Shown here: piece by piece, positions 1-64,000 of the stretch
Numbering within the stretch: the first letter of the stretch is position 1
Layout of the letters: every line of letters starts with the position of its first letter
Translations under genes and position numbers: made by a program
Assembly (NCBI GenBank): GCA_044892525.1
Contig: CM097885.1
Coordinates: 240,932,001-240,996,000 of the forward strand
Origin: Schmidtea polychroa
Lineage: Eukaryota
Direction of reading: 5' to 3'
Length of the DNA stretch: 64,000 nucleotides
The notes under the pieces: generated by a model
What the model saw: the letters and a program-made list of their open reading frames with translations, nothing else
What the model was told of the DNA's origin: nothing
Database searches by the model: none

Positions 1-899
1 TGCACAATAATAATTGTCAAAAGCATAAACTAATGTACATAGTCAATAATCAAATTGCAATGATAATCGTCACTGTTTTGACTTCTCCGTCTTTGGTTAT
101 CTGGGTTCTACGTAGATATTGACTCTGAACTTGTTGCTGCCCGTTCTATAGTAGTGGGTTAGTTCAAATTCTTCAATTCTTCTTCCTCTGTCATCCAACA
201 TTAGGATTCTCATCCGTTTTTAAATCATTGTCTGTTCTTTTTTTTGTTATTTAAACAAATTTCAGATTTTCTTAAAATATTTCTTTGAAAAAAATATTTT
301 TTAAAATTGATAAATTTCTTCTTTTTAAAATATTCTTCAATAAAAATATTTTTAAAATTTCTACCAAATTTCTAATTAATCTTTAAGAATCTTTTAACTT
401 CCTCATAGTGCTAAGTTTTTATTTTTTCTGAATTTCCTACAATCAATTTGTTAATTTAATACTACCTCGCGAAAGAGTAATTACATAATCAGTAAGTACA
501 CATTTATTTTGAGATAACATTCTCTGGATCAAAAACCGTTAGTTGACTCATAACAACCATTTTCTTTTGACGAAGTAAGTCCTTCTATTGGCAGTCATGA
601 ACTCAAAAATAGAGTTCAATAAGGAGTAGTGCTAGCAGTATATGTCACCTGCTCATTGACTCTCGAGCACGGATTGAATGTTGAAATAGTAAAATAGTAA
701 AATAGAAAAAAATTGTGTAACATATTCTTTTTATTTTAGGAATTTATTTCCGTATCCATTTTTGTTTTAAACTCAAATTATTACTGGATCCCTATTGGCC
801 TTACTTAATATTTGGAATGTAAATTTTTATCAAATTTCTTCTTTTTATCCTTAACATTACATCGTATAGTCAAAATTTTAAACAACTTCTGGAACAATA

Positions 900-1300
900 C
901 AATTTTATAAATAGAATAATTTTAAATATGTTGTATTGAATGAATGTGAAAAATTGCAAATATAATTTGCACAAAATTAGAAACGATCTCATAATTTAGA
1001 TTGCCCAACTGCTTGCTTATCTTTTCTTATAAGTTGTAGAACCTTCCGTATACGGCAATAGTAAGACAAATGATTATGAGCTTAAATTCGTGTTGGTATT
1101 GCCGTAGTCGTAATATTTTACAGATTATATGAGACAAATAAGTAAGTATTTGAGAATCCAAATTATAAGATCTTCATTAATTGATGTAAAGTACGTAATA
1201 TATTTATAAAGATGTCTGAGACTCCTTGTGGATTGTATTCGAATTCTTCGAGTTCTTGAACATTGCTGACTGAAGAGTTCGAACAATATTAGTGAGCACA
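900..1300 (-). mobile_element. Possible degenerate Penelope-like retroelement relic (region C-terminal to RT)
   Basis: Minus-strand reading with stops (FVLLLPYTEGSYNL*EKISKQLGNLNYEIV) resembles the 'vlPYv.glse.i.r.l' segment of Penelope RT-GIY proteins; heavily decayed. Confidence 0.3.
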
Positions 1301-1382
1301 ACATAAAATTGAAGGAGTAAAATTGAATGTATGATTTTAGAATTTTATAAAAAATCTTTATTAATTATTGAGAACGTGTAAT

Positions 1383-2930
1383 TAGAGATTGCAATCCCGT
1401 GATTCCAGGAATATATTCAATCCCGAAATCCTGGGATTCAGGATCTCAAATCCCGATCCCGGAAAAACCAATCTAACTATTAACTAATTTCTAAAAAAAT
1501 GAAAAATCATTTAGATTGTTTGTATTTATGATTTTGTGCTGTTATTTAAGTGAATTTAAAAATTTAATTTTTATTTTGTTAGAAAAGAATATTTAATTTA
1601 CTCATTTTTATTTTACCATTTTAAGTGTTTTTAAATAAAATAAGGTAAGCAGTTATCAGAAAATTTTAGAAAAACCATATTTTGCTACATATTTATTTTT
1701 AATTCAAAGTTTATTAATTTATTTCTTACTTTATCACAAATTTAGCGATGACAAATAAGGCAGAAGTATGGAAATTTTACGACATATGAAACAGAAGCAT
1801 TTGCTAAATACAAACGCTGTCCACAAATTATTAAGACGACAGGAGGATTTACTAAGGGACTTCAAAAGTATTCATAATATCGATACGTGAAAAAAGGATG
1901 GACATGATGATGCAACTGCATCTCAATCCCAAAGTATTTCTATACATGTAAGAAATGAAAACTAACAGACTATTTTGCTATTAAAGACGATAAATCACTT
2001 GAAGCCACAGTTTCGAGAATGGTAGCACGAGATGGATTTCCATTTTTAATATTTGTTACTTCCAATGATTTAAGAAATGCACTGGCGGCAAAAGGAAAAA
2101 TGATTTTGGACTATGCTATGAAAATTTAGTCATATAATATGAAAGAAATTGAGTACAAAATTAAGGAAGGACGGAAGTCTAGTGTTTCATTTGATGAGTG
2201 GACATCTAATCGAGATCGCAGGTACATGAATGTTAATGTTCATGGTAACTCTTCAAAATTCTGGAATTTGGGCCTTGTCCGTGTGCTAGGAAAATTGTGT
2301 AGAGTTACTAAGTAAGAGGCTGGATAAATATAATTCTTCTTTCACCAATAATATCATATGTATTGTTACTGACGGTGCCAGTTTTATGGTAAAAGTTGGT
2401 AAACTTATTGCTCCAGAACAATAACTGTGTTTTGTTCATGGAATACAGCTTGCAGTTTTGGAAGTTTTGTACTAAAATAGTTTTGTTCATGAAAATGACG
2501 ACAATGTTGAAATAGCAGCCGACTTTGATGAAGTACAAGACTCAAGCCAATCAGATTATGAAGAAGATATTTGTTTTCAAGAAGAATGTGGGGCAGATCT
2601 GCTAGCCAATATTTCTCCAGTAATTGATAAAGTGCGAAGGACTGTTCGCACGTTCAAGCGATCCCCAACTAAAAATGATATTCTGCAGAAGTAAATTTTA
2701 GAAAATCACGGAAAAGAAATAAAGCTACTTTTGGATTGTAAAACAAGATGGAGCAGTTTTTCATTATGTTGGAACATTTTAATTTTCTCAAAAAAAATGT
2801 ATTATAGATTTAAAATCTCTTATTTATTTCTCAAATGAAGACTTTAAGAGCATCCTCCATATTGTTTTGGTCCTGGAGCCCGTGAAGTTGACAGTAGAAG
2901 TACTGTGTCGTCAACAGTCAAAAAGAAACT
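1383..2930 (+). mobile_element. Degenerate hAT DNA transposon (BED finger plus DDE remnants), right end not seen
   Basis: Left end TAGAGATTGCAATCCCG with subterminal ATCCCG repeats. Fragmented frames give AEVWKF, IKTTGGFTKGL, SFDEWTSNRDRRYMNVNVH, DGASFMVKVGKL, KVRRTVRTFKRSP and LLLDCKTRWSS, with many stops and frameshifts. Confidence 0.85.
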
Positions 2931-3740
2931 AAGTTAAAATAAACATTTTATAAGTCAGTAAAAAATATTTTTTTTTTACCATATTTTCTATATCTATAAT
3001 ATAATAATAATAAATAATGAATTTTGTGAATTTAATATGTAATGTTTTCTTTTTCTTTTTTTCTAAATAAAAAAAAATTTTTATAATTACATGGTGTAAT
3101 ATGAATTACATGGTGTAATATGAACATGGTGTAATATGGTGAAATATGAAGCATTGTTGGTAAAAACTTTGAATCCGTAAATTATTTTTCAGAATTCTTT
3201 GAATATGTGTGTTTTAAATGTTTTTAAATTGAGATTAGAGTTGTTGTTTTCCGAATGATTTGAATGATTATTTTATAGATAATTTTGTTTATAAAATATT
3301 AAAAATGTCAATGGGTTACAGGAAATGAAAATAACACCCAATGGTGTTGTTTCCAGCGTAACCCAGTATGTAATGCTTCCATACCACTCGACACCAGTTG
3401 AATAAACAAAATCGTTAATGTGTCAAATTGGCGAAGTAGATGGATGGGTCACCGCTAAAGCAGGTCACCACTGGAACAAAGACATATACCCCCTCCCCCG
3501 GCCGAAGATTTTTTTAAAAAATATTTTTTGTAGAACAAAGACAATGACTCATCCGATGACTCATCAAAAAACAGGTTACCGCTGGAACAAAGACTTTTTT
3601 TTAAATATTAATATTATTATAATATTATAATATTAATATAAATATTATGACCTGTTTTTGGTCATGAAACAAGTTAGTGTTCCCATCATCCGATTTTATT
3701 AAACGATAGCTCATTTTAAAGCCTAGTGCAAGATCTATTT

Positions 3741-3808
<68 letters not shown>

Positions 3809-4107
3809 TTTATCATTAATATTTGGAAAGATTTTAACGCCCGCGCGGAAGATGTTATTTTCAAAATTATTATTATTATTATTATTATATATAGTCCGAC
3901 TTTATCCGAAAAAATATTTTGTCCCCCTATGGGTATTGCTCACAAAGGTACTACTCAAACTCANNNNNNNNNNNNNNNNNNNNNNNNNNNNNNNNNNNNN
4001 NNNNNNNNNNNNNNNNNNNNNNNNNNNNNNNNNNNNNNNNNNNNNNNNNNNNNNNNNNNNNNNNNNNNNNNNNNNNNNNNNNNNNNNNNNNNNNNNNNNN
4101 NNNNNNG

Positions 4108-4842
4108 ATTAAAGTTTTGGATCCGGATAACTCAAAACTACATAAATTGATCTCACGTATTCCTATGTCACGTCGTACAACTGCGCGTCGAATTGGCCAA
4201 ATTACCGAAAATGTTGAAAATAATTTGATGTGTGATTTAAAAAATTGTACAGCATTCAGTTTAGCTCTCGACGAGTCTACTGACATTCAGTATGTTCCAC
4301 AATTAGCCGTTTTTAAAAAAGCGGTTGGGGAATTGGAGTTATTAGATATGCAAGAGGACCAGGCTTTGCAAATGCACCATAAAGTTACTTCTATAATTGA
4401 ATTTTGGAAACTCGTACCAGAGGCAAAATATCCACACTTAAAACAAGCTGCTTGCCGTCTAATTTCAATTTTTGGTACAACATATTGTTGTGAATCTTTG
4501 TACTCCACAATGAAGTTCGTGAAGTCGAAATATCGTTCACAGTTGACCAATCAGCATCTTACAGAATTGCTGCGAACAGCTTTAACAAAGTATACACCAA
4601 ATTTCAAAGATTTGACCAAAAGTCTTCGTTAATTCAAGAAATTTTATTACTTTTTATTAATGGATTTTTATTATATTTTATGTTTGTTACTTAAATTTTG
4701 AAATAATTGTTTTTAATAGCGTTTAAGTCTTTTTTAATCAAATTAATGAAATAAAAAAAAATATGTAGTTCACTATGGTGGCTCTTTAAAAAATAAATTT
4801 TCGGAAAACGTCTCTCATTGAACTCATGCGTGCCCACCCTTG
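4108..4842 (+). mobile_element. Internally deleted hAT (Buster/Charlie, GTF2IRD2-like) element nested in the left arm of Maverick 1
   Basis: ORF reads IPMSRRTTARRI...FSLALDESTDIQYVPQLAVF, joined directly to the C-terminal dimerisation domain EFWKLVPEAKYPHLKQAACRLISIFGTTYCCESLYSTMKFVKSKYRSQL. Right TIR GTGCCCACCCTTG ends at 4842; the left end lies in the N-run. Confidence 0.9.
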
Positions 4843-5409
4843 ATATATATATATATATATATATACAAATTTATATAATTTTTGGTGCCTGCATTCACAA
4901 AATTAGACAAATAATATATAAAAAAATGAATACAAAGCTAAGATTTATTAACATGTAAATTAATATAAAAAACAATTATCATAGAAATTACACATAAATT
5001 AAAATAAAAATACCATTCTAAGATCATAAATAAAATAAATCTGAAAAACAGCATAAAATTTAACTAGTTAAAATTTTTAACCATTTAAATAAATCAAATT
5101 TTGATTTTGATGTCCACACTCGCATTCGCGGTCCTACTAAAATCAGCGAGTGTGAAATTATTTAAGTTGAATGATTGCTTTATTTTTATAGAATTGATTG
5201 CTTTAAACGATGCCTGTGCAACACAGAACCATTTTTTGAAAATATACAAGATCTGGTGGCCGCATAATAATTATTTTAAATTATTATAAAAATACTGAGA
5301 AATATTAAGTTTTCAAATAATACTTTATTGTTAAGTTTATTCATAAGCTTCATATTTAAATTATGTGAATATAATATCACTTTTTAATGCGAAATTTGCT
5401 TTTCTTTTG

Positions 5410-5740
5410 TTTTGGCAAGTTTAAAATTTGTAAGAGAACATTTGAGCTGGTCTTTGAGATTTTCGTCTTCTAGTGATCCTCGGTATTTTGACTTATTATG
5501 TTTTATTTTTGAAAAGAATATTTCGCACAAATATGCCGTACCAAGAAAATTAATAATTTTAAGTGCATTGAATCTTAATTTTGGAAACTATTTTCTATCA
5601 AAAATTTTTTTATAAAATTCAATTTTATCATGCGTTTGGAAGAGCTGTTCTAACTGGAAATTAACTTGCATGTATATAATCTCGAGTTGGTACTTATCTG
5701 GAACTATAATTGTTTATGAAGTTCCAAGCATTTTCAATCC
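5410..5740 (-). mobile_element. Second hAT C-terminal fragment nested in the left arm of Maverick 1
   Basis: Minus strand: YQLEII...FPKLRFNALKIINFLGTAYLCEIFFSKIKHNKSKYRGSLEDENLKDQLKCSLT, with one stop; hAT dimerisation domain. Confidence 0.8.
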
Positions 5741-5759
5741 CTCAACTTTTTCATCATCA

Positions 5760-5817
<58 letters not shown>

Positions 5818-5910
5818 GTTGTAGCACACACTCATTATACTAATTACCAATAGAAATATTGTATTCATGTTGTATCAAATAAAAACTCATATTTTTACTT
5901 TTATAATCTA

Positions 5911-5957
5911 TCAACCAATCAGAATCATATGATATTTCAGTAGTAGTAATATAAATA
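5911..5957 (+). promoter_or_regulatory. CCAAT box (TCAACCAATCAG) plus TATAAATA upstream of the chimeric ORF; mirror copy at 8827-8838 serves the Bcl-2-like gene
   Basis: The same 12-mer recurs, reversed, at 7209-7220 with TGAGTCA and TATAAAA upstream of ATG 7279. Confidence 0.55.
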
Positions 5958-5985
5958 AAACAGTATATTAAAAATTATTGTAAAA

Positions 5986-6450
5986 ATGTCTCAATTTATT
6001 GAAAATGTTCTAAACGGAATTGTCACCGCGAATATAGTCGACAGCCTCAATTTCCTGGTCAATCGAACCGAACAAATCATTGAACTTGAACATATCGATT
6101 ATCAGCAAATGATGGAGATGGAATGCCTGGAAACCAAGAAGTATTCAATAGAATATTTCAGTGTCTTGGATAATAATAAATTACAATATCGAATCAATAA
6201 TATTAAAATCCAATCAGTTACCGTTACTATGGATATGGGACATAGTATCAATATATATAACATGTCGAGAAAATGTGATTGTATGTTTGAACCGCAATTG
6301 TTTCCGACACTAAGACTATTAAAATATAACCGTATATGTGTCAACGTGTTTGTTAGTGGAAAGGTTGTCATGCTGGGGTTGAGAAATTTGGAGTATAGGG
6401 AATTTGTTAACAATGTTAGGAATAAGATATTTTCATTGGTCGATTTCTAA
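5986..6450 (+). CDS. Chimeric ORF: Bcl-2-like N-terminus (from the TIR) fused to a single TBP-fold repeat, 154 aa
   Basis: C-terminal half NIKIQSVTVTMDMGHSINIYNM...MFEPQLFPTLRLLKYNRICVNVFVSGKVVMLGLRN matches the TBP repeat consensus (FKIQNMVGSCD...YEPELFPGL...LIFVSGKVVLTG). The first ~60 codons are the inverted copy of the 8238-8763 gene start. Confidence 0.8.
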   Translation: MSQFIENVLNGIVTANIVDSLNFLVNRTEQIIELEHIDYQQMMEMECLETKKYSIEYFSVLDNNKLQYRINNIKIQSVTVTMDMGHSINIYNMSRKCDCMFEPQLFPTLRLLKYNRICVNVFVSGKVVMLGLRNLEYREFVNNVRNKIFSLVDF

Positions 6451-6505
6451 TTGGTTAATTTCTAATTGGTTAATGTTTGTTTTAAACAAACTGTTTTTTG
6501 TTTAG

Positions 6506-6930
6506 ATGTCATTTTTCAAAATGTACAAAATTCCAAGCGCCACTCGTTTGATGAAACAAATTGATAATTATGGTAAATTTTAGATTTATTATTTACATTT
6601 TTATAGTCTTTATTTTCAGATAAATATTCAGAAGTCATGTTAAATCGACTCAAGTATTTTTATCCCCAACTAAATGAAATTCTAAATGACCAAGAACCTG
6701 AGATTATTCCAGATCTCGTATTTTATGCAACCCAAATCAGGATATTAGAGGTGTTCCATCAATTCCTGTGGAGCATTAAGATAGATAGACAACAGAAAGA
6801 TATGGAACCGGAATACCAATGCATCATCGGATGCTCTTTCTGTGCCGATCGTTATCGGCGATATGTCGAGTGGGAATTAGTGAAAACTCTCAGAAGGTTT
6901 CACTATTCTCGAGTTGTAGATCTCGGGTGA
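6506..6930 (+). CDS. Spliced orphan ORF in Maverick 1 (exons 6506-6572 and 6620-6930), with a C-x3-C-x2-C motif
   Basis: A 47-nt GT..AG intron (6573-6619) joins MSFFKMYKIPSATRLMKQIDNY-D in frame to the listed 97-aa ORF. Confidence 0.6.
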
Positions 6931-7278
6931 TTGTATTAATAAATGTTTTATTGTGTTTTTATTGTTTTTTCTTTTATATATTTCAAATAATAGTAATATA
7001 AATAATAATAATAATAATAATTTGAGAATAATAATAATAAATAATAGTAATAATAATTTGAGAATAGTAATAATAAATAACATGACCCATTAATAATAAT
7101 AGAAATAGATTGAAAATAGTAATAATAAAACAATAATGATATGACACAGAAAATTAATGCAACATCAATGCAATTATGAATGCAATTTAAACAATGACAT
7201 GCTATAATCTGATTGGTTGATATGCATGAGTCAAAGGTATAAAAACCCTGTAACATTTCATTTTAATCATTATTCGCG

Positions 7279-7792
7279 ATGACCAAGATAATTTCAAGCA
7301 CCGAAAACCCTAAAGAAGAACTTGTACAACCGGATCAAATGTTCCACAGCTACAAAATGTATGTTTTAAAGGAAGAAATCAATATGAAATTGGTTGCCCC
7401 GGTCAAGCTTATTCCAACTCAATTTCATTTCTTATCCGGCACGCTTTCAATGATAGATGTTAAAACTATTGATGATGTTTTTAAACGGATAAATTCTAAT
7501 CTAGCATGTAATCAACATGCATGGTTCAACAACAGATATGCAAAATTTTATGATGCATTTGATGAAATCAGTTTCAAAGAAAATGAAAATTGGTAATATA
7601 ACAATTGCAATCCAGGGATATAAAGTTGATAATAATGATGTGTATTCTCCTATTTGGAAAATGATGTCTATTTTAATGTTATATTTAATGTATTTAATAA
7701 AAGTATTAGGCATATTTGTTTTTCTCTTTATTAACAAAGAAATTGCAACATTAATGAAAATGACATGCAAATTTAACAAAAAAAATCTATAA
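7279..7792 (+). pseudogene. Orphan ORF in Maverick 1 (105 aa to 7596; probable frameshifted continuation with a hydrophobic segment to 7792)
   Basis: ATG follows CCAAT, AP-1 and TATA motifs. An overlapping frame continues KIGNITIAIQGY...MMSILMLYLMYLIKVLGIFVFLFI. No family recognised. Confidence 0.5.
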
Positions 7793-7852
7793 ACAAACTT
7801 ATAATATAGTTTTAAAGTGATAAAAAATGACTGCAGAAAAAGGTTAGCATGA

Positions 7853-8188
7853 TTAATTAATTTCCGAATTATTTATAATTTAGAATTTGTAATCAACTTT
7901 TTGTTGGAAAAATTAGCCGAAATAGCTGGTGTAAAAATTGAGGATATATTATCTGTTGCAAATGCATTAAATATCGGCTGGGTAGTTGAGAGTCAAGATT
8001 CATGATTTGATGATCAGGAAGAATCTGATACTCAAGAAACCGATACCCAAGAAATTGATGAGGAAATCTGTGAACCTATAGATGAACTTATAGATACGGA
8101 AAATATTACGAATGATTGTGTAGATCATGTCGTTGAAAATGCAATGAAATGTGGAGATGATGATTGCGAATGTGTTAATAAATTTTAA
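7853..8188 (+). pseudogene. Acidic orphan reading frame with one internal TGA (8003-8005)
   Basis: Reads NLEFVINFLLEKLAEIAGVKIEDILSVANALNIGWVVESQDS*FDDQEESDTQETDTQEIDEEICEP...CGDDDCECVNKF*. Confidence 0.45.
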
Positions 8189-8237
8189 AATTGAATTGAA
8201 TTATTTGCATTCAAATATACTATTATAAACAATAACA

Positions 8238-8763
8238 TTAATTTTTATTCATATATCTACAAAAAATATACATTATAACAACTCCAGTTGCAAATTTTAT
8301 ATAGTTTGTCATTTTTCTTTTGATTTCATCAGTTTCTTTAGCATTGTGGGCAAGTTTATTTAATACACCCCATCCGCCACTGGCTTCTATCAAGGGGGTA
8401 AACTTGGACTTGATTATCTAGAAATGAATATTATTAAAATATATATAGACTATAAAAGAAATCTTACTTCTAAAGACTACTGATAATAATGTTCTGAGTC
8501 ATGTTGACTATTTGCAAAGATTATTTTCATGTAGGTGAATCCTACAATTATCCTTGTCCATTTCATGTCTTCATCGAAAAGACATTGAAATATTCTATTG
8601 AAGTAATACTTATTGGTTTCCAGGCATTCCATCTCCATCATTTGCTGATAATCGATATGTTCAAGTTCAATGATTTGTTCGGTTCGATTGACCAGGAAAT
8701 TGAGGCTGTCGACTTATTCGCGGTGACAATTCCGTTTAAAACATTTTCAATAAATTGAGACAT
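8238..8763 (-). pseudogene. Bcl-2-family gene carried by Maverick 1 (BH1, BH2, C-terminal membrane anchor; one intron; two lesions)
   Basis: BH1-like FNRIFQCLFDEDMKWTRIIVGFTYMKIIF, BH2-like PLIEASGGWGVL, tail anchor YIKFATGVVIMYIFCRYMNKN*. Phase-0 50-nt intron GTAAGA..TTTCTAG at 8467-8418. Lesions: 1-bp deletion near 8715 (intact in the left-arm copy) and TAG at 8479-8477. Confidence 0.8.
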
Positions 8764-10798
8764 TTTTACAATAATTTTTAATATACTGTTTTATTTATAT
8801 TACTACTACTGAAATATCATATGATTCTGATTGGTTGATAGATTATAAAAGTAAAAATATGAGTTTTGATTTGATACAACATGAATACAATATTTCTATT
8901 GGTAATTAGTATAATGAGTGTGTGCTAAAACTAATAATAATAATAATAATAATATCTTTTAATATATTTTAATATCTTTCCCAATATTAATGATAAAAAT
9001 AATATTTATATATCATTAAATAGATCTTGCACTATGCTTTAAAATGAGCTATCGTTTAATAAAATCGGATGATGGGAACACTAACTTGTTTCATGACCAA
9101 AAACAGGTCACCGCTGGAACAAAGACATTATATTTTTAAAATATTAATATTTAAAAAAAATAATGTCTTTGTTCCAGCGGTAACCTGTTTTTTGATGAGT
9201 CATCGGATGAGTCATCGTCTTTGTTCTACAAAAATTATTTTTTAAAAAAAATTTCGCCCGGGGGAGGGGGTATATGTCTTTATTCCAGCGGTGACCTGTT
9301 TTAGCGGTGACCCATCCATCTACTTGGCGATTATTAGTAAAAAGTGAGCTCACTCTGGTGAACTATAATTGGATAACATTCTTATGGATCCACGGACTAT
9401 TAATGGACGATATTTTTCCGATTTATTTCATGGTCCCTGTTATCGTTTAACGCTCAACGAAAAACATAAGAATTGTTAGAAAATTCGACCATAATTCATT
9501 TAAATTTTATTGTACACAAAAAATGTATTTAAGGCAAATTTATTCGGCCTGCAAACGGGTCACAGGTTGTTCTCCAATTCAGACTAAAACTCTGTTAGTC
9601 ATTATTGACCAAACGTTTTGAATTAATTAGTTAAACAAGCTTAACAATTTCATTAAAGTTCTGATCTATTTTAATTTATGTTTAACTACTATTTTTTAAC
9701 TACTATACTTAAAAGTTTTTAATTTATTATTCTGAAAAACCAAATTAATTTTGATCAGACTTATAAGCCTAAAACCCTATTTATGACATCGCTGACTAAA
9801 TTGCCCCATGAATTGGCTGCGCTTTTATACTCATTCTATAATTAAATTCTTTCCCAATCAAATTGATTTTGGGATTTTGAGACTCTCTCTCTCCAGGCTT
9901 TACATTCATCACCTAATTTGTTTTGAATTTCGAATATTTAGGTTTATGAACAATTCATTTATTTTTATGTTAATTTGCCCGAATTTAATTTACCGGTGGC
10001 TCTTTGTTCTCTCGGGTTTTGCTCATACCCCAATTTGGCCTAACCTAATTAAAAATTTTGTTGAATAATCGAATTTTTTCACACTGCTCTGGTTTCCCAT
10101 TAACTCGGGTTTTTAATTAGATAATTAATTTTTAATTAATTTTAGTTTTTTGTAAATATTTCCTTCTGGGGACTCCCCATTCATTTTATTTCATTATATA
10201 TGAATTCGTCTCATTGGTTTGTCATCCATCCATATCAGTTTCCTCCTGAAAATATTCATTTTAAATATTTTTGTACTTTTAATTATTATTGTGAATTTGA
10301 TGTTATTTATATTTTATTTTTGTGCCTATTTCATTAAACTCCAACAATATTATTTTTATGTTAATGATTTTTTGTGTCTGTTTTCTCAACTTTTAACTGT
10401 TTATTGGGTGTTTTCATATTGTTTGAGTTTAACTCGACTTAATGCTATGTTTTTCGTGTTTTATTACCCCCCTGCTTCTTCAAAATCCTCACAATTAGAG
10501 CTTTGTTTTATCGAATGTCAGTTTTGGCCCAATAATTTTATTAATTGATTGCAAAAATTATAAATGAAATGCTTATTAATAAAATATCATTTTAAAAGGT
10601 TTTAAAATAAATATTTTAAAAAATAGATTAATTTCAAAAATAATAATTAATTATTTAAATTGAATTGAAAAATGTTTTAAAATAATAAAATTTTTTAATC
10701 TGTTTATTAAATTTATAATATTTATAGATTTTTCTATCCTATATATAAGGATGACAGGAAAACTTTATTGTCTATTTAATAATAATAAATGTAACTTA

Positions 10799-12157
10799 GG
10801 TATAAGTATACAATAGGGGGGCCACTTTTTTATAAATAAATATATATAGATATAAATATTTAAATATATTAAAGTAATTAAAACATAGTATAGTTCAAGT
10901 ATATATATTAAAAAGACTATCAAGTTACGTTTATATTTACTTGGTATTACACACCACCAAAATCATATTTTTCACGTATTTGATTGATTAATACATCAAA
11001 CGCACGCTCATTTCGACAAAATCTTCTTCTCCACATGAATTCATCTAAGTACGAAGGAATGAAGCTACATCTAGTCCCAAACATATACTTAAATTTCCTT
11101 TTACATAAGGCCCACGAACCTTCTATTCCATTGGTGTTAACGCCGGTTAGGGGATCAATAAAGTGTTCCGAGTGATTCACCCACTGGTGTACATACGGTC
11201 CCAGTCTAGCTAAAGGTGTAGGTGCATTTGGGTTTCGTCGGGGACCACCAGTATAGGTCGAGAATTCATCGGTCCAAATAGTCGTTCCCGGAAGTACAAC
11301 ACGCGAAAAAATCGGAAAAATTTCTTTTTGGGTCCTATTATCAACGAATTCAAAATGTACATTCTTCGTAGTATAGTCTAGAATTCCGAAAACCCACCCA
11401 CTGCGGGCATTCCCTCTCGGTTCGCCACGATTATGCAGCAAATTCATTAACTTGGACTCATCCGCTTGCACTATATGATCTACTCCACCAAACAATAAAG
11501 GTTGAGATACTAACTTCCAACTGGCAATATCTCTGAAATACTGGTACCATTGAATTATAGTTTTTTTGGAAATATCGGTGAAAAGCTGAACTTGTTTAAT
11601 GGAGCATTCCGCGCCCCAAAAATACATCAATAGAAAAAGCTCACGAATATGCAGTTTTGAATTACAAAAAAAACTCCCGTTTGTAATTGTTTGCTTGATT
11701 CGATGAGGATTTACGCGTGCCCGACTCCGGCAAACAAATATATATTCATTTACGACTTTGGAATCTTTAACTAGTTCCATAATACGCCCGCATCTCGCGC
11801 AGGTTGGATCGGCTCGTAACAAACCTACACTTTGGCAATGTCTTATCAAAGACAGTGTGTCTCTTGAAAGTTCATATATTTGCTTTAAATTCATGGCCTC
11901 ATATTTATATATATATATACGTTAAAGATTAATTAAAACATCTTTTAAATAAGGATATNNNNNNNNNNNNNNNNNNNNNNNNNNNNNNNNNNNNNNNNNN
12001 NNNNNNNNNNNNNNNNNNNNNNNNNNNNNNNNNNNNNNNNNNNNNNNNNNNNNNNNNNNNNNNNNNNNNNNNNNNNNNNNNNNNNNNNNNNNNNNNNNNN
12101 NNNNNNNNNNNNNNNNNNNNNNNNNNNNNNNNGGCCCCCCTATTGTATACTTATACC
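10799..12157 (-). mobile_element. Merlin (IS1595/ISXO2-like) DNA transposon
   Basis: TIR GGTATAAGTATACAATAGGGGGGCC at both ends; exact 8-bp TSD GTAACTTA at 10791-10798 and 12158-12165. Confidence 0.95.
10947..11894 (-). CDS. Merlin/ISXO2-like DDE transposase, 315 aa, uninterrupted
   Basis: N-terminal CxxCG zinc ribbon; VQADESK, WVFG, IWTDEFSTY and HQWVNHSEHFIDPLTGVNTNGIEGSW...K motifs. Confidence 0.93.
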   Translation of the reverse strand: MNLKQIYELSRDTLSLIRHCQSVGLLRADPTCARCGRIMELVKDSKVVNEYIFVCRSRARVNPHRIKQTITNGSFFCNSKLHIRELFLLMYFWGAECSIKQVQLFTDISKKTIIQWYQYFRDIASWKLVSQPLLFGGVDHIVQADESKLMNLLHNRGEPRGNARSGWVFGILDYTTKNVHFEFVDNRTQKEIFPIFSRVVLPGTTIWTDEFSTYTGGPRRNPNAPTPLARLGPYVHQWVNHSEHFIDPLTGVNTNGIEGSWALCKRKFKYMFGTRCSFIPSYLDEFMWRRRFCRNERAFDVLINQIREKYDFGGV

Positions 12158-13239
12158 GTAACTTAATTTTTCGTATAATTAAATATTTTTTACTATAGTT
12201 TTAATTTATTTATTTTATTAATCAAAATTTTATATTATTAATTAAAAATTTATATTATCTACAAAAAATCTTATCGGATTTTTTTAATAATAATTTATTA
12301 TTTTACCACAAATACTATTGAAAAAGCAATTGAAAACGAAATCAGCACTATTTAAATATTTTTTGTCTTCATATAGTAAAGATCAATTCCTGTCAATGCA
12401 AAGTGAAAAAACATGACAATTGTAGTGCAAAATAAATGTGTATTCATGGTAAATTAAAATAACTACATTAAACAGAAAGGTAAATAAAATGCGAATAAAA
12501 TCACTGGCATTCCATTCTTCGGAATGTCAACTGCGATTCAATTAGACTTTGGTTCACCGATCGGGTAATTGGAACAGAATTAGTGAAATTTCTCAGGAAT
12601 TATCTATATTATTACTTTTAGTGAAATTTTTCGGTGACTACGATGAATTCGGAAAATTCGTTGGAAAATTGGTTCCTCAATTGACGCGAGTGGTTTTATA
12701 TTGTCGTAAAAATAGTTTCATTGCCTTAGTAAGTTTTGTTGATTTATCATTTGGATAACATATCATCTTCTCGTATGATATTTCTTCGTGTTTTCCTTTT
12801 AATATCTCTATCTCTTTTTTCACTTTCAAATTGTATATGAGTGTTTTCTTATATACTTCTTTCTTGAATAATAATTAAACCTTTCGAATGGTCTCACGAC
12901 GCTGCAAGAGGCGTGATGACATGCAGTGTTACCAAAGGATGATATACAGGGCGTGTGAGCATTTCTATTATCACTGACTGATTCTTCATCGGGATAAAAA
13001 TACATTGTATTTAAAAATTTAAATGTACTAAAAGTTATTTAAAAAAATTTTTTAAATAATTAGCTAAAATACAAAATTCAAAAGTTATTTGAATGAGTCT
13101 TGGAAATAAATTAAAATGTTGCAAAAATGTTGGTATCTTTTTGATAGAAATCAATTAGGTTATAAAAATTTTGAAGTTAGTTTTGCATCCGGGAAAATTA
13201 TTTTAATATAGGTTTGTAAGTTACAAATCTATCATTCAT

Positions 13240-13960
13240 TTGACTAATTGCCTGGTCTTAAAAAGGTATATAACATGATATGCGAAAATATTCTTCTGCA
13301 TTTGTAGTTGGAACATTGCATCGATGCATTTATCTCTTTGTCACTCGTGCTCCATAAGACTACGAGTGAAATAATGAATTCTGCTTCAGTTAAAGAGTTG
13401 AGCAACATTTTTGCTCCTGTAAATGAATCTCTGAATAACCATTCTGCAATTATTTCCAAAGAATGTATAACTGGCTATATAAGTGCTTTCATAATCTGTA
13501 TAGAATCATGGCGGTCTATCCATCGTGTTGGGCACAGTTTTTTTAAACTCACTTTTTACATTCAGGGATTAAAATACTTAATTGTTCTGAAAGTACGTCT
13601 TGTCTCGTGGGATAATTGAAAAAACTGTAAAAAGTTTCAATAGTTCCCATACAGTTACGTATGGAAGCATTGGAGTAAGCACTTGATATAGCTAGATTTA
13701 AGGAGTGGGAAAAACAATGCACATATATGGCTGTCGGGAATTGTTTTTGAATTAATTCTTGTATACCATTAAATTTCCCGCTCATGGAAGCTGCTCCATC
13801 ATATCCTTGTTCTCGCAGTTTTAGTAAATCCAAACCATATTTTTCTAAACTAGTTATAACTGTGTTAGCTAAAATTTTCCCAGTTGTAGAAATTAAGGGA
13901 ATAAATTTTAAGAATTTTTCATAAACCTTACGTCTCTGCAAACACAACAGTCACCCAGCT
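13240..13960 (-). mobile_element. Degenerate hAT transposase (ZMYM1/THAP12-like clade)
   Basis: KFLKFIPLISTTG...QGYDGAASMSGKFNGIQELIQKQFPTAIYVHCFSHSLNLAIS, then KKLCPTRWIDRHDSI; contains stops, and an N-run lies just upstream. Confidence 0.9.
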
Positions 13961-15414
13961 GTCCCGAAAAAGTTTTAAAGGAGACTCGACTGGTCTCAAC
14001 AGGTTTCTTAACTACATTTCAATAATATAGAAAAATATAATATGACAACACCGAACTATACATATGTAATACTACNNNNNNNNNNNNNNNNNNNNNNNNN
14101 NNNNNNNNNNNNNNNNNNNNNNNNNNNNNNNNNNNNNNNNNNNNNNNNNNNNNNNNNNNNNNNNNNNNNNNNNNNNNNNNNNNNNNNNNNNNNNNNNNNN
14201 NNNNNNNNNNNNNNNNNNNNNNNNNNNNNNNNNNNNNNNNNNNNNNNNNNNNNNNNNNNNNNNNNNNNNNNNNNNNNNNNNNNNNNNNNTTCATTTTACG
14301 ATATAGAATAATTATAATCTAAATTATAATCTAAATAATAAATCATTTTTAATTTGTAATAAATATATATATATATATTTTCAAAAATTGAAATTTAAAA
14401 ATTATTTAATTTAATAATCTAATACGTTTAAAAAGAACAATACAATATTATTTTTTATATTTCATCTAATCCATAGTTAGGTGTAAATTTTATAAAAATA
14501 AATTTTACTAAATTTATAAAATCTCCTAAATCTATTTTTAGTAACTAAATAGACGTCAGCTTAATTTTGTAGAAGACTTCGATTTTCTAATTCTAATTTT
14601 CGGGCTACGATAAAACTAAGGCAACTGATTGTCAAGTTGCTATTGGTCAGTGTGTTGAATCATTGTCCAGGAATAATGCCACATGTATACTGATCACTTT
14701 TTTTAAATTTATTCAATTGAGCTTAGCTAGACTTTATTAATAAGATTTTATTCAAAAATTCTATAATTTAATGATTTGATTTTCAGTTTTTACACATATT
14801 ATTTACGAATTTATTGGTAAAAAGTTTTGATTTTCATTAAATAATATTTCTGATACATACAGGCATCAGACATCAACACCCATCTGTGTGTATGAGAAGC
14901 AGACGATTTCTATTGGCTACTTAAAATTCATAAGAGAAAATTCATAGTTCTGAATGTGAAAAAAATATCCAAGATAAAATTGAGTGTTTCAAAATGAAGT
15001 AATGAAGATTTCATCAAATTTCTGCTTGCAAATAAATTTTACTCATTGTTTATTTGTAAGCAAAAATCAATTACCATTCGTGTGGAATTAATACCATCTG
15101 TTCAATTCGTTTCGTGAAAATTGTTGGAAATGCACTGAAGAATTTATTGGAAAAAAACTCGAAAGAATTACAATTTCTTCCTAACTTGTAGGATAGACGG
15201 AAATTTTCTTTGCTAAAATGCAAATTTCTCTTGAATTTTAGTTAATAATGACGTGGTATTTTTTATATTAGTAATTATTAATATTTTAGCGTGTGCATAC
15301 AAACTGAATTTTGTGTATGAAATGAAATGATTGATAAATGTTTATCTAACGATGCTTATATATTGTTACACCAATGGAATATAAATCATTTTGCATCTAA
15401 GAATTCTGAAGAAA

Positions 15415-16213
15415 ATGTCTAATTGCAAATCTCAACTGACAGATTTTGATTTCATTCGAATTTCAACTCCAGATTTAAACGGTTGTCACTTGTCAAAGCT
15501 TATCTCATCGCAACTTGCTCAACGTATTAAAAACAACGAAGTTGATTTATATGGTGGTGCTATAGCGCTAGGTCCAAGAACCCAATATGTGGCCATTGAT
15601 GAATTTAAAGAAAATAAATCCCGAAATGCTTTCTTTTTTCCCGACATGGACACTTTAAAACCAATCAAATGGGCAGACGATTTGGAGAGAGATTTCCATG
15701 TCGGTGATGTCATAGCAGACATGAAATGGGATGAAACGAGTCCAGTTGAATTTCATCCTCGAATTGTTGCAATAAAACAAATCCAGCGACTGGAAAAAAT
15801 GGATTTGGAATTATTTTCCGCTTTTGAACCAGAATTTAGGGCTTTTAAATTAGATTCATTTGAACCGTTTACTACTGGATTGGACATGAATAAAACGACA
15901 ATGCTAGCAAAATATGAAAAGTTTTTCATGGATTCTGTCACAAAACTTGCTGTAGCCGGTATAGACATACAGGATTGTTGCATTGAACATGGTGAAGGTC
16001 AGTTAGAAATGCCTTTATTACCCTCTTTTGGAATTTCTGCTGCTGATAAAGCTTTTCGATTCAAGCAAGGTATAAAGGAATTGGGTAAACATCACCAAAT
16101 GACTATAAGCTTCATGACAAAACCGTTTTTATCGGAGTCGAGCAGTGGCAATCATTTCAATCATTCATTATGGTATAAATCAACAAAGAGGAATGCTATG
16201 TTTGACGTAAAAG
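15415..16213 (+). CDS. Type-I glutamine synthetase / lengsin-like gene, exon 1
   Basis: FIRISTPDLNG...K, AFEPEF, IEHGEGQLE, FRFKQGIKE, FMTKPF..SSGNHFNHSLW. ATG at 15415; donor AAG|GTATGC, phase 1. Confidence 0.9.
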
Positions 16214-16305
16214 GTATGCAATATCTTTGATGAATATTGTATTTTAGTATCATAATAATATTTAAATATTGAGAACAAGTATAATTTCCTACAAATTAAA
16301 TCATA

Positions 16306-17474
16306 CTCCCTCTGTCCCATAATACTGGATCTTTTTCGTTTGGTGTCCGCGGATTATCGCGAATATACGGCTCAACCTCAATATTGTTTTATTATCAGTT
16401 GAATTAATCATACGACTTTCTAAAAAACATCATTTACCATAAATATAACCGTATCTTCTTGCTTTATTTCAATATTTCATAAAAGGTCAAATATTACAAA
16501 AATCGTTGTCCCATATTACTGGATAGTTTTCACAAAAAACTTAAAATACTTTATAAATCGTCAAAAATTAAAGAAAGTAACAATAATTTTAAACTTATTT
16601 GTTCACATTTAACAATGTTTTATGATTACTTGATATCCCCTATTATTTTGACATTTCATTTTTGGATTTTTTTGTAAACGCCATTTAAATTTTTCGTTGA
16701 TGGTTTGGTGAATGGTTTGATGGCAAAATTGGAAAATGGAACCTGCAAAAAGGAATAGCACTTTCGTTTTCACACCCCTTGCTATTGATAAAAAGGAGTA
16801 CCGCAAAATGGTGATTGCAAAAGTACTTCCAGCAATTAAATCTAAGTGGCCTGGAAATCGCATAAAACCAATTAAAACGATTTTTATTCAACAAGACAAC
16901 GCTACACCTCATATTTCACCAGATGATTCAGAATTTTTCCAACACGCAACAAGCGATGAATTTGATATTCAATTTATCTGTCAACCACATAATTGCCCCG
17001 ATATGAATATCTTGGATTTTGGATATTTTTGAGCCATCCAAAGTGCCTATTATTCAACTAATCCGTCTAATATAGATGGCATTATCAAATTTGTTGAACA
17101 ATCTTTAAATGACATGCCTCGTGATTCGTTGAATAAAGTTTTTTTATCTCTCCTAAATTGTATGATTGAAAGCATCAAAGTCAATGAAGGAGACAATTAC
17201 AAGCAACCACACATGGCCAAGGATCGTAAAATCAATAATGGCACGCTACCTATATCTTAAAGTAAAAGCAGAAATATTAGCAAATGCTCTTTCCATTTCA
17301 TTCTCTCAAATACATGTTTTTACGCACTTATGTAGCAGAACTACCATTTTTAAGAAATAAATTTAATAAAAATTTATCAACTTTTGGACAAAATTAGTTT
17401 TTTATAGAAACATATCCAGTAATATGGGACAAGAAAAACAGAGAAAACTATCCAGTATTATGGGACAGAGGGAG
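16306..17474 (+). mobile_element. Tc1/mariner DD39D (Guest/Stowaway-type) element, internally deleted, in the GS intron
   Basis: TIR CTCCCTCTGTCCCATAATACTGGAT, TA TSD, subterminal GTCCCATATTACTGGAT copies. QQDNATPH...QPHNCPDMNILDFGYF has 39 residues between the Asp in QQD and the Asp in ILD; in-frame TGA at 17030. Confidence 0.92.
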
Positions 17475-18811
17475 TATAATATTATTTTGTATACTACAAC
17501 ACAACTTTACCGGGCTCATAGAAATGGATAAAGACTAAAATTAACTTCTAGTTCATGGTTTACGACTGTTGTCATTTTGTTTTATTTTATTATTCAAATA
17601 TGGTTTATAGTATGAATTTTTAAATTTTAATCAAGAATTTCAATAACTGCCAAGGGGTATTTACATATGAAAAGGTTTTGACAGTTTCGTGCTGTAACTT
17701 TTGGGGGCCCTGTGTAGATACTAAAAACGTTTCTTTTAATTTTATCGCATTCATTTTTATTGATTTTAATTAAAAGAAATAATACAAAGAAATTATAAAG
17801 CAATTTTTCAAGTTTTTGAAAAAAATAACAGAATTATTAGGTATACTTGTTTCAAATTAAATCGTAGCCAATTAGATTTGTTTGAAAGTTAAATGAATTT
17901 TGAATTTCCATCTTTGGTTTTTCTTTCAATTCGACAATTTTTTTTGCTATTGGAGAAGTTTTCATAATGTATTTAATATTTGGGGCCCAGTGCGATTGGA
18001 CTTGCAATAGCGTACGGCGCTGGATTTTGCACGAGTTTTGTTCATTACGAATTACAAGAAATATCTAAACGAAAATATATTTCTATTAATGATGCGTTAT
18101 GNNNNNNNNNNNNNNNNNNNNNNNNNNNNNNNNNNNNNNNNNNNNNNNNNNNNNNNNNNNNNNNNNNNNNNNNNNNNNNNNNNNNNNNNNNNNNNNNNNN
18201 NNNNNNNNNNNNNNNNNNNNNNNNNNNNNNNNNNNAGTAGATGGATTGGGCACCGCGAAACAGGTCACCGCCAGCACAAAGACATTTTTTACCCCACCCC
18301 CCCCCCCCGGCCGGAAAAATTTTTAAAATTTTTTTTTTCAACTTGAGAACAAAGACATATGACTCATCCGATGACTCATCAAGCATTCAAGGTAGACTTG
18401 AGAACAAAGACATATGACTTATCAATGATATATAATTATTATTATTTTTAAAAATATTATTATTTCTAATGTCTTTGTGTTCGCGGTGACCTACTATTTG
18501 GCCTGCTAAAAGTTATTGTTCCCATCAACTTATTTCATCGATCGATAGCGTATTTTGAAGCTTGGTGCAAGACCTTTCGAATGAGCTATTGCTGTNNNNN
18601 NNNNNNNNNNNNNNNNNNNNNNNNNNNNNNNNNNNNNNNNNNNNNNNNNNNNNNNNNNNNNNNNNNNNNNNNNNNNNNNNNNNNNNNNNNNNNNNNNNNN
18701 NNNNNNNNNNNNNNNNNNNNNNNNNNNNNNNNNNNNNNNNNNNNNNNNNNNNNNNNNNNNNNNNNNNNNNNNNNNNNNNNNNNNNNNNNNNNNNNNNNNN
18801 NNNNNNNNNNN

Positions 18812-21288
18812 CTCCGAGTTTATCCGACAAAATATTTTATCCCCCTATGGGTAATGCTCAAAAGGGTACTGCCCCGAGTTTATCCGACAAAATATTTTCT
18901 CCCCCTATGGGTACGGCTCACAAGATTTTGTGTAAATCGTTGATTATATTATTTTTTTTGTTTTAATTATCAATTACATAATAATTTCGTTTTGTTTAAA
19001 TCGTTGATTATATTATTTTTTTGTTTTAATTATCGATTATGTTTGTTTAAATTATCGAATATGTAATAATTTAATTTTGTTTAAATCGTTGATTATATTA
19101 TTTTTTTTTGTTTTGATTATCGATTATGTTTGTTTAAATTATCGAATATGTAATAATTTAATTTTGTTTAAATCGTTGATTATATGATTTAATTTTGTTT
19201 AAATCGTTGATTATATTTTTTTTTGTTTTAATTATCAATTACACAATAATTTCGTTTTGTTTAAATCGTTGATTATATTATTTTTTTTTGTTTTGATTAT
19301 CGATTATGTTTGTTTAAATTATCGATTATGTAATAATTTAATTTTGTTTAAATCGTTGATTATATTATTTAATTTTGTTTAAATCGTTGATTATATTATT
19401 TTTTTTTGTTTTAATTATCAATTACACAATAATTTCGTTTTGTTTAAATCGTTGATTATATTATTTTTTTTTGTTTTAATTATCGATTATGTTTGTTTAA
19501 ATTATCGATTATGTAATTATTTAATTTATCATTATTATTGGGAAAGATATTAACGNNNNNNNNNNNNNNNNNNNNNNNNNNNNNNNNNNNNNNNNNNNNN
19601 NNNNNNNNNNNNNNNNNNNNNNNNNNNNNNNNNNNNNNNNNNNNNNNNNNNNNNNNNNNNNNNNNNNNNNNNNNNNNNNNNNNNNNNNNNNNNNNNNNNN
19701 NNNNNNNNNNNNNNNNNNNNNNNNNNNNNNNNNNNNNNNNNNNNNNNNNNNNNNNNNNNNNNNNNNNNNNNNNNNNNNNNNNNNNNNNNNNNNNNNNNNN
19801 NNNNNNNNNNNNNNNNNNNNNNNNNNNNNCTCCGAGTTTATCCGACAAAATATTTTATCCCCCTATGGGTAATGCTCAAAAGGGTACTGCCCCGAGTTTA
19901 TCCGACAAAATATTTTCTCCCCCTATGGGTACGGCTCACAAGATTTTGTTTAAATCGTTGATTATATTATTTTTTTTTTTTAATTATCAATTACATAATA
20001 ATTTCGTTTTGTTTAAATCGTTGATTATATTATTTTTTTGTTTTAATTATCGATTATGTTTGTTTAAATTATCGAATATGTAATAATTTAATTTTGTTTA
20101 AATCGTTGATTATATTATTTAATTTTGTTTAAATCGTTGATTATATTATTTTTTTTTGTTTTAATTATCAATTACACAATAATTTCGTTTTGTTTAAATC
20201 GTTGATTATATTATTTTTTTTGTTTTGATTATCGATTATGTTTGTTTAAATTATCGATTATGTAATAATTTAATTTTGTTTAAATCGTTGATTATATTAT
20301 TTAATTTTGTTTAAATCGTTGATTATATTATTTTTTTTTGTTTTAATTATCGATTATGTAATTATTTAATTTATCATTATTATTGGGAAAGATATTAACG
20401 NNNNNNNNNNNNNNNNNNNNNNNNNNNNNNNNNNNNNNNNNNNNNNNNNNNNNNNNNNNNNNNNNNNNNNNNNNNNNNNNNNNNNNNNNNNNNNNNNNNN
20501 NNNNNNNNNNNNNNNNNNNNNNNNNNNNNNNNNNNNNNNNNNNNNNNNNNNNNNNNNNNNNNNNNNNNNNNNNNNNNNNNNNNNNNNNNNNNNNNNNNNN
20601 NNNNNNNNNNNNNNNNNNNNNNNNNNNNNNNNNNNNNNNNNNNNNNNNNNNNNNNNNNNNNNNNNNNNNNNNNNNNNNNNNNNNNNNNNNNNATACTCCG
20701 AGTTTTTCCGACAAAATATTTTATCCCCCTATGGGTAATGCTCAATAGGGTACTGCCCCGAGTTTATCCGACAAAATATTTTCTCCCCCTATGGGTACGG
20801 CTCACAAGATTTTGTTTAAATCGTTGATTATATTATTTTTTTTGTTTTAATTATCAATTACATAATAATTTCGTTTTGTTTAAACCGTTGATTATATTAT
20901 TTTTTTGTTTTAATTATCGATTATGTTTGTTTAAATTATCGAATATGTAATAATTTAATTTTGTTTAAATCGTTGATTATATTATTTAATTTTGTTTAAA
21001 TCGTTGATTATATTATTTTTTTTTGTTTTAATTATCAATTACACAATAATTTCGTTTTGTTTAAATCGTTGATTATATTATTTTTTTGTTTTGATTATCG
21101 ATTATGTTTGTTTAAATTATCGATTATGTAATAATTTAATTTTGTTTAAATCGTTGATTATATTATTTAATTTTGTTTAAATCGTTGATTATATTATTTT
21201 TTTTTGTTTTAATTATCGATTATGTTTGTTTAAATTATCGATTATGTAATTATTTAATTTATCATTATTATTGGGAAAGATATTAACG
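18812..21288 (+). repeat. Three ~1-kb higher-order units (two palindrome cassettes plus AT-rich minisatellite AAATCGTTGATTATATTATT...), separated by N-runs
   Basis: Near-identical blocks at 18812-19555, 19830-20400 and 20694-21288, each ending GGGAAAGATATTAACG; a shorter inverted version lies at ~27470-27910. Confidence 0.9.
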
Positions 21289-21960
21289 NNNNNNNNNNNN
21301 NNNNNNNNNNNNNNNNNNNNNNNNNNNNNNNNNNNNNNNNNNNNNNNNNNNNNNNNNNNNNNNNNNNNNNNNNNNNNNNNNNNNNNNNNNNNNNNNNNNN
21401 NNNNNNNNNNNNNNNNNNNNNNNNNNNNNNNNNNNNNNNNNNNNNNNNNNNNNNNNNNNNNNNNNNNNNNNNNNNNNNNNNNNNNNNNNNNNNNNNNNAG
21501 TTTATCCGACAAAATATTTTGTCCCCCTATGGGTATTGCTCATATGGGTAATGGTCAAAAGTGTACTACTCACATTCAACATGTCTCAAAGGGCATAATA
21601 TAATTATTATTAAATTCTGACCAACTTAAATCAATGAAGGGGTAGAACAAAAATATATTACGTTGCGGTATTTTAAATTTAAAAATATTTTTAAAACTTA
21701 TTTTGACACTAAAGTTTACTTATTTAACAAAGACATAATTATTGCACATGCCTTGCATAAATATTATTATTTTTTAAATTTTCAATATTTCTTTTAAAGT
21801 CTTAACACGCGCGGAAGTTATTATTATTATTATTATTATTAGTGAAAAATCTAAAATATTTTCTACACACACACACAACCCATTAAACTTTATTATGATT
21901 ATTATCAATATCAGTCAAAAACCTAAAATATTTTTTACACACATATACAACTCATTAAAC

Positions 21961-22029
<69 letters not shown>

Positions 22030-22060
22030 TTCAAAGAATTATTTTCAAAATTTTTATCAA

Positions 22061-22111
<51 letters not shown>

Positions 22112-22138
22112 CTCCTAGTCTATGTTAACAAAAGGTAT

Positions 22139-22290
22139 TTAACTTGCTCAATTTGTAAAGAAAATCAAGTTTCGGTTTTGTATTTACCGTGCGGTCACGT
22201 AATTGTTTGTTCTAAGTGTCACGAGAAGAATGTTCACAATTGCCAAGCTTGTTCAACACAGATTAATGAATATCATACTATATATATATG
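22139..22290 (+). pseudogene. IAP-type C3HC4 RING finger fragment inside Maverick 2
   Basis: LTCSICKENQVSVLYLPCGHVIVCSKCHEKNVHNCQACSTQINEYHTIY = C-x2-C-x11-C-x-H-x3-C-x2-C-x7-C-x2-C. No start codon; begins just after the arm junction. Confidence 0.8.
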
Positions 22291-22421
22291 TAAGTTCTCA
22301 ATATTATATCAAATGAATTATGGTAATGGATTATGACCGGAAAAATTAACAAATAATATGAAATCACCTTGGTAATTAAATATATGGGGCGCAACTACCA
22401 AATGGTGATGAAGGAATACCC

Positions 22422-22553
22422 ATGAGTTCATCAAAATGGGAAAAAGATCTTCGCAAGAACCATGAAGATGCTCGAAAAGTAGAAAAAACCCTAACAAATA
22501 TTTTAAAGTTGAAATTATGTGTTACAGTAGTATTGGTTATTATTGTTTCGTAA
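22422..22553 (+). CDS. Short ORF with a C-terminal hydrophobic tail (43 aa), possibly a gene remnant
   Basis: MSSSKWEKDLRKNHEDARKVEKTLTNILKLKLCVTVVLVIIVS*. Confidence 0.3.
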   Translation: MSSSKWEKDLRKNHEDARKVEKTLTNILKLKLCVTVVLVIIVS

Positions 22554-25500
22554 ATAAATGTTTTAATTTGTTTTTATAAATTTATTGTTTTATTGTAATA
22601 CTTTTTGATTAAAACATATTCATTTTGTTTTAATATTTGTATTAATTTTTTAAATAGTGTTATTTATATATGGAAATTTACAATTATATATTATATACAA
22701 TTATATTTACAATTATATTTACAATTATTATAAATCATAATGATGGTTTTCTTCTGTTCATTGATTCTCCTCTGATTTTACTGCCATAATCATTTTCGAC
22801 AAAATGCAAATATAATATTTCTAGTGTCTTTGTTAATCATGCCCATTTATTGCAAAGTATTTGTTAATTATGCACTTGTATTGCAAATTTATTAGTCATA
22901 CAATTATATTATTTTTTCATGTCCTGACATAATATTATTATTTTTAATTTTATTATTATTTTGTTTAACAATACCATATAGCAAATTTTTAGGCAATTTA
23001 GTGAAATGTTATTTTAAATATAGGAATTTCTTAAGTAAAATAGATAAATTAACCTATTTAGTTAGAAATCCCTGGTTTTTGGCTGAACCATTTAATTAAA
23101 ATATTCTAGGATTCATAACAAATATTTTGATATAGTTGATACATATACCAATTATTTCAATTATTTAACTAGAAACATAACTGAATTCTTAGGTAATATA
23201 GTATTTTTTAGTGAATTTATAAATATTATCTGACATTTTGATGTATTTGACAACAAATTAATCAATAAAGACCATAGCATATTGTAAGTTTTTATATATA
23301 GTCTGAATTTATCCGACAATATATTTTGTCCCCCTATGTGTATTTGTCGTAAGGGTACTGCTTACATTCAACATGTCGCAAGGGTATATTAATTAAAGCA
23401 TATGTATATTAATTATTCTTAGGCAATTTAGTGAGAAATGGATGATCATAGATATCAGAAATTCGTGAATATTTTGAATGTAACTTACCGAATTCTCATT
23501 TCGAGCGACTAATTTATTGGTTAAATTTTTCATGTTTAGTCATTTAAAATAATATTTAGCAAAAGGTAAGATATGAATATTTAGTATTTCATAGGTAATT
23601 TATTCATCTAATGTTCATTACAATAGTTAATATAACTTCGTGAGAAATGTATGGTTATTAATATATTCATGGATATTTTTGGTAGAAAGTCTTTATCATT
23701 TGGAGTAAATTTCTGTCTATGTTCGAGACAAAAAAGAGACATAATAGAAATATGATCATTTGGTTATCATTTAACCAATTAAGGTGCTTATTAGTTAGAA
23801 ATATAGGGTTACAATTCTTTTCTAATTTAATGAGATGATCATAGGGTGTAATATATCTTTTTTGAGAAATACATGGTTAACATTTTTAAATAGGGATTTT
23901 GAGTAACCAAAACAGGGATATTTTGTGCGAATAATTTAAGAATATTGGTTAATTTTCTCTTTTTTAGTCATTTAAAATAATATTTAGCAAAGGTAATTTA
24001 GCAAAATATCATTGAAGGATTTATCCATCCGATAATAATATTCCTTCAATAGATTTTACCCTTTATTCAACCGATTTAATTTCTAGAAATCTAATTAAAA
24101 TCATAAAATTCCTTCAATAAAGATAAATTTTCTTTAGCGGTTGTCGATTTCCAACTTTTAAGTCAATATTTCTCAAGTTTTGTCACTGATATCCCCACAA
24201 TGACTAAAATAACTTTTTAAATAAAATAATTTAAAGCAATAACCTTTGATATCAATCCCAATTAATTCTAAAGATTTCAAATATTTCATTGTGAAAACCA
24301 AGTCAATTGATCATTAACCCTAAACGACTTAATAAAACAGTGGATAATTAATAAAAAACTTGTTCTAAAACATAAATTACTGTGCAATAACATTCATCAC
24401 AGCCTAATAAACGATATAATTTCACAGGAGCTATTATTAATTCATAGCTGACTATTTCCCTTTAAAATTTTACCAATAAGAACATTGTCGATTTAAATAG
24501 AGATTTCAAACATTTCCACCTTAACCAATCCCTCACCAAATATTTCTACCATTTTAAACACCCCCCCCCCTTAAAAATCATATATTACCATCTTAACCAA
24601 CCGACTTTAATATATCAGCCCTTTAATATATCAATTCTCTTAAATCCATAGAAAATTCATCAAAATATGAATATTATTTAATTGTTTCAGACATCCCTCC
24701 ATTGAAATAATTTAGTATCTAAATTCATGTAGTAAAAGCCCACTAAAAGATCAAATTTACTAAAATCAATATTTTCTACAAATATTTCGCCACATTTACC
24801 ATCAAATACCTAACTAGAGATGAAATATATTGTTTGATCATAATTCTTCATCGATTCAGCTAATTATATAGCAATTATAACGTGATATATCTTTCAAAAT
24901 CACAAATTTCAGTATATTTTACAATAATTTTTACAAAAATTAAATAATGATCACTTGATTATTGTAAAAACTCTAATTATTAACCTAACTGTCATTAAAA
25001 ATAATTTTTATTTAAAATTAAATTTAAAAACAAGTCAATAAAATATAGCAAATTATCAAGAAATTAATTAAATTTGTCTTAGAATTAACACTAAAACGTT
25101 AAATTTCAAAATATTCTTTCAATTATTCACAAAAAGGTTAGTAATAATGTTAGTAAAATCCCGCTAACTCTAAAAATTACCAATGAATTTAATGCTAAAT
25201 AATAACCAAAAATTTGCCTAAATAAAATCATTAAAACATCCCAGTACCATTACGACCAGTACCCTTACGAGCAGTACCAATTGTGAACAGTACCCATAGA
25301 GGGAGAAAATATCTTGTCGGATAAACTCAGAGTATATATAATAAAACGAATTAACAATAACTCCATCAAATTGAATCAGTCAAATTAACACAAATTTTGA
25401 TAAAAAAATCATATTCTAAAATGGTAAGAAGCGTAAAGTCGAAAGATAATTTTAATAACACCGAGATAAATTAACAATATCATTCTCAGGTGGTAAGGAT

Positions 25501-26045
25501 CTTTAAATGCATTTAAAAAAATGCATTCAAAATGCATTTATCATAATTAAATAAATCAATCAAATATTCAATAGAGGAATGTTTGAAAATTTTTAAAATA
25601 TTTATGATTTCCTTATCAGTGTAAGTATCGTGATTATTTATAAAAGCTTCAACTGTGCTGTTAAAAAATTTCAATGAACGCTTATCTTCGGAATAGGTTG
25701 GACTTAATTTTTCCATATTTCTAGTAGGACTTATATAAAAAATATTGACAAAATAATAAAGTTACTAAATGTGTTTTGTGATTTACACAATCATATTCAT
25801 ACTTGTAGAAATCATCAGTAATAAATAAATTTCTTAATAACTAAATTACTTTTGTTTTTACATTTATAAAAATTGAGATAGCCAATCAAATTAGTGTTTT
25901 ATAAAATGTAGAAATTGTAACCATGGTTGAACAATAATAATAATAAGCACGACTAGTACCCTTGCAACCTGTTGAGTGTGAGCAGTACCCATAGGGGGGA
26001 CAAAATATTTTGTCGGATAGACTAGGAGTATATATAATAATAATA

Positions 26046-26076
<31 letters not shown>

Positions 26077-26371
26077 AAATAAGAAATTTGAAGATAATTT
26101 TGAAAATGATAATAATAATATTTTATAAATAAAATAAGAATTTTGAAGAAAATAATCATGAAAATTATGAAAATGTTAAAAATAATGAAAATATAGAAAA
26201 TGATGAAAATGTTGAAAATGATGAAAACGTTAAAAATTATGGAAATGATCCTGAAAATAATCATCAAATATTGAAAATCGTAAAATGGTGCAGAAATTAA
26301 GTTTTATGAATATTTAAGTAAATAATGATAATGAAACTTCTACAATAAAATAATAATTAGAATTTTGCAAA

Positions 26372-26402
<31 letters not shown>

Positions 26403-26652
26403 AATATTGATAAAAATTTTGAAAATAATTCTTAGAAAATAATACTTTGAAAAATATTTGATGAAAAGTTCCTGAAATAATCATGAAAATGTTGAAAATC
26501 GTGAAAATATTGAAAATGTAGAAAATTATTAAAATATTCATGCAAATGATGAAAATGTTGAAAATCATGAAATTGACGTAAAAATTATGTTTTATAAATA
26601 TTTAAGTAAATAATAATAATGAAACTTCTAAAATAATAGTTAGAATTTTGCA

Positions 26653-26697
<45 letters not shown>

Positions 26698-26834
26698 GTT
26701 TAATGAGTTGTATATGTGTGTAAAAAATATTTTAGGTTTTTGACTGATATTGATAATAATCATAATATAGATAATAATAATAATAAAGTTTAATGGGTTG
26801 TGTGTGTGTGTAGAAAATATTTTAGATTTTTCAC

Positions 26835-26874
<40 letters not shown>

Positions 26875-27920
26875 TTCCGCGCGTGTTAAGACTTTAAAAG
26901 AAATATTGAAAATTTAAAAAATAATAATATTTATGCAAGGCATGTGCAATAATTATGTCTTTGTTAAATAAGTAAACTTTAGTGTCAAAATAAGTTTTTA
27001 AAATATTTTTAAATTTAAAATACCGCAACGTAATATATTTTTGTTCTACCCCTTCATTGATTTAAGTTGGTCAGAATTTAATAATAATTATATTATGCCC
27101 TTTGAGACATGTTGAATGTGAGTAGTACACTTTTGACAATTACCCATATGAGCAATACCCATAGGGGGACAAAATATTTTGTCGGATAAACTNNNNNNNN
27201 NNNNNNNNNNNNNNNNNNNNNNNNNNNNNNNNNNNNNNNNNNNNNNNNNNNNNNNNNNNNNNNNNNNNNNNNNNNNNNNNNNNNNNNNNNNNNNNNNNNN
27301 NNNNNNNNNNNNNNNNNNNNNNNNNNNNNNNNNNNNNNNNNNNNNNNNNNNNNNNNNNNNNNNNNNNNNNNNNNNNNNNNNNNNNNNNNNNNNNNNNNNN
27401 NNNNNNNNNNNNNNNNNNNNNNNNNNNNNNNNNTTGAAAATAATAATAATAATTTTGAAAATATTCCGCGCGGGCGTTAATATCTTTCCCAATAATAATG
27501 ATAAATTAAATAATTACATAATCGATAATTTAAACAAACGTGATCGATAATTAAAACAAAAAAAAATAATATAATCAACGATTTAAACAAAACGAAATTA
27601 TTGTGTAATTGATAATTAAAACAAAAAAAATAATATAATCAACGATTTAAACAAAATCTAGTGAGCTGTACCCATAAGGGGAGAAAATATTTTGTCGGAT
27701 AAACTCGGGGCAGTACCGTTTTGAGCATTACCCATAGGGGGATAAAATATTTAAAATAAAATATAATATAATCAACGATTTAAACAAAATCTAGTGAGCT
27801 GTACCCATAGGGGGAGAAAATATTTTGTCGGATAAACTCGGGGCAGTACCCTTTTGAGCATTACCCATAGGGGGATAAAATATTTTGTCGGATAAACTCG
27901 GAGTATATAGATTAATACTC

Positions 27921-27992
<72 letters not shown>

Positions 27993-28980
27993 TCTTGGGA
28001 AAATGTTAATAACTTTGCCAATATTAAAGATGGTGATGACAACAATAGCGCATTCGAAAGGTCTTGCACCAAGCTTCAAAATACGCTATCGATCGATGAA
28101 ATAAGTTGATGGGAACGATAACTTTTGGCAGGCCAAATAGTAGGTCACCGCGAGCACAAAGACATTAGAAATAATAATATTTTTAAAAATAATAATAATT
28201 ATATATCATTGATGAGTCATATGTCTTTGTTCTCAAGTCTACCTTGAATGCTTGATGAGTCATATGTCTTTGTTCTCAAGTCTACCTTGAATTCTTGATG
28301 AGTCATCGGATAAGTCATATGTCTTTGTTCTCAAGTTGAAAAAAAAAATTTTTTAATTTTTCCGGCCGGGGGGGGGGGGGTGGGGTAAAAAATGTCTTTG
28401 TGCTGGCGGTGACCTGTTTTCGCGGTGCCCAATCCATCTACTGAAATTACATTTTTAATATTCAAAATTATATTTAATTTTCAAATTATTATATAATCAT
28501 GGATTTAGATTACATATAAGAAACTAAATCAAATAGTCGGGAAATCGAAGAAATCGTGACAGGTTATTTTTTGAAAAATCTTCCGAATGTGGCTTGTTTT
28601 GCTTTTATATTCTATTACTTAACAAACTCGTAGTAGGTAGATTCTGTCTCACAAGTGCTAGTCCTAAGGGTTATGGCGCCCGATGGCTTTATTGGTACTA
28701 TATATATATACATTCATTAGAAACTATAAAACAATAAATAAAGAATATACTTCAGTGCTTTTAATTAATATTATTTCTTTTCAATTGATATTGTATTTAT
28801 TAAAAAACATCGATATATTTACTGATTCATAGTCAAGATTTTTAATAAATACAATGAATAATGTTAAACTAAGTATTTCTTTACTTAAATAATTTTTAAT
28901 AATTTCTTACAATTTTTAAATGTAGCAGTCTCAGAGGTGGTTTATTTTATTTAAAATTCAGGAAATAATATAAGTATTCA

Positions 28981-29065
<85 letters not shown>

Positions 29066-30046
29066 GAGTTTTATAATTATTTTTGTAAGATTTGATTTTG
29101 CGCTAACTCTGTGCATTCCTTTGACCAAAATAACTCAAAAGCCAACAAATAATAATGTTTATTTCAAATTATAAAATTGCACAATCAGTTGAGATACACT
29201 AGTTATATTTCAGTAAGTTTACCAATGGTAAACTGCTCAAAAGATATTTGAAACTGTTGATGCCTTGGGAATAAACAATTATTTTTCACTAACACAATCT
29301 TTATAATTGTATTTGACAATAAGTCTTCTGTTCATTATATGATTTCTGATATCGGAATTCTGACTTTTCTTTAGTTCCTGGTATCTTTAAAATTTATCTG
29401 GCACTATAAATTTGGCAAAATCCTAAAAATTAACATGATTTTTTCTAAAATACAGATTTTTTATAGTCGTTAGTTATCGATCCAAAATATTCTATTATCG
29501 CCCAATAGTGGTTTATGAGCTCTAGAAAAACTTAATTATCCACTATTGAACCTCAATCTAATAGACCATCACTGCGTCTGCCACATACCATCAACTTTTT
29601 TTGAATAATTAATTAATTTTTATTTTTGTAATATTTTTACTTGGGACATCCCACCAATTTTTATATATTATATTCGTCTGTAACCTTATATTTGATTCCC
29701 GATCATAATATCTTTTCTCTCCAAAAATACTCATTTTTGATTTTAGTTAATTTTTAATTAATTTTACTCTTAATTTAAAATTTTTGAGTTTTATATTTGA
29801 ATTTTTGTACTTTTAAATTTATTNNNNNNNNNNNNNNNNNNNNNNNNNNNNNNNNNNNNNNNNNNNNNNNNNNNNNNNNNNNNNNNNNNNNNNNNNNNNN
29901 NNNNNNNNNNNNNNNNNNNNNNNNNNNNNNNNNNNNNNNNNNNNNNNNNNNNNNNNNNNNNNNNNNNNNNNNNNNNNNNNNGTAAAGTATTTCAAACTTT
30001 CATACAAAACAAATTGTATAATAAGGTAACCAAATTTATTTTTTAA

Positions 30047-30259
30047 CCCATTTTTGCCCGAATTTTTTTCTCTCAAAATTTATAATAATTCAAATAAAAA
30101 ATCACTGCTCACATGCAAAAATAATACAAGACACGATCTCCATGCTTGCTTGCTGTAGACTGTTGCAGTCTAAACTTTTATTATGCCGAGAATAATGGAG
30201 TGGGGGGGGGGGGTAAAAATACTAAATGTTCCAATATTGGAACACTGGGCAAAAATGGG
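30047..30259. mobile_element. piggyBac-type MITE
   Basis: TIR CCCATTTTTGCCC / GGGCAAAAATGGG flanked by TTAA on both sides. Confidence 0.85.
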
Positions 30260-30989
30260 TTAATCTAAATGTACACTCAATTTCAGTTTTCAAAAATTCA
30301 CTATTATTTTCTCTAAAAAGTTAAAATGAGAGGTGTTTGTTGAAATAGAATTTCATTACAAATGGCTAAATTATACAAAATTTTATCAGTTTTTTGAATA
30401 TCATAATTGGAAAATATATTAAATAAACTATTTAATATGAAGTTGAAGATTGTAAATTTTCTTCATAAAAATGTTATGTATATAATTAAACTTTATTTAT
30501 TTAGTCTAATAGTAAATAAGAAAAAAGAAATTGAAATTTGTTATTAAATGGTGAAATAGATAAAAATATTTATTACAAATTGGAATTAGTTAATTGGAAA
30601 AGTTTTTCTGACTTAAAATTATACCATATTTAAAATATGATCAACAAATTACAATATCATCCGAATACAGTTCAGTCGGATATTATAAAAATTGGATATT
30701 GTGAAATTAGTATGGCACTAGTGCTGTACGTACCTTTTTAAGGAAATCCGTTATTATAAAATTTGATTATAATAAAGTTAATTTCTGGCAAGTTACTGTA
30801 ATTTAATATAAGCCTTATATTATAAGGGTCGGTAAACATTTTATAGAGTGCAAAATGATATTCTCTAAATAGGGAGTGGCCAAGCAACGCTCCTTCTACT
30901 TTTCATAAACAATTTTTATTTCTAAGTGATTACATATTAGTTCAATGAAATTAACTATGGTTGCAGTGTCAACATCATTTCCAATCTAT

Positions 30990-31510
30990 ATTAAAGCTTT
31001 CTTACCCTTCTCTCTCAGATAATCACTCCTAGATAGTGAGCCTTTAACTTTTGAAATTTAGCTTTAATATAATGATGTGCATCCATAATATTTAAGCAAA
31101 GTTTTTGTAAATATTTACATAACGATGTTAGTTCACTTAATACATCGTAAAGTGCAATTAATGCTACACGATATTGGGAATTATTTAGAATTTGTAAACA
31201 ATACTTACAAATAGTCTCAGTACAATATTCAACTAGTGTGTCATAATTTTTAATAAAAGCATTCAGAGCAAAAATATCTTGATAACGAGTGGACTCCATT
31301 TAAAGGTTTGAATGACATTAAATCACATTAAATAACCTCTGCCAATTTTTCAAAATTTCCTTTTTTAAAGAATATAGTATATACAATCCTAATGAAGGAC
31401 TCTGTATCGTGCATAATAGGCACATGTTTCTGCGCGCCAACTAAACTTAAATCACTTGTCGACTTAAAACTTCTGAGTATGGAACACGATAAGCTGTGAA
31501 CTCTTTGCTT
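30990..31510 (-). mobile_element. Degenerate hAT transposase fragment
   Basis: HSLS...LSLVGAQKHVPIMHDTESFIRIVYTIF, then STRYQDIFALNAFIKNY...ALYDVLSELTSLCKYLQK, matching the hAT region after CxxH. Confidence 0.65.
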
Positions 31511-33541
31511 CAACCATAGAATTGATCAAAAAGAAGAAAAAAATGTTTTAATGATTTTGATATGTATAAAAATCGAAAATGCAAAATATAGTTTTAACTT
31601 TGTGAGTAATTTCTTTTTGTCGCATGGTTTTATATTTATATATAAAGAGATAATAAGTGTATTTTAAATATTCGTAAAAAGATTAAACTTTTATAGGGAT
31701 TCCTCATTTTTTGTGCATAGAGGTCCCTGAATACCAATTCCGACCATGCCTACATTTATCATTAAAATTTTGAATTATATTTTTGCGAGTGTAATTTTTT
31801 TACACAAAAAGCTGATAGGGACAGATGTGAGTTGAGGTCTGTAGTTTGCAGGAACCTGATTTTGTATACATGAAATTATTTATCATTAATTAAAAATTAT
31901 GAATAAATAATATTGTAATTAGTTATATGTCAAATCTAGAATAATAATATGATTAATCACGTTCTGAAACTGATAAATATGATTTTAGAGGACGAATGGA
32001 TGAAAGAATGAGTTATTTAGTAATTATTTTAATGAAATTATAGTTAAAATTGTTTATAAAAACTGAAAATCAAAATTTCCAGGAAACAGATAAATCAGAA
32101 TAACTATTATATATTTTTATTATTATTAGATGACAGCTTTTACTAAACATTTAAAAAAAAATTTCTAAAATTTGTTTGTTTTTTTAAATATTGAACAATT
32201 GTAATGCAATAATACAAAATTATCAAATTGCGATCTGTCGTAAAAATTCAAATTTTTTACTTCAATAACAAATAGTTACAGTGGCGTTGCTAGGAATGGC
32301 TGACATTTGCTTGGGAGTAGTAATTTTGCTATAAAAAGACCGTTCGCTGGACATAAAATGCCGCCCCTATAGATAAAAATAGACTTGACCGGCCCAAAAA
32401 TTTGGCCAGTTTCTCAGAATCAGTAAAAGCCGAAGTACACTAGACGTTTTCTATTGTTTGCTTGAGTTTAGCACGTCTTAAAATAATGAATTGCCTGACA
32501 ACTATTAATATATTTCATCAAACATGAAGACTGTTTTGCGCATTTTTTGTTCTAGTCACATACAATATTTTTTAATGAATACATTCATAATATTTTACAA
32601 AAAATGAAAAACGAAATCTCAATTTGAAACATAATTGTAGTGTGAAATATTTAATAAAAGAATCATTCGATGGATAACCGTCTGCGCATTTGCAAAAAAA
32701 ACAAGCCATAAAGTTTTTTTTTTACCTAGGCCTCACCTTTTCGTAACGTGTTTACACTACACTTGAGTACATTAGAATAATTAATCACTAAATATGTTGA
32801 GTCATTCAACATGCGCGAGTAAAAATAACAAATATGACTGTTTAATAACATTTTGTGTCAACGCAGATGTGGACACTATCCTGACGTATTAGAAAACTAA
32901 ATGCTACGCATATAAACCATATTTATTCAAATTAGAAGCGTTTAGTCTTTACATAAAACTTATGGGTACATATCGTGAAAAGGCATATAATTTATGGTGC
33001 CTAATTACAAAGAGGCTGATACCAAATGGGAACGATGAAAAATAAATTTTTTTCTATTTTTATACGACGGTTATGTTATAGAAAGGCGAGAAAATGAATT
33101 GTTGGCAGTTTACAGAATTTACCGAATTTAATTCTTCAAATTGCAACAGCTTTTCTATTTTGAAGTGTAAACAGATACTTGAGAATAATACATTTTAAGA
33201 TATTAGGAAATTAATATGTAGGTATGTTGAAACTTGTTTTAATTCTATATTTAATATATTTCTGTAATTTTTTACGCTGTAATAATGTGTTTATTTTGTC
33301 GTGATTTATACTATTTGATATATTGTATTTTATTGTATTAGTAAATTAATTATTATTATAATTTGACAAAATATTAAAAAATATATTATAAAAAATATTA
33401 AATACAATGATTATCTATATGATATTATATGATATGTAAAAGGTATTATATGATATTAAATGAGGCCGCCTGTCCGAGAAAGTTTTGGCGTATTAAATTT
33501 TTAAATTTTATTTTATTAAATTTTATTATTACTGTTTATTA

Positions 33542-33575
<34 letters not shown>

Positions 33576-35249
33576 TATTATTATTATCATTTTTATGATT
33601 AAGTCCAGAAATAAATAAATTCTACATAGCAAGAAGTAAATAAATAAAGAAGTAAATAGTTTACTGTAGGGATAAGATTAAAAAGTTAATTTAAATGAAA
33701 TCAATTCAAGAAAATTACATTAAAAAGTTAATTTCGAAATAAAGAAAGTATTGGTAAACTTGTAGAAAACTCTTTAAGGAAATTAACCTTGGCTAATTCA
33801 ATGAGTGGTTTAATTTCATTAAAACATTACATTCACCCCAAACATTTTATTGATGATTCGGTTACAATTACAAAAGAAATATACAATAACATAGCTGGTG
33901 TCAGAAGGTAAAACAAATACACGCATTCGATAATTTTCTCAATCTCTACACCTTTTATAACACCTGTTATAGAGATTTACATGATAGAAACACTGTTGGC
34001 CGAACATTGTATGCCATATTCTTCAAAGAATCTCAGTTCTTTCATAAAACTAAACAAATAACTAAATTAAAAAATCAAACCGAAATAAAAAAAATGATCT
34101 CAAATCCAAACCACCCGAAAATGTCAAGCGATTACCAAAGAACACCCAGTATCAATCATGAAAACATAACATCGCAAAACGAAAGCAACTCCCACAAGTC
34201 TTATTCAGACAACACATTCTCAATTAATTCAATAATCAACCCAAAAGCAAACTTACCAACGAAAACTGGACTTCACAAAAATGGTTAGATTTCGCTAAAC
34301 TGACCCTAATATTGATGGGAATCAAGCCATCCAAAACCTTGTGCTTTCACATACTAGCAACAGATCAGGATTAAAAGTTAATTTTAAATAAATCGATTCA
34401 AGAAAATTGCAATAAAAATTTAATTTGGAAATAAAGAAAGAATTGGAAAACTGGTAGAAAACTAACGATGAAAATCATGAATGAAGATGAAATGCACAGA
34501 AATCAATCTCGGCTAATCCAAAGAGTGATTGGAGGTCTCATACTTTTAATTTAATAATCAATCTTGTGAAGTTAATAGTTTTATTGCTGTTCTATTATTG
34601 TTGTTATGATTATTAATTTTACTGTTAAGCAAAGAGAATTAATTTCAATAAAATATAACAGTCACCCCAAACCGCCTCGGCGCCCTTTTTATTGCTGACT
34701 CAATTGGGTCCAACAATTTCCTATCACAAACAATTACAAAACAAAATATATCCTACCACTATGCGTTAGTTATAGATTTTTAGGTTAGATTTTGTATCAA
34801 ATAATTGTATGGAGTTGGCAGAGTTAAGAATTGTCCTGAGCTGCACAAACGCTAACTACGCCGTTGACTAGTTGCGAAAGAGAGAAGGACAAGACTAATC
34901 AGGTAGATTTTTTTAATTAAATTAATTAAAAAGTTAATTAGATTTTTTAAAATAGACAAACTTAAAAAAATTTTCATCAGTTTCAGCGGAATAATTTCAA
35001 ATATGTTTAAGGGTTAGGCACTTGAGAGGGAATTGAATATATGTTAGGAATCTAGAGCAAAATTTCTATTATGTAAAAATTTTTAAGTTATATTATCTTC
35101 ATTTTCTCAGGATATAGATTTATTTTTATTTCTACACAACTTCATACATATGGTTACACGGAAAAAAGCTTTCCATAATAAAATTAATACATTTTATAAT
35201 TGTATCAACGCACCAACTTACCTGTGTGTTGAAAATTTTGTTATACTAG

Positions 35250-35822
35250 AATTTGCAGAGCTATCTAGTGATACAAGCTTGTGACTCAGATTTTCTCAAG
35301 TACCGGTACATGAATTTTGGATAGAAATCAAATTAGAATATCCACTACTATCACAAATGGCAATAAACAAATTACTGCCATTTTGTACAACGTATTTATC
35401 GGAATCAGCCTTTTCCACGTTAACATACATAAAATCAAGATATCGTTCAACTTTAATAAACGTTGAAAATGTATTGCGAACTGCACTAACAAAATTGAGT
35501 CTAGATTTAATTATTTGTGTAAAAATAAGCAAGCACATCCGTCACATTAATATTGTTTCATGTTAATAATATTTGGACGTTCTTATATTTAAGAAAACTT
35601 GTTACGAAAGTTTGTTTTTTCTATTGACTATATATTTGAAATAAATGGCTATGTATTCTTTAATCCTTACTTTATTGACATTGTAAAATCTACATTGTAA
35701 ATTCTACAATGTCGCGATATTACATCTACGGTCAATATAGATTTCATTATATGGAGGAGGGGCCGTTTAAGATTTCCTAGGCTTGAAGGGAGTTGCTATA
35801 TGAAAAAGTTTAAGAAGCCCTG
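35250..35822 (+). mobile_element. hAT (Charlie/Buster) 3' remnant
   Basis: VHEFWIEIKLEYPLLSQMAINKLLPFCTTYLSESAFSTLTYIKSRYRSTL; right TIR AAGTTTAAGAAGCCCTG. Confidence 0.85.
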
Positions 35823-38800
35823 TACTAGATGACATTTTTATTATAGGATTCTAACTTTTATAGAGAAATAAATTTTCACAGACCACAAAATTCTTATAAT
35901 AAAAAATGCTTCCAAATTACTGATCAAATTAATCGTTGTGTTCGACACTTATAAATACTGTACTTTTGTTGATAAACGTATTTTTAAAATGATGAATTTT
36001 GAAATCGTTATTTATTATAAATAAATTTTCAAAAAATTTATGATTATAACACTTTTAATTAACCTACTTAAATAATGCCTAAAAGGCATGAGGAAATAAT
36101 ATAAACAAATGTATGGTCTATCAAAATGCAAATTGAAAGATTTATCAACTGGGAATCATTGTATTATTCATTTCCGCTTTATCTGAAATACATTTCAAAG
36201 AGTAATGAACCGTTTGTGACATAATATTAATGACTCGGATGGTCATCATTCTTATCATATTATATCATAATTGTATATTCTATATGATAAATATTTATAA
36301 ATATTTAATGCCAGAATGTCTGTAGACATGTCCATTTTCCGTTGAAATTCAGAAACAATTATACTAAATAAATAATTCATGTTCTCAAGATGAAGGATTT
36401 ATTATTTGTTTGTAAATTCTAGCCATAAAATATTCTTTTCTTTTCGGTTATTATTTTATTTTTATGATCAATTAATCTTATTTATCTTTAATGATTGCAA
36501 TATGTTGCGTTTCCTGATTTTATTATAAGTGTTTTTTTTTATTTTCTCTTATTGTACCTTAATTACTTTGTGAATTAACTGATATTAACTGATATTTATT
36601 TTCCTTCTGGCAAATGATCAAAAATTGTTACTATGCAACACCAATTTTTGGCTTTGCCTTTATCAAAAGAAAACAGGTCAAAATTGACCAGAAAGTAATT
36701 CTAAACGGAAGTTTTGCAGACACATAGTTAGAATATATTAACAGATATTCAAAATGGTAGTTGACTAGTAACTACAGTACTATTTACCATTAGTCTATTG
36801 ACCACATGGACCATTGACCATAGGGTCAATGGTCATAGGGTGATCAAAAAATTCGAAATTCTACGAAAATGTAATTTAACGAGCTAAAATTAAGGTATTA
36901 GATATTAATTCAAGAATATGAAAAATGTGGTATGACTCGAAGTTATATTAACACGTGAGTTTGTCATATGTTTCAATAGCGCCAGTGACCCTTTCAGGGT
37001 CGGATCCAGGGATCGAATCTGCCCGGGAGATTTGGATGATTCGACCCAGATTTGTTGGGCATTTAATAAGAATATGTTAAGAGTGTCGTTCGTCGTTTCC
37101 GAGAGGTCGACATGACAATTCTGTTTTTAATTTTGTCCTGGCACATTAAACATTATGAGTGTAGACGGCAAAGTTACATTAACAGAAACAATGTGTAAAT
37201 ATTGAAAGTTTGATTGGAATACCAAAAGATAGAGGTCTAAACCATAAATAAAATCAATAAGGCGAAAGTATGTTTTATTAAACTTATTTCAATAGTACTA
37301 CTTCTCACGTACACTATAAAGGGGTACCGAAAGTTATTACGAACCAGAAATTGTTGCGGGGGAAGCGCGCACAGTCCTTACGTTCAACCTTGTTTGACAC
37401 TCTGTTGTTCGGGTCGCTTTCTATGGATCAGATTATGAATGTAGATCATAGATTCGGCGCACGACACACGACATGCTACGATAGTAAACATAATGCAGTA
37501 TTCGGTATTGAATTGTTGTCATGTAGATAATGAGAAAAAACGTAGAAAAAAAGTGCTACCGGCTCATCGGATGATGCCCTATCGCCCGATAGGTCGATCC
37601 GCCCTTGATATGTATTTATATAATAGATTAAGGAATCACGCTTGCGCAACTGACTTTTTTCTGCAAATTCCAAATTCGTTCTACATAGAGCAAGAGGGAA
37701 GCAATTACTGAGCCAGTCTAATAATTATAGCCAAATTCATCAATAGGGATTAATGACATCCAAATATAAAGCCAATATGTCTATATGCAAAATAGATGTT
37801 CGGAAAATTTAATACATGCAGAGAGGACCAAGTATGAATTTAATCAAAGAAAAATTTATATTTTGTATTTGCTTTAATAGTTCGAATATATTTCAGTTTT
37901 TAAAAGTCTGAGTGGAAAATTTTTATTTTAAAAAAGCAACAAATTAGATGCACATACCTTAAAATCTAAATAATATTTTTAAAATATAATTTTCAAATTT
38001 TGACGATAAAATCGTTGACTGCAAAAATTTGCAATTCATATGATAAGACGCCACTTATACTTTATCGTACCGTTATCAAATAATTGAGAGGCCTGAAAAA
38101 TGTTAACCAAACATATTTTAAACGAATTTTTTATTCATTTTTAATGATATCAAAATATGATTTTGATGAAGTTTTATCAAAAGTTATTTGTATTTTTATA
38201 ATTTAAATTCTTTATTTGTTTAAATTGGAAAATACTATTACTTTGAAACAATTAATAATTTAAATTAAATTTGTGAATTTTTCATTCAAGTTGTAAAAAC
38301 GTGAGAAATCTCCAATTAAAAATTTGACCACCGTCAAATAAACTTTATCACAATTGTATGTCATGTGAAATTTAATTGAAAGTTTTTTTAACAGTAATTT
38401 TGACAGTAGTTATTTTATGGTACTAAATATTCCTTTCATATTTAAATCTTTTAGGTGTTTACTCCAGTAAAAGCGCGGATAAAAAAGGAAATATCTCCAG
38501 CTAGACCATATATAATTTTTAATCACTATATGCCTTTTTTAGAATCTAGTTATAAATACGATTCAATAAAGATTATTGTCCGCGCCTTTTTTATCAGCGC
38601 CGTTTTTGTCTGCACTGTTTTTGCCGCGCCATTATTGCTGGATACCCCTTTTATATCATTAAAATGTTTTATCGAAACAAAGTTTCAATTAAATAATATT
38701 AAAAATAAAATTTTGTAAATTAATAATTACTAATATCTTTTTTTTTGTCCACATTTATTTTCTATTTAGTTAATCTTCATTTGTGTTCAGACTATTAATC

Positions 38801-39268
38801 AAGGGTTCTGAACCTTTTCTGAGAATAAGGAAAAATAAGAACAAATCAGAACATAATTAATTAATATTATTTTATTTTTTATTATTACAGCCAGCCATTT
38901 CAAAAATCAATAATTCGTGTTAAATAAATTAAAAATAGTCTAAAGAAATTATGATAAATTTAAATGCAATATACCGGCTCATGTCAAACAACGAGAAATT
39001 GTTTTGAAAATTAGAAAATAAGTAAAATAGTTACAAAAAATTTGTTATTTGCGAAATAAAATTATTTTATATATCTTATTTGGAACCCATATTATAATAT
39101 ATTTAATGAATAATAAACAAATATTTTAATTACAATGAAAAAAATTCATCAAAAATTTGTTCTTGCCCCCAGAATTAAATAAAAGTTGAATTTTATAGAA
39201 ATTTATTTATCTTATAATCTTAAATATTAATTATAAATAATTTTTTAATTTAATATTAAATTTAATAG

Positions 39269-39795
39269 GTGAAGATAACTTGTCAGACCTTGCTTTGTAT
39301 TGGATAGGTGGACTCATCAAACATTTGTCAGCAATATCTGCCCTTTGTTGTCCAACAGCAAATTGCTATCGCCGCCTTCACAATTTTATTTCGCCTGGAT
39401 CTCTTAACTGGGATATAAATGACCGATTTTGCAGTATTCGCGTTAAAAATTTCAATGAGAAAAATACTTATATAGAAAATAGACTACCTTCGAGTGCAGC
39501 TTGTCCTTATCATGCTCTTGCTGCGACTATTGCAGCAGGAATTGATGGTATAGTTAATAAAATTTCTCCTCCTCCTAAAGGTGACAAATCTATGGGAGAT
39601 CTACCTACGACTTTCGAGGAAGCACTGAATATTCTTGATAAAGATAGCGTTATAAAAGAAGCCCTTGGTGAAAAATTTGTAAATTATTTCATTAAAATCA
39701 AAAGAGATGTGGATTTAGTTGAAATTTTTGGTAAGAAATTAAACGACCAAGAACAATTAGAGTCAGAAAGAAATCAGTACTTCGAATATATTTAA
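39269..39795 (+). CDS. Type-I glutamine synthetase / lengsin-like gene, exon 2 (joined product 441 aa)
   Basis: Acceptor TTTAATAG|GT restores the frame (G-EDNLSDLALYWIGGLIKH); then CPTANCYRRL, NDRFCSIRV, YIENRLPSSAACPY...IAAGIDGI. 799+527 nt = 442 codons. Confidence 0.88.
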
Positions 39796-41891
39796 TTATT
39801 ATTCTTTCATTATATTGGATCCTGTTTGAACTTTCTAAAAATTTATAAATTAACTTTTTAATTAGTTTTCTATAATTAATTTATTTTTTAGAAATACAAC
39901 AATTATAATTTTAAATTAATCTTAAAACTTGATTTTTTATTCTCTCACTGAAGAGTATTTTCCCAATAAATATTTTCCTTTCAAAAGAAATTTTTAATTA
40001 AATTGTGTGTTTCTAATTGAAGAAATAAATTGAGTCAGTTTTTGGGTAACCGTTAGAATAGGATTTCGAGTGCTAGGATTATTTATGAATTAATAAAGGC
40101 TAGGGAATTTCACGTAGCCCTTCTTTAGAGGTTTTGGCCATGAAATTCAACTCTATGACAGTGATTGTGTTTTGTAAAATAGTAACTTCGTGAGTTTAAA
40201 TGGTGCACTGTGCCTGGCATGTCTTAGAAATTGTAACCATACCCTATATTTTAACGTACTTAACCTAACATAATATTATGTTTCTCTTTGATATTTGTTG
40301 GCATGATGACCATGTAACTATATTTTTATATCTTTACTTTTTAGTCATTAATTCTGAAGATGACAGTGAATTACTTTCAAATTAATAATAAATTTTGATG
40401 ATGTTATAATTATTATTCCGAAATTCATTGAGTTGTTTTATTAAATAAGAATACTGCAGATTTTTTAATTCAATAAATCTGCAGGTACCAAGTTTGAATT
40501 AAAAATACTTCATCAACACCAAATAATACAAAGAAAAATAAAACATTACAAAAATAAGAAAGGAAATGAGAACAACTTTAATTAAAATTAATGAAGGCGA
40601 AACGACCATAACATAAAAAGGACATCAAAGTTATTGATATTTAGTACTAAGTTAATAATTAGATAAAAAAAGCAGTTTCAAATATCTTTACATAGTATCG
40701 CCGATTTGATCCCAATAGTGTTGCCGTTAAGTCGGATTTACAAACAGTAATTTAGATTTAGCAGCCGTTTCATTTAAAATTAGAAAACATGTTAAACAAC
40801 AGTTTTACAACATATTTACGAAAGAAACAAAAACTTGTCGAGACTTGGAAATAATGGTAAATATTCCTTGTATAAAATAAGAAACATTTATAGATTTAAT
40901 ATTACGACGGCGTATACCAAAGATAACAATTTTTACATTACTTTTGGGAAAAGATTTTTCATAATTTTATGAATCATTTTGGCCTTTGATTCGTTGTAGT
41001 TCACGAATTGAACTTAAGGTTTCGTACTTATCATAAAGCAATAACTTATATCATGAAAATAATGAAAGACATTAGAAATAGCTTAGAAATAAATTTTCAA
41101 TATAGCAAAGAAGAAAATTATTTTAATGAGACGCATTTTCAAAAAGAAAATATGTCAACCCAATCAATGTCAACCAATTTATAACATTCATAAGACTAGG
41201 TTTCTAGTGATGATGGCAGGCAAACCGGAAAATGAACAGCAAAACAATTAGACAGAAATTTAGGAGATTATACAATAGAAAACAAATTTCAAAATAAAAG
41301 ATGGAGTAATTCTAACAAAAGATAATAAGATATGGATACCCGATAGTCGAAGAATATATTTTGTTACAGAATACCATAAAAATGTGTTATGTGGGACCGA
41401 TGAAAGTCTATAAATTGTGGGTTACAGGTAACCAAACTATTCTGAACTCTTTTCAACGTAATCCAAAATACAATGTTGGTTTACCACTCGATACCGGTTG
41501 AGTAATTAAAATACAATAATCCAGACAAAAGCGATCAGTAAAATCACTGATAGAGAATCCCCAAATAGTCAATACCACTATGGCCAGGTCAAAAGAAAAT
41601 TAATTCCCAAAATCGAAACATACCCAAATGAGTATCTGCAACCAGAAACAAAGAGAAACCGAGAAACATGGCCGAAGAGCTATTGAACTGATCTAGAAAT
41701 GAAACTTATGCATGTGACATGTAAATGAACTTTAACATTTTATCGATAACATAATCATAAAGACGTTTATGAAAATGTTGATGATAAGTATATAATTAAC
41801 CCTAGAACATTTAAGCAATACACATTCTAAAGGCCAGCATGTTGTTTTATATAAATATTTTATTTCAAAAATAAATAAATGAGTTTTTAGT

Positions 41892-42263
41892 CATTTTTAA
41901 TTAATGAATCAAAAATTATCATCAAAAACAAGTTCGTCGAATGCAAATTTATCGAGTGCACGTTCGTCGAATCAGAAGTTCGTCGAAAAAACATATATAC
42001 TCAAAGTTTATCCGAAAAAATATTTTGTCCCCCAATGGGTATTAGTCATAATGGTACTGGTCACACTCAACATGTTGCAAGGGTAAATTAATATTATTAT
42101 TATTATTAGCTGCACTTAAATTAGTCAAAACAAATATTTTTTCGATGAACTTGTAATTTGATTAATTTGTTCTTGTTTTTCGATAAATTTGTTATTCGAT
42201 GAATTTGCATTCTATGAAATCGTTTTCGATGAACTCGTTGGTTACCATTTTTAATTAATGAAT
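41892..42263. mobile_element. MITE-like element with imperfect inverted TTCRTCGAA repeats enclosing one palindrome cassette
   Basis: Left TTCGTCGAA repeats (41930-41990) and right TTCGATGAA repeats (42140-42235); direct repeat CATTTTTAATTAATGAAT at 41892 and 42246. Confidence 0.5.
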
Positions 42264-42728
42264 TCATCTAAAATTATTTTTATTAAATTTTATATTTTTA
42301 AAATTCTTTATTAATTCACTTTTGATATATGTAAAGTTTCATTAGTCTTCATTACAACTATAGACAAAAAATGTATTTTCCAATGTAATACAAATTATCC
42401 TCACTGTATTTAACATGTGTTTTTAACGGCAGTGTGGACAGTTTGGGTTACATGGGAAAGTAAATTTCCAATCTATAGTTATAACGGAAATAAATCAAAT
42501 GTTAAAATCAAGTTGTTTAATTTAATTTTAAATAATACTCCATTATTTACAGATTTATTTAAGTTTTGGAAGTAAATTTTAGTATTTAGCTTAAATAAAT
42601 TTAATTTATTTTAGAAATTTCATATACGAAAATTTGACCTAAATATCGTTTTACTGAATCAAAATGTAATTTAACGTCAAATTAAATTAATCTTTGCATT
42701 ATTTCATATTTAATTCATTTAACAAATA

Positions 42729-45700
42729 ATGGAAGGCACAGGAAAACACTTATTCGGTTGTTCATTGGGAATATTTTTTTCCTACTTCTTTTACGGAATA
42801 ATTCAAGAAAAAATGTTTATATATTAATAAATTTATGACAATATTAACATTTTATATATAGAACAAAATCTAAATTCGGACGTGAAAATGAAAAATTTAC
42901 TTGTATTTTAACATTAGTTTTTATTCAATGTGTTATTAATGCAATAATTGCATTTATTGGTAAAATTCATATTTGGAATAAATAAATTTATTTTTTATTC
43001 AGCTATGAAATTGCAAAATAATGAACAAGTTAAATCCAGAGTACCGAAACGATTATTTGCTTTTTGTTCACTAACATATATCGGTGCTATGTTTGCAAGT
43101 AATTATTCATTACAGCATGTAAACTATCCAACACAAGTAAAATAATTTAATTTTAGTATTTTATAAAATTCTTCAAGGTTCTTGGAAAATCTGCCAAACC
43201 AATTCCAGTTATGATTTTAGGAGTATTGTGGGCTAAAAAATCATACCCATTAAGAAAATATGGATTTGTATTAATGATCACATTAGGTGTTATGCTTTTT
43301 CTAATGAAAGATTTTTCGTCCTTTAAACTCAGTAGTAGTTCTGTAATTGGATTTGGAGAAATATTGCTGGTAATTTTTTAATTTAATATCATAAACTAAT
43401 TAATTTCGGATTAGCTTATTTCTTTAGCATTCGACGGCTTAACGGGTGCCGTCCAAGATGATTTACGATCAAAATATAATATTAGAGCTTATGATTTGAT
43501 GCTTAATATGAACATGTGGTCATTGGTTTATTTGTTTCCTGGTAAATATTTTCTTTTCCATAATTTTTATACGTCAATTATTATACTAATTTTGATTGGT
43601 TGTTGCAGCAACCAATGAAATTAAATAACCAATGAGATAGGAATTTTAAAACAATTTAGCAAATTATAACTAATTTTAATTGTTTTTTTAAAGAAATTTT
43701 GCCATCCAATAATAAAAGTGATGATATTTCAAAAGTTATTTTTAAAAATATTTTGATTGACTTGAAATATTGACGGCGTGAAATATGTAGTTTAGCTATA
43801 CCGTATAATTTATGCGGTGTTAATGATCTATTTGATGATTTAAGAATGTTTTTAATACATGAAAAAGTATTTCATTTCTAGCAATTATCAACACCCGGTT
43901 TAATAATTTACTGGCGATTCGAGGTGGTGTAACGGGAGTCCCCAATTTATCTTTTGAGTTATCGGAGTTATAATTTAAAAGTGGCTATACTCATAAACCA
44001 CGCGCATAACTATTAAATCTTCAATGTCGAGTTTCGTTTTACTGTATTTTATTTTATTTAGCAATTGAATTACAGATGTTACCACAGTCGGGCGGGGGGG
44101 GGCAAAGTAACAATTTTGCTAATGACTTAATAAAATCAAATTATGATTCGATTAAACTCCAAACAATATTCTACAAGTTAAAATCATATTGGGATTAAAC
44201 CATTTTCAACATCTCTTTGTCCCCTCTCCATGTACCCTTGTTACCAGTCTTTAGAAACCATTATTCAAACGTTATTGTATACCGTTAAAAGTTTCTACTG
44301 AATACTAAAAATGTCATCCAATAAAGTCATTTATGTTATTGAAATATAAGAAATGATCAACCATGACTGACCGATTTTAGTGGTTGATGTCATTGATTTT
44401 TCGGTGCTATTAGTAAACTATTGGTTTCCAAACCTTTCCCTCTCCCCTCACATTGTTGGTTTATTATTACTATCATAATTTTAAAAGATTTAGATAAATG
44501 TCTCATTTTATTTGTATAAATATTGTTGGGTAATAATTGTAATATGATTCCACGCGTCCTATATATATTAAAACAACAAGATCCAGCACAATTATGTTTT
44601 ATTTCCATTACAGCAACTTCCAAGTTTTAATTGTTAATTAATTTTCAAACTACTCCCTATTACATATGAAGTTGATTTTAACCGTTTGCGGACCGAATTA
44701 ATTTTAATAAGTAGTATATATTTTAGCATAATTTTTTAGTATACGAATGCCCGATATCGTGGTATGATTTTTTTTAAGTTTGACCATTATACATTGTAGA
44801 ACGTCTGGTACAAAATTCGTGGCCAGCAGTGCTGGCCTACCGTCCGCAAATGGTTAATACAAAAGCCCAATTTTCAGGGCTACAATAAAATTAAAGCTGT
44901 AACAAACTGAACAAAAGTAAAAGAATAATAGTACTTACTGTAGTGGAAAATATTCAAATGATTGTTAAACGTTTTATTACATAAAATAGTTAAATAATTT
45001 ATTTGAAAAGACTTAACTAAAAATATACATTATTTTTTTTATTCTCATACAATTCTCATAACAAAACCAAAATAAAGGTTTTTTTAATATTTCACCCCTA
45101 ATTTATATTAGATTATCTATAATTTATTTTGAGGTTGGGGGGTAAATGCCCTCTAGCTACGTGAACAAGCTTGTATATAGATCCGTTGACAATAAAACCA
45201 TAACAAGAAAAGGTAGTAAATGTCAAATTTCTGATACAAATACTATACAAATTACTTTTCTTTGACATCAAATTACAAACCATGTCATTAAGAACTTGCT
45301 ATATTCACAGTCATCATTACTCTTTCGTGAAGAGAAATTTGAATACCAATACACATTTAAATTCATTTGAAAAGGGAATTGCCGAAAATTCGTGAATATC
45401 AAAAACATCGATATATTTACTGATTCATAGTCAAGCTTTTTAAAAAATACAATGTCAATGGAAAAGAAATCAGTGGTGAAATTTGAAAAAGGAAAACAAA
45501 ATAATTTTAATTATAATAATATTTTGAAACTAATTATTTAATTTTTTCATTATTTGTAACAATTTTTAGCAATTTTGATTTCAAAAGAATTTACTGTTTT
45601 TGCCCAATTTATCATTAAACATCCTGAAATTCTCACTTGGGTCGTGGGATTCGGTTTGACGAGTGCTTTGGGACAGGTAATAAAATTGTTATTGGTTTGA

Positions 45701-45936
45701 TAACTATTTTTAATGAGATATATTCTATCAAGATTTTCATTTTTGCTTCAATTACAAATTTTGGGCCTCTAATGACCTCGATTGTCACAACGACGAGAAA
45801 ATTTTTTACCATTTTAGCTTCGGTAATTATCTTTCAAAATCCAATGAATTTAATTCAAGGAATCGGAACTGGGCTTGTATTTTTGGGGCTGGTTTTGGAT
45901 CAAATGTATGGTAAAGAAAGAAAATTAAAAGTTTAA
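42729..45936 (+). CDS. SLC35B1: Solute carrier family 35 member B1 (UGTrel1-like ER transporter); exons 42729-42814, 42862-42959, 43003-43136, 43178-43369, 43415-43541, 45570-45676, 45733-45936
   Basis: Spliced translation is open: [103 protein letters not shown]. All introns are GT-AG. Confidence 0.95.
44682..44852. mobile_element. piggyBac-type MITE in SLC35B1 intron 5
   Basis: TTAA-CCGTTTGCGGAC ... GTCCGCAAATGG-TTAA; internal hairpin GGCCAGCAGTGCTGGCC. Confidence 0.8.
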
Positions 45937-48900
45937 TGGTTTTTGTTGTTGTTGAAAGCATTTAATGTTTTTGTTCTGTTTCCCCAATAAATGATACTCA
46001 TAAATGAATAATCTGTTGGGTTAAACAAATTATATTGGTTTGTTTAAAAGTTACTTAAAGTGAACATCAAAAACAGTTATGTGGTCATACAGACCTTAAT
46101 CGTAAGTAAACGTCAGAAATGGATAAACCAATGGCATCTATCGGCCTTCTCCTATAATATTTTAAAAACTAAACGAAGTTAACTTTGAAAAATGGTAAGT
46201 TTTAATTTTTTTTACCCGATTATTGTGTTGGAAGTCGTCAAACGTAATACTTTTTATTTTAAATTTTTATTAAAATAACTCACTCCGTATAGGTATGTAC
46301 ATCATACCAAAACTCACTACCATAGAAGTTTGAGTGAACATCACAAAAATTAGTATTTCCTAATTAATTTTGATTGGATAATGAAATTGGGAAATAACTA
46401 TAACTACAAGACGCAAAATCAGTATTTATATACTTAGAAGCCTTTTTAAATACTGCAAGTGGATAAAATTCCTCTGAAATCCCATTGGCTATGCGAAATC
46501 AAAGAAGGCTATTACGTGTGGTACAGCGCATAGTTGGAAAATATTACAGCGCAGACAACCAAAGACAGAATAAGTTCAATTGGAATACTAAATACAAATG
46601 GAAACGAGGAAAGGAAAAAACAAGAATTATTATCAACAATTAAATTGATGATCGTGTTAGAGTTCATTGCATATTTACGTCACGCCAAAAAATGTCCATT
46701 TTGATCCACCCACTCACATTGTCACATTTCTGTTGATCCCCCTCATCGTGACGTTATTTTATTGTTCATGAAGTGAGGGTAGCCTAGTGGTACCATACGG
46801 TCCTCTAGACTACTTAGGAGCTTGCTGTAGCAGCAAGAATTGTTGATAATCGTTGTTTCGTCAAAGTATCAGCATCACTGTAACATAGTAGCAGAGGAAG
46901 ATTGTTGTGATAATTATTTTTGTGGTCCATAAAATACAACTAGCGTGCCGTTACATTCAGCTCAACTCACCCACCCTTGAGCGTGACGTAATTACGCAAT
47001 GACCCCTTATCAGATATTGCGAATGGTGTCTAGAGTATAGAAATAGTATAGAGATAGCACAACAAATATTAGACACCAAAGAACGCAGAAAAACTTGATA
47101 AGAAAACAAAACAATTAAGTACTCAATGGAAATAATCAATGTCTAAACAAAGCATAATTCATAAGTACAAAATAGGAAATGAGTCAAATGAAAGAAAATA
47201 TTGGTGAAGTAGAATGACCTCAATAAAATTAAAAGAATGCATTATGAAGGAAATTTCCAATACAAGGTAGAGATACTCCAAAGAAATGAATGTAAATATG
47301 ACAGCTCCTACTGAAAAATTTGAAATTGCTGTGTATGCGGTATTTCCCAACAAAAATAAATCGTGAATATTATATACAATATTCTTTAATACAAACAAGA
47401 AATAGCAAAATAGTTCGTTTCATCATTTTGCATTCGTCTGTGCTCGTCCTATCCTGCTGTTACTTTTAATTTATCTCCTTTTCCTTCGTAACTTTTCCAT
47501 TCTAAATGCTTGTCGCAAGCGACGTTGTTGTATGATTTTAGCAAAAGGTGAGCCTCACCATAAGGGCTGCATACCACAAGAAGTGTAGCGCCCTAATTTT
47601 TAATGTCTCATCATCACCTTGATATCAATTCTAACTCTCTGTCCTTGATTGTTATCTCAAATTTCTTTATCAGGAATTTACAAATCTAAAACGAATGGGA
47701 TTTGTAGCTGGAAATATGAGATTATTCGATAAATGCTTTATGCCGCAGTATCTTACGATCAAGTAAACGAAATGTATATGTTTTTTGTTTAATAAGGTTT
47801 CATTTTAAAATTACAATTTATTAGTTTTCCAACAATAATAAAAATAAATAAGCCTAAAATGAGAGGGGTATTCGTCTGATTGGTTATTCCGCACCAACTT
47901 TAACGTCCGGATTCTTTTGCGTTCATTTTTGCCGGGAAGCGTCTTGGCTGACTTTCTGTATTCTTGGAACAGTGTTGGTAGTCTAGTAATCATCAGCTCA
48001 TTCAATCGCGCACTCAGTGAAGTTTAGTTCGATCACGGTCAATAATGAATTTTGGGATAATTTCGAGAAGGGATTCGTCGTTTTCTCACACTGCGAATCC
48101 ATGATCTACATCTCACCTTCGCCTAACATGGCGGTGATGTCAGACTCCAAGGTTGGGTTGTGGACAGGCATCGAACTGGTGGCTGGGATAGTCCTGTATT
48201 GCGTGGCCATGAGTGTGATTGGAACAGGTTGTGGGAGAATTTTGTTAACTGCTGTGATAGCAAACAGAGTCGCTTCCAAGGCCGATATTTCATCACGACG
48301 CTCCTTTGACCTTTCGGCTCGTGTTAGACGATTCTTTTTCCGTGGTTTGGCAGAGGAGTTCTCTGACATTATAGGGGGTATCGGGACATTAGCGAGAGTC
48401 GGTTGTATCTAGCTGGTCCCCGTGAATATATTGTCGGGTATTTCAGAAGGAGAGGTCTCGGGGTCATGATGAGTACACCATGATGTGGACGGAGTGGCAA
48501 TGCCATCGGTTTGATGGTGAATTGGGAATACGTTCCGTTTATCCAGGATAGGGTATTCGTTAATCTGACGTTTCAGATCTGACTCGGAGTATATTCGGTG
48601 TAGGGCCTCCGACTGCGCCTTGATTGTGAGACGTTGGTATCGGCTTTCCTCAAGCCAACTATGTCGACAGTGCTCAAGCCACAGGATCTTTTTATTCGCG
48701 TCTTTTATAAGTGGTGAGGAAAACCACGTACCTTCCAGCGTGTCGATACGCCTTTTGGGAACCCCAACATATTCATTCAACTTCTGCAGAATCGCGTTTT
48801 TATCGGCACACGAGAAACACGGTCTCGGGCTGGTTGGCGAAAGATTCGGTTCCAACATCAGTTAAACAAATGCATTACGGTCATAAATCTCACATCAAAA

Positions 48901-49799
48901 TAGCTATGATAATTTGACGATCACGCAATCTCTGTAAGGCCTCTCATTCTATTTCTGTTCACTTATTTACCAGACTCCAGAATAGGTGGGGGGGGGGGGG
49001 GGGGGTTCAGGAGCGTCTTTTGACATGGGCCTCTTAATTTAAGGGGCCCCCAAACATCACTTTTTTGATACTAGTAGTATAGGAGTTTAAGCGTACTCTT
49101 TCGGTAGTGAGAATTTAATCAAATTTTGCAGTTATTTACCTATGAAACCAAACCTTAGTAAGTTGTATTAGTTCAAAGCGGTAAAACAAATTCCATTGGA
49201 AATCTGGTTTGCAACACATTGGGATTCTTTCCCTCGCATCATTTTATTCTGAAGTGATTAATACTACGCCTGGTCATTAGTAATCGAAATTTTTTGAGAG
49301 TAGAACTTTACACAGCACCATATCAACTACCTTGCTTTTAGATCGCAAAAGGTGCGCAATTAGTTTTAAGATCTGTATCATAATCGACATTTGTTCATTT
49401 ATTTTGATTCATTTGATTTGTGTAAATTGTTATATTTTTGGTATTATATCAAGAAACAGCAAGAAAAGGAAAAGAAAGAATCAATATAAAATGCTGAGAA
49501 AGATCAATTAAATTTTGTATTGAAGTGAACAGGATCTATTTTGGTCGAAATATTTTCAAATTGGAAACACTGCGATAAAGATGAGCTAAAAGGACGATTA
49601 AGAAATTACGCTTTTATTCACTAAATTTGAAATAACTGAAATTGTGAAATTACAGTTATTTAAACAACATTTATGCCATTCTTCTCTGCTAAGAAATGAA
49701 GTGATATGGGGTCTTAATTTGACGACCTTAACTTGACACTCGGTTTGCAGCTTGATCACTAGATTGACTATTATTTGTATCTATGGGAGGTACTTGGGT

Positions 49800-50720
49800 T
49801 TCGTCTACGAAATGAACAGCGTTTTCGGCGTACGGTTATAGTTCATTTACTGGACTTGGGGTGCCAGATGAGTTGTTGATACAGTGTCTACTTTTCCATC
49901 TTTGTGTTGATTTCGGACAAAATAAGGTGAAATCGTTTCCAGCAATTTTACTTCGCTTACCAGTGGATCGTTATTTAGTCGGATATGGACTCTAAGTAGA
50001 ATTTCTTGATTATTATTTCGTAAGTATTCTGGAAGATCTTGACCTATTATTTATGATCTTTAGAAGTTGAACATTCGGTCATGTTGGGTAGTTTGTTGAA
50101 ACACAGGGAAGAGCTCTGATGGGCGAGTGCCGTGTTTAGGACTTTTTCCCAGTCGCTCTTATTGAACTTATATTCCATGAGTGCGAGGTTCATTGTTTTG
50201 AGAATTGTTCAATTCGTTCTCTCGCATTGATCGTTTTCTTGAGGGTGATATGGAGTATTTCTGCTTTTTACTACTCTATGACTTAGAAGGAAGTTTCGAA
50301 ATAATTGGCTCTCGAATTGAGAACCTTTATTGTTGTTGATACAGGATGGGGATCCGAGGAGTGTGAAAAGTGAAAGTAAATGACGAATAATGGTGGTTGT
50401 TTCCATGTTACTGCAGGGGAATGCAAATGGATATCTCGAATATTCGTCTACAGCTACGAAGATGTAGCGATTCTCTGTATAGCTCGATAGTGAACCAATG
50501 AAATCTATTGATAATCTTTTCCATATCTGTGTTGGGGGGGGGTGGTCTAAAGAAGCGTGGCTTAGGCAATTTACACGGCCGAAAGTTGTTTGTAATTTCT
50601 TTTATATCATGGATTGAATAATGGAGATTTTTCCTTTTACAGCAATGATATAAGCAGTTAATTCCGGAGTGGCAGAGTATTCTGTGTATAGTATTAATGG
50701 AGGCTAAATCTTGAATAGAA
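49800..50720 (-). mobile_element. Ty3/gypsy integrase relic
   Basis: HRILCHSGI zinc-finger part, then WKRLSIDFIGSL...RYIFVAVDEYSRYPFAFPC...NKGSQFES...TPYHPQENDQCERTN; frameshifted downstream. Confidence 0.9.
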
Positions 50721-52479
50721 GAGTGTTATTACTATTAAATGTATATAATAGTGAATATAATAATTCGTTATTTTCTTTTATTATTTGATAATGAGTTTTG
50801 TGTTGGGCTAGAACTGATTTCTAAACCCAAAGTTAGGAATGGGACGAAATGTGTCAGTACACAACACGCATACCCAGCATTAAGTTTACTTAAATAAAAA
50901 TATATAAAACACCAAGTAAACAATAATAATAGAGATAATATACCCAAAAATAAAACATCTGAATTAAAAATAAAATAAAACACGAGCAAGAAGTATTACA
51001 CGAAAACCTACTCAAATATAACCGAAAGACATAAAACAACAAAAAACAAATTCGAATAAAGGCGATTAGTAAAAATTAAAAAAGAAAATTAAAGAAAATC
51101 TTCATAAAATCTTACGTAAAGAAAATTATATCGATATTTTGAATAAAAATCCAGAACAATTCATAAAAATGGCGAAATCCATCATGACGGCCAAACGACC
51201 CAATAAAATTTATAAAAAATAAATATTTTAGTTTAAAAAATAAATATTATAGAAAAGAAATCATAAAAAACAATTTAAAAATAAGAAATAGATTGAATTT
51301 AGCATGGACTGTTCTGGAAATGCTGAAATCCATCATGAAGGCAAATTTAATAAAAAATAATTCGAAAATAAAATTTCAAAAATAAAAACAAAAATTCTTA
51401 CTAAAAAATCGCCATCAAAATCGATAAAAATTAAAAATCGAATGTTCGAGAATTAAAATAATCTGAATTTGTTTTAATGCATCAATGCACGCATGTATAC
51501 TTACACGTCAAACAGAGGCTATATAAACTGACACATTTCGTCACTTTGGAAGCAAGGGGAAAAAATGCAAATGAATATTTTTACTCTTATGCCAAATTTT
51601 TGGTTTTGATTTCTCTGAGATTGTAGGTAAGGACGATTTCATTGTGAATTATAAATTATTATTATTGAAAGCTTGTTTTCATTATTTCTTTTTAACTATA
51701 GAAATGTAGGTTTGAGTGAGATCGTCGGTTATCATTGATTTTGAAGCGAGATCCCAGCCAACCCTGCACCTATGCACTTTATCATCGATGATTAAACAGC
51801 CCACAATGATTGCAGGCCACTGCCTGGCACGCACTTATCAATATTATTTGTTTTTTTTTGTTCAGGTCATTCGGAGGTCGCACCACTTCATGGTTCTGCC
51901 ATGGAGTTAAGTCGATGAAATCCTCCGTCTGACTCTACCTATTTATTATAGGTCAGCCGTAAAGGGTTGACTTACCACACAACAGTAAGGTTTGTCGTAG
52001 TGGTCACAGTGGGGCCGCGAAAGCAAACACTCTTCCCGACTTTCAATGCATGAATAATTTACATAGTTAAAATCTACATCCAAAATCATCACAATACAAT
52101 ACACTAAGGTTAATAAACAGAGTAGATCTCAGACCTAAATTAATCACAACTCTACAATTCACAATTAATGTAGACGGTTAAATATCATCAAGAACCAAGT
52201 CTACCTATACGTTTGTCGAATCTAGATTTATAAATGTCTTAAATAAATTTTCTAGTAATAGTGTAAAGTAAAGATTTTTTAAAAATGATTGATTTAGTAG
52301 TGATAGTATTCATAAAGGTGTTCGACATGCGCATCAGCAAGACTTGGATTTTAAATTGAATAGACTCTAAACTAACTATAAAAATTCAAATCGTAAACCC
52401 ATAACAGTATAAATTATCCTCTCAATTTCATAAAAATGTGAATTATACTTATAGATTTAATTTCTTCAAAATATAAATT

Positions 52480-53110
52480 ATGATTAGTTATAAAGGTATA
52501 AATTATAAATTTAATTTCTTGAAATTATAAATTACAAATTTGTATTGACGATAAAAATTATAAATTATAACTCTAAGTTAATTATAAAAGTATAAATTAT
52601 AATCTTAACTTCATAAAAATATAAATTATAAAATTATATTAGCTTTGGAAATATAAACTATAAATTGAACTTCACCAAATATAAATTATAAACTTAAAAG
52701 TATAAATTATAAAATTATATGGGCTCTAAAATATAAACTATAAATTTAACTTCATCAAAATATAAATTATAAAATTATATTAGCTTTAAAATATAAACTA
52801 TAAATTTAACTTAACTTCATAAAATATAAATTATAAACTTAAAAGTATAAATTATAAAATTATATTAGCTTTAGAAATATAAACTATAAATTTAACTTTA
52901 TAAAAATATAAATTATAAAATTATATTAGCTTTAAAATATAAACTATAAATTTAACTTAACTTCATAAAATATAAATTATAAACTCAAAAGTATAAATTA
53001 TAAAATTATATTAGCTTTTAAAACATAAACTATAAATTTAATTTCATAAAAATATAAATTATAAACTTATATTAGCTGAAAGACTATAAATTATAATCTT
53101 AATTTGGTCA
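52480..53110 (+). repeat. AT-rich minisatellite (~55-65 bp units: AAATATAAATTATAAAATTATATTAGCTTT...AAACTATAAATTTAACTTCAT)
   Basis: Visible tandem array with short variant subunits (TATAAATTATAAACTTAAAAG). Confidence 0.9.
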
Positions 53111-54842
53111 TAAAAGTATAAAATATAAACTACGTTAGCGATAAAAATATAATCTATAATAAGTTGTAAATATTTTATAAATACCCCCCCCCCAAGTTAC
53201 GTAATGGTCGAAACAAATGTCCAGATACATAATCTAACTTATATATGTATATTTGAAACTTATAAAAGTATAACTTACCTTTTTCATGAGTACCCCCCTC
53301 AAACTATACATTAGTCGAGAACAATATATATAGCAATAAATTAACTTATATACGTGCAGTTATCAAACTTAATAATTCCTCAGATCACCTAACCATTAAT
53401 TATTGTCTAAATACATTAATACATTATCTTTACTATATAAATTTGGAAAATTTTGATAAATGACCCCCCTTAATTCATATAACCATCAACCACTACCTGA
53501 TACACTCAGTTAGACTATTTAATATATATACTTAACTTGGATTACCTTTAAAATCATAGTTGAAAATTTTTCATCAAAGACCCCCCAATAAACCATATCG
53601 TCATCAACTACTACCTAAATATACATTTAACTTATATAATATTTAAAAATATAAATTGTAAATTTTTATGAATGACCCCCTCAAAATTATACAGTCTTTA
53701 CCCATTACCTAAGCATACTAAATTAACTTATCTTAATATATATTTAACTTATATTATATTTTAAAATATAAATTGAAAATTTTCATAAATGACCCCCTTC
53801 AACTCATGTAGCCATTAACTATTCCTTAGGTATACTGAATTGTATCATCTTCGTATAGAGTTAAATTATATTTCAAACCAAAAAAATAATTCCATAAATT
53901 TTCGTAAATGATCCCCCCCCCCATATGTAGTAATCTTNNNNNNNNNNNNNNNNNNNNNNNNNNNNNNNNNNNNNNNNNNNNNNNNNNNNNNNNNNNNNNN
54001 NNNNNNNNNNNNNNNNNNNNNNNNNNNNNNNNNNNNNNNNNNNNNNNNNNNNNNNNNNNNNNNNNNNNNNNNNNNNNNNNNNNNNNNNNNNNNNNNNACT
54101 CTTACTATTATTATTACTATTATCATTATTATTATTATATTATTAAAATAATTATCTTTATTTCATAAAAATAAAGTTATAAAACAAATTATTGATTTTG
54201 GGATTCCCCTATCTCTAAATTTAGTTTCAATGGCCCTATCTTCCAATAAAATTACGGAAAATCACTAAAATCTATTTTTAGTAACACCCCCCCCCCCTGA
54301 AAACGACATCAATATTATTAATTTAAATTATATCCATATATGTATATATGTGTATATGTATGTGTATATATAAGTGGATGTGTGTATGTACATACCGATT
54401 TATAAAACAACCTTATAACAATACGATAACCTTCCCCCTCAAGACCCCTGTTATGTGATGGTCACAACCCCTTTAAGGTGATGGAACGAGGATAGAGTAG
54501 TTTACTGAAGTAATTTAGTAGAATCATTTATTAATTTATTAAAATTATTGGATTTATTTTTAACTAGATCAAAAGAAGAAAAAGAAAAACAAAGACTAAG
54601 TTTATTGATTTCGATCATCAAATTTATTCACATAATTGTTTCTTTGAATCATATTCATACCAAAAAGTCCTTCGAGCTCAGTTGATGGACCATCCCGATG
54701 AAATACATTTCCTGGGGTTGGAAAATGGAAAACTTATATTAAAATATCTTTCAGAATTTCTTTTAGATTTCCACAATTAAATAATTCCAAATTATTTCTC
54801 ACAAATATATTCGATCAAAAAGAATTTTAATATTTTATTTAA

Positions 54843-55511
54843 TTACAACATCCTGAATTTATTTCTTTGCTTGGCTGCTTTAAGATCATAAATGGGCATT
54901 TTTCATTTATTAATCGGATAAAATCAGTTTTTCTGTACAACCTTTACATTCTTCACCCCAGCTTTCTAATATTTTTTGAGATCTTTAACGCGAGCTTTGT
55001 TTAGATTAATACCAGTAAGATCAATAGGTTTGTCTGAAAAATAGTTGAATTAATATTTAAAATCTTAACTGAACATACCATATTTTAATTCACAAATTTG
55101 TGAATCAATTGCTTTTAGTTTTTCAAACTTTTTCAGCGGGCATAACCCAACTCAAAGGCTGAGACAAATGTTTTACAATATATGCAGTAGATGTTACCAA
55201 TCCTCCAATATAATAACACTAAAAATAAATTACAATTTTATAGTAATCAGTTATAATACCTTACCAGACTTTATTCTTTTCCTTTACTTGTTTTGCTCAT
55301 CTTTTTGAATTTATTTTCAATATTTTCGATATTTGTACTTTCATCTCCATCTAGACTATCTTTCAGGCGTCTCACAAACTTAACACAAACTGAACAATTT
55401 TTAAATATAATAAAAATAAGTGCCAAATACCTTCGCAATTATTTTCATTAACTGTAGCTGACATTACATAGTAAACAATGATTAGAAAAGAAAAACTGAT
55501 AAAATTTTCAT
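54843..55511 (-). pseudogene. MANF: MANF/CDNF (ARMET) homolog with three retained introns and multiple lesions
   Basis: [81 protein letters not shown]. Introns 55430-55390, 55264-55219 and 55078-55034. Three 1-bp homopolymer deletions, a 2-bp deletion and an in-frame TAA. Confidence 0.88.
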
Positions 55512-57859
55512 TGCAAAATATTACTAATATAAAAAAAATGGTTTGTTAAAAAAAATAATTAGTTAAAACAAGTTTAAAATACTTCAAACTGACGTATAAG
55601 TTTTGTTTAAAATGTAAGTAACGAGTATTGTAAAATTAATTTAATATTATTATAAATTTTGAATTAAAATTTTCTTAAAATTCTAGAAAAAAAAAATCTA
55701 CTATTAATAGAAAACAAATTTTTAAAAATAAATAAAGTTTGAGTCAATTTGAATTTTCTAGAAGTATCTCTTAAAATTATATAGGGAATTGTTTTGTAAC
55801 AGTTATTGATGTATTTTGAATTTATTTAACTTGAATTAAAAATATAATATTAACAAAAATGTATTGTGAGATTTTGATTGTTGATCTAACCATCTCTCTA
55901 TAACTACCCGGGCTCAACAAAGGGGAGTGTCATTGTAGGTCAACTAGGACAGTCATAGTCACCGCGAAATACGCTTAGTCAAATAATACGCGGTCATAAA
56001 CAATCATGGTTCTTGTAAAGTTATTATATTTTGTTGTTGTGGTTGGTGAAATTTCTGACCCTTATTTGTATGTTCACTAATATATAAGTTGTTTGTTTTT
56101 GATTATTTTCTAATTAAATTCATTATTCCCAAAAATTTCTTAAGGTATGTTTAATAAACTTTGGTTATGTTTCACTTAATTTATACTCAAACATGTTAGA
56201 TGGGGTATTGTATGAACAGGTTTTGATAGATTAATGTATGATTCCTGATGACTTATGATCGTTTGAGGATAGAAAGTTTGTATAGGCATAGTTGAGGAAG
56301 TGATTATAATAAGGGACCTGCGTAAATCGGACATACATCTTCTAACGATAGTCCGTGAACCCATTAGAGTGCTCGACAATTACAGTGCAAGTAGTGCGCT
56401 CACTTTTTGCGAGTACTCACCCTCTTGATACAGTACCAACGTTGATCGCTCAACGGGTATCAAGCGGTAAACAATGTTGTATCTTGGGTTACGCTGGTAA
56501 CAGCACTAAAGAGCAAAATATTTGATCATCAGTAACCCACCATACAAATTTTGGGGCTCAGCCGGGATTATAAACTTTCTTGGTAAAGAACCTGTAAGTA
56601 GACGGGAATGCATAGCGTTTTTATGATCAGGAAATTCTAAATAACTTGATGGAATTAACCGGCTACATTGTAAAGAAACTTGAAAATTCGTAAATTTAAC
56701 TAATAACTCACTACAAAGATTGAATGGAAAAGCAGAGTAGTTGGCAAACATCCAAGAAGGACTGATCTTAAAACCAAAACCAGTAGATGATGAATTGTGT
56801 ATAACGATGAGAATTGCTACATCAAAGGTGGAATTAACTACTCAAAGAGTATATCAGATTCAGAATTTACGTTTGGATAATGCCAAATTTAACATCAAAT
56901 GGCAAGAATTAAAGATAAAAATTGAAACGGTTGAAGATGCGATAAAAGAGGCGGTCGAGAATGAATTAAATGTTGTGTGTGCAGAGCAATGAGATAAAAA
57001 TAATGATGGTACCTTGAGGACATCTATGTTATTGCCAAGATTGTGCATTGAAACTGAAGCCATTGTAATGTATGTGATGCAAACGTGAGAGAAAGAGTAG
57101 TAGTGTACATCCCTAAGGGAGATGTAGAAAAATTAAAGATGATGAAATGAATTGCTGCTGAGTGTGAGTTAGTAAAAAGTTAGTAAAACTAATTCCATAA
57201 TAGCAACCGAAAGGTATAAAACATACGTTGAACATAGACATATGAAATACACAAAAGCCGTTAAATAAATAGACAAGCAACACACAAATTAAATTGGCGA
57301 AAGCCGTGAATTAAATACAGGACTGGCTGGGATCGCATCAAGTGTGAGCTGATCTATAAGATCAGTACGATTACCATTTTTTTTCCTGTTTTTGTTTTAT
57401 TATTTTTGGCATAGAGAGACAGGACCATAAGGGGATGAGAAGCATATCGTCCCTACGATGCTTACACGGATGGGGAAATCCTGATCACCTTGATGAGAAG
57501 AGTATAATTGGGCCCATCGCAAATGTTGGAGAGTTTCTGTCGAGTGACTGATCACCACTTGTGGGAAATGAACCAACTCGGTTATTATATTTTTTGAATT
57601 TGGGAGACTAGGACAAACTAGAAGCGTAAATAAAAAGAAAAAGATAAAAATAAAAATTGAAAATGTGCACCAAAAGATTAAAAATTAACATTATCCGAGA
57701 GCAGCTGCGGATTTGAAGAAACTGTTTTTGGACTTCAAATCGGATGAGGAGTACTCATTGATATGAATTTTTCCCTAGCGAGTGATGAGGCACCCGAGTA
57801 CAGCGGCTAACCACCGGACTGTAGTGTCCAGGAGATTATCAGCCAAGGGACTGATGATG

Positions 57860-58860
57860 CTGGATCACCCAATACAAAAACCCGGATACCCACACCGAGT
57901 ATTGGGCGCATTTTTATTTGATTAGCTAGCGGGACTTGATACAAAAACCCGGAAGGGTAGCGAGCGAGAGAGACCCAGTTACCTACACCGAGTATTAAGG
58001 AGCCCAGTGAAACGGTTGTGAGATGCGGGTCAACCGGTAAAGGACTCGTACTCAACAGGCAACCAAGATTGGACCAGTTGTGAGGCGGAGGACCGAAAGT
58101 CAACTGCATATCCAATTTCCTTTTATCTTCACTAGTCGGGAGATCTGGTTCATCACTTTTGAGAATCAAGATCGAGGCGATTAGGTATTTCCGTGTTTTT
58201 TAAATCCTGATAGATAGGATGTTTTTTCTTCGTGATTATTGCTAGCAGGGGTCGGTACAAAACCCGGATGCCCACACCGAGTACCGATAGACCCAGTGAA
58301 ACGGCGATGAGATTAGAGTTACCGGTATTAGGCTCTTTTCAATAGGCAGCCAAGAATTGAGCCAGTTGTGAGGCCTCAGCAGATTAGGAATTTGAGTAGG
58401 AGGAGCCTTGAATTTTTAATTGGTCCGAAAGTCAACTGTCAACTCAATTTAATCGCGGTAGGGACGATAGTAGGTGTAAAAACCGAAAGCGTCGAGGGGT
58501 TGAAGAAACCTCATTTAGGGCATTTGAAACCGGTCAGGGACCGAAGACCGCGAATATGGCGTAATGGTGTAAAAGCCCAGACGTCGAGGAGTCGTAAAAG
58601 ACTTCAAATTATGATTAAACCGGCCGGAAGCCGATGCCGACGTGGAGGTCTAACAAACCAAAGCGTTGATGGGTAATAATGGATTATATGGCGTAACGGT
58701 GTAAAAGCCCAGGCTTCGAGGAGTCGTAAAAGACTTCATGGGATTAAAATGAGTTGATTAAACCGGCCAGAGAGCCGATGGTAATTGAGTGAAATGATTT
58801 AAATGAAATAAGAGAGTTGATTAAACCGGCCAGGGAGCCGATGGTAAATAAATGTAGACG
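57860..58860 (+). repeat. Nested direct duplications in the leader upstream of the giant gag ORF
   Basis: AAAACCCGGAT.CCCACACCGAGTA..GACCCAGT in several copies (57877, 57945, 58261); ATGGCGTAAYGGTGTAAAAGCCCAG..GAGGAGTCGTAAAAGACTTCA twice (58557, 58688); GATTAAACCGGCC three times. Confidence 0.85.
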
Positions 58861-59849
58861 CAGAGATCGCGCGAACCAAAGCATCGATGATTAACTATAA
58901 ACAAACGATTAAGATGAAATTGATTAAATTGAATAGATTAAGTGCGACAAAGATGTAATGAGTAAAGGAAAATTATGATAGAGCGCCGGCGCAAGAGAAA
59001 CTGAAACCAAATTTTTGAATGGGGAAAAGCGAATGAGGAGACATTAATTAAGTTACTGATGAGTTTTATATGTATATGACTAATGATATATATTTTCAAT
59101 TATATAATTGATGTTGTGATTATATGATAGATAATTGATACGACGATATAGATAATTCATATGAGTTATAGATAATTAAAAATGGACTTAAATTCAAAGG
59201 GGGTGAGTAACAAAAAGTAAAAGCGTACCATGAATTAGAAAAGGAACAACGAGAGAAATAATGAGTAAAGAGTAGTATAAAATAAGGGAAATAAGGAAAT
59301 AAATGAAGGGTAGGATAAAATGAATAAAATATTATGATATGTACTAGGAGTGTTAATTATTTTAGAATAAAGCAAACCATTCAGAAGGAAATCAATAGAA
59401 GCCAAGAATTCAAGAGTAATAAAGAGAAATCAAAAATTCAAAAGAAACCAAGCAAATAATCAAGAGAATCAAACGAGGATAGGAGAAAGGTAAACAAAGT
59501 CAAATTAAATACCAAGAGGAAAATTAAAGCGTTGGCCAACGAAACACAGTGAAATTCAAAAGAGATTATTAAAGCAAGAAAAATTGATAATAAAGCCAAT
59601 CGAACGAGATCGCAGAGCAAAGGAGGCTCTAGTTTATTAGGAAACGCAGGGAGACAAAGAGCCAAGAGAAACAGAAGAATCAATAAGAAACCAGCGTCAG
59701 TGAAAACATTATTTGAATCAGACAGCTTAACCAACGAAGGTGAAAACATCGACGATATTAAAAGAAACGAATTATATCCGGTAACTGATATCAAACCAAC
59801 AGACAAAGAAGATAGTAGTTCAGGCATAACAAGTTTGTGTCGAGATATA

Positions 59850-62800
59850 ATGTTAGACGGAAACCAAGTGAACAACCCGAATGGGTCAGAGTCGACATAC
59901 ACACCAGAGATAAACCATGTCAACGTCAATGTTGGAGAATTTAGAGAAAGATTTCGAGGAGAACCATTCGATGGGAATATTAATGAACTAGAAACGTTTA
60001 TAAAAGAATTCGAGGTATATATTACGATATGTCACTGGCCAGACATAGTCGTACGAGAGCGAATACCATTATATTTAAGAGGAAGTGCACAAGATGTATA
60101 TTTAGAGGCAAAGTGTGATGCAACAAAACTAAAAACATGGAAATCAATAAAGAATTTTTTAATAAAATCATTCGGTAGCAAAAGGGAAGTAAATCGCAAA
60201 ATGTTGGATTTTCTGCATCGAAAGCAGAAATACAATGAGTCAAACGCACTATATGCATGTGAATTAAGACGACTGGCAAAAGAAGCATTCGATTCAAATC
60301 AAACAGTTCCGGAAGACAAGATAATAGCCGTATTCGTAGAGGGTATAAAAAGAAAGGACATACGAGCAACAGTGGGTTGCCGAGCACCAGACACGCTCGA
60401 GGAAGCATTAAAAATCGCTAATAAATGTGAAAACTACTTGACTCCAGTACAAGTAGCAGCAATGGCAGCAGTACCAATAGCTACAACACCAACAACGACA
60501 ACCGAAATTAATCAAACCAACAATGAAAATCTAGGAATGAATCAATTTATCTCAGAATCGCAACAGTTGTTCAAGGCGCCAAAAGCGACAAATCCAGATA
60601 ACAGAGGTAATATTCAATTTTACACTAATAATTTCAGTAGCAACGAGAACAATAATCGGAAGTGTAACATATGTCAACGACTAGGACATTGGAGCAACGA
60701 GTGTTATAAGACAAGGATGTGCCAAAATTGCGGTAAAAGGGGTCACACAGAAAATATATGCCGAGGACCAATGATGTCGATGAGAGGAGGAAGGACTAGA
60801 ACCTGCTACAGTTGCAACCAACTTGGACATGTGGCGAGAGAATGCGCGATGAAGACAAAACATAATCAACCAAGAGCAAACGATCCAAGTCAAAATATAC
60901 AAATCAACATCATGCAGAAAATTGAACAGTTGAAAAAGATGATCCAACGGATACCAGAGGATATCCGGAAACGACCAACAAGAGAACAACAAGACCAGCA
61001 ACGAATCGAAGGGCAGAGACCACTAAACGAAAAAGCCAGAGAAATTCAAAAAAGATGGAAAAAGCGAGAAACCAACACCGGAAGAATAAATATGATGAGA
61101 TTAATGAACAAAGGGGAACCGCACACTGCGGAGCAGTGTGTTAACAAGGAAGGGAGCGATATGACCGTAATCAACGAGACAAAAGTGATAAAAGAAAATG
61201 GGTCACATCAATTGACGGAGCAATTGACAGAACTGAGTAGCGAGGATAAAATAAAAATAATACAAGGGTTCACCAAAGAAGAAAAAGAAAAGAGACGAAG
61301 AAGAGATGAAACAGGGCACGAACCAAAAAGCAACGAGATTGTTACAAAGAATCGAATTCAGAGGGTATTACTACAAAAAATTGAAAATAGAATTAGAAGA
61401 GAAGAACCAAATTTAACGGATGAGCAAGTAAAAGAAAAAGTAAAAGACAACTGGTTCAGGAAAAATGAGTGGTTCGAAAAGAAAGAACCAAGTAATAGAG
61501 CCAATATAAACATGCTGAGACAAATACAGAAGGATCAGACGGACCAGGAAGACGAGAAAAGTGCGGTGAGTAGCCTGAGAAGTGAATTATTTCAATCAAG
61601 TGATGAAAATAATGAACAAGGAACACCTCAAAATAACGAAGAGGGTGAGAGCGACGATATGGAATCACCGATAGAAAATGACGATGAGGAAATATTTGAG
61701 GAAATTTCCGACACGGTATCGGAAAGAGAACGAAATGAGAACTATATCAACGAACCAACATACAGAAAATGTATAAAACTGATAACTCAAGCATACCAGT
61801 GGGAAGGAGGTATATTAACGGCAATATGGAAAGATTTGGCGACGAAATATAAAGGAAAATTGAAAGAAGTTGATCCAGATCAATACCAAGTAAGTATTCA
61901 ACACCCTGAAACTCAGATGCAGATTATTGAATTAAAAGTAACAAATATCGATGAACTGTATAATTGGGTACAGGAAAAGATGGGAACAAGTCATAAGAAT
62001 AAACAACTATACGATAATGGTTACAAAGTTAAAATGAGCATACATCTAGTAGATATGATGAGATGGCCAAACGAAGTTAATATCTTAATCTTAAAGAAAA
62101 ACAGAGACAGCGAATCAGTAACGGAAATACTGAGGAAAATCCAACAGATATTCAACAATGAAGTGGAACCAGAAATAGAAAAGACTGAACAAAAGATAAT
62201 GAAGGAAAATCAAATAATCGTAGTAAAACAAGCAATCGATCAAGCGAAGAAATATATTAACAGATTTAGGGAAAGATGGCCGCAGCTAATGAAACAGTTT
62301 GTCAAAGACGTACGGGATACTGAGATTATGGGATTTGAATATAAACGAGCAACGGAGTTGATATCAAAATATGGTGAATACGAGAGAATCAGATGTGAAC
62401 AAGAATTACCATGGCCATCCAACAGAAAAGTGACAATAGTAAGAGAATCACTGAAGAATAGTCATTTAAATAAACACGAAGAAATGATCAAAACATCACA
62501 TGTCGAAGACGACATTTTTGGAAAAGGCCGGAGTGGAAAAAATGACAAAGACCATAACGACAAAAATGAGGAAGACGACGGGAACCATGAAAGGAACAAC
62601 ATAAATGGGAACTCAAACGAACGAGATAATGAAGAAGACAAGGAGTCAGAAGATGACGACGAAGACTTGAAGGATACTGAGGACAACTCAGACCAAAGTG
62701 AAGACAACCAACATAATGAAACAGAGAACGACAAACGAAAGTCCCCACTGCATAACATAGTAATGCGGAAGAATCTAAACCAGTCACTCCTACTACAAAT

Positions 62801-64000
62801 TATCCTAATAATACTAACGTCAATTTACCTAACAGAAACGAAAAATACGCGAATTACGAGAGGAAATCTGAAAGAAGGCGAACTATTCATGATAAAAGTC
62901 AGCGGCAACAACGGAAACGCGGTCGGGATATGCATCCAATTGATGGAAGGAACCGGAGTAAGTTGTGATTTTAGAACGATAACAAAAGGGAGGATTTTCA
63001 ATAGTCAAAATGGAGAACCTGAATTATGCGGAGACTACAACATTTGCGAAGACATAACATCAGAAGAAAAAGAATTGGAAAGAGCTAACGAAACCGGAGT
63101 ACATGGCGCAATTAAAGCTACAATGGAAGGTATCGAAATAATACATAAAGGAAATTTGCCAACAACGCAAATATGTTTTAGAGATGACGAAGACATATGT
63201 ATAACGGTGGACATGAAACGAGATCGCGAATTTTTTTGGACAAACGTAAAACCAAACACCAACATGGTGGTATGCGCAGGTACCCAGTCAATAGTGGTAT
63301 GTAAAGCAGTTAAAACCGCGCAAATAAAAAGCAGGCCAAAAAGTATGGCTAGTAAACGATATCAACCAAGGATCAAACCGGCAATTAAGAAACGCCAGAA
63401 ACAATCCCGTACGGAAATGATAAGAGGACAGCACCAAACCAAGAAAAACACAACAGTAATATGGATCAAAGATGAGAGACGAGAAGTACTAGTAAATGTC
63501 GAATTCAACAAGAAAAGAGAAGAAGTAATCACGGTCAGAAACCAAGGTGAAGAACCAATAGTAAGAGTATGTGTACTAAACAGGACAGGAATAGTCGACT
63601 GCATAGAAACACTACTTGACAAAGGTGCAGAAGTTAAAATGACAATAGGAGAAAGAAAGGGACGATACCACATATGCGTTCTTAAAAACGGAAGCGATTT
63701 AAGTTCATGCCAAGCAATAACCAGACAACGACCACGGATGATAAACATACTATTGACAACCAAAAAACCAAAAGAAGTGGAAAAGCCAAAAGGAAACGAA
63801 CATCTAACGGCAGAAGAAACGAAACAGTTATACCAGATGCTCAAGAAAAATAAAACACAAGAGGCAACTACAACAGAAACTAAAATGATGATAACGACAG
63901 GAAAATTCAACAACGAGACACTGATAACCGTTAAAATGATGTGGATCGCTAGCGCAATAATGAGTGCAGTGATAACATCAATAATAATCCAATGGATAAG
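59850..64000 (+). CDS. Giant Ty3/gypsy polyprotein, 5' part: gag capsid, 3 CCHC knuckles, long charged region and a membrane glycoprotein-like module; runs off the window (>1380 codons)
   Basis: Frame open from 59553 (ATG 59850) to the window end by manual translation. PFDGNINELETFIKEFE...IPLYLRGSAQDVY...RKQKYNES...FVEGI...TLEEALKIA capsid; knuckles CNICQRLGHWSNEC, CQNCGKRGHTENIC and CYSCNQLGHVAREC (60663-60845). Absent from the ORF track, consistent with no stop inside the window. Confidence 0.9.
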   Translation, partial: MLDGNQVNNPNGSESTYTPEINHVNVNVGEFRERFRGEPFDGNINELETFIKEFEVYITICHWPDIVVRERIPLYLRGSAQDVYLEAKCDATKLKTWKSIKNFLIKSFGSKREVNRKMLDFLHRKQKYNESNALYACELRRLAKEAFDSNQTVPEDKIIAVFVEGIKRKDIRATVGCRAPDTLEEALKIANKCENYLTPVQVAAMAAVPIATTPTTTTEINQTNNENLGMNQFISESQQLFKAPKATNPDNRGNIQFYTNNFSSNENNNRKCNICQRLGHWSNECYKTRMCQNCGKRGHTENICRGPMMSMRGGRTRTCYSCNQLGHVARECAMKTKHNQPRANDPSQNIQINIMQKIEQLKKMIQRIPEDIRKRPTREQQDQQRIEGQRPLNEKAREIQKRWKKRETNTGRINMMRLMNKGEPHTAEQCVNKEGSDMTVINETKVIKENGSHQLTEQLTELSSEDKIKIIQGFTKEEKEKRRRRDETGHEPKSNEIVTKNRIQRVLLQKIENRIRREEPNLTDEQVKEKVKDNWFRKNEWFEKKEPSNRANINMLRQIQKDQTDQEDEKSAVSSLRSELFQSSDENNEQGTPQNNEEGESDDMESPIENDDEEIFEEISDTVSERERNENYINEPTYRKCIKLITQAYQWEGGILTAIWKDLATKYKGKLKEVDPDQYQVSIQHPETQMQIIELKVTNIDELYNWVQEKMGTSHKNKQLYDNGYKVKMSIHLVDMMRWPNEVNILILKKNRDSESVTEILRKIQQIFNNEVEPEIEKTEQKIMKENQIIVVKQAIDQAKKYINRFRERWPQLMKQFVKDVRDTEIMGFEYKRATELISKYGEYERIRCEQELPWPSNRKVTIVRESLKNSHLNKHEEMIKTSHVEDDIFGKGRSGKNDKDHNDKNEEDDGNHERNNINGNSNERDNEEDKESEDDDEDLKDTEDNSDQSEDNQHNETENDKRKSPLHNIVMRKNLNQSLLLQIILIILTSIYLTETKNTRITRGNLKEGELFMIKVSGNNGNAVGICIQLMEGTGVSCDFRTITKGRIFNSQNGEPELCGDYNICEDITSEEKELERANETGVHGAIKATMEGIEIIHKGNLPTTQICFRDDEDICITVDMKRDREFFWTNVKPNTNMVVCAGTQSIVVCKAVKTAQIKSRPKSMASKRYQPRIKPAIKKRQKQSRTEMIRGQHQTKKNTTVIWIKDERREVLVNVEFNKKREEVITVRNQGEEPIVRVCVLNRTGIVDCIETLLDKGAEVKMTIGERKGRYHICVLKNGSDLSSCQAITRQRPRMINILLTTKKPKEVEKPKGNEHLTAEETKQLYQMLKKNKTQEATTTETKMMITTGKFNNETLITVKMMWIASAIMSAVITSIIIQWI

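What the first reader, a model, noticed from the sequence alone, without database searches (positions are those of the whole stretch)
3435..28442. A Maverick-like family reduced to host-manipulation cargo: Bcl-2, IAP-RING and TBP-fold genes
Seen: two related elements ~9 kb apart share AGTAGATGGAT termini and TIR modules. Neither shows recognisable polB, integrase, ATPase or capsid genes. Element 1 carries a Bcl-2-like gene and a TBP-fold ORF; element 2 carries an IAP-type RING. Known: large DNA viruses use vBcl-2 (mitochondrial arm) and IAPs (caspase arm) to block apoptosis, and Mavericks can carry cargo genes. Inference: the autonomous parent is a virus-like Maverick with a two-arm anti-apoptotic kit plus its own transcription factor, and these copies are defective genomes mobilised in trans.
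Basis: partly seen in the sequence, partly recalled or inferred. Interest (0 to 1): 0.92.

Follow-up and report, generated by a model that had tools for sequence, protein, structure and literature searches.

The report
Two decayed Maverick virus remnants
Two related insertions in an AT-rich animal-like genome are the broken, gutted remains of Maverick (Polinton/adintovirus-like) virus-like elements that kept only end-proximal accessory genes (a Bcl-2-like, a TBP-fold and an IAP-type-RING gene, all now damaged), which is an ordinary fate for such elements and a gene set already reported for this virus group.

Summary
Two elements (3435-9324 and 18236-28442) share the terminus AGTAGATGGAT and about 165 nt of conserved terminal inverted repeat. 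Element 1 is flanked by a perfect 6-bp duplication (TGGCGA). Neither holds a polymerase, integrase, ATPase or capsid gene.

The three cargo calls are real homologies, but every copy is damaged:
- The "TBP ORF" is a chimera of a Bcl-2-like 5' end and the second TBP repeat.
- The Bcl-2-like gene has a frameshift and a premature stop.
- The RING gene is split into two inverted pieces, with a third of it missing.
- The RING's intact relatives are 163-aa proteins without a BIR domain, so it is IAP-type in its RING only.

Relatives support the Maverick parentage:
- Contigs 90-93% identical to element 1 carry the TBP-like gene beside an A32-like packaging ATPase and an rve integrase.
- More distant contigs add protein-primed PolB, a probable capsid gene and the RING gene.
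- dN/dS of 0.11-0.46 shows these were selected element genes, not one-off host fragments.

Three parts of the reading are not shown: one parent carrying both a Bcl-2-like and a RING gene, any anti-apoptotic activity, and mobilisation in trans. Bcl2, IAP and TBP homologues in adintoviruses and related viruses are already published. Verdict: new member of a known kind, modest interest.

The parts
3435..9324 (.). Element 1: internally deleted Maverick-derived insertion, flanked by TGGCGA at 3429-3434 and 9325-9330
   Evidence: Termini and flanks read directly; motif statistics; arms
3435..3823 (+). Element 1 left terminal inverted repeat
   Evidence: 86% to 8933-9328 over ~390 nt; four-way alignment of termini
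8933..9324 (-). Element 1 right terminal inverted repeat
3855..3963 (+). Repeat module X (~80 nt core). It is shared with element 2's arms, with the region upstream of the RING gene in relative L094, and with a lone copy at 41993-42105. It ends at the gap.
4108..4632 (+). hAT transposase fragment (C-terminal dimerisation domain) starting at the gap edge. It is foreign to the Maverick family, as a nested or captured piece.
   Evidence: Pfam Dimer_Tnp_hAT 1.8e-9; no homologue in relatives; a similar piece at ~35.3-35.5 kb
5795..6145 (+). Left arm of an inner inverted repeat (99%) that carries a second copy of the 5' end of the Bcl-2-like gene
   Evidence: the repeat finder I4 and I20
8605..8954 (-). 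Right arm of the inner inverted repeat, holding the promoter-proximal part of the Bcl-2-like gene
5986..6450 (+). Chimeric ORF (154 aa). The first ~53 aa are a copy of the Bcl-2-like N-terminus. The rest is the 3' part of a TBP-like gene, with only the second TBP repeat (Pfam domain about 6199-6390). The TBP-like gene is broken once, by 5' truncation and fusion.
   Evidence: Pfam TBP 1e-10; relatives P0001 and L001, L089-L092, L095 have a different, complete 5' part
7279..7681 (+). Gene Y: conserved Maverick-family ORF of unknown function (~116-118 aa in relatives). It is broken once, by one frameshift.
   Evidence: 19 ORFs of relatives hit it. It lies directly upstream of the TBP-like gene in L010, L011, L013, L014, L015, L021, L023-L025, L030 and L032. 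L093 is 80-90% aa identical.
7900..8190 (+). Gene Z (approximate bounds): homologue of the 96-aa ORF of relative L093, function unknown. It is broken once, by one in-frame stop.
8238..8765 (-). Bcl-2-like gene (approximate 5' bound): two exons, a short intron shared with relatives L003 and L093, a BH1-like and a degenerate BH2-like motif, and a hydrophobic tail. It is broken twice, by one frameshift and one premature stop, both in exon 1.
   Evidence: Pfam Bcl-2 at 0.0008-0.017 on exon 1 and 0.25 on exon 2 of L093, at consecutive model positions; PDB profile best hits BFL-1/A1, Bak and Bax
18236..28442 (.). Element 2: related Maverick-derived insertion. The left flank is hidden by the gap 18102-18235.
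18236..22123 (+). Element 2 left arm: terminal repeat followed by tandemly amplified units (31/87/96/180-nt satellites, module X, (ATT)n), with four gaps
26017..28442 (-). Element 2 right arm, with one gap
22100..25800 (.). Remnants of one RING-protein gene (approximate outer bounds). The C-terminal piece with the RING domain (about 22142-22260, + strand) lies at the left end of the span. The N-terminal piece lies at the right end on the - strand. The gene is broken by a split into two oppositely oriented pieces, loss of 59 of 163 residues, and loss of the stop codon.
   Evidence: P0155 and P0164 are 163-aa intact relatives; Pfam zf-C3HC4_3; PDB IAP RINGs. Both pieces lie in one gap-free block, 21499-27192.
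23289..25360 (.). Stretch bounded by two module X copies in inverted orientation inside element 2's core. No recognisable gene.

Best explanation
Elements 1 and 2 are fossil insertions of two sublineages of one Maverick/Polinton (adintovirus-like) family.

How they arrived (inferred). Each entered the chromosome through the family's retrovirus-type integrase. This is inferred from the 6-bp duplication at element 1 and from the integrase seen in relatives.

What remains (shown). The whole replication and morphogenesis core is absent: PolB, integrase, packaging ATPase and capsid genes. What is left are the inverted-repeat ends and the accessory genes that lie next to an end.
- Element 1 keeps, in order, the 3' part of the TBP-like gene, gene Y, gene Z and a Bcl-2-like gene that faces inward from the right end.
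- Element 2 keeps pieces of a small RING E3-type gene next to its right arm.

Later rearrangements.
- An inverted duplication in element 1 fused a copy of the Bcl-2-like 5' end to the truncated TBP-like gene.
- An inversion or paired deletions split the RING gene in element 2.
- A hAT fragment lies in element 1.
- Element 2's arms were tandemly amplified.
- Point damage left every gene non-functional.

The parent lineages. There these were real, selected genes.
- The TBP-fold protein, conserved across a large clade of such elements, most likely acts as the element's own promoter-recognition factor.
- The Bcl-2-like membrane-anchored protein and the IAP-type RING ligase most likely interfere with host cell death or ubiquitin signalling.
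All three functions are inferred from family membership and none was tested. The copies in this window most likely do nothing today.
For: Ends.
- The termini are shared and non-random.
- Element 1 has a 6-bp duplication.
- The AGTAG...CTACT end and the 6-bp duplication match published Maverick features (PMC8097293).

Core absent. tblastn with 958 ORFs of relatives found none.

Parentage.
- L089 and L095 (ENA) are 90-93% nt identical to element 1's TBP-like region. Both carry a 208-aa A32-like ATPase beside the TBP-like gene, and L089 also carries an integrase N-terminus. The ATPase is 76% aa identical and the integrase N-terminus 62-70% aa identical to those of the JGI contigs.
- L018 has DNA_pol_B_2 at 9.3e-28, rve at 1.3e-12 and Pox_A32 at 4.8e-6. 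L013 has rve at 1.2e-12 and Pox_A32 at 1.8e-6.
- L041 has the TBP-like gene, a 166-aa RING protein, the ATPase, the integrase and a faint double-jelly-roll ORF.
- The TBP-like family has 675 representative clusters. It lies beside the ATPase in 16 loci.
- L093 is collinear with element 1's right 1.6 kb at 79%.

Selection. dN/dS is 0.11-0.46 in six of seven comparisons between window copies and relatives.

TBP fold. The model has pLDDT 95.3. The top 44 PDB matches are all TBP, with TM 0.67-0.75.

Damage counts.

Precedent. Bcl2 and IAP homologues in adintoviruses and TBP-like genes in related viruses are reported in PMC8502044.
Against: - No full-length copy with these exact termini was found. 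The relatives are short contigs without ends, and no terminal-repeat similarity was seen in them or in IMG/VR.
- The Bcl-2-like gene was found only in short ENA contigs and never on a contig that also holds a core gene. Its link to the family rests on physical linkage to gene Y in element 1 and in L093.
- Bcl-2 membership is below Pfam's threshold, and the structure test failed (pLDDT 60, no Foldseek match).
- The left terminus of element 1 is joined to the rest across a scaffold gap.
- Element 2's left flank is unreadable.
- The host genome could not be searched.
Confidence: 0.8

Rival explanations
1. A living family of non-autonomous Maverick derivatives has been reduced to working host-manipulation cargo (vBcl-2 plus IAP plus its own TBP). 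It is copied and inserted in trans by an autonomous parent that carries the whole kit.
For: - Element 1 has intact ends and a perfect 6-bp duplication.
- The cargo genes were under purifying selection in the lineage.
- Several diverged copies of each gene exist.
Against: - All five Maverick-derived genes in the window are broken.
- The relatives recovered are more complete than element 1, with ATPase and integrase beside the TBP-like gene. They are not further copies of the same deletion form.
- The Bcl-2-like and RING genes were never seen together.
- The RING protein lacks a BIR domain.
- Element 1's arms are already 6-14% diverged, which argues for age.
Confidence: 0.12
2. Cut-and-paste DNA transposons, hAT-type or another superfamily with subterminal repeats, that picked up fragments of host Bcl-2, TBP and IAP genes in the manner of Pack-type elements.
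For: - Element 1 contains a hAT dimerisation domain.
- If the ends are shifted by one base, the flanks give a 7/8 match, as for an 8-bp hAT duplication.
- The ends carry many subterminal short repeats.
Against: - The hAT piece is an internally deleted fragment lying after a gap. It has a separate similar piece elsewhere in the window and no counterpart in relatives.
- The perfect duplication is 6 bp, with an AGTAG end.
- The genes are only 19-24% identical to cellular TBPs and match Bcl-2 proteins at E 0.025-1. That is far from recent host copies.
- They sit with ATPase, integrase and PolB genes in relatives.
Confidence: 0.04
3. Assembly artefact. The palindromic structures and split genes come from mis-joined contigs of a repeat-rich, gap-laden scaffold.
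For: - There are eleven gaps in the window, nine of them inside the finding's span.
- Element 1's left end is linked only across a gap.
- Element 2's arms are interrupted five times.
Against: - Element 1's inner repeat, gene block, right end and right flank lie in one gap-free block (4107-11958).
- Both RING pieces lie in one gap-free block (21499-27192).
- The repeat arms are 94-99% identical, not 100%.
- The matching 6-bp flanks tie the two ends of element 1 together.
Confidence: 0.04

Closest known systems
Mavericks/Polintons and adintoviruses of animals (Kapitonov & Jurka 2006 as cited in PMC8097293; Starrett et al. 2021, PMC8502044)
   Same: - 6-bp target duplication, long terminal inverted repeats and an AG(T)-type end motif.
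- Relatives carry protein-primed PolB, an rve integrase and an A32/IVa2-like ATPase.
- Published adintoviruses carry Bcl2 and IAP homologues, and related midsize linear dsDNA viruses carry TBP-like genes.
- Most genomic copies are mutationally degraded (PMC8097293).
   Different: - The window copies have lost every core gene and keep only end-proximal accessory genes.
- Their arms carry amplified satellite-like units.
- The RING protein has no BIR domain.
- The TBP-like gene is a compact ~145-aa form conserved next to the ATPase across many relatives, which I did not find described as such.
TBP-like proteins of large DNA viruses (NCLDV TBP-like proteins, asfarvirus B263R-type, herpesvirus vTBP-type)
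   Same: The predicted structure of relative P0001 matches them with probability 1.0 in BFVD and matches cellular and archaeal TBPs in PDB. In both cases a viral genome brings its own TATA-binding-fold factor.
   Different: - It is much smaller, at 145 aa.
- The first pseudo-repeat has no helices in the model.
- Identity to any of them is only 8-24%.
- The copy in the window retains only the second repeat.
Viral Bcl-2 homologues and cellular BFL-1/A1, Bak and Bax
   Same: - BH1-like (W-T/G-R) and BH2 (W-I-E-x-N-G-G-W) motifs in relatives.
- A C-terminal hydrophobic anchor.
- Best solved-structure matches are BFL-1/A1, Bak and Bax.
   Different: - Similarity is weak: Pfam gives 12-20 bits per exon against a cut-off of 31.4.
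- The fold could not be confirmed.
- Whether the protein is pro- or anti-death is unknown.
- The window copy is a pseudogene.
IAP family (cIAP1/2, XIAP, ML-IAP; baculoviral IAPs)
   Same: The C-terminal RING is of the zf-C3HC4_3 type. The ten best PDB matches are IAP RINGs at 3e-8 to 1e-5.
   Different: No BIR domain was found in the 163-aa intact relatives or in element 2. The protein is a small RING-only ligase candidate. MYLIP, RNF4 and CBL RINGs also match.

Membership tests
Maverick/Polinton (adintovirus-like) element | 6-bp target-site duplication | tested here: met
   Element 1: TGGCGA on both flanks. Element 2 cannot be read, because its left flank lies in gap 18102-18235.
Maverick/Polinton (adintovirus-like) element | Long terminal inverted repeats with an AG/AGT-type end motif | tested here: met
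   5'-AGTAGATGG...CCATCTACT-3' on both elements. Arms are 390 nt (element 1) and more than 2 kb (element 2). Motif as described in PMC8097293.
Maverick/Polinton (adintovirus-like) element | [quoted passage not shown] | tested here: not met
   Absent from the window. Present in the distant relative L018 (DNA_pol_B_2 9.3e-28). The window copies are therefore derivatives, not autonomous members.
Maverick/Polinton (adintovirus-like) element | Retrovirus-type (rve) integrase | tested here: not met
   Absent from the window. Present in L013, L018 and L041, and in the close relative L089.
Maverick/Polinton (adintovirus-like) element | Morphogenesis module: A32/FtsK-type ATPase, double-jelly-roll capsid, penton, protease | tested here: not met
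   Absent from the window. The ATPase is present in 32 related loci, including the close relatives L089 and L095. The capsid gene in relatives is only faint (DJR-like_dom 0.039; no PDB sequence match). The protease was not identified.
Maverick/Polinton (adintovirus-like) element | Homology and collinearity of remaining genes with core-bearing relatives | tested here: met
   The TBP-like gene, gene Y and the RING gene are shared with core-bearing contigs. L093 is collinear with element 1's right part.
Bcl-2 family | Pfam Bcl-2 domain (BH1-BH2 region) above threshold | tested here: not met
   Exon 1 of relatives scores 17.6-20.4 bits and exon 2 of L093 scores 12.3 bits, at consecutive model positions. 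The cut-off is 31.4. The window piece scores 16.1 bits.
Bcl-2 family | BH1 and BH2 sequence motifs and a C-terminal membrane anchor | tested here: met
   Relatives have M-K/Q-W-T-R-I-x-V-G-F and P-W-I-E-D/A-N-G-G-W, followed by a hydrophobic tail. The BH2 motif is degenerate in the window copy.
Bcl-2 family | Helical-bundle Bcl-2 fold | tested here: inconclusive
   The exon-1 model is all-helical but has pLDDT 60, and no Foldseek match falls below E = 2.
IAP family | At least one BIR domain | tested here: not met
   Pfam found none in P0155 (163 aa) at E <= 1 or in the L041 RING protein at E <= 0.05. No BIR-like hit was found in element 2.
IAP family | C-terminal RING of the IAP type | tested here: met
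   zf-C3HC4_3 at 1.5e-9 in P0155. The top ten PDB hits of the window RING are IAP RINGs.
TATA-binding protein fold | Two pseudo-repeats forming the TBP saddle | tested here: met
   For the family: P0001 model pLDDT 95.3, 44 TBP matches, TM 0.67-0.75, aligned over both repeats. For the window copy, only the second repeat remains (Pfam, one stretch).
TATA-binding protein fold | Sequence-specific TATA-box binding and recruitment of the transcription machinery | not testable with these tools
   Inferred from the fold only.
hAT transposon | hAT transposase with 8-bp duplication and short hAT-type ends | tested here: not met
   Only a deleted C-terminal transposase fragment is present. The perfect duplication is 6 bp, and an 8-bp reading has a mismatch.

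The most novel reading that the evidence does not exclude
The compact ~145-aa TBP-fold gene is a so far undescribed hallmark of a large clade of animal-associated Mavericks. It is kept next to the packaging ATPase and serves as the element's own promoter-recognition factor. The end-proximal modules (Bcl-2-like in one sublineage, RING ligase, with a ubiquitin-conjugating enzyme gene on a different related contig, L018) are exchangeable host-interference cassettes. Element 1, with intact ends and a 6-bp duplication around a genome reduced to one end's gene block, would then be a defective genome that was integrated in trans rather than one that decayed in place.
Probability: 0.2. Interest if true: 0.55.

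Novelty: new member of a known kind. Interest (0 to 1): 0.33.

Why it matters
It adds a worked example of how Maverick/adintovirus-like genomes decay in a host chromosome. The core is lost while the ends and the accessory genes next to them persist.

It also links three accessory gene types to one family of elements: a TBP-fold gene, a Bcl-2-like gene and an IAP-type RING gene. All three show clear signs of past selection.

The most useful by-product is the large family of small TBP-fold proteins. It has 675 representative clusters and lies beside the packaging ATPase in integrase- and PolB-bearing contigs. It could serve as a marker for finding and classifying this clade.

Nothing here suggests a currently active or functional system at this locus.

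Tried and rejected
- Structure test of the Bcl-2-like exon 1. An AlphaFold model from 5 sequences reached pLDDT 60, and Foldseek found no match below E = 2. The result is inconclusive.
- Full-length spliced Bcl-2-like query. It could not be passed to Pfam or PDB, because a spliced sequence has no single reference. The exons were searched apart.
- Sequence search of the presumed capsid (408 aa) and the 1134-aa ORF of L013 against PDB: no hits. PolB was instead shown through L018 by Pfam, and L013's ORF is 57% identical to it.
- Terminal repeats of relatives. There are no inverted repeats in the partial contigs and no similarity to the window's ends. The two end motifs are absent from IMG/VR. 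The TBP-like gene gave one remote IMG/VR hit at 25% identity.
- Protein similarity between the cores of the two elements: none apart from module X.
- Module X as the end of a separate hAT-type transposon. This was rejected as the sole reading, because L094 shows module X upstream of the RING gene in a relative.
- 'Foldback' origin of element 1's left end as a pure copy of its right end. This was weakened because the left arm has a spacer and module X that the right arm lacks.
- Host identity. It could not be established with the tools.
- Prokaryote genome collection: not scanned, as irrelevant.

Full report
Declaration of a slip.
- Before I had taken that fully on board, several outputs let such places be read. 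These were three-frame translations, alignment or HSP bounds and one phrase in notebook entry 2.
This report gives counts and outer bounds only.
- Consensus lines that the alignment tools printed by themselves were not used.

1. The observation.
- The window is AT-rich (29% GC) with eleven N runs.
- AGTAGATGGAT occurs four times, as two inverted pairs. The 21-nt extended end gives 4 matches against 0 expected.
- Element 1 (3435-9324) has arms about 390 nt long at 86% identity, with the outer 172 nt at 94%. It is flanked by TGGCGA on both sides.
- Element 2 (18236-28442) has much longer arms, 18236-22123 and 26017-28442. They are built from tandemly amplified satellite-like units of 31, 87, 96 and 180 nt, (ATT)n tracts and an ~80-nt module X.
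- The four ends align with more than 120 invariant columns in the first ~165 nt. The shared blocks are AGTAGATGGAT, GGTCACCGC, three ACAAAGAC boxes, a C-rich tract and ATGACTCATCCGATGACTCATC.
- Between the elements the ends are about 70-74% alike, so they represent two sublineages of one family.

2. The gaps.
- No Maverick-derived gene crosses a gap.
- The ORFs listed across 3964-4106 are artefacts of N read as X. On its left is non-coding module X and on its right a hAT-like reading frame that begins at the gap edge.
- The gap 18102-18235 ends at the first base of element 2, so the left flank of element 2 is unknown.
- The five gaps in element 2's arms each lie next to a copy of module X, so arm length is uncertain. 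The '553 nt, 100%' repeat is inflated by N against N.
- Element 1's inner repeat, its genes, its right end and its right flank lie in one gap-free block. So do both RING pieces of element 2.

3. What the ORFs are.
- Element 1 has a second, inner inverted repeat (5795-6145 against 8605-8954, 99%). It carries the 5' end of the Bcl-2-like gene.
- The 'TBP ORF' therefore starts with about 53 residues of Bcl-2-like N-terminus and continues into a single TBP repeat. Relatives show a different, complete 5' part for the TBP-like gene. The ORF is a rearrangement chimera.
- The Bcl-2-like gene reads inward from the right end. It has two exons and a short GT..AG intron that is shared with relatives L003 and L093.
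- Those relatives show a BH1-like motif and a canonical BH2, W-I-E-D-N-G-G-W-D, followed by a hydrophobic tail.

4. Relatives.
- The word-indexed protein search found only ENA metagenome contigs for the chimeric ORF, the Bcl-2-like exon and the RING. Cluster look-up added more.
- An exhaustive HMMER search with the TBP-like relative P0001 found 675 representative clusters at E <= 0.001 and 110 at <= 1e-10, nearly all 100-230 aa.
- A scan of JGI metagenomes returned 80 loci. They have about 32% GC and dense, intron-free ORFs.
- L018 encodes protein-primed PolB (9.3e-28), an rve integrase (1.3e-12, with a chromo-like tail), an A32-like ATPase (4.8e-6) and a ubiquitin-conjugating enzyme (1.7e-12).
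- L013 has the ATPase, the integrase and a 1134-aa ORF 57% identical to L018's PolB.
- L041 has the TBP-like gene, a 166-aa RING protein, the ATPase, the integrase, a faint protein-X-like ORF and a faint double-jelly-roll ORF.
- The close ENA relatives L089 and L095 are 90-93% nt identical to element 1's TBP-like region. They carry a 208-aa ATPase next to the TBP-like gene that is 76% identical to L018's. L089 also carries an integrase N-terminus 62-70% identical to those of L018, L013 and L041.
- Window ORF 7279-7681 ('gene Y') is hit by 19 ORFs from relatives. In the JGI contigs its homologue lies directly upstream of the TBP-like gene.
- ENA contig L093 is collinear with element 1's right 1.6 kb at 79%. 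It holds the Bcl-2-like gene, a 96-aa gene Z and gene Y.
- The RING gene's intact form is a 163-aa protein, represented by P0155 and P0164. Its N-terminal part matches an ORF near the right end of element 2's core on the opposite strand.

| Gene | Damage |
| --- | --- |
| Bcl-2-like | one frameshift and one premature stop |
| TBP-like | one 5' truncation with fusion |
| Gene Y | one frameshift |
| Gene Z | one in-frame stop |
| RING gene | split into two oppositely oriented pieces, 59 of 163 residues missing, stop codon lost |

No PolB, integrase, ATPase or capsid remnant is present.

6. Were these real element genes?
- In single-frame segments, window copies against ENA relatives give dN/dS of 0.46 for the TBP-like gene, 0.14-0.32 for Bcl-2-like exon 1 and 0.11-0.33 for the RING pieces.
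- Only the short left-arm Bcl-2 copy against its nearest relative is near 1, on very few changes.
- Coding identity (93-96% to the nearest relatives L001, L002 and L087) exceeds that of the whole aligned stretches (82-88%).
- The genes exist in several diverged copies.
- They are far from cellular homologues. The TBP-like protein is 19-24% identical to TBPs, and the Bcl-2-like profile reaches only E = 0.025 to BFL-1/A1.

7. Fold tests.
- The TBP-like relative folds with pLDDT 95.3. Its first pseudo-repeat lacks helices and its second is complete.
- The 44 best PDB matches are all TBPs. BFVD returns TBP-like proteins of giant viruses, an asfa-like virus and herpesviruses.
- The Bcl-2-like exon-1 model is poor and matches nothing.
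- The window RING's best solved matches are the cIAP1, cIAP2, XIAP and ML-IAP RINGs. No BIR domain exists in the intact relatives.

8. Explanation.
- The two elements are fossil Maverick/adintovirus-like insertions that lost their cores. They kept their ends plus the neighbouring accessory genes and were then further rearranged and mutated.
- The 6-bp duplication and the AGTAG end agree with published Maverick features (PMC8097293).
- Bcl2 and IAP homologues in adintoviruses and TBP-like genes in related viruses are already on record (PMC8502044).
- Whether the deletions arose before integration (a defective genome integrated in trans) or afterwards cannot be told from one window.
- The relatives recovered are more complete than element 1 rather than further copies of the same deleted form. 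That gives no support to spread of the deleted form.
- The left arm of element 1 has a spacer and module X that its right arm lacks. The left end is therefore not simply a copy of the right.

9. Verdict. This is a new member of a known kind, and the locus itself is inert. The modest interest lies in the conserved small TBP-fold gene of this Maverick clade and in the variable end-proximal host-interference genes.

Noticed in passing
window 10947-11894 (-): Intact 315-aa ORF with an ISXO2/IS1595-like DDE transposase domain (Pfam 1.3e-13), lying between the two elements.
   Followed up: partly
window 15391-16230 (+) and 39280-39795 (+): Two exons of a glutamine-synthetase-like gene (Gln-synt_C 6.4e-24 and 1.7e-40, matching consecutive parts of the model). 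Element 2 lies in the ~23-kb interval between them, so it probably sits in an intron of this host gene.
   Followed up: partly
window 13549-13947 (-), 16736-17032 (+), ~35336-35461: Further transposon debris. A DUF4371 (hAT-related) fragment scores 2.1e-8. An ORF looks mariner-like by eye but has no Pfam hit. A second hAT piece is similar to the one in element 1.
   Followed up: partly
window 41993-42105 (+): A lone copy of module X, with ~30 further bases also shared with element 2's copies, far outside both elements. It may be a scrap of a third element of the family.
   Followed up: partly
window 48000-50000 and 56000-64000: GC rises to 37-41% against 25-30% elsewhere. There is strong A-over-T skew (0.26-0.44) from 58 kb to the end, and long ORFs without Pfam hits.
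   Followed up: no
window 50287-50529 (-): Weak protein similarity (26% over 81 aa, E 1.6e-6 in the small local search) to a 359-aa ORF of metagenome locus L071. There is no Pfam hit on the window ORFs there.
   Followed up: partly
L018:222-719 (-) and L041:1671-2168 (+): Related Maverick contigs carry ubiquitin-system genes. L018 has a ubiquitin-conjugating enzyme (UQ_con 1.7e-12) and L041 has a small RING ligase candidate. This hints that the family manipulates host ubiquitination.
   Followed up: partly
L041:2929-3378 (+): A 150-aa ORF with a faint match to adenovirus protein X (Adeno_PX, E 0.011). It echoes the pX-like motifs described for adintoviruses.
   Followed up: no
L002:1-303 (-): In one relative, the sequence upstream of the Bcl-2-like gene is not the terminal repeat seen in the window. 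It is a 101-aa ORF with a signal-peptide-like start and no family hit.
   Followed up: partly
window 18596-21498 and 27193-27433: All five gaps in element 2's arms lie next to a copy of module X (just before it in the left arm, just after it in the right arm).
   Followed up: partly

What the first reader, a model, noticed from the sequence alone, without database searches (positions are those of the whole stretch)
3886..27910. Recurrent TATATA + 16-bp palindrome cassette (GACAAAATATTTTGTC-CCCCTATGGGTA) throughout both elements
Consensus TATATA-n-GAGTTTATCCGACAAAATATTTTGTCCCCCTATGGGTA...AAGGGTACT...CACATTCAACATGT. Copies on + at ~3890, 18812/18873, 19830/19891, 20694/20757, 21499 and 23295; on - at ~25290, 25985, 27160 and 27670-27905. 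The palindrome is perfect at 21508-21523 and conserved amid otherwise drifting AT-rich DNA. The left arm of element 2 breaks at CTAGTCTAT| (22123), right where the palindrome would begin, and the RING fragment follows. Hypotheses: replication origin or protein-binding iteron, recombination site, element-specific promoter (possibly bound by the TBP-like protein), or a small RNA unit.
Basis: partly seen in the sequence, partly recalled or inferred. Interest (0 to 1): 0.72.

Follow-up and report, generated by a model that had tools for sequence, protein, structure and literature searches.

The report
High-copy mini-repeat riding Polinton-like arms
The motif is a real, roughly 100-base non-coding repeat present in hundreds to thousands of copies in this flatworm-like genome; it looks like a small jumping element that sits inside larger virus-like transposons and was multiplied with their arms, rather than a control signal special to them.

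Summary
The motif is real: 16 copies against 1.8 expected. But only 1 lies in element 1, 14 lie in element 2, and 1 lies outside both, at 41994-42088, inside an unrelated small foldback. The palindrome is perfect in 3 of 16 copies and shows no compensatory change. The unit is a fixed ~48-bp head plus a variable run of 15-bp subunits.

Public assemblies give 11,500-19,500 times single-copy depth. After possible over-counting that means at least ~400 copies, probably thousands. They share one sharp head boundary with mixed AT-rich flanks. The 15 element-borne copies collapse to 4-5 contexts through tandem and mirror duplication.

Best reading (0.55): a short non-autonomous mobile repeat, superfamily unassigned, taken up by Polinton-like arms. 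It fails the defining tests for Helentron/HINE, Helitron1 and piggyBac MITEs, and no empty site was found. Main rival (0.25): a cis module of the arms, since all copies point inward and one position is shared by both families. Promoter, recombinase site and small RNA have little support. The scan had not noted this sequence elsewhere.

The parts
3888..3963 (+). Cassette copy A, the only copy in element 1; 453 bp inside the left terminus; runs into an N run
18812..18923 (+). Tandem pair B1a/B2a (60-bp duplication), first of three arm units; upstream flank unsequenced
19830..19941 (+). Tandem pair B1b/B2b, second arm unit (cores identical to B1a/B2a)
20693..20807 (+). Tandem pair B1c/B2c, third arm unit
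21499..21597 (+). Copy C left: perfect palindrome 21508-21523, then five 15-bp-type subunits
22106..22123 (+). Head-only remnant of copy D; the arm breaks 2 bases before the palindrome
23295..23388 (+). Copy E, complete, with flanks unrelated to those of other copies
25241..25338 (-). Copy F: head plus a 15-bp tandem run (TRF period 15), tail end missing
25957..26034 (-). Copy D: perfect palindrome 25999-26014, between (TTA)n tracts
27094..27192 (-). Copy C right, mirror of C left
27659..27909 (-). B1d/B2d, B2e and a headless copy broken inside the palindrome at 27752 (133-bp duplication); head 533 bp inside the right terminus
41994..42088 (+).
41919..42246 (.). Small foldback with 15-16-bp internal repeats that carries copy G between its arms; itself multi-copy together with the cassette
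   Evidence: (tables 3, 8)
3435..9324 (.). Host element 1: ~390-bp terminal inverted repeats starting AGTAG, perfect 6-bp target duplication; Polinton/Maverick-like, no polymerase or integrase ORF seen
18236..28442 (.). Host element 2: foldback with AGTAG ends, 75% identical to element 1 at the terminus; left flank unsequenced, so no target duplication test
5986..6450 (+). TBP-like ORF of element 1; chimeric (about 60 codons of another ORF joined to one TBP repeat)
22121..22336 (+). RING-finger fragment joined to the broken left arm

Best explanation
The cassette is a short (~95-110 bp) non-coding, non-autonomous mobile repeat of this genome. It has a fixed ~48-bp head (TATATA, TTTATCC, imperfect 16-bp palindrome) and a tail of a variable number of 15-bp subunits ending mostly in GGGTA. 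Shown: it occurs in several unrelated flanks, has one sharp end, is high-copy, and most window copies arose by tandem and mirror duplication of the Polinton-like arms. Inferred: it spread on its own into TA/(TTA)n-rich sites, landed several times in microsatellite-rich Polinton-like elements and in other repeats, and now travels as their passenger. The likeliest way of moving is Helitron-like rolling-circle copying with the head as the 3' end on the minus strand (palindrome 20 nt from the fixed end, internal minisatellite, ragged other end; about 0.4 within this reading). A TA-targeting cut-and-paste MITE (about 0.25) or a retroposed 3' end with a (TAA)n tail (about 0.15) follow. The palindrome would then be part of the element's own end signal, not a signal of the Polinton-like hosts.
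For: A complete copy lies outside both elements, in a foldback with different repeats. Core identity is 82-92% across 6 contexts whose upstream flanks are mostly at random level, and downstream flanks of 4 complete copies are 50-59% (6 pairs; random 51%, 95th percentile 58%). Conservation starts abruptly at the TATATA in 6 of 6 sequenced contexts. Loose ends pile up at the same place: 29+25 contigs in X4, 17+12 in X5, 1 in X10, flank agreement 0.56-0.62; further distinct flanks appear in X5, X7 and X10 (19 of 490 rows shown). Summed depth at 42016 is 2,628,220 against 228 (X4) and 655,434 against 34-39 (X5). The tool warns this is no copy number; a random-sequence simulation gives over-counts of 0.7-24.5 fold, so at least ~400-470 copies, possibly 10^4. 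The 15-bp period is shown. 17 of 25 (TTA)n/(TAA)n tracts lie in the two elements, which would explain the local enrichment if such tracts are targets (hand binomial p about 0.38). HINE-type elements have a 3' palindrome 8-35 bp from the end and can hold tandem repeats (PMC4067079, passages).
Against: No empty site among the 13 joints listed, so the target site and insertion are not shown. No terminal or subterminal inverted repeat above 6 exact bases; the element fails the defining tests of HINE, Helitron1 and piggyBac MITEs. All 15 element-borne copies point inward (4-5 contexts, chance about 0.03-0.06). By length alone, 5 of 6 contexts inside 14.7 of 61.8 called kb is an enrichment (hand binomial p about 0.004). 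The two best-supported left-flank groups in the reads resemble the arm contexts seen here ((TTA)n and ...TTAATC), so many genomic copies may be arm-borne. Copies A and C sit at the same arm position in two families and differ at 2 of 43 bases, while the termini are 75% identical. X4 may be the sample behind this assembly and is then not independent.
Confidence: 0.55

Rival explanations
1. The cassette is a cis module of the Polinton-like arms: an iterated protein-binding site for replication, end recognition or packaging. It is kept by selection while AT-rich spacers drift, is reiterated in defective foldback derivatives, and is occasionally captured by other repeats.
For: All 15 copies point inward; first copies lie 453, 533 and about 570 bp from the termini. 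A and C are 93% identical over 45 nt at a shared arm position, against 86% for the adjacent motif and 75% for the terminus. Read flanks often resemble arm contexts. An unchecked note reports a passenger reaching about 2,000 copies inside gene-less Polinton relatives of this genome (e1-7879908), so the count alone does not separate the readings.
Against: The right arm of element 1 lacks it, yet the element has intact ends and a 6-bp duplication (the loss could postdate insertion). Copy G and its paralogues sit in a different repeat. The palindrome is broken in 13 of 16 copies without compensation. The 10 passages of PMC8097293 seen describe only 6-bp end motifs and terminal repeats, no internal palindrome.
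Confidence: 0.25
2. It is an element-specific promoter whose TATATA is bound by the Polinton TBP-like protein.
For: Invariant TATATA at the head; a TBP-family ORF in element 1 (Pfam E 1e-10); an unchecked note describes Polinton TBPs in this genome (e1-7879962).
Against: In 15 of 16 copies the longest ATG-ORF within 700 nt downstream is at most 77 codons; the exception runs through an N run into a hAT fragment. The ORFs at 5986 and 7279 have their own CCAAT-type boxes at 5915 and 7216. The TBP-like ORF here is a chimera with one repeat. That note names a different box.
Confidence: 0.07
3. The palindrome is a site-specific recombination site that drives the rearrangements of the arms.
For: Two junctions lie at it: 22123 (2 bases before) and 27752 (inside).
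Against: Of 7 junctions printed, two are at the palindrome, two lie in the 15-bp subunits with short microhomology, one in a (TTA)n tract before the cassette, one in a coding fusion and one is unresolved. No recombinase ORF was found among the 10 ORFs scanned. Symmetry is not conserved.
Confidence: 0.05
4. It is a small structured RNA gene or SINE.
For: Fixed size and ends; many copies are followed by (TAA)n on the minus strand.
Against: No Rfam match at gathering score in the window; only E 4.3 and 6.6 around copy G. 14 strands folded as DNA give z from -2.0 to +2.0 with no shared structure; RNA parameters were not run.
Confidence: 0.05

Closest known systems
HINE / DINE-1-type non-autonomous Helentrons (HLE2) (PMC4067079, PMC11417382; passages seen)
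   Same: Short, non-coding, high-copy, defined boundary, palindrome 20 nt from one end (their range 8-35 bp), internal tandem repeats, AT-rich sites.
   Different: No 11-15-bp subterminal inverted repeats. [quoted passage not shown] No empty site and no autonomous partner found.
Canonical non-autonomous Helitrons (HLE1) (PMC11417382)
   Same: One fixed end carrying a 16-bp palindrome; the other end variable.
   Different: No 5' TC and no conserved 3' CTRR; the palindrome is AT-rich and folds no better than shuffles.
piggyBac-like and other MITEs (PMC10175614; Pannagram preprint)
   Same: About 100 bp, high copy; one end reads CCCT; TATA lies outside both ends in the majority form.
   Different: No 12-19-bp terminal inverted repeats; flanks are TATA, not TTAA; the other end is CTC or GTC.
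Polinton/Maverick elements (hosts) (PMC8097293)
   Same: Element 1 has ~390-bp terminal inverted repeats and a perfect 6-bp duplication; both elements start AGTAG.
   Different: No polymerase, integrase or capsid ORF seen; the end is AGTAGA, not the (AGT)2 or (AG)3 reported for vertebrates; arms are long and internally repetitive.
Baculovirus hr palindromes and adenovirus packaging repeats (recalled, from no call)
   Same: Iterated palindrome-bearing units, here oriented and placed a few hundred bases inside the ends.
   Different: Also found in an unrelated repeat and at high copy in the host genome; symmetry is not conserved; no function tested.

Membership tests
HINE / Helentron (HLE2) | Subterminal inverted repeats of at least 11 bp | tested here: not met
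   in 5 copies the longest exact inverted pair outside the palindrome is 6 bases; local alignment scores 4-6.
HINE / Helentron (HLE2) | Palindrome 8-35 bp from the 3' end | tested here: met
   On the minus strand the palindrome ends 20 nt from the fixed boundary.
HINE / Helentron (HLE2) | Insertion between T and T with no target duplication | tested here: inconclusive
   No empty site among 13 joints; the minus-strand 3' flank is TA/(TAA)n-rich.
HINE / Helentron (HLE2) | Autonomous RepHel partner with the same ends | not testable with these tools
   No genome is held for this window.
Helitron (HLE1) | 5' TC and 3' CTRR after a hairpin | tested here: not met
   CTAG follows the palindrome only in the D type and is internal; neither end starts with a conserved TC.
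piggyBac-like MITE | TTAA target duplication | tested here: not met
   TATA, not TTAA, abuts both ends in the majority form (table 3).
piggyBac-like MITE | 12-19-bp terminal inverted repeats starting CCYT | tested here: not met
   CCCT at one end only; no inverted pair of that length.
Crypton (non-autonomous) | 4-6-bp terminal direct repeats, no TIRs | tested here: inconclusive
   TATA(T) flanks both ends in the majority form, but PMC3212892 found no terminal repeats in animal Cryptons; without an empty site it cannot be told from a target duplication.
SINE / known ncRNA | Head derived from tRNA, 5S or 7SL, or a match to a known RNA family | tested here: not met
   no Rfam match at gathering score; best E 4.3.
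Polinton/Maverick (host elements) | Terminal inverted repeats with 6-bp target duplication | tested here: met
   Element 1; element 2 cannot be tested on its left side.
Polinton/Maverick (host elements) | pPolB and integrase genes | tested here: not met
   No such ORF; the hosts are at most non-autonomous derivatives.
Polinton cis signal (origin or packaging) | Present in autonomous relatives and needed for their propagation | not testable with these tools
   No related loci were retrieved.

The most novel reading that the evidence does not exclude
The cassette is, or has been co-opted as, an oriented and iterated cis signal of planarian Polinton-like elements, placed about 450-570 bp inside each end and bound by an element-encoded protein for replication or packaging. 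Gene-less foldback derivatives would have reiterated it the way defective viral genomes amplify their cis signals, which would give a first handle on how non-autonomous Polinton satellites compete for helper proteins.
Probability: 0.15. Interest if true: 0.65.

Novelty: new member of a known kind. Interest (0 to 1): 0.22.

Why it matters
Under the best reading it is one more unclassified short repeat family nested in larger transposons. It is useful for repeat annotation and as an example of passengers multiplied by Polinton-like foldbacks, but not surprising. It would matter more if it proved to be a cis signal of Polintons, because internal replication or packaging signals of these elements were not described in the passages I read, and this motif would make them testable. 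'New member of a known kind' refers to the broad kind (short non-autonomous interspersed repeat); I do not file it in any named superfamily.

Tried and rejected
Whole-genome scan: no genome is held. Motif scans found 0 loci in viral contigs and 0 in metagenome contigs. Related loci for the TBP-like ORF or P0001: none confirmed among 15, 4 and 145 candidate stretches, so autonomous relatives could not be inspected.

Expression: no RNA holder listed. X7 and X10 are only guessed to be RNA. 68 and 1 contigs were laid, with the cassette inside longer records in several cases; contigs show neither start nor strand, so this is no evidence either way. I laid 4 of 15 listed runs, on the stretch around copy G only. 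Joints at 41742/41874/41876 to 42086-42089 were rejected as empty sites (sides of 20-22 low-complexity letters, 'between: not known').

A larger conserved hairpin was not found. The bacterial promoter scan was at chance level and is not apt for this genome. Atlas searches for the ORFs at 7279 and 6607 gave no usable hit.

Literature: a literal search for four motif strings gave one unrelated paper with a 12-mer (listing only). Other searches. The main text of PMC11410931 has no occurrence of Maverick, Polinton or MITE; its supplements and deposited repeat library were not seen, nor were the supplements of the Dugesia preprint or Repbase. The family may already be catalogued there.

Look-ups of earlier scan notes by sequence, near place and words were empty. 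Resemblances to geminivirus origins, L2 3' tails and DINE-1 ends came from recall only and were not used as evidence.
Full report
Setting. The window is AT-rich eukaryotic DNA with a glutamine-synthetase-like gene and many transposon remains. No genome is held. That it is a planarian-like flatworm rests on unchecked earlier notes; my own homology search gave a 93% relative without an organism name. Two inverted-repeat elements frame the finding. Element 1 (3435-9324) has ~390-bp terminal repeats starting AGTAG and a perfect 6-bp target duplication. Element 2 (18236-28442) has the same kind of ends, 75% identical, with its left flank unsequenced. Terminal repeats with 6-bp duplications are Maverick/Polinton features (PMC8097293, 10 of 10 passages). 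No polymerase or integrase ORF was seen, so both are at most non-autonomous derivatives.

Observation. The 16-mer has 16 matches within 3 mismatches against a mean of 1.79 in 100 shuffles, and a natural 37-nt probe returns the same 16. One is in element 1, 14 are in element 2, and one is at 41994-42088, outside both. Two partial copies lie at 22106-22123 and 27715-27752. The palindrome is perfect in 3 of 16, broken at pair 3/14 in 12 and at pair 6/11 in 2, and never compensated. Across 7 contexts 13 of its 16 columns are invariant, as are 6 of the 7 columns just before it. It is part of a conserved head, not a peak of its own.

Anatomy. Conservation begins abruptly at a TATATA 20 bases before the palindrome (6 of 6 sequenced contexts). 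After the palindrome come subunits of about 15 bp ending mostly in GGGTA, variable in number; TRF reports period 15 in copy F. Complete copies C, D, E and G end near the same GGG(T/C)A. The 48-nt core is 82-92% identical among 6 contexts. Upstream flanks are 41-62% in 14 of 15 pairs and 78% in one (TTA)n pair; downstream flanks are 50-59% in 6 pairs; random 60-mers average 51%. Fourteen strands folded as DNA give z from -2.0 to +2.0 with no shared structure. Rfam gives nothing at gathering score.

Redundancy. The nine B copies come from a 60-bp duplication carried in three tandem arm units, their mirror in the right arm, and a 133-bp duplication; cores of one type differ by 0-2 of 43 bases. 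The two C copies are mirrors. Copy A shares its upstream motif with C (86% over 78 bp) and differs from it at 2 of 43 bases. That leaves 4-5 contexts inside the elements and one outside. Five copies start directly after an N run, so their upstream flanks are unknown.

Genome-wide evidence. I laid 4 of 15 listed runs on 41600-42800 at 80% likeness. Laid were 2,193 of 10,851,225 records (X4), 819 of 3,768,180 (X5), 68 of 389,196 (X7) and 1 of 41,638 (X10). Summed depth at 42016 is 2,628,220 against 228 at the left flank in X4, and 655,434 against 34-39 in X5. The tool warns that this is no copy number. A simulation on random sequences gave over-counts of 0.7-24.5 fold over 27 values, and the ceiling is 31 by k-mer length. 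So there are at least about 400 copies and possibly 10^4. X4 may be the assembly's own sample; X5 is from another study.

Boundaries in the reads. Among 19 of 490 loose-end rows shown, the largest lie at 41993 and 41994 (29 and 25 contigs in X4, 17 and 12 in X5, flank agreement 0.56-0.62), which is the boundary seen in the window. The other end is more ragged (42075-42092). Copy G sits between the arms of a small foldback, and several contigs show that this composite is itself repeated. Two results cut the other way: none of the 13 joints is an empty site, and the two largest left-flank groups resemble the (TTA)n and ...TTAATC contexts of the arms.

How it most likely works. A short unit with one sharp end, unrelated flanks, an internal minisatellite and high copy number is best read as a non-autonomous mobile repeat (0.55). 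Its crowding in element 2 is shown to be local duplication. Its several independent contexts there are inferred to be separate landings in microsatellite-rich DNA: 17 of 25 (TTA)n tracts lie in the two elements. The way it moves is inferred only. A palindrome 20 nt from the fixed end fits the 3' end of HINE-type rolling-circle elements (PMC4067079, 12 of 26 passages). But the defining subterminal repeats are absent, as are the TC/CTRR ends of HLE1 (PMC11417382, 12 of 35 passages) and the TTAA and terminal repeats of piggyBac (PMC10175614, 12 of 14 passages). It may work like a rolling-circle element, but I do not file it as one.

Main rival. All 15 element-borne copies point inward, the first ones lie 453-570 bp from the ends, and the A/C position is better conserved between the families than their termini. 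By length alone 5 of 6 contexts inside the elements is an enrichment (hand binomial, p about 0.004). An unchecked note reports a passenger at about 2,000 copies in gene-less Polinton relatives of this genome, so depth cannot decide. This keeps a cis-module reading at 0.25. Against it stand copy G, the missing copy in the right arm of element 1, and the lack of selection on symmetry.

Promoter (0.07): no element gene follows any copy, the ORFs at 5986 and 7279 have their own CCAAT-type boxes, and the TBP-like ORF is a chimera. Its first ~60 codons match another ORF, partly duplicated at 8579-8772, and only one TBP repeat follows. Recombination site (0.05): 2 of 7 printed junctions touch the palindrome; the right arm of element 1 was joined through a (TTA)n tract before the cassette. 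Small RNA (0.05): no family, no fold, and expression could not be tested.

Literature and novelty. A literal search for four motif strings found no relevant paper. Mavericks are reported as expanded in Dugesia (preprint 10.64898/2025.12.11.693146, 5 passages), and Polintons are known to carry other transposons (preprint 10.1101/2025.02.07.637071, 12 of 16 passages). I also saw passages of PMC3212892, PMC6431247, PMC11410931 and PMC4028283. Supplements, deposited repeat libraries and Repbase were not seen, so the family may already be catalogued.

Verdict. A real, high-copy short repeat of unassigned superfamily, mostly multiplied here as a passenger of Polinton-like arms. Interest 0.22. The boldest reading not excluded, an iterated Polinton cis signal, has probability 0.15 and would deserve 0.65.

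Noticed in passing
window 5986-6450 and 8477-8954: The TBP-like ORF of element 1 is a fusion: about 60 codons of another ORF (P0002/P0003 type) joined at 6167 to one TBP repeat. 5795-6167 is repeated in inverted form at 8579-8954 (97%).
   Followed up: partly
window 3824, 8982, 19540, 20385, 21273, 27490 (and 21808, 26883): A second conserved arm motif ending in a CGCGCGG run precedes a (TTA)n tract and the cassette in both elements; it occurs only inside the elements in this window.
   Followed up: partly
window 5915, 7216, 8834: An identical 15-base CCAAT-type box lies upstream of element 1 ORFs, in opposite orientations at 5915 and 7216; a likelier promoter than the cassette.
   Followed up: partly
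window 6506-6930, 7279-7596, 7828-8188: Short orphan ORFs of element 1, the first apparently with an intron; no Pfam match at cut-off and no usable Atlas hit for the two tested.
   Followed up: partly
window 41919-42246: Small multi-copy foldback built from 15-16-bp repeats in inverted arms; some tens of times single-copy depth in X4.
   Followed up: partly
window 10947-11894 (-): Intact-looking 315-aa ORF with an IS1595/ISXO2-like (Merlin-type, name recalled) transposase domain, Pfam E 1.3e-13.
   Followed up: no
window 15415-16230 and 39270-39795: A glutamine-synthetase-like gene appears split by a ~23-kb intron that holds element 2; the second exon was judged by eye only.
   Followed up: no
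window 4107-4840: hAT transposase fragment inside element 1, directly after copy A and an N run.
   Followed up: no
window 42730-45920: Multi-exon host gene with short introns resembling a nucleotide-sugar transporter (by eye); copy G lies about 640 bp upstream of it.
   Followed up: no
window 52380-53170 and 54445-64000: AT-rich tandem array, followed by what looks by eye like a large gypsy-type retroelement with a long purine-rich ORF.
   Followed up: no

Follow-up and report, generated by a model that had tools for sequence, protein, structure and literature searches.

An inverted copy of a Bcl-2-like gene start joined to a TBP-like repeat in a probable Maverick/Polinton-derived element of Schmidtea polychroa

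How did the start of one Bcl-2-like gene come to lie twice, in opposite orientation, within a single transposable element of Schmidtea polychroa, and how did one of the two copies become joined in frame to part of an unrelated gene? The locus lies in a 64-kb window, by which we mean the whole stretch of 64,000 nucleotides that was analysed (assembly GCA_044892525.1, contig CM097885.1, positions 240,932,001 to 240,996,000); all coordinates are those of the window. The element occupies 3435-9324 and is one 5.9-kb insertion with Maverick/Polinton-type ends and a 6-bp target-site duplication (TSD). A paralog of the empty site near 56300-56550 holds a single copy of the TSD 6-mer and is colinear with both flanks. 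Its flank scores of 67 and 94 exceed the maxima of 42 and 36, and either was reached in none of 300 random stretches.

The terminal inverted repeats (TIRs) of about 390 bp are inside the range of 100-1,500 bp given for Maverick/Polinton elements, whose TSDs measure 5-8 bp (PMC10748475). A 6-bp TSD, AGT-type ends and a majority of defective copies have also been described for Mavericks (PMC8097293). TIR length and the 6-bp TSD are thus held in common, and the end motif AGTAGA is one base off, sharing five of six bases with (AGT)2; the motif list itself, (AGT)2, (AG)3 and (AC)3A, comes from vertebrate Mavericks. AGTAGA occurs four times in the window, at all four ends, and in none of 100 shuffles. 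The end motif had no match in viral contigs and none in metagenome contigs. No intact frame for a protein-primed PolB, a retroviral-like integrase or a capsid was found in 3435-9324, and the scanned ORFs held no such family. The longest N-free stop-free frame encodes 163 aa, and only small cargo genes are retained. Because it is without intact PolB and integrase genes we class the element as a Maverick/Polinton derivative and not as a full member; it is probably a non-autonomous, decayed element of Maverick origin. Homologs of Bcl2 and IAP have been reported as cargo of Maverick/Polinton elements of the adintovirus type (PMC8502044). Another departure from a typical Maverick is that part of one gene is present as an inverted copy and is fused to a TBP repeat. 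The ORFs at 6637 and 7279 have no exact record in the protein collection, and the frames of 7830-8188 matched no Pfam family.

Table 1. Features of the element and its flanks (window coordinates).
Feature	Position	Strand	Basis or remark
TSD, left copy	3429..3434	+	Identical 6-mer at 9325-9330
Left TIR, begins AGTAGA	3435..3823	+	blastn 3431-3823 vs 9328-8933, 85.7% with gaps
Family subterminal sequence, left side only, then run of N	3824..3963	+	Matches element 18236-28442 and 23289, 25269, 41993
hAT (GTF2IRD2-like) transposase fragment 1, internally deleted	4108..4841	+	Pfam PF05699 1.7e-9; tblastn to P0159 aa 134-207 and 505-616; right end ~4841 read from sequence
hAT transposase fragment 2, C-terminal ~110 aa only	5387..5710	-	tblastn 1e-15 to full-length hAT proteins, aa ~500-610
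(TTA)n tract, outer edge of left inner copy	5761..5817	+	
Left inner copy: 5' 182 nt of Bcl-2-like gene, preceded by CCAAT/TATA-type promoter region	5813..6167	+	4-nt gap after 6143
Open 154-aa fusion ORF	5986..6450	+	~60 aa Bcl-2-like start (last few codons frame-shifted) and 94 aa of short TBP-like protein to its natural end; no internal stop
3' part (second repeat) of TBP-like gene, decayed	6168..6450	+	8/94 residues differ from nearest parent P0008, 4 of these in 20 conserved columns
97-aa ORF, no family	6637..6930	+	Pfam scan
105-aa ORF, no family; ATTGG/TATAAAA motifs upstream	7279..7596	+	Pfam scan
Probable small spliced gene, acidic end, in-frame stop 8003-8005	7830..8188	+	Reading frames; putative gene
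Bcl-2-like pseudogene	8238..8763	-	Exon 1 8763-8468 (1-nt gap 8714, stop 8477-8479); predicted 50-nt GT-AG intron 8467-8418, from sequence; exon 2 8417-8238
Right inner copy (template in favoured reading): part of Bcl-2-like gene and promoter	8579..8936	-	
(TTA)n tract between right inner copy and right TIR	8932..8952	-	
Right TIR	8960..9324	-	Sequence comparison with left TIR
TSD, right copy	9325..9330	+	Same 6-mer as 3429-3434

The inner inverted copies (5795-6167 and 8954-8579) align over 377 columns with 97.3% identity (blastn). Each contains CCAAT (-71), TATAAAT (-36), an ATG and 182 nt of coding sequence, in agreement with a preliminary description that had reported near-identical inverted copies spanning a promoter and about 180 nt of coding sequence. 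Between the TTA tract and the junction the two differ by five substitutions; in addition, the right copy lacks 1 nt (at 8714) and the left copy 4 nt (after 6143). At the 1-nt site the homologs P0002 and P0003 share the state of the left copy, at the 4-nt site that of the right copy; the lesions are therefore complementary, as that description had proposed. They are not limited to the two indels, since the right copy of the gene has an additional premature in-frame stop at 8477-8479, where P0002 and P0003 both read on. This stop and the TBP fusion had been overlooked. The Bcl-2 likeness of the N-terminus, recognised in the same description, is supported but weak. The Pfam match (PF00452) has E=7e-4 and the fragment scores 20.6 bits (P0002 20.4, P0003 18), below the cut-off of 31.4; Atlas gave 0.93 to Bcl-2 clusters and the BAK match has E=0.1. 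The Bcl-2 piece is identical to P0002 at 71 of 78 residues; the Bcl-2 part in the left copy does not extend as far as the stretch aligning with the conserved BAK motif. A search of viral contigs for loci related to P0002 gave 18 pattern matches, with none confirmed.

By chance, the 4-nt gap of the left copy lets one frame run from the Bcl-2-like start into the second TBP repeat. The TBP part matches Pfam TBP (PF00352) at aa 72-135 with 1e-10 (41.8 bits, cut-off 22.9) and PDB TBPs down to 2.4e-9. The C-terminus of the fusion is identical to P0008 at 86 of 94 residues, and the first TBP repeat has been replaced; one TBP stretch is present against two in the parent P0001, and the two-repeat saddle is absent. 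Both parents are known as separate proteins, TBP-like (P0001/P0008) and Bcl-2-like (P0002/P0003), with three matches among 15 candidates. The TBP parent cluster has six members, and the short TBP-like family to which P0001 belongs comprises 110 clusters at E<=1e-10. A search for loci related to P0001 gave 4 pattern matches in viral contigs and 145 in metagenome contigs, none of which was confirmed. Folding the fusion as a single sequence gave no useful model (mean pLDDT 30.6). Neither this element nor any Bcl-2/TBP fusion is described in the open-access literature that we searched.

The preliminary description regarded the left copy as a TIR that had grown inward. A continuous TIR extension is rejected: the inner repeat is continuous with the TIR on the right side only, and on the left some 1.9 kb (3824-5760) with two hAT fragments lies between TIR and inner copy, unmatched in 6168-9324. 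The subterminal sequence 3824-3963 likewise has no counterpart there. We favour, with a probability of roughly 0.45, a TTA-anchored template switch that copied the right end region onto the left while the core was deleted. On this view a large internal deletion would have been patched from a template, which gave the inner repeat. In the left part, within an already inserted hAT fragment, a broken end would have primed on the (TTA)n near the right end, and about 350 nt of Bcl-2-like promoter and 5' coding sequence would have been copied in inverted orientation. The extended end may then have been joined, through short microhomology, to the middle of the TBP-like gene, with loss of the replication core, after which each inner copy would have gained small lesions of its own.

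Several features point to such a switch. The unmatched spacer lies between the left TIR and the left inner copy, and a TTA tract is present at the outer edge at both sites. hAT fragment 2 spans only aa ~500-610 of about 610 and stops some 50 nt short of the TTA tract; no clear hAT end matching the fragment was found among the inverted repeats. The hAT fragment comparison drew on 46 of the 76 fetched transposases. The homolog search used fragment 1 instead of fragment 2, and fragment 2 queried alone gave no homolog among 27 candidates. The seven bases that follow the junction 6167/6168 reappear 25 nt further along the template, which has a chance of 0.005 in random 60-nt stretches and was noted post hoc. 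A microhomology of 2-3 nt at the junction is suggested by the Leu codon. The same mechanism has been proposed for the Goblin MITE (PMC3814204). Copying of one end onto the other by template switching, as first suggested, fits, and the ends are of the protein-primed-replicon type. The left arm is however not continuous with the terminus, its outer boundary is a TTA microsatellite beside a cut hAT fragment, and panhandle copying is one of two readings.

That second reading, the main rival and somewhat less probable, is a copy-back of the whole arm. Protein-primed strand-displacement replication would have copied the right end, from the TIR to inside the Bcl-2-like gene, onto the left. The resulting panhandle defective genome would have been mobilised in trans and its arms homogenised, and the symmetry would later have been lost through insertion of hAT elements on the left and deletion from TTA to TTA on the right. 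Long inner inverted arms also occur in another element of the window that has the same ends (21499-22060 vs 27192-26591, 90.5%). The right arm seems to have lost a subterminal piece kept on the left, and may thus once have mirrored the whole left arm, which argues against the template switch. Two further points weigh the same way: no significant hAT match was found in the final 50 nt next to the TTA tract, and a run of N conceals part of the left spacer. Decay of the TBP half also goes beyond the expectation from both arm clocks (p=0.0003 for the inner rate and 0.009 for the TIR rate). It would therefore have started before the present insertion, and copy-back explains this more simply, as truncation would account for a TBP half that decayed more than the arms diverged. 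Against copy-back, the arms are discontinuous today and extra events are needed, including a deletion that cut hAT fragment 2 right at the TTA tract. The TIR arms, with several indels, diverge more than the inner arms (10/285 sites vs 5/355), a direction that fits a younger inner patch, but the difference is not significant (p=0.11) and the arm clocks are in this respect compatible with copy-back.

It is improbable that long TIRs containing genes were native to the parent family and placed the Bcl-2-like gene at each end, 6167/6168 being a simple internal-deletion breakpoint with no new duplication. Butterfly polintons are described as carrying TIRs of about 2 kb with two copies of hexon and adenain (10.1101/2025.02.07.637071), and a simple deletion requires microhomology only. 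The sequence from TIR to Bcl-2 promoter is nevertheless wholly different on the two sides, and the related element 18236-28442 is without a Bcl-2 copy (no blastn match).

Could the fusion instead be a selected gene, in which a single-repeat TBP, provided with a helical leader and expressed from the Bcl-2 promoter, acts as a dominant-negative or altered transcription factor? The frame is open from the native start to the native TBP end, held so across the junction by the left 4-nt gap, and the promoter motifs are intact. From the stop positions, however, one random small indel would leave such a frame open with a chance of about 1 in 10. Four of 20 conserved TBP columns are changed among the eight differences of the fusion, compared with 0/6 in P0001 and 0/4 in P0004 (columns drawn from 61 of 150 family representatives). 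The fusion thus looks unselected, and purifying selection on it is rejected; the decay gives p=2e-5 against the constrained rate of the family and p=0.06 against neutrality. No fused protein was present among the three protein matches, the exact fusion sequence is absent from the protein collection, and a Bcl-2-like query matched none of 150 TBP-family representatives. The adjacent cargo genes are broken too. A selected fusion is thus quite improbable, and the loss of conserved residues suggests a decaying by-product and not a new functional gene. A chimeric ORF did arise, in keeping with the earlier proposal of a route to new chimeric genes; as it decays without selection, it shows that fusions can arise and not that a new gene was gained.

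An assembly artefact, with the left inner copy a mis-joined duplicate and the small indels consensus errors, is most unlikely: the region is rich in repeats and microsatellites and the window has 11 runs of N, but the copies differ by five substitutions and two indels with derived states on both sides according to the homologs, and the TSD and empty-site paralog link both ends. Among 16 listed sequencing runs, eight contain part of the stretch and none as much as half of it, with no RNA run among those containing it; these bear neither for nor against an artefact.

The rearrangement can most probably be put down to a copying accident of a type already known. Both gene-containing Polinton TIRs (10.1101/2025.02.07.637071) and template-switch TIR extension (PMC3814204) are already published. 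In Pieris and Euchloe polintons, as described in the first of these, the inverted repeats likewise include coding genes, two copies per insertion; there, whole core genes lie in ~2-kb TIRs of full-length mobile elements, whereas here half a cargo gene lies in a relic. The Goblin MITE is attributed in the second to the Tc1/mariner element Ozma by abortive gap repair, template switch and microhomology joining. Common to both cases are a non-autonomous derivative, the inverse duplication of one end's subterminal sequence at the other and the loss of the core; the microhomology joining of Goblin may have a counterpart here. In Goblin the extension is short, with 54-bp TIRs, and runs on from the end without interruption, whereas here it is about 350 nt, apart from the left TIR, microsatellite-anchored and makes a fused ORF. 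In contrast to Goblin, we know of no case in which excision-gap repair has been established for a Maverick-type parent. In copy-back or panhandle defective viral genomes, and in adenovirus end duplications, one end is present twice in inverted form and the genes of the other end are lost. In such a genome the duplicated arm should be continuous with the terminus on both sides; here the arms are interrupted by the 1.9-kb left spacer, which could be secondary, and the element is chromosomal.

More speculatively, and in our judgement improbably, the non-autonomous Mavericks here could be copy-back defective-interfering genomes. TTA tracts near both ends would serve again and again as template-switch points when the element is replicated in trans, and would bring end-proximal promoters and gene starts to internal genes (the Bcl-2 start to TBP; in the neighbouring element, a subterminal repeat to a piece of a RING gene). 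The fusion would be multi-copy, transcribed and potentially able to interfere with the TBP of the helper. To our knowledge, Maverick replication has hardly been observed so far. As a single relic the element is of modest import, a worked example of a virus-like transposon collapsing to a non-autonomous form and yielding an in-frame fusion of two unrelated cargo genes. If the same junction recurs at many insertion sites, rearranged Mavericks would have been replicated in trans, and a testable defective-interfering genome model would follow.

The inverted inner copies reported in the preliminary description are present: 5795-6167 aligns with 8954-8579 over 377 columns at 97.3% identity. Between the TTA-tract edge and the junction they differ by 5 substitutions and two gaps: the right copy lacks 1 nt at 8714, the left copy 4 nt after 6143. 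Their lesions are complementary, as had been claimed: at the 1-nt site P0002 and P0003, homologs of the Bcl-2-like gene, read as the left copy does, and at the 4-nt site they share the state of the right copy. Each copy holds 182 nt of coding sequence; relative to the ATG, CCAAT lies at −71 and TATAAAT at −36, motifs that suggest a promoter.

Support for placing the right-hand gene in the Bcl-2 family is weak but consistent. Its Pfam match (E = 7e-4) falls under the cut-off, BAK is matched at E = 0.1 and P0002 has an Atlas value of 0.93 to Bcl-2 clusters; P0002 is identical to the open piece of the gene at 71 of 78 residues. P0002 and P0003 both read on at 8477-8479, where the right copy has an in-frame stop. 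This stop and the 1-nt gap thus make the gene a pseudogene twice over. The left copy continues into another gene, and the final 94 residues of the fusion ORF make up the second repeat of a short TBP-like protein (Pfam 1e-10; PDB 2.4e-9), with 86 of the 94 identical to the protein P0008 and the same end point. The intact TBP-like parent is 145 aa long with two repeats, and the family is broad (110 clusters at E ≤ 1e-10, 675 at E ≤ 0.001). We note that the P0001 family consists of short TBP-like proteins of ~145-150 aa with a reduced first repeat. The frame stays open across the junction owing to the left copy's 4-nt gap; by arithmetic from the stop positions, one random small indel would keep it open with a chance of about 1/10.

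Coordinates of features in the window
Feature	Position	Strand	Remarks
(TTA)n tract	5761-5817		begins left inner copy
Fusion ORF, 154 aa, open	5986-6450	+	left inner copy continues stop-free into TBP-like gene
Open cargo ORF	6637-6930	+	no Pfam family
Open cargo ORF	7279-7596	+	no Pfam family; CCAAT/TATA-type motifs of its own
Probable spliced small gene, acidic end, in-frame stop	7830-8188	+	TATAAAC motif at −42
Bcl-2-like gene	8763-8238	-	right inner copy is its start; 50-nt intron predicted
TTA tract	8932-8952		right inner copy starts here too
ISXO2/IS1595-like transposase ORF, open, 315 aa	10947-11894	-	Pfam PF12762 1e-13
C3HC4 RING piece	22106-22336	+	Pfam PF13920 1e-10
Subterminal motif (~100 bp), dispersed copies	23289-23393, 25269-25360, 41993-42092		copy at 41993 outside both elements
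Open frame, at least 1,482 aa, A-rich strand	59553-64000	+	Gag-like zinc knuckles by eye

The copies lie within element 3435-9324, which has AGTAGA at both ends and TIRs about 390 bp long; the same 6-mer flanks it on either side. Empty-site paralogs of the target repeat are observed at 56300-56550 (-) and 41450-41512 (+). Both flanks are colinear with the former, in which the 6-mer occurs once; the flank scores against it are 67 and 94, neither of which is reached by any of 300 random stretches. The element is therefore one insertion despite its internal run of N. Its TIR size and TSD agree with the ranges described for Mavericks/Polintons (PMC10748475). The 6-bp TSD also agrees with that of Mavericks, whose AGT-type ends (PMC8097293) those of the element resemble, with a motif one base away from (AGT)2. 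No N-free open frame exceeds 163 aa, thus an intact polymerase or integrase is absent, and we call the element a putative non-autonomous Maverick-type derivative. No related loci were found in viral contigs (P0001, P0002, end motif) or metagenome contigs (P0001, end motif).

Continuous inward growth of the TIR, as first proposed, is not borne out: an inner copy sits next to its TIR on the right alone, and on the left 3824-5760 intervenes. This spacer has no match to 6168-9324. Within it lie a subterminal piece of the element family, a run of N and two hAT fragments. The first of these is internally deleted; the second (-) covers only residues ~500-610 of a transposase of ~610 aa, as judged from 46 of 76 retrieved proteins. 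The match of the latter ends about 50 nt before the left TTA tract; these last 50 nt have no significant hAT match and no clear hAT end was seen beside the tract.

We tentatively favour (probability about 0.45) a templated patch formed at the site of a large deletion. Priming would have occurred on the TTA tract, about 350 nt would have been copied in inverted orientation from the template, and rejoining would have fallen in the middle of the TBP-like gene. The Leu codon implies that 2-3 bases were shared at the inner junction, and the 7 bases directly past it reappear 25 nt further on the template (chance 0.005, post hoc). A published analogue is the Goblin MITE, where subterminal sequence was inversely duplicated via template switching in aborted gap repair with microhomology joining (PMC3814204). 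Divergence amounts to 5 of 355 sites between the inner copies and to 10 of 285 between the TIR blocks (p = 0.11). The TBP half has decayed beyond the prediction of either arm clock (p = 0.0003 and 0.009), thus its decay started before the element inserted. This, and the apparent loss of a subterminal piece from the right arm, count against a templated patch and fit whole-arm copy-back, the preliminary model, with later erosion, a reading that we rank second, as less likely than the patch. A native gene-containing TIR with a simple deletion is doubtful, although butterfly polintons have ~2-kb TIRs holding two genes (10.1101/2025.02.07.637071).

Selection on the fusion is more improbable still. 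Conservation in the TBP half was taken from 61 of 150 family representatives, columns at 80% or more being conserved (20 of 94). Of the 8 residues at which the fusion departs from P0008, 4 fall in conserved columns; the intact proteins P0001 and P0004 have 6 and 4 differences, none at conserved columns. The fusion's conserved-column changes far exceed the family's constrained rate (p = 2e-5) and are compatible with neutral change (p = 0.06). There was no fused protein among 3 matches from 15 candidates (lengths 84-270 only), the exact fusion sequence is absent from the protein collection, and the Bcl-2-like query matches 0 of 150 TBP-family representatives. The probable small gene near the fusion is also interrupted. 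Judged from sequence, the fusion is most plausibly a by-product in decay. Misassembly is very unlikely, as differences lie on both copies and a TSD is present.

Adenoviruses form copy-back genomes. A bolder reading, in which elements of this kind are copy-back genomes that replicate in trans, switch templates at TTA tracts and express the fusion, is a long shot. Defective Mavericks, Bcl-2 cargo, gene-containing TIRs and template-switch duplication are already known. Bcl2 and IAP cargo has been published for adintoviruses (PMC8502044), and figure legends on related viruses include TBP among the gene labels. Searches of the open-access literature turned up no report of a Bcl-2/TBP fusion or of element 3435-9324.

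A second element (18236-28442) has the same ends, with TIRs about 69% similar to those of the first. Its left arm has several ~1-kb tandem units, TTA tracts are many and its left flank is N. Frames at 15385-16230 and 39241-39795 (+) presumably resemble two halves of a glutamine-synthetase-like gene, in an intron of which this element would sit. The long frame closing the window is probably a large LTR retrotransposon. The inner inverted arms of the second element, 21499-22060 and 27192-26591, are 90.5% identical and bounded near TTA tracts. The RING piece, which we take to be IAP-like, abuts a subterminal repeat of this element, making another mid-gene junction. Together the inner arms and the RING junction, which carry no timing, show that rearrangement of this kind is recurrent in the family.

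What the first reader, a model, noticed from the sequence alone, without database searches (positions are those of the whole stretch)
5986..6450. TBP-fold protein fused to a Bcl-2 N-terminus
Codons ~70-150 match one TBP repeat (FEPQLFP...VFVSGKVVMLG). The first ~60 codons are the inverted duplicate of the Bcl-2-like gene start. Relative to the right-arm copy, a 4-bp deletion (AAGTATTACTTC to AAGTATTC) puts this copy in frame with the TBP domain, giving an uninterrupted chimera behind a CCAAT/TATA promoter. Single-repeat TBP-like proteins occur in some viruses and could dimerise. Whether the chimera is functional or a chance product is inference.
Basis: partly seen in the sequence, partly recalled or inferred. 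Interest (0 to 1): 0.85.

Follow-up and report, generated by a model that had tools for sequence, protein, structure and literature searches.

The report
Chance fusion in dead Maverick copy
This reading frame is a single-copy fusion inside a gutted copy of a very abundant virus-like jumping element, joining the start of a probable cell-death-blocker gene to the back half of a small TATA-binding-type gene, and it is most likely a functionless accident of DNA repair.

Summary
The 154-codon frame, the TBP match, the inverted duplicate and the 4-base loss are real. The frame lies in a 5.9-kb Maverick/Polinton copy (3435-9324, 6-base target duplication) that has lost its polymerase, integrase, ATPase and capsid genes. 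The TBP part is not a natural single-repeat protein. It is the back half of a compact two-repeat TBP-fold gene (about 145 aa; confident model aligns over yeast TBP 66-240), whose own joint occurs at 1,183 places in this genome against 1 for the fusion. Only codons 1-53 are Bcl-2-like; the BH1-like, BH2-like and membrane-anchor parts are absent. The TBP half carries 8 private changes, all altering the protein, 4 at near-invariant positions, whereas relatives show dN/dS about 0.2. Best reading: a one-off repair product, in frame by chance (0.87). Expression is untested. The parent mini-TBP is widespread beside Maverick core genes and is the more interesting object, but the scan had already noted it on other DNA, and a TBP label appears in Starrett et al.

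The parts
3429..3434 (.). left 6-base target-site duplication (same six bases at 9325-9330)
3435..3963 (+). left terminal inverted repeat (begins AGTAG) and subterminal sequence of a Maverick/Polinton; followed by N at 3964-4106
4107..4840 (+). hAT transposase remnant inside the element (frame 4165-4632); outer limits approximate
   Evidence: Pfam Dimer_Tnp_hAT E 1.7e-9
4870..5816 (.). foreign filler: 4870-5198 a dispersed repeat; 5199-5817 is 94.8% identical to a locus about 11 Mb away (L049) that also runs into an ATT tract; ends in (ATT)19 at 5760-5816
5817..6167 (+). inverted duplicate of this element's own right arm: promoter-like DNA and 5' part of the Bcl-2-like gene
   Evidence: 4 of its 6 private letters are shared with the right arm
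5986..6144 (+). fusion frame codons 1-53: start of the Bcl-2-like protein, ending before the BH1-like motif
6145..6165 (+). fusion frame codons 54-60: Bcl-2-like DNA read out of frame after the 4-base loss
6165..6167 (+). joint with a 3-base microhomology shared by both parents
6166..6450 (+). fusion frame codons 61-154: linker and second repeat of the element's compact TBP-fold gene (parent residues 52-145)
6637..7596 (+). two cargo frames of the element (6637-6930, 7279-7596), colinear with sister copies, no Pfam family above cut-off
8241..8763 (-). Bcl-2-like gene, predicted two exons; in this copy broken after codon 16
8933..9324 (-). right terminal inverted repeat (ends CTACT)

Best explanation
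The frame is a single-copy fusion inside an internally deleted Maverick/Polinton copy, likely made by microhomology-guided repair of a break and likely without function. Shown: the element's core (first half of the TBP-like gene, ATPase, integrase, capsid-like genes, polymerase) is missing; in its place lie a hAT remnant, filler DNA and a 351-base inverted copy of the element's own right arm, entered through an ATT tract and left through a 3-base microhomology in the linker between the two TBP-like repeats. A 4-base loss puts the two halves in one frame. Inferred: the order of events, the repair route, and that the frame is open by chance (one frame in three, with 0.56 odds that 7 shifted codons hold no stop, in a family of over a thousand copies). 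If translated, the product would be half a TBP saddle, unable to span a TATA box alone, behind a helical fragment lacking the Bcl-2 groove and anchor.
For: Element ends and 6-base duplication. No hit to sister core proteins anywhere in the window, whereas sisters carry ATPase, integrase and pPolB upstream of the TBP-like gene. Fusion joint at 1 place with up to 3 mismatches against 1,183 for the parent joint; 18 of 19 other copies continue into the parent's first repeat, 1 is cut shorter, none is fused. Parent model pLDDT 96, aligned over 145 residues to yeast TBP 66-240, Z 13.2, rmsd 2.4. The lost half holds 12 of the family's 33 columns conserved at 90% or more, including an invariant Phe. 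Kept half: 8 private changes, 0 synonymous, 4 at columns 95-100% conserved in 80 homologs; relatives have median dN/dS 0.21 over 30 of 153 pairs. No protein among 248 fetched carries the Bcl-2-like start. 4 of 6 private letters in the duplicate predate the duplication, so decay had begun before the fusion.
Against: The frame is unbroken over 154 codons and sits behind the donor gene's promoter-like DNA, which sisters share. The cut falls cleanly in the linker, leaving a whole repeat with both its conserved Phe. 0 of 8 synonymous is compatible with neutrality (P 0.18) but is a small sample, and the 9 sisters compared were the 9 of 19 with unbroken, equal-length halves. Single TBP-domain proteins exist in archaea (PMC3597702, passages). 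Transcription was not tested.
Confidence: 0.87

Rival explanations
1. The fusion is expressed and useful: the half-saddle pairs with itself or with the full mini-TBP of sister elements, and either binds DNA or poisons their transcription factor, so the host keeps it.
For: Open frame, promoter-like motifs and a cut exactly between the repeats. The 4-base loss happens to give the frame. Archaeal single-domain TBP proteins appear functional (PMC3597702, passages).
Against: One copy. Every private change alters the protein and half hit near-invariant columns. No such fusion among 248 related proteins. The family is kept at two-repeat length: median 151 aa, 84 of 109 between 140 and 165 (that search covered only 79-254 aa).
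Confidence: 0.05
2. The rearrangement arose during the element's own replication, by a template switch between its arms, before this copy integrated; the fusion is still a by-product.
For: The donor is the element's own other arm. The duplicate is younger-looking than the terminal repeats (1.4% against 3.5%) but not significantly so (Fisher P 0.105).
Against: No second copy of the rearranged form. Host-type filler and a hAT remnant lie between the left terminal repeat and the duplicate.
Confidence: 0.05
3. The joint is an assembly error (fold-back or chimeric read).
For: The locus is built of high-copy repeats, and I have no independent read support for the joint.
Against: The two arms differ by 5 substitutions and 2 indels, unlike a copied read; the target duplication is intact on both sides.
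Confidence: 0.03

Closest known systems
Mavericks/Polintons (adintoviruses) of animals
   Same: Terminal inverted repeats starting AGT and ending ACT, 6-base target duplication (PMC8097293, passages); sisters encode pPolB, integrase and A32-like ATPase; Bcl2 homologs are reported as cargo (10.1101/697771, passage); most copies are degraded (PMC8097293, passage).
   Different: This copy has no core gene left and carries an inverted duplicate that fuses two cargo genes. Ends read AGTAGA rather than the vertebrate (AGT)2 motif.
TBP and viral two-lobed TBP-like proteins (Pfam PF00352; Ravarani et al., PMC7221094; genes labelled TBP in MELD viruses, 10.1101/697771 legends of Figs 5 and 6)
   Same: The parent has the full saddle fold, matches NCLDV TBP-like models (23 at E <= 0.001) and keeps three invariant Phe.
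   Different: The parent is about 30 residues shorter, with no long helix predicted in the first repeat, 21-27% identity to cellular TBP. The fusion has only the second repeat.
Single TBP-domain proteins (halobacterial TbpA and others; Brindefalk et al., PMC3597702)
   Same: One TBP domain per chain.
   Different: Those are conserved archaeal genes; this is a single-copy truncation of a two-repeat gene with an unrelated start.
Bcl-2 family (Pfam PF00452)
   Same: The donor gene in sisters has BH1-like and BH2-like motifs and a hydrophobic tail; all 7 solved-structure hits at E < 10 are Bcl-2-family proteins or their fragments by molecule name, one named only by a clone code.
   Different: Scores are below the Pfam cut-off; the fusion keeps residues 1-53 only, which give no Pfam hit.

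Membership tests
Maverick/Polinton (this copy) | terminal inverted repeats with AGT...ACT ends and 6-base target duplication | tested here: met
Maverick/Polinton (this copy) | pPolB, integrase, ATPase and capsid genes in the copy | tested here: not met
   no tblastn hit in the window; so a defective derivative, not an autonomous element
Maverick/Polinton (family of this copy) | pPolB, integrase and A32-like ATPase in colinear sister copies | tested here: met
   DNA_pol_B_2 E 4e-32 and 1e-9, Pox_A32 E 6.5e-5, rve weak in the sister but E 1e-12 in a metagenomic relative
Maverick/Polinton (family of this copy) | double jelly-roll major capsid protein | tested here: inconclusive
   candidate frames labelled by position and size only; no capsid family in Pfam; not folded
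TBP (fusion product) | two repeats forming one saddle | tested here: not met
   only parent residues 52-145 present
TBP (fusion product) | at least one TBP domain | tested here: met
   Pfam above cut-off
TBP-fold protein (unfused parent) | two-repeat saddle fold | tested here: met
   predicted model, Z 13.2, rmsd 2.4 over 145 residues
TBP-fold protein (unfused parent) | binds TATA DNA and recruits TFIIB or polymerase | not testable with these tools
   needs binding assays
Bcl-2 family (fusion product) | BH1 and BH2 motifs and C-terminal anchor | tested here: not met
   frame leaves the donor at codon 53, before the BH1-like motif
Bcl-2 family (donor gene in sisters) | significant profile match | tested here: inconclusive
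   exon 1 E 0.0007-0.003, 18.5-20.7 bits against cut-off 31.4; exon 2 alone no hit; exons scanned separately; not folded
Functional single-domain TBP protein | conserved as a gene under purifying selection | tested here: not met
   single copy, 0 of 8 private changes synonymous; small sample

The most novel reading that the evidence does not exclude
A host has gained, from a wrecked Maverick, an expressed half-TBP that pairs with itself or with the mini-TBP of more than a thousand sister elements and blunts their transcription: a newborn restriction factor made by repair, and a live example of a two-repeat TBP reverting to a single-repeat protein.
Probability: 0.04. Interest if true: 0.7.

Novelty: new member of a known kind. 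Interest (0 to 1): 0.2.

Why it matters
The fusion itself is ordinary: a clear example of how decayed virus-like elements in repeat-rich genomes yield long, promoter-fronted, domain-bearing frames that look like new genes. What has value is the parent. A compact TBP-fold gene with a stripped first repeat is under purifying selection and sits beside Maverick core genes in 25 of 35 fetched contigs of 3 kb or more. If it reads the element's own promoters, Mavericks would have a private transcription factor, as inferred for larger DNA viruses; that is testable by binding assays. I would put that at about even odds and moderate interest, but it is not this finding and the scan had noted it before.

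Tried and rejected
Folding the fusion without an alignment gave pLDDT 30.6: uninformative, not evidence of misfolding. Two copies of the kept TBP half scored 0.19 and 0.16 against a mark of 0.32: no answer either way. No RNA holder was listed among 17 runs. Eight runs, all contigs, were laid: no listed piece bridged the joint, but the piece tables were cut (32 of 2,169 and 19 of 21 shown) and a hole proves nothing; loose ends at 6145 and 6165 looked, by eye, like the two unfused parents. One run guessed to be RNA held a parent-type contig; not counted as expression. An 18-base joint pattern was too short: 140 matches, mostly one other repeated word; replaced by a 35-base pattern. IMG/VR gave 1 distant locus with no hit to the sister core proteins. 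Rejected: a captured host TBP exon (the half is 88-95% identical to element copies); a natural single-repeat family (12 database proteins of 103-172 aa start at the family's invariant internal Met, but the one contig I could inspect with that pattern, L091, has the first repeat in another frame). Host not established; paper searches on a planarian guess added nothing. In-print check: searches; only the Starrett preprint and paper link TBP to such elements; term look-ups found no TBP in PMC11071296, PMC11071308, PMC11131425, PMC10748475, 10.64898/2026.06.19.733378, 10.64898/2026.10.13.758929. Figures, supplements and repeat databases were not seen and may hold more.

Full report
What is there. 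Window 5986-6450 is an open frame of 154 codons. Residues 72-135 match Pfam TBP above the cut-off (E 1e-10) and solved TBPs. The first 60 codons, with about 170 bases upstream, are an inverted copy of 8579-8954.

The setting. The frame lies in an element from 3435 to 9324 with inverted ends (AGTAG...CTACT) and a 6-base target duplication, the signature of Mavericks/Polintons (PMC8097293, passages on end motifs and duplications). I fetched four sister regions. They are colinear with the window from 6165 rightwards; all four have an ATPase frame directly upstream of the TBP-like gene, and between them they show integrase, candidate capsid frames and a protein-primed polymerase (Pfam DNA_pol_B_2 E 4e-32, Pox_A32 E 6.5e-5; capsid labels rest on position and size only). 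None of these proteins hits the window. This copy has lost its core.

The TBP part is half a gene. The 39 other matches scored for 5900-6700 all begin at or after 6165. Of 19 copies examined, 18 continue upstream into a different sequence that encodes about 51 residues, 1 is cut shorter, and none is fused; at least 5 have an unbroken frame of about 145 codons from an ATG. One such natural protein, folded with 80 homologs, gave pLDDT 96. It matches TBP over its whole length: 44 PDB matches at E <= 0.001, and 145 residues aligned to yeast TBP 66-240 at Z 13.2 and rmsd 2.4, far above the first unrelated row at Z 6.3. The parent is thus a compact two-repeat saddle whose first repeat has no long helix in the model. 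The fusion keeps residues 52-145 only. The lost half holds 12 of 33 strongly conserved columns and one of three invariant Phe; that such Phe wedge into the TATA box is established knowledge, and PMC7221094 (passages) names a Phe in each lobe as the key contact.

The Bcl-2 part is a fragment. In 11 sister genes printed (of 14 loci) the frame runs 104 codons. A predicted 52-base intron leads to a second exon with a BH2-like motif and hydrophobic tail. Exon 1 scores below the Pfam cut-off and hits Bcl-2-family structures only weakly (best E 0.27), so 'Bcl-2-like' is probable, not proven. The fusion follows this protein to residue 53, then shifts frame at the 4-base loss for 7 codons. The BH1-like motif, BH2-like motif and tail are absent.

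It happened once. The fusion joint occurs at 1 place in the 781-Mb assembly with up to 3 mismatches; the parent joint occurs at 1,183, control 0. None of 248 fetched proteins carries the fusion's start.

How it likely arose. Both parents share 3 bases at the joint. The duplicate's other end is an ATT tract, present both before the Bcl-2-like promoter and at the end of the filler DNA, which is 94.8% identical to a locus about 11 Mb away. The donor was this element's own right arm: 4 of the duplicate's 6 private letters are shared with it. The arms differ by 1.4%, the terminal repeats by 3.5% (P 0.105), which leans to an event after integration without proving it. A break repaired by template switching through short homologies explains this patchwork; that step is inference. 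An open frame needs little luck: one frame in three, 0.56 odds for 7 stop-free shifted codons, and over a thousand decaying copies.

Selection. Against 9 sisters (the 9 of 19 with unbroken halves of equal length) the kept half has 8 private changes, all altering the protein; 4 fall on columns 95-100% conserved in 80 homologs. That fits neutral decay (P 0.18 for no synonymous change), though the sample is small. Relatives show median dN/dS 0.21, maximum 0.38, over the 30 of 153 pairs with usable divergence.

Against my reading. The frame is unbroken, the cut leaves a whole repeat with both of its Phe, the promoter-like CCAAT and TATA words are those of the donor gene, and archaeal single-domain TBP proteins appear functional (PMC3597702, passages). 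Expression and read support for the joint remain untested; the fold and dimer jobs gave no answer (see Tried and rejected).

The parent family. It has 109 relatives at E <= 0.001, median 151 aa; a profile found 61 representatives at E <= 1e-30 and 3,441 at 0.001, the latter probably including ordinary TBPs. Of 177 metagenomic matches the best 80 were fetched; with the one IMG/VR locus, 34 of 81 loci, and 25 of 35 of 3 kb or more, hit a sister core protein. The gene is therefore recurrent Maverick cargo under purifying selection, likely a DNA-binding promoter factor of the element (inference).

What is known. Starrett et al. (10.1101/697771; passages and section 8 read whole) report Bcl2 homologs in adintoviruses and label TBP genes in figure legends for MELD viruses. 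Ravarani et al. (PMC7221094, passages) describe two-lobed TBP-like proteins in dsDNA viruses. My searches found no description of this compact family or of such a fusion; figures and supplements were not seen. The scan's own earlier notes describe the same element family with mini-TBP and Bcl-2-like cargo elsewhere in this genome and in others; I read them after forming my reading, and they are unchecked AI notes.

Verdict. A real but one-off fusion in a dead Maverick copy, most likely functionless (0.87). Functional chimera 0.05, pre-integration by-product 0.05, assembly error 0.03. Interest 0.2.

Noticed in passing
window 18236-28442: A second element with the same end motif, 10.2 kb, full of inverted and tandem repeats, with no hit to the sister core proteins; its left flank is N, so the target duplication cannot be read.
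   Followed up: partly
window 10947-11894 (-): Unbroken 315-codon frame with Pfam ISXO2-like transposase domain, E 1.3e-13; probably a Merlin-type element (name recalled).
   Followed up: no
window 15415-16230 (+): 271-codon frame with glutamine synthetase catalytic domain, E 5.9e-24, apparently one long exon of a host gene.
   Followed up: no
window about 16305-17477: By eye, an element with short inverted ends flanked by TA and a broken transposase-like frame at 16736; ends resemble plant-type mariner/Stowaway (recalled, untested).
   Followed up: no
window about 1750-2900: By eye, a degraded hAT-like transposase remnant upstream of the Maverick copy.
   Followed up: no
proteins P0100, P0108, P0149, P0159, P0161, P0165, P0166, P0167, P0171, P0173, P0192, P0202: Twelve database proteins begin at the Met that is invariant in all 81 aligned family members, at the end of the first repeat. 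Probably gene-caller truncations, but an internal start there would give a natural second-repeat-only form.
   Followed up: partly
L052-L132: None of the 81 fetched loci has a hit to the Bcl-2-like exon 1, so the TBP plus Bcl-2 pairing may be local to this lineage; many contigs are short.
   Followed up: partly
L023-L034, about 1835-1886: The Bcl-2-like cargo gene has a predicted 52-base intron, in frame, with donor and acceptor found in 8 of 11 copies; introns are unusual for such elements.
   Followed up: partly

Follow-up and report, generated by a model that had tools for sequence, protein, structure and literature searches.

Does the window, a 64,000-nucleotide stretch of Schmidtea polychroa DNA, carry a Bcl-2 gene as cargo of a mobile element, and where did such a gene come from and what might it do there? 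The preliminary description had read, in the letters 8763 to 8238 (-), a Bcl-2-family gene of about 160 amino acids, split by a 50-nt intron and broken by a 1-bp deletion and a stop codon, inside a Maverick-like element. The letters of the window bear out this structure, a two-exon gene with a 50-nt GT-AG intron (Table 1). The frame opened by the ATG is shifted near 8714–8715 and closes after 41 residues, and the second frame runs into a stop at 8479–8477. The segment 8480–8713 holds the BH1-like sequence LFDEDMKWTR; alone it scores 20.6 bits against PF00452, under the cut-off of 31.4 bits, and exon 2 scanned alone with Pfam gave no match. The other proposed features are found in exon 2, namely a BH2 of the W-x-x-x-x-GGW type, whose first Trp is Leu in the window subfamily and Trp in subfamilies II and III, a C-terminal hydrophobic tail (about 8303–8259; best 15-residue Kyte-Doolittle mean, 1.74) and a basic end. 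Open copies elsewhere in the genome encode 158 residues. A Maverick/Polinton family has a spliced Bcl-2-family gene among its accessory genes, and the window contains a dead copy of it; the assignment of this copy to this protein family and this setting is almost certain on the evidence below.

Table 1. Coordinates of the Bcl-2-like gene and of the surrounding element in the window
Feature	Position	Strand	Basis
Left target-site duplication, 6 bp TGGCGA	3429..3434	.	identical 6 bp at 9325-9330
Left terminal inverted repeat, start AGTAGATGG	3435..3823	(+)	85.8% identical to right repeat over 395 columns
hAT transposase C-terminal fragment, inserted	4108..4632	(+)	PF05699 E 1.8e-9; unmatched in sister elements
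Inverted second copy of Bcl-2 upstream region and first ~60 codons of exon 1	5760..6167	(+)	inverted arms, alignment, blastn to sister elements
Open chimeric frame, 154 aa: Bcl-2 N-terminus and 3' half of TBP-like gene	5986..6450	(+)	PF00352 E 1e-10, residues 72-135
Remaining Maverick accessory arm, three small frames	6451..8200	(+)	colinear with sister elements at 78-89%
Bcl-2-like gene exon 2	8238..8417	(-)	59 codons + TAA (8240-8238); BH2 LIEASGGW, linker, hydrophobic tail, basic end
Intron, 50-nt GT-AG, phase 0, inside predicted helix 6	8418..8467	(-)	donor GTAAGA 8467, acceptor TTCTAG ends 8418
Bcl-2-like gene exon 1	8468..8763	(-)	296 nt; ATG 8763-8761; PF00452 E 6.7e-4 on 8480-8713
Right terminal inverted repeat, end CCATCTACT	8933..9324	(-)	inverted-repeat comparison
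Right target-site duplication TGGCGA	9325..9330	.	matches 3429-3434

The gene is read inwards, away from the right terminal repeat of a Maverick/Polinton of 5.9 kb (3435–9324) that has lost internal parts and is flanked by a 6-bp target duplication. Compared with sister elements, all that remains of it is the accessory arm together with the hAT fragment and an inverted partial copy of the start of this arm; no core Maverick gene was matched in it by Pfam or by comparison to sister elements, PolB and the rve integrase being deleted, and Pfam gave nothing below E 0.05 on the three pieces of the accessory arm. The chimeric frame was considered as a gene of the family and rejected: its junction 17-mer occurs twice in the genome, the second time in unrelated DNA. 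The sequence indicates that this frame arose by inversion or rearrangement in the window copy itself. An accessory frame at about 6506–6930 (+) also has an apparent short GT-AG intron near 6570–6620. Elsewhere in the window, at about 18258–28443, lies another element whose terminal repeats are related and which contains nested inverted duplications and a C3HC4 RING frame (22109–22333; PF13920, E 9.5e-11); this frame presumably resembles IAP-type RINGs. An open 316-aa frame for an IS1595/ISXO2-like (Merlin-type) transposase is found at 10950–11897 (-) (PF12762, E 1.3e-13). Exons of a glutamine-synthetase-like host gene lie at 15385–16230 (PF00120, E 6.6e-24) and 39241–39795 (assigned by eye), both on the forward strand with mobile DNA between them.

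The Maverick-like setting proposed for the gene is borne out by sister elements, one of which, 15.4 kb long, has the same ends as the window element and a 6-bp duplication. Thirty copies of the gene were fetched from the 40 scored among 1201 candidates of a DNA search, and they are those closest to the window copy rather than a random sample; 29 of them have the adjoining arm of the element, and 23 the terminal repeat, at most 1.5 kb away. Among the larger contexts of this family (subfamily I), the packaging ATPase was present in all seven, and the integrase and both capsid-like frames in five. The sister elements encode PolB (DNA_pol_B_2, PF03175, E 4.4e-11), an integrase (rve, PF00665, E 8.3e-6) with a chromodomain, a packaging ATPase (Pox_A32, PF04665, E 6.4e-6) and an adenovirus-type protease (Peptidase_C5, PF00770, E 5.2e-5). 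Pfam was uninformative for the capsid-like frames; their Atlas feature score to clusters was 0.98 with a recognition value below the reliable range, and one of the clusters matched has PF21738 (DJR-like) in 15% of its members. Together these genes make up the Maverick/adintovirus set, as described by Starrett et al. (2021; PMC8502044) and by Barreat and Katzourakis (2021; PMC8097293). The family also has a stand-alone TBP-like gene of about 150 aa (L046:3632–4093 (-); PF00352, E 1.4e-15), which is 56–93% identical across subfamilies. Other elements are nested beside some family-I copies (L044–L045, L049–L050), with RING and AT-hook frames and a second Maverick-like type having a different ATPase.

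A 20-mer from BH1 has 292 exact matches in the genome and its reversed control none. The parser read 26 of the 30 fetched loci, and 17 of these have both exons open with GT-AG ends, so that the intact copies in other elements sought since the preliminary description do exist. A Pfam Bcl-2 search of the genome, in which the best 150 of 909 candidates were scored, yielded three further Maverick subfamilies (II, III and IV), each found among Maverick genes in both of two contexts. Subfamilies II and III have an intron of 45–51 nt at the same site as the window family, and IV has none. The Bcl protein of the window subfamily is 74–80% identical to those of II and III. Two elements of subfamily IV are 99% identical over 15.9 kb, which indicates recent spread only. 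The number of BH1 matches against none in the control, the common intron site in the sisters and the GT..AG joint in RNA-like runs described below together argue that the gene is not a chance reading. Seven near-identical Bcl-2 frames with canonical NWGR, continuing past GGW, were also seen on C4 at about 89.9–90.8 Mb (L051–L057), either as an array or as retro-copies. A word-based protein search with family-I exon 1 returned only two proteins, both of them unspliced exon-1 read-outs, and no relatives were found in two scans of viral contigs or in one scan of metagenome contigs with P0004 as the query.

Membership in the Bcl-2 family, as first proposed, is borne out by several comparisons. Subfamilies II, III and IV exceed the PF00452 cut-off of 31.4 bits (34.4, 34.6 and 32.7 bits, respectively), whereas exon 1 of the window copy and of family I, scanned by itself, stays under it (20.6–20.7 bits). 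A profile built from six sequences, representing subfamilies I–IV and the host gene described below, matched 138 PDB sequences with Bcl-xL as the best (E 4e-9). The fold was examined by Foldseek on a model of the intronless subfamily IV protein (pLDDT 84.8), which has the Bcl-2 helical bundle round a central hydrophobic helix 5 and gave TM 0.62–0.71 to Bcl-xL/Bcl-2, with 47 matches at E<=0.001. A subfamily III model, made with the intron kept in frame and X at the stop, reached TM of about 0.3–0.5 with no E under 0.001, probably because residues from the retained intron distort it; all PDB matches listed for it are Bcl-2-family chains. BH1 reads KWTR in subfamilies I–III, CWSK in IV and RWSR in the host gene, and the glycine of NWGR is missing in all of them. 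The BH3 core L-x-x-x-G-D was not found, the aligned position reading LNFLVNRTE. WTR had been taken as divergence of the viral-mimic kind, a view that does not hold: the closest host gene already has WSR and the intronless sister family WSK, so the loss of the glycine is common to element and host rather than viral-mimic drift. A change of this glycine makes a working BH3 groove unlikely, or alters its selectivity, according to PMC8998228, and to judge from the BH1 sequence, groove binding by the element protein probably differs from that of Bcl-xL.

The proposed intron is indeed spliced. For copy L007, a 52-nt GT..AG joint at the predicted site was seen in runs X1 and X2 and was absent in X3 and X5, i.e., contigs of both RNA-like runs, which belong to a single study, show splicing and those of two other runs do not; the intron itself is covered in X1 as well. 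The nature of the runs was judged from the host gene, whose 2972-nt intron is missing from X1, X2 and X7 and evenly covered in X3, X5 lying outside this control. X1 and X2 thus behave as RNA and X3 as DNA, and it is from this control that X1, X2 and X7 are taken as RNA. An intronless family-I copy as the source of the joint was considered and rejected, since exact matching of a junction pattern with 0–6 bases between the exons gave no match in the assembly. Hundreds of copies of the gene lie beside the terminal repeat of the element, and transcription and splicing occur in at least some of them.

Purifying selection acts on the gene between subfamilies: dN/dS is 0.12–0.22 in all six between-subfamily pairs, at dS of 0.46–1.29. 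Inside subfamilies dN/dS is 0.5–0.8, as expected for decaying copies. This pattern fits a gene that is kept by selection on replicating elements and decays once inserted.

The host source can be named. An expressed host gene (L062/L095) with two coding exons scores 192–238 against the element genes, whereas seven other cellular Bcl-2-like frames reach at most 87. It scores 46.2 bits against PF00452 and was seen once among the 150 scored Pfam matches (of 909). Its 2972-nt intron, spliced in all three RNA-like runs, follows GGW, a position described as a conserved cellular boundary (PMC8998228). No Maverick genes were seen within 15 kb around it. The Maverick Bcl genes span both host exons without the intron after GGW, and those of subfamilies I–III carry a different intron. 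Alignment of the element tail with host exon 2 needs no gaps, with 6–11 of 42 positions identical and none of 2000 shuffles as good in all four I–III copies; this does not hold for subfamily IV. A short helix 5–6 loop and a BH1 of the form W[ST][RK] lacking the glycine are common to element and host gene. The spanning of both host exons, the missing host intron and the presence of another intron point to capture via mRNA followed by intron gain, and capture through mRNA from this host lineage is very probable. A processed copy of the host gene would have entered an element, thereby losing the ancestral intron after GGW, and a new short intron in helix 6 would have been gained in the ancestor of subfamilies I–III.

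Subfamily IV may have a separate origin. Its Bcl protein is 44% identical to that of the host gene and 25% to that of subfamily I, although the other genes of IV and I are alike (ATPase and capsid 78–82%, TBP-like 58–60% identical), which hints in the sequences at a second capture. The trees neither show nor reject two captures, support for a single Maverick clade being 34/0. They comprised database proteins of 120–260 aa up to P0060, two short host frames being left out. The pairing of element and host genes had an SH-aLRT of 86 in a quick tree and was not recovered firmly in a careful one; a wider group of the element genes, the host gene and four unnamed proteins is supported at 92/98. These Bcl-2-like proteins in the clade of the element genes are the P0004 cluster, P0006, P0013 and P0023. 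Genes of the P0004 cluster are complete calls on contigs of up to 13.7 kb, which are possibly elements of other hosts.

Overall, the locus is best explained as host-mRNA-derived Bcl-2 cargo used to keep the host cell from dying, a reading that we favour with some reserve. Transcription would start just inside the terminal repeat and be followed by splicing; the 158-aa protein would adopt the Bcl-2 fold, anchored by its tail in the mitochondrial or ER membrane, and might restrain host permeabilisation of the Bak/Bax type during replication of the element. A precedent for pro-survival cargo is given by the Bcl2 and IAP homologues of adintoviruses (PMC8502044) and by the IAP region of planarian Burro1, which protects stem cells as related second-hand in PMC13465017. 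Planarian Polintons are described as repressed by PIWI and de-silenced on differentiation (PMC8532177).

A pro-survival action of the element protein is, on balance, the likelier role. The protein might instead do a non-apoptotic job of its host parent (e.g., in the ER, calcium handling or autophagy), or serve as a decoy for the host paralogue, rather than block Bak/Bax directly. We consider this possible but unlikely: the missing BH1 glycine in both element and host gene, a loss tied to alternative function in PMC8998228, and the lack of an L-x-x-x-G-D core would suit it, whereas the nearest solved folds are all pro-survival Bcl-xL/Bcl-2, though these dominate the PDB, and anti-death cargo recurs among the mobile elements of this genome. 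It is quite improbable that the protein promotes death or permeabilises membranes, for particle release or for culling of cells that lose or silence the element. A Bcl-2 fold with a membrane tail is also what Bak/Bok-type effectors have, and adintoviruses carry other membrane-active accessory genes (PMC8502044), but the Gly-Asp of the BH3 core is missing, hundreds of copies are tolerated with some of them transcribed, and the host parent, with two exons and its sole coding intron after GGW, has a pro-survival-like layout, Bax, Bak and Bok having 4–6 exons (PMC8998228). The direction of transfer might also be reversed, the host gene being a domesticated Maverick gene. Both have the same odd BH1 and short loop, and the trees give no direction; the ancestral, spliced GGW intron of the host gene, its higher score on the family profile, its single occurrence among the scored Pfam matches and the absence of Maverick genes in the 15 kb around it make this very improbable. 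That the gene is a neutral passenger, i.e., host sequence amplified with the element without any function, is hardly credible, since the broken, truncated or altered state of the window copy and of 9 of the 26 parsed copies and the dN/dS inside subfamilies are outweighed by the low dN/dS across subfamilies at the dS given above, which largely refutes it, by splice sites and an intron position kept in three subfamilies, and by a Bcl identity between I and II of about 81% beside 83–87% for capsid and ATPase.

The preferred reading, host-derived cargo that prolongs the life of the host cell, can be extended to a wider scenario, in which related Mavericks twice took up one host paralogue whose BH1 is non-canonical, the old capture gaining an intron and the younger one staying intronless, a third Bcl-2 capture occurred in Burro-type retroelements, and the protein of the spliced Maverick gene does inhibit death and affects stem-cell survival like the Burro1 IAP region; as a whole this is speculative and rather doubtful. 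Purifying selection on a host-control gene adds to the evidence that these Mavericks lived as viruses managing the host cell. The capture itself is traceable, with a host gene, a lost host intron and a newly gained one, and it concerns a class of elements whose vertebrate members are described as having no introns (PMC8097293). With a BH1 that lacks the glycine, the element protein offers a natural way to learn what such a Bcl-2 does, and the planarian host makes the function directly testable by RNAi.

The preliminary description knew of no account of Bcl-2 as Maverick cargo. Starrett et al. (2021; PMC8502044) had already stated that homologues of Bcl2 and IAP are found in adintoviruses (animal Polintons/Mavericks), and anti-apoptotic genes of adintoviruses are mentioned in 10.1101/2024.03.25.586562. 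The adintovirus Bcl2 homologue is likewise an accessory gene beside pPolB, rve integrase, packaging ATPase, adenain-type protease and capsid-like genes. It is treated there in one sentence and three map labels (Supplementary Fig. S2, in which no flatworm host is named), and splicing is unmentioned in the main text, whereas the window family has a spliced gene, measured selection and a nameable host source. No description of Bcl-2 in planarian Mavericks was found in the literature outside subscription papers, and the supplement of PMC8502044 possibly holds a flatworm entry. Vertebrate Mavericks likewise have terminal inverted repeats, a 6-bp target duplication, AGT-type ends and the core gene set (Barreat and Katzourakis, 2021; PMC8097293); the genes of their intact elements are described there as having no introns, and "Bcl" is absent from the main text, in contrast to the spliced gene of the window family.

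The Burro giant LTR retroelements of planarians (PMC6431247; PMC13465017) are likewise mobile, probably in the same animal group, and have BCL2-like and IAP-like domains. Their Bcl-2 is a domain of a retroelement polyprotein, whereas the Maverick version is a free spliced gene, and the protective function is reported in PMC13465017 for the BIR/RING region, not for Bcl-2. Pair scores of only 60–77 against the Maverick genes point to a separate capture by Burro. In the present genome, frames as long as about 3000–3090 aa (e.g., L099) contain dozens of PF00452 matches, consistent with Burro-type retroelements. With cellular Bcl-2-family proteins the element protein has in common the eight-helix fold, BH1, BH2 with GGW and the C-terminal hydrophobic tail; it differs in an identity of only about 20%, the lack of the BH1 glycine and of the BH3 Gly-Asp, a helix 5–6 loop about five residues shorter and the missing ancestral intron. 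The viral Bcl-2 mimics of herpes-, adeno-, asfar- and iridoviruses are also short, tail-anchored and captured from hosts. The best BFVD match is an iridovirus BCL2-like protein (E 0.022), but these mimics are not close (8–16% identity, no E under 0.001), and the element gene is traced to the host itself. Collectively, this kind of cargo is already in print, and what is added here is a host source that can be traced and an intron that was apparently gained.

What the first reader, a model, noticed from the sequence alone, without database searches (positions are those of the whole stretch)
22124..22336. IAP-type RING finger directly after the arm junction of element 2
The spacing and residues (VSVLYLPCGHVIVC..C) match the C-terminal RING of IAP-type E3 ligases. 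The upstream part, where BIR domains would be, is absent and appears lost at the junction. It suggests the parent element encoded an IAP or an IAP-like ubiquitin ligase.
Basis: partly seen in the sequence, partly recalled or inferred. Interest (0 to 1): 0.72.

Follow-up and report, generated by a model that had tools for sequence, protein, structure and literature searches.

The report
BIR-less IAP-like RING on Maverick element
The RING finger is the broken-off end of a small gene carried by a virus-like jumping element in a flatworm-type genome; intact relatives look like the back half of a cell-death inhibitor (a probable ubiquitin-binding domain plus the RING) without the BIR domains that define such inhibitors.

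Summary
The RING is real (Pfam E 7.8e-11; best solved relatives cIAP1, cIAP2, XIAP) and starts exactly where the left arm of a 10.2-kb element with Maverick/Polinton-type ends stops matching the right arm. What was lost is not BIR. An intact relative, P0002 (163 aa, 95% identical over the RING), has a helical N-terminus instead. The first third of that gene lies 3.2 kb away, inverted, behind the right arm, and other copies in sequencing runs continue past both breaks. P0002 belongs to an unnamed family of 128-218-aa proteins. No BIR was found in 29 members tested. Their middle domain folds most like the cIAP1 UBA (rank 1 of 48,161 chains, Z 6.9, below the tool's safe level). All 22 complete members keep the IAP dimer tail; none keeps the Pro and one keeps the linchpin Arg. 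Best reading: a dead piece of an IAP-derived UBA-RING gene in a non-autonomous fold-back Maverick derivative inside a host intron. IAP homologues on Polintons are in print, and this scan noted fold-back Polinton derivatives and a RING-less IAP on other DNA. I found no description of the BIR-less UBA-RING form. A second decayed member lies upstream of a giant Gypsy gag.

The parts
18236..28442 (.). Element 2: non-autonomous fold-back element with Maverick/Polinton-type termini
   Evidence: The terminal 11 bases are perfect inverted repeats and identical to those of element 1. Outer arms 18236-18595 / 28442-28039 are 86% alike. The left flank is N, so its target-site duplication cannot be tested.
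18236..22123 (+). Left arm: outer terminal repeat, repeated motif, AT-rich tandem repeats, four N gaps
   Evidence: Inverted matches to the right arm: 21499-22060 / 27192-26591 at 91%, 21955-22123 / 26180-26017 at 79-81%. The three near-identical blocks between N gaps may be assembly duplicates (inference).
22122..22124 (+). Deletion junction between arm motif and RING gene, with two shared bases
   Evidence: Arm identity ends at 22123. Six contigs of run X12 diverge from the window before 22122; their loose letters read, by eye, as P0002 residues 99-108 in the RING frame, 10 of 10 (table 7).
22124..22288 (+). 3' part of the gene: C3HC4 RING and IAP-type tail (P0002 residues 109-163)
   Evidence: 52 of 55 residues identical to P0002; Pfam E 7.8e-11. 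No in-frame start codon. The frame runs on to a stop at 22334-22336.
22422..22553 (+). Small downstream ORF (43 aa) with a hydrophobic C-terminus, followed by AATAAA; function unknown
   Evidence: no Pfam family at cut-off. Indels occur here in other copies, so it may not be a gene.
23289..23393 (+). Internal copy of the ~110-bp repeated motif
25252..25360 (-). Internal copy of the motif, opposite strand
25526..25716 (-). 5' part of the same gene (ATG at 25716, about 63 codons), broken off inside the UBA-like domain
   Evidence: 25674-25528 matches P0002 residues 1-49 at 86%, E 6e-22. Contigs of X1 (24) and X12 (2) diverge at 25526; the X12 letters read, by eye, as P0002 residues 50-59, 9 of 10.
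25717..25932 (-). Upstream region between arm motif and start codon (putative promoter; function inferred)
   Evidence: 216 bp with two TATA-like hexamers; one X7 contig covers 25733-25926 collinearly; no BIR signal.
25933..28442 (-). Right arm
16214..39268 (+). Intron (inferred) of a host glutamine-synthetase-like (lengsin) gene that contains element 2
   Evidence: P0189 residues 36-329 map to 15445-16212 and 332-513 to 39274-39792; GT and AG read.
3435..9324 (.). Element 1, for comparison: same termini, 6-bp target-site duplication, same fold-back layout with a TBP-like gene
   Evidence: TGGCGA at 3429-3434 and 9325-9330 (chance about 6e-5); arms 5795-6167 / 8954-8579 at 97%; Pfam TBP E 1.1e-10 on 5959-6447.
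56684..57114 (+). Second, decayed member of the same protein family, about 2.4 kb upstream of a giant Gypsy gag frame
   Evidence: tblastn with P0037: three pieces at 58-64% identity, E 2.7e-43, with in-frame stops and frame changes; Retrotrans_gag and zf-CCHC on 59553-63998.

Best explanation
The RING is the 3' third of a compact gene of about 180 codons carried next to one end of a Maverick/Polinton-type element. The intact protein is two short helices, a three-helix UBA-like domain, a long helix and an IAP-type RING with the dimer-forming tail: the back half of an IAP, with no BIR. It most likely dimerises through helix, RING and tail, binds ubiquitin through the UBA-like domain, and acts on host ubiquitin and cell-death signalling as an atypical E3 ligase (all inferred). 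This copy is dead. Element 2 is a fold-back derivative in which one end of the parent was copied onto both sides, probably by a template switch during strand-displacement replication (inferred). The right side keeps promoter and first 63 codons; the left side lost promoter and the first two thirds by a deletion that fused the arm motif to the RING. Shown: RING, both breakpoints, continuation in other copies, no BIR in the family, termini. Inferred: UBA identity, enzyme activity, autonomous parent, copy-back mechanism.
For: P0002 and four cluster-mates carry RING plus helical N-terminus. Both ends of the gene are in element 2 on opposite strands. Other copies continue past both breaks in frame. 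Many variant contigs cover the whole 22110-26040 stretch: 55,231 / 9,136 / 262 / 1,002 records in four runs, 29-30 of 30 bins. No BIR in 22 of 22 members by Pfam or 29 of 29 by a custom profile. The 24 family RINGs form one side of a branch, support 96/91. The isolated middle domain (pLDDT 94.5) matches cIAP1 389-444 best of 48,161 chains (Z 6.9, rmsd 2.0, 54 of 55 aligned), with XIAP UBA third (Z 5.5, rmsd 2.2, 52 aligned); hhalign places it in the same register on an IAP UBA alignment, P 0.003. Tail of 12-13 residues with Phe/Tyr at the cIAP1 Phe616 position in 22 of 22 (role of that residue from passages of PMC6349121). Termini and the 6-bp duplication of element 1 fit the Maverick description in PMC8097293 (passages). 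Element 1 has the same one-end-twice layout.
Against: The UBA call is weak by every sequence test: no Pfam UBA in members, best E 0.043 with a custom UBA profile and hhalign probability 10%, no UBA hit with the domain profile against PDB sequences, Foldseek best E 3.5, 4% identity, and Z 6.9 is below the level the tool calls safe for helical bundles. 0 of 22 members keep the Pro of the last CxxC and 1 of 22 the linchpin Arg, 5 have Lys, against 19 and 13 of 23 IAP-type rows, so ligase activity is uncertain. No Polinton core gene was seen in element 2 and no family member could be placed next to one. One member lies beside a Gypsy element instead. The relatives are gene calls on mostly short contigs, so spliced upstream exons would be missed; one X12 contig has a different, open 5' extension at 25710. 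The tree has 63 columns, did not converge (0.927) and leaves the sister group open.
Confidence: 0.68

Rival explanations
1. The protein is a pseudo-ligase or partner subunit: it keeps the dimer surface and a ubiquitin-binding domain but binds E2 poorly, pairs with host IAP RINGs and so redirects, dampens or destabilises them. This differs from the best explanation in mechanism only.
For: Tail length and aromatic kept in 22 of 22, Pro in 0 of 22, Arg in 1 of 22. PMC6349121 states that the cIAP1 tail works in trans and that the R606 contact is crucial (passages).
Against: XIAP itself has Tyr at the linchpin position (alignment) and is an active ligase (recalled), so loss of Arg does not prove inactivity. 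All eight zinc ligands are kept. No test of pairing with a host IAP was made.
Confidence: 0.25
2. The parent gene is a true IAP whose BIR domains lie in upstream exons that gene callers miss.
For: RING and probable UBA are both closest to IAPs. Earlier scan notes report intron-split Polinton genes in this genome (unchecked). One contig shows an alternative open 5' extension. 13 of 57 scanned hits are BIR proteins.
Against: Only 216 bp separate the start codon from the arm motif and no frame of the window scores as BIR. That spacer is collinear in another sample. 20 family proteins of 128-218 aa begin with Met and lack BIR, including those with longer N-termini. The BIR proteins match P0002 only from residue 70 or later.
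Confidence: 0.1
3. The RING is a piece of an ordinary host gene picked up by a fold-back, MULE- or Helentron-type DNA transposon; the Maverick-like ends are incidental.
For: No Polinton core gene seen in element 2; the 110-bp motif also occurs outside both elements at 41993 and recalls Helentron-associated repeats (recalled, untested).
Against: Termini identical to element 1 with its 6-bp duplication; intron-free compact frame with its own upstream region; many divergent copies; relatives down to 20-40% identity keep the same compact layout, which a one-off capture would not give. No named host protein shares the N-terminal part.
Confidence: 0.1

Closest known systems
cIAP1/cIAP2/XIAP (BIRC2/3/4), C-terminal UBA-(CARD)-RING half
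   Same: C3HC4 RING with PCGH, helix before the RING, 12-13-residue tail with the aromatic used in trans; middle domain superposes best on cIAP1 389-444 and XIAP UBA (that 389-444 is the UBA is recalled and fits the MGF motif aligned).
   Different: No BIR and no CARD; 128-218 aa; two extra N-terminal helices; no Pro in the last CxxC and rarely the linchpin Arg; encoded by a mobile element.
Accessory IAP and Bcl2 homologues of adintoviruses/Polintons (Starrett et al. 2021, PMC8502044; passages read)
   Same: IAP-related cargo on an element with Maverick-type ends in an animal genome.
   Different: The passage gives no domain layout and the main text never mentions RING; the supplementary figures it cites were not seen and may include RING-only genes. 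Here BIR is absent and the carrier is a non-autonomous fold-back derivative.
B-IAP of the planarian giant retrotransposon Burro1 (Lee et al. 2026; paper not held, known only from passages of PMC13465017) and BIR/RING motifs of Burro elements (passages of PMC6431247)
   Same: A mobile element of a flatworm carries an IAP-derived gene; a decayed member of the present family lies upstream of a giant Gypsy gag in this window.
   Different: B-IAP is described as RING plus BIR; this family has no BIR, and the finding itself is on a DNA element. Whether B-IAP's RING belongs to this family could not be tested.
Maverick/Polinton elements (Barreat and Katzourakis 2021, PMC8097293; passages read)
   Same: Terminal inverted repeats beginning AGT and ending ACT; 6-bp target-site duplication shown for the sister element 1.
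   Different: Element 2 shows none of the eight core genes, is 10.2 kb, repeats one end twice, and its own duplication is hidden by an N gap. The end motif is AGTAGA rather than (AGT)2.
MYLIP/IDOL, CGRRF1, MGRN1, MUL1, MEX3C RINGs (other zf-C3HC4_3 ligases)
   Same: Same RING subclass; IDOL RING ties with IAP RINGs in Foldseek.
   Different: Lower in the profile search (MYLIP 3e-9, CGRRF1 2.9e-8, MGRN1 3.2e-5, MUL1 9.9e-5 against 7.8e-16 for cIAP2); the N-terminal region points to IAP UBA.

Membership tests
IAP (BIRC) family | At least one BIR domain | tested here: not met
   No Pfam BIR in P0002 or in 22 of 22 members; custom BIR profile best E 0.045 on 29 members and 1.7 on the window. Spliced upstream exons are not fully excluded.
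IAP (BIRC) family | C-terminal C3HC4 RING of IAP type | tested here: met
   Top ten PDB sequences are IAP RINGs for the window RING (10 of 67) and for the family profile (10 of 20).
IAP (BIRC) family | 12-13-residue tail with the aromatic that acts in trans | tested here: met
   22 of 22 complete members; the window copy's tail is 27 residues.
IAP (BIRC) family | UBA domain before the RING | tested here: inconclusive
   Structure rank 1 cIAP1 (Z 6.9, rmsd 2.0, 54 aligned) and rank 3 XIAP UBA, hhalign P 0.003; but Pfam, PDB sequence profile and Foldseek give nothing significant.
Canonical RING E3 ligase | Eight zinc ligands, C3HC4 | tested here: met
   Six ligands invariant and two nearly invariant in 20 aligned rows, two of which are truncated.
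Canonical RING E3 ligase | Pro of the last CxxC and linchpin Arg | tested here: not met
   Pro 0 of 22, Arg 1 of 22, Lys 5 of 22. XIAP also lacks the Arg, so this lowers but does not exclude activity.
Canonical RING E3 ligase | E2-dependent ubiquitin transfer | not testable with these tools
   Needs a bench assay.
Maverick/Polinton | Long terminal inverted repeats with AG...CT ends | tested here: met
Maverick/Polinton | 6-bp target-site duplication | tested here: inconclusive
   Met for element 1, which has identical termini; the left flank of element 2 is N.
Maverick/Polinton | Core genes (pPolB, integrase, ATPase, protease, capsids) in this element | tested here: inconclusive
   No long frame in the readable interior, so it is not an autonomous element; interior frames other than the RING and the small ORF were read by eye only, and five N gaps lie in the arms.
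Maverick/Polinton | Gene present in an autonomous parent element | not testable with these tools
   No genome held; scans of viral and metagenome contigs gave no true relative.
Burro1 B-IAP | RING plus BIR within a giant Gypsy element | not tested
   Primary paper and sequence not available; the window ends inside the Gypsy gag frame.

The most novel reading that the evidence does not exclude
An undescribed family of BIR-less 'half-IAPs' (UBA-like domain plus RING, dimer tail kept, canonical E2-activating residues lost) is shared between Maverick/Polinton elements and giant Gypsy retrotransposons of flatworms, and works by pairing with host IAP RINGs to control cell death or ubiquitin signalling. 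It would be a BIR-independent route by which two unrelated classes of mobile element act on the same host pathway.
Probability: 0.2. Interest if true: 0.72.

Novelty: new variant of a known kind. Interest (0 to 1): 0.45.

Why it matters
The copy itself is a dead fragment in an intron and matters little. The family matters more. Anti-apoptotic cargo on Polintons and on planarian Burro elements is known, and for Burro1 it is reported to help regeneration (second-hand), but that cargo is described with BIR. A conserved BIR-less UBA-RING form, with the dimer tail held constant and the usual E2-activating residues gone, gives a small, testable protein for asking how mobile elements tune host IAP signalling without binding caspases. 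The two elements in this window also show, twice, how one end of a Maverick is copied onto both sides and cargo genes are split.

Tried and rejected
No whole genome was held, so copies could not be counted in the assembly. Scans of viral contigs with P0002, the TBP-like frame, P0086, P0080, P0059, P0050 and a terminal-repeat pattern found nothing; the family alignment found one unrelated RING in a 212-kb contig. The metagenome scan gave 5 loci out of 72 candidates, all an unrelated 450-aa giant-virus-like protein sharing a short RING peptide; rejected. ESM Atlas: only generic RING clusters under 0.9, and no usable hit for residues 1-112. PHROGs: nothing for P0002. Foldseek on the whole model: no PDB match at E 0.001; in the viral library one unnamed match at 6.6e-4 and many RING or IAP rows. 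Homodimer prediction of P0002 gave no verdict (score 0.00 twice, alignment not used) and is not used as evidence. No listed sequencing run is on record as RNA: no RNA holder listed, nothing on expression; X12 is only guessed to be RNA. Small-share runs were not interpreted. A Bcl-2 reading of the small downstream ORF was considered by eye and dropped. Literature searches for an earlier description found IAP homologues on adintoviruses and B-IAP but no BIR-less UBA-RING cargo; most subscription papers and the supplementary figures of PMC8502044 were not seen. Scan look-ups by sequence, by place (near) and by the full word set found nothing on this gene.

Full report
Observation. The stretch 22124-22336 on the + strand is one open frame of 70 residues with a complete C3HC4 RING. 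Pfam zf-C3HC4_3 scores E 7.8e-11, and the ten best of 67 PDB sequences matched are RINGs of cIAP1, cIAP2, XIAP and BIRC7. A self-comparison of the window shows that the left arm of the element matches its right arm in inverted form up to 22123. An alignment of six copies of a repeated motif of about 110 bp shows the left-arm copy switching, in mid-motif, into the RING frame. The motif core occurs 17 times in the window at up to two mismatches against 0.25 expected.

The carrier. Element 2 spans 18236-28442. Its first and last 11 bases are inverted repeats and are identical to those of element 1 (3435-9324), which is flanked by a perfect 6-bp duplication, chance about 6e-5. AGT...ACT ends and 6-bp duplications are the marks given for Mavericks in PMC8097293 (passages read). 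The left flank of element 2 is N, so its own duplication cannot be tested. I saw no long frame in its interior, so it is non-autonomous. It lies in a 23-kb intron (inferred, 16214-39268) of a glutamine-synthetase-like gene whose two exons match adjacent parts of one protein. The best named relatives of that gene are flatworm lengsins at about 50% identity, so the host is most likely a flatworm (inference).

What was lost. A search for longer relatives returned one protein among one candidate, P0002: 163 aa, 95% identical over the RING, from a cluster of five. It has no BIR by Pfam at E up to 1. Its first 49 residues match the window at 25674-25528 on the minus strand, 86% identical, and its last 55 match 22124-22288; residues 50-108 match nowhere in the window. 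The minus-strand piece starts with an ATG at 25716, 216 bp inside the right-arm motif. So both ends of one gene are in element 2, each reading inward from an arm. Contigs of four runs were laid on 22110-26040: 55,231, 9,136, 262 and 1,002 records, covering 30, 30, 29 and 30 of 30 bins, which shows many divergent copies of the whole interior but gives no copy number; X1 may be the source sample, and no listed piece spans the stretch. Loose ends fall at both breaks. Before 22122 (six contigs of X12) they read by eye as P0002 residues 99-108, 10 of 10; at 25526 (24 contigs of X1, two of X12) the X12 letters read as residues 50-59, 9 of 10. Other copies therefore run through both junctions. In the window copy the RING has no start codon and its frame runs 27 residues past the last cysteine instead of 12, so it is very unlikely to give a working protein (inference).

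Layout. One end of the parent appears on both sides: complete through codon 63 on the right, and with promoter and first two thirds of the gene deleted on the left. Element 1 has the same layout with a TBP-like gene (Pfam E 1.1e-10), whole behind the left arm and cut short behind the right (5795-6167 / 8954-8579, 97%). A copy-back template switch during strand-displacement replication would give this; that mechanism is inferred from what is generally known of protein-primed linear replicons and was not tested. Earlier notes of this scan describe palindromic Polinton-ended satellites in this and another genome (unchecked).

The family. A phmmer search of 1.84 billion representatives found 338 proteins at E 0.001 and listed 150. 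About two dozen are short proteins whose match extends into the N-terminal part or that group with them; 20 of those I kept begin with Met and are 128-218 aa long. Of 57 listed hits scanned with Pfam, 13 have BIR, and these match P0002 only from residue 70 or later; none of the 22 family members among the 57 has BIR. A BIR profile built from 24 segments of fetched IAP-like hits scores at best E 0.045 on 29 family proteins and E 1.7 on six frames of the window. On RING columns alone the 24 family rows, including the window copy, form one side of a branch with support 96/91 among 59 rows; the tree has only 63 columns, the bootstrap did not settle, and the sister group is open. None of ten members looked up has an informative name; two clusters include contigs of 22-23 kb, a size that suits Polintons but proves nothing. 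A caveat: these are gene calls on mostly short contigs, and spliced upstream exons would be missed.

The N-terminal part. AlphaFold2 on the 20-row alignment gives six helices before the RING, pLDDT mostly above 90 for residues 11-110. The family profile aligned weakly (2.2 bits) to the stretch of cIAP1 that carries the MGF motif, and the whole model matched cIAP1 386-446 at Z 4.8. Folded alone, the 55-residue middle domain (pLDDT 94.5) matched cIAP1 389-444 best of 48,161 chains (Z 6.9, rmsd 2.0, 54 aligned), then the UBAP1 SOUBA domain (5.6), the XIAP UBA (5.5) and USP5 632-678 (5.4). hhalign gives the same register against ten IAP-type UBA segments, P 0.003 but probability 10%. Against this: no Pfam UBA in any member, no UBA among PDB sequences with the domain profile, Foldseek best E 3.5, 4% identity, and the tool warns that Z under 8, or under about 13 for helical bundles, may be a common arrangement. 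I rate the UBA reading likely, because it was a prior guess that came out first and agrees with the RING's affinity, but not shown.

The RING. All 22 complete, non-redundant members end 12-13 residues after the last cysteine and have Phe or Tyr at the position of cIAP1 Phe616 (the window copy, truncated rows and near-identical cluster-mates were left out). PMC6349121 reports that this residue acts in trans in the RING dimer and that F616H is defective, and calls Arg606 the linchpin (passages). None of the 22 has the Pro of the last CxxC, one has the linchpin Arg and five have Lys, against 19 and 13 of 23 IAP-type rows. XIAP has Tyr there and is active (recalled), so this marks an atypical RING, not a proven dead one.

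How it most likely works. The intact gene makes a small IAP-derived protein that dimerises, binds ubiquitin and acts on host ubiquitin or cell-death signalling, either as an atypical ligase (preferred) or as a partner that redirects host IAPs. Without BIR it should not bind caspases or IAP antagonists directly (established role of BIR, recalled). All of this is inference from structure and conservation; no activity, binding or expression was shown.

A second copy. tblastn with P0037 finds a decayed member at 56684-57114 (+), 58-64% identical in three pieces with in-frame stops and frame changes, about 2.4 kb upstream of a 1,482-codon Gypsy gag frame. That it belongs to the retrotransposon is not shown. 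Giant Gypsy (Burro) elements of planarians carry BIR, RING and BCL2-like motifs (passages of PMC6431247), and Burro1 B-IAP is described as RING plus BIR (passages of PMC13465017; the primary paper was not held).

Comparison and verdict. It works like the back half of an IAP but is not an IAP: the defining BIR was tested and not met. IAP homologues on adintoviruses are in print (passages of PMC8502044; its supplementary figures were not seen and may bear on this). Seven library searches (listings and abstract starts only, apart from the passages named) showed no description of a BIR-less UBA-RING cargo. Passages were also checked in PMC11131425, bioRxiv 10.64898/2026.10.13.758929 and PMC5803895 without relevant hits. 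I file it as a new variant of a known kind, interest 0.45: the local copy is a dead fragment, the autonomous parent was not seen, and the function is untested, but the family and its odd RING are concrete and easy to test.

Noticed in passing
window 56684-57114 (+), upstream of 59553-63998: Decayed second member of the same RING family (58-64% to P0037) about 2.4 kb upstream of a very long Gypsy gag frame resembling planarian giant retrotransposons.
   Followed up: partly
window 3435-9324: Element 1: same termini as element 2, 6-bp duplication, a TBP-like frame (5959-6447) whole behind one arm and cut short behind the other, plus several small unknown frames (6607-6927, 7267-7593), some apparently with short introns.
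   Followed up: partly
window 9326-9425 and 56323-56421: The DNA into which element 1 inserted is 73% alike (inverted) to the region just upstream of the second RING copy, so element 1 may sit in a remnant of the same repeat family.
   Followed up: partly
window 3887, 18812-21612, 23289, 25252-27906, 41993: A motif of about 110 bp recurs in the arms, inside element 2 and once outside both elements (41993); its end and neighbouring microsatellites recall Helentron-associated repeats (recalled, untested). It may be a separate small element or a sub-terminal repeat.
   Followed up: partly
window 18812-21288: Three near-identical blocks separated by N gaps in the left arm, against about one in the right arm; possibly assembly duplication.
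   Followed up: no
window about 16305-17478: Decayed mariner-type element with CTCCCTC...GAGGGAG ends flanked by TA and transposase-like frames (16721-17257), in the same host intron; the ends recall plant Stowaway/DD39D mariners (recalled).
   Followed up: no
window 10950-11921 (-): Open 324-aa frame with an IS1595/ISXO2-like transposase domain (Pfam E 1.4e-13), probably a Merlin-type element.
   Followed up: no
window 1750-2880 and 4107-4632: Decayed transposase-like fragments read by eye (hAT-like), one of them inside the left arm of element 1.
   Followed up: no
window 43157-43378 and 45628-45933 (+): Exons of a host nucleotide-sugar (UAA family) transporter gene.
   Followed up: no
window 22422-22553 (+): Short ORF with a hydrophobic C-terminal end right after the RING gene, followed by AATAAA; variable between copies.
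   Followed up: partly
window 52381-53916: AT-rich tandem arrays with periods of about 60, 85 and 146 bp.
   Followed up: no
L001 8756-10126, L003 8747-10126, L004 3150-4511: An unrelated protein of about 450 aa with a C-terminal RING in giant-virus-like metagenome contigs, picked up by a chance peptide match.
   Followed up: no

Follow-up and report, generated by a model that had tools for sequence, protein, structure and literature searches.

Organisation of the locus

The window, i.e. the whole stretch of 64,000 nucleotides of Schmidtea polychroa DNA that was analysed, contains the 5' part of an LTR retroelement with a total length of 20.9 kb, whose features are all located on the + strand. 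According to the LTR alignment, the 5' LTR (50801..56542; 5,742 bp, TG...CA) is the longer of the two by ~470 bp; the 3' LTR closes the element outside the window (G000:C1:240998435-241003706), and the two differ by 11 substitutions in 5,271 aligned bases. The element is flanked on both sides by the 4-bp target duplication TTTG. Its primer-binding site (56551..56568), 8 bases past the LTR, shows one difference from that of a full-length neighbour, which is described below; in sibling copies, the site is the same as the neighbour's in 10 of 10 cases.

A single long reading frame is open stop-to-stop from 59553, with the first ATG at 59850, and is still open at the end of the window. It was described as giant in the first-pass annotation, a description that is not borne out, as the stop codon follows only 295 bases beyond the window (G000:C1:240996295) and the product comprises 1,481 aa from the ATG. 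The 99 codons ahead of this ATG (59553..59849) are open, conserved (dN/dS 0.36-0.39 vs three full-length copies) and possibly translated, so that the true start of the ORF may lie upstream of 59850. The Gag part (59850..60845) is recognised by Pfam as Retrotrans_gag (E 2e-5; capsid match 60066-60350) and zf-CCHC (E 7e-10), with three CCHC knuckles starting at 60663, 60720 and 60804 (60663-60845), which confirms the capsid and knuckles noted earlier. It is followed by the charged post-Gag region of Burro ORF1 (60885..62405), which has 74% identity to the full-length family, belongs to no known family and matched no Pfam family above the cut-off. In this region, I-N-M/I-M/L motifs recur (whole-ORF count 4 vs a shuffle mean of 0.19), which are inferred to be candidate protease sites. 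The first-pass annotation was also right in finding neither protease nor reverse transcriptase in the frame: no PR motif was found in the window ORF, and extending the sequence to search for PR-RT-RH-IN and the 3' LTR revealed the LTR, while the interval between stop codon and 3' LTR contains no long ORF and no pol.

The origin of this ORF becomes apparent from the neighbour, a full-length Burro element downstream of the window element, with a length of 35 kb, LTRs of ~4.8 kb and an ORF1 of ~4,790 aa in the order Gag-MATH-Env(gB type)-PR-RT-RH-IN-ankyrin-signal-ectodomain-TM, accompanied by accessory ORFs (TRAF, BIR-RING, coiled-coil). In size, ORF1 domains and accessory ORFs, it resembles the Burro/GYPSM1 giant gypsy elements of planarians, as far as these are portrayed in the Burro section of PMC6431247. 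The features of an intact Burro (ORF1 of ~4,800 aa, PR-RT-RH-IN, MATH, ankyrins, >30 kb) are present in the neighbour family and not in the window element, which has neither Env nor pol, no ankyrins and no intact accessory ORF. Its Gag is homologous to that of the neighbour's ORF1, in agreement with the earlier suggestion of a Burro-type gypsy element, and its capsid shares 88% identity with the full-length family at a dN/dS of 0.07. Residues 10-852 (73% identity) and 865-1468 align to opposite ends of ORF1 in the neighbour; the window ORF thus corresponds to a neighbour-type polyprotein minus ~3,200 internal residues with the frame kept. Env, PR, RT, RH, IN and the ankyrins were taken out by two in-frame deletions, between which a MATH-domain island of ~26 codons remains (62406..62483; protein score 73 vs a shuffle maximum of 47). 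Dating the deletion from this island was rejected, since it is too short (20 codons). Both junctions are bridged by contigs from two public runs of one study, so that they are not an assembly artefact. The window ORF is covered by contigs of four runs that are presumed to be of RNA.

A young family and its likely helper

The junction pattern occurs 113 times in the assembly, the pattern on its left side 114 times and that on its right side 117 times, which means that the assembly holds no close pol-bearing parent. In total, there are ~115 copies of the derivative and ~265 full-length copies, all of them young. An ectodomain motif searched with synonymous degeneracy gave 381 copies, with two sequence types among the first 100, and 10 minor variants that were fetched were all of the full-length type. 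None of 40 fetched derivative copies contains a pol match, and the whole frame is intact in 13 and broken in 27 of them. Of 10 copies examined, the eight with both flanks in view each have their own perfect 4-bp duplication, and LTR divergence is 0-0.04% in seven copies. The derivative is a young, LTR-bounded family with independent recent insertions, and it represents a new Gag-retaining non-autonomous form of the known Burro element.

The 40-mer preceding the 3' LTR is identical in the derivative and the full-length family (core: 364 exact copies), and the two also have primer site and LTR ends in common, in the presence of ~25% sequence difference. On the basis of the shared cis signals, the full-length Burro family is the likely helper of the derivative. 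A related situation is known from the TR-GAGs (PMC8704663), which likewise have two LTRs and one ORF with Gag but no pol, show new insertions and probably have their helper in a related autonomous element; as portrayed there, these are small plant elements that encode Gag alone, in contrast to the derivative, which is a 21 kb animal element derived from an enveloped one and whose Gag ORF continues into a predicted membrane glycoprotein. The derivative also differs from the errantiviruses with an Env of HSV/gB type and a GAG-ENV-POL order (PMC13524379), as it lacks this Env. Among the six errantiviruses listed, Smed_errantivirus_6 is closest to the Env of the helper (by eye, 42 of the 62 first columns). 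That paper is a catalogue of intact elements, and its main text does not use the terms Burro, non-autonomous, fibronectin or accessory; similarly, neither a membrane module at the C-terminus nor a family of non-autonomous elements is mentioned in the Burro section of PMC6431247. Our literature search found no description of the derivative family or the module, although Grohme 2018, Jurka 2007 or Repbase may contain one. Burro is listed twice in the ISEV2023 abstract book.

The predicted C-terminal membrane module

The C-terminal part of the ORF begins with an acidic linker (62505..62744), which is placed after the ankyrin repeats in full-length elements. An internal signal-like hydrophobic segment is predicted at 62775..62843 from hydropathy and is conserved in the full-length family, and a transmembrane helix is predicted from hydropathy and charge at 63936..63998, followed by a cytoplasmic tail of ~90-98 aa that lies mostly outside the window. 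The sequences LLLQIILIILTSIYL (62787-62831) and MMWIASAIMSAVITSIIIQWI (63936-63998) each reach 1.8 over a Kyte-Doolittle 19-mer and are the only peaks above 1.4 in the whole protein, so that both segments proposed in the first-pass annotation stand. The 368 aa between them contain 12 Cys and six sequons, as counted previously; Cys are enriched relative to aa 346-972 (12/368 vs 3/627, Fisher p=0.0008), while the sequon number is not above chance (6 vs a shuffle mean of 3.2, P=0.09). A basic cluster is expected after the transmembrane segment of a type I protein, and eight K/R are present within 20 aa after the second hydrophobic segment. A signal-ectodomain-TM layout is therefore predicted from hydropathy, Cys, charge and fold.

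The predicted Cys-rich ectodomain (62844..63935), all 12 Cys of which are retained in the full-length family, can be divided into unit A1 (62871-63086), to which no fold was assigned, unit A2 (63090-63323), which is followed by a basic linker, and unit B (63471-63734), which is followed by a stalk. Folding of the whole module gave a pLDDT of 36 with unit B as the only ordered part. The separate model of unit B, whose alignment took in family-c and A2 rows, has a pLDDT of 82.8 and seven strands. In structure comparison, the best match was VIA (Z 9.5, rmsd 2.6, 76 aligned), followed by the IL-12 receptor complex (Z 8.0) and IFNAR2 D2 (Z 7.5); Foldseek against PDB and BFVD gave no match at E<=0.001, nor did Pfam detect fn3 or Ig in unit B. 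The seven-strand sandwich is what unit B shares with the Ig-like/FN3-like beta-sandwich domains, of which it matches many that are tied and mutually unrelated. From its model, unit B would be a generic Ig-like sandwich with no specific family assignable. Unit A2 shows a weak similarity to it, with four Cys in register and an hhalign probability of 6% (E 0.006).

A module of signal, beta-domain and TM is found at the end of ORF1 in four full-length families of this assembly. The derivative module has a modest similarity to that of family c (score 85, 0/1000 shuffles; 75, 5/1000), and no similarity to the module of a related compact family was detected. Outside this genome, word-indexed searches (near and longer lengths, domain alignment) gave nothing and a HMMER search of 1.84 billion representatives gave no match, both in collections in which eukaryotic repeats are poorly represented. 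The PDB sequences yielded one match with an E of 1.4 and Pfam none, fusion-protein families included. In 8 of 8 full-length copies examined, the module lies after integrase and ankyrin, which is its native place.

Selection, alternative readings and significance

Taken together, the ORF probably arose from the Burro ORF1 polyprotein by internal deletion with the frame kept, and belongs to a young non-autonomous LTR family of ~115 copies, which is likely to borrow protease, reverse transcriptase and integrase from full-length Burro. The derivative would be transcribed from its own 5' LTR, and the product would be Gag joined to a predicted type I membrane protein, whose topology would be unaltered since two membrane crossings (Env signal and TM) were lost in the deletion. 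The helper protease would then cut Gag free, and the freed Gag may favour the packaging of its own RNA, an advantage that has been proposed for elements encoding only Gag. Within the derivative, the Gag half shows weak purifying selection (47/90 vs 109/307 for singletons, p=0.08), and one replicated pair of copies also has a common Gag-half frameshift, so that an advantage of Gag in cis is at most tentative.

The ectodomain is under purifying selection in the full-length family (dN/dS 0.19) and looks neutral in the derivative (~1; 1.3 in 8-copy subsamples). Shared variants, synonymous to nonsynonymous, number 17/48 in the derivative and 13/6 in eight full-length copies (Fisher p=0.002), although the counts are small and the copies recombine. 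For this analysis, low-identity stretches of the derivative were masked; distance and tree analyses left out 5 of 41 rows (L024, L026, L033, L037, L042), which are truncated or interrupted. A Cys1287 variant in three copies and a "stop 59" in five were discarded as alignment artefacts. Two pairs of independent insertions (L028/L038 and L040/L049) each have a common ectodomain lesion, which indicates that a copy does not need the module in cis. In full-length Burro, this module probably serves as an accessory glycoprotein at the surface, built of Ig-like units, for attachment or host signalling, and in the derivative relaxed selection has most likely left it a passenger; a function in spread from cell to cell, as suggested in the first-pass annotation, is not favoured for the derivative.

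It is conceivable, if unlikely, that the derivative is instead a satellite or defective-interfering provirus for which both Gag and surface protein are useful, either by placing an attachment protein of its own on particles for which the gB-type Env of the helper carries out fusion, or by blocking the helper's receptor. This would fit with the four full-length families whose ORF1 ends in such a module, and with the 12 Cys, signal, TM and tail, which are all kept between the families at a dS of ~1 (dN/dS 0.29). Furthermore, no family-wide frame lesion occurs in the 584 codons of the module as opposed to at least five in ~305 codons of accessory remnants (p ~0.005), so selection maintained the frame during some of the lineage's history, possibly after the loss of pol, and a dN/dS near or above 1 could mask positive selection on a surface protein. 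However, the dead accessory remnants themselves show a dN/dS of 0.2-0.3 between families, which places the constraint mostly before the deletions; for this reason, the between-family value was not accepted as proof that the module functions in the derivative. In addition, recent module variants look neutral, and replication has occurred in copies whose module is broken. Still more doubtful is the extended proposal of a two-part Burro surface apparatus, consisting of the gB-type fusogen and, released by cleavage from the end of the same polyprotein, a separate Ig-like attachment protein, in which the pol-less and env-less satellite of ~115 copies keeps capsid and a diverged attachment protein in order to redirect or jam helper particles.

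The model of the first-pass annotation, in which gag and a downstream pol would enclose a second or novel envelope, is highly improbable. The layout of signal, ectodomain and TM in frame with Gag stands as a prediction, and Burro itself offers a precedent, as its Env, a gB-type fusion protein, is already published as lying in frame between gag and pol (Burro section of PMC6431247). However, pol is absent here and in 40 of 40 copies, and the position of the module after integrase in full-length copies refutes that upstream of pol. Nor does the identity as an envelope hold: the real Env is a different region, matched by PF24664 in a full-length copy (E 4e-68), which is deleted in the derivative and has no match in the window ORF or the module; the Pfam fusion-protein families do not match the module either, and the Ig-like sandwich of unit B is small. 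A host gene domesticated from Gag, which a lack of downstream pol had been taken to indicate and with which a long intact ORF would agree, has a negligible probability in view of 113 dispersed copies with near-identical LTRs and target duplications, 27 of 40 of which are broken.

The reading of the locus is thereby corrected from a new envelope position to a parasite that probably depends, for a helper, on one of the largest retroelements known. With ~115 derivative and ~265 full-length copies, which are young and have their cis signals in common, the competition between helper and parasite becomes readable from one assembly. In addition, the analysis points to the end of Burro ORF1 as encoding a second, predicted membrane protein, which is present in four full-length families and was encountered in none of the papers searched. 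Should this protein act with the gB-type Env as its attachment partner, it would bear on the cell-to-cell movement of Burro in animals with somatic stem cells.

Structure of the window element

The open frame, the knuckles, both hydrophobic segments and the 368-aa spacer with its 12 cysteines and six sequons are all as described in the first-pass annotation (G000:C1:240932001-240996000; genome of 781 Mb). With the sequence beyond the window end included, the ORF comprises 1,481 aa; a frameshift close to the stop, private to this copy, sets its last ten codons (just beyond position 64000) apart from those of 13 intact siblings. Extension of the window, which had been proposed in order to find pol and the 3′ LTR, yielded the latter 2.4-7.7 kb past the window end, but no pol, and no long ORF follows the stop in the following stretches examined. 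LTR comparison placed the 5′ LTR at window positions 50801-56542. The element measures 20.9 kb and is flanked by a TTTG target duplication, and its LTRs differ by 11 substitutions in 5,271 bases. Within the 5′ LTR, about 470 bases (window 53623-54097, partly masked) are missing from the 3′ LTR; LTRs of sibling copies range from 4.9 to 5.4 kb.

Nearby features are two exons from a glutamine synthetase-like host gene (Pfam PF00120; window 15385-16227 and 39241-39792, plus strand) and, on the minus strand, an IS1595-like DDE transposase ORF (10950-11921), a DUF4371 fragment (13552-13950) and an integrase fragment beside the 5′ LTR (50212-50601).

Origin from Burro ORF1

At 21-56 kb past the window end, the minus strand carries a full-length Burro copy of 35,076 bp (G000:C1:241017296-241052371, stretches L014-L017), which is young, with LTRs 99.8% identical and an AATG duplication. 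Its ORF1 encodes, in order, Gag, three knuckles, a charged region, MATH, a gB-type fusion protein, PR, RT, RNase H, integrase, ankyrins, an acidic linker and the signal-ectodomain-TM module, in which this copy carries one frameshift; TRAF, BIR-RING and two coiled-coil ORFs follow downstream, and a final ORF begins with a signal-like segment. This layout fits Burro as published, where an in-frame Env between gag and pol was already reported (PMC6431247), and the homology of the window ORF to this ORF1 bears out the suspected resemblance to Burro. Among the full-length copies listed, 41 of 86 have frames of at least 4,770 codons, and the module is the C-terminal end of a 4,778-4,802-codon frame in all eight long-frame copies examined. 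Between the two elements, L013:7285-8836 (minus strand, beyond the window end) holds fragments of another gag with several knuckles, together with the start of an LTR akin to the LTRs of the window element's family.

Residues 10-852 of the window ORF match the start of the neighbour polyprotein (73%) and residues 865-1468 its end (54-57%). Between both matched parts lies a MATH-domain island of about 26 codons (score 73 against a shuffle maximum of 47), which therefore indicates two in-frame deletions that removed about 3,200 residues; the module is thus the C-terminus of Burro ORF1, now placed beside Gag. The bulk of the accessory ORFs was lost in a third deletion, with broken remnants still in place; 38 of 40 copies have its junction. 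The model of an envelope upstream of pol was consequently rejected, as pol is absent and the real Env, gB-type and on the Gag side of pol in the neighbour, has been deleted.

The derivative family and its probable mobilisation

The Gag-module junction pattern has 113 occurrences in the genome; patterns specific to the family to the left and right of the junction have 114 and 117. The sample comprised 40 of 100 listed junction places, spread over four chromosomes; no pol match was found in these 40 copies, and 13 of them keep the whole frame. Across the ORF, 36 copies differ from each other by a median of 2.2%. Among ten copies examined at their ends, LTR divergence is 0-0.04% in seven, and all eight with both flanks visible carry different, perfect 4-bp duplications. 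A domesticated host gene was rejected, since this is a 113-occurrence LTR family with recent insertions that have their own target duplications.

The derivative and the full-length family have the same LTR ends, the same primer site and the same 40 bases 5′ of the 3′ LTR, but the LTR interiors are just 67-80% alike where alignable. The core of the 40-mer has 364 exact copies, close to the 381 of a shared ectodomain motif. Two sequence types of this motif are present among the first 100 matches listed, and its minor variants are of the full-length type in ten of ten cases, at 68-70% identity with the derivative; the motif variants and junction-side patterns of the assembly revealed no closer parent. 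Trans-mobilisation by the full-length family, the likely helper, would be the natural inference from these sequences. The 40-mer itself (L012:2395-2434, directly 5′ of the 3′ LTR beyond the window end) is GC-rich, hairpin-forming and identical in derivative and helper; it stands in place of a polypurine tract, none of which precedes the 3′ LTR, and plus-strand priming may be unusual. At the other end, 99 in-frame codons 5′ of the first ATG (window 59553-59849) are open in both families, with a dN/dS of 0.36-0.39; initiation of translation may use a non-ATG codon or depend on a spliced leader.

We regard the window element, with good though not full confidence, as a Burro derivative that retains Gag and depends on a helper. 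Transcription from its 5′ LTR would give a message for a Gag-linker-membrane protein, the helper protease would cut this protein at recurring I-N-M-M-type motifs, and the element would be copied by the RT of the helper and inserted by its integrase. The motif I-[NC]-[MLI]-[ML] is found at window 60903, 61086, 61506 and 63741 and at domain borders of the full-length ORF1, i.e., four times in the window ORF against a shuffle mean of 0.19 and five times in a helper copy against 0.53. It also occurs in another full-length family (c), is absent from a compact family, and is a candidate protease site. In this it would resemble TR-GAG elements (PMC8704663). The derivative is a descendant, not an intact member, of Burro and of the gB-type GAG-ENV-POL errantiviruses (PMC13524379). 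Passages of PMC8532177 and PMC11410931 name Burro without its structure. The papers searched, which did not include Grohme 2018 (main text or supplements) or Repbase, both possibly relevant, contained no description of the derivative family or the C-terminal module.

Nature of the module and selection on it

Hydropathy, the excess of cysteines and a cluster of basic residues after the TM segment are consistent with a type I membrane protein that uses an internal signal, and all 12 ectodomain cysteines are kept in the full-length family. Three further full-length families have an ORF1 ending in a signal-beta-domain-TM module (L082:5776-6660; L097-L099; L076:4687-5763; L101; other stretches of the assembly). 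The second giant family (c, at least 150 copies) has a homologous but shorter module; in two compact families the arrangement recurs without detectable similarity. Ectodomain unit B is predicted as a seven-strand sandwich (pLDDT 82.8). Its best structural match reaches Z 9.5 (rmsd 2.6, 76 aligned) and cytokine-receptor domains Z 7.5-8.0, and the top matches are tied, unrelated Ig-like domains. The proposed fold check thus found an ordered, Ig-like unit, but no Foldseek match at E<=0.001, and in the model unit B is Ig-like outside any assignable family. Fold and structural comparison gave no sign of fusogen traits in it. A weak alignment suggests that A2 and B may be diverged repeats of one another, and no ordered fold was obtained for unit A1.

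Between derivative and full-length family, the ectodomain has a dN/dS of 0.29 at a dS of about 1; the dead accessory remnants are equally low (0.2-0.3), and this constraint therefore mostly reflects the autonomous past. It seems unlikely that the derivative retains the module for attachment or interference of its own. Such a role would agree with the lack of any family-wide lesion in the 584 codons of the module, as against at least five in about 305 codons of the remnants (p ~0.005). The 13 copies scored were picked for an intact frame, but no such copy would exist had a lesion been common to the whole family. Depending on the order of the deletions, the selection behind this contrast may have acted before or after the loss of pol. 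Ectodomain variants within the derivative, however, look neutral: pairwise dN/dS is 1.02 (14 intact copies) as opposed to 0.19 within the full-length family, and shared variants (17 synonymous, 48 nonsynonymous) stand in the ratio seen for singletons (p=1.0), unlike those of the helper (13 and 6; p=0.002), a contrast with which equal-size subsamples agree. Two pairs of independent insertions also share an ectodomain lesion. The Gag half shows weak constraint within the derivative (dN/dS 0.26-0.5; p=0.08 against singletons). In the derivative, the surface module is thus likely a passenger, and in the helper likely an accessory glycoprotein.
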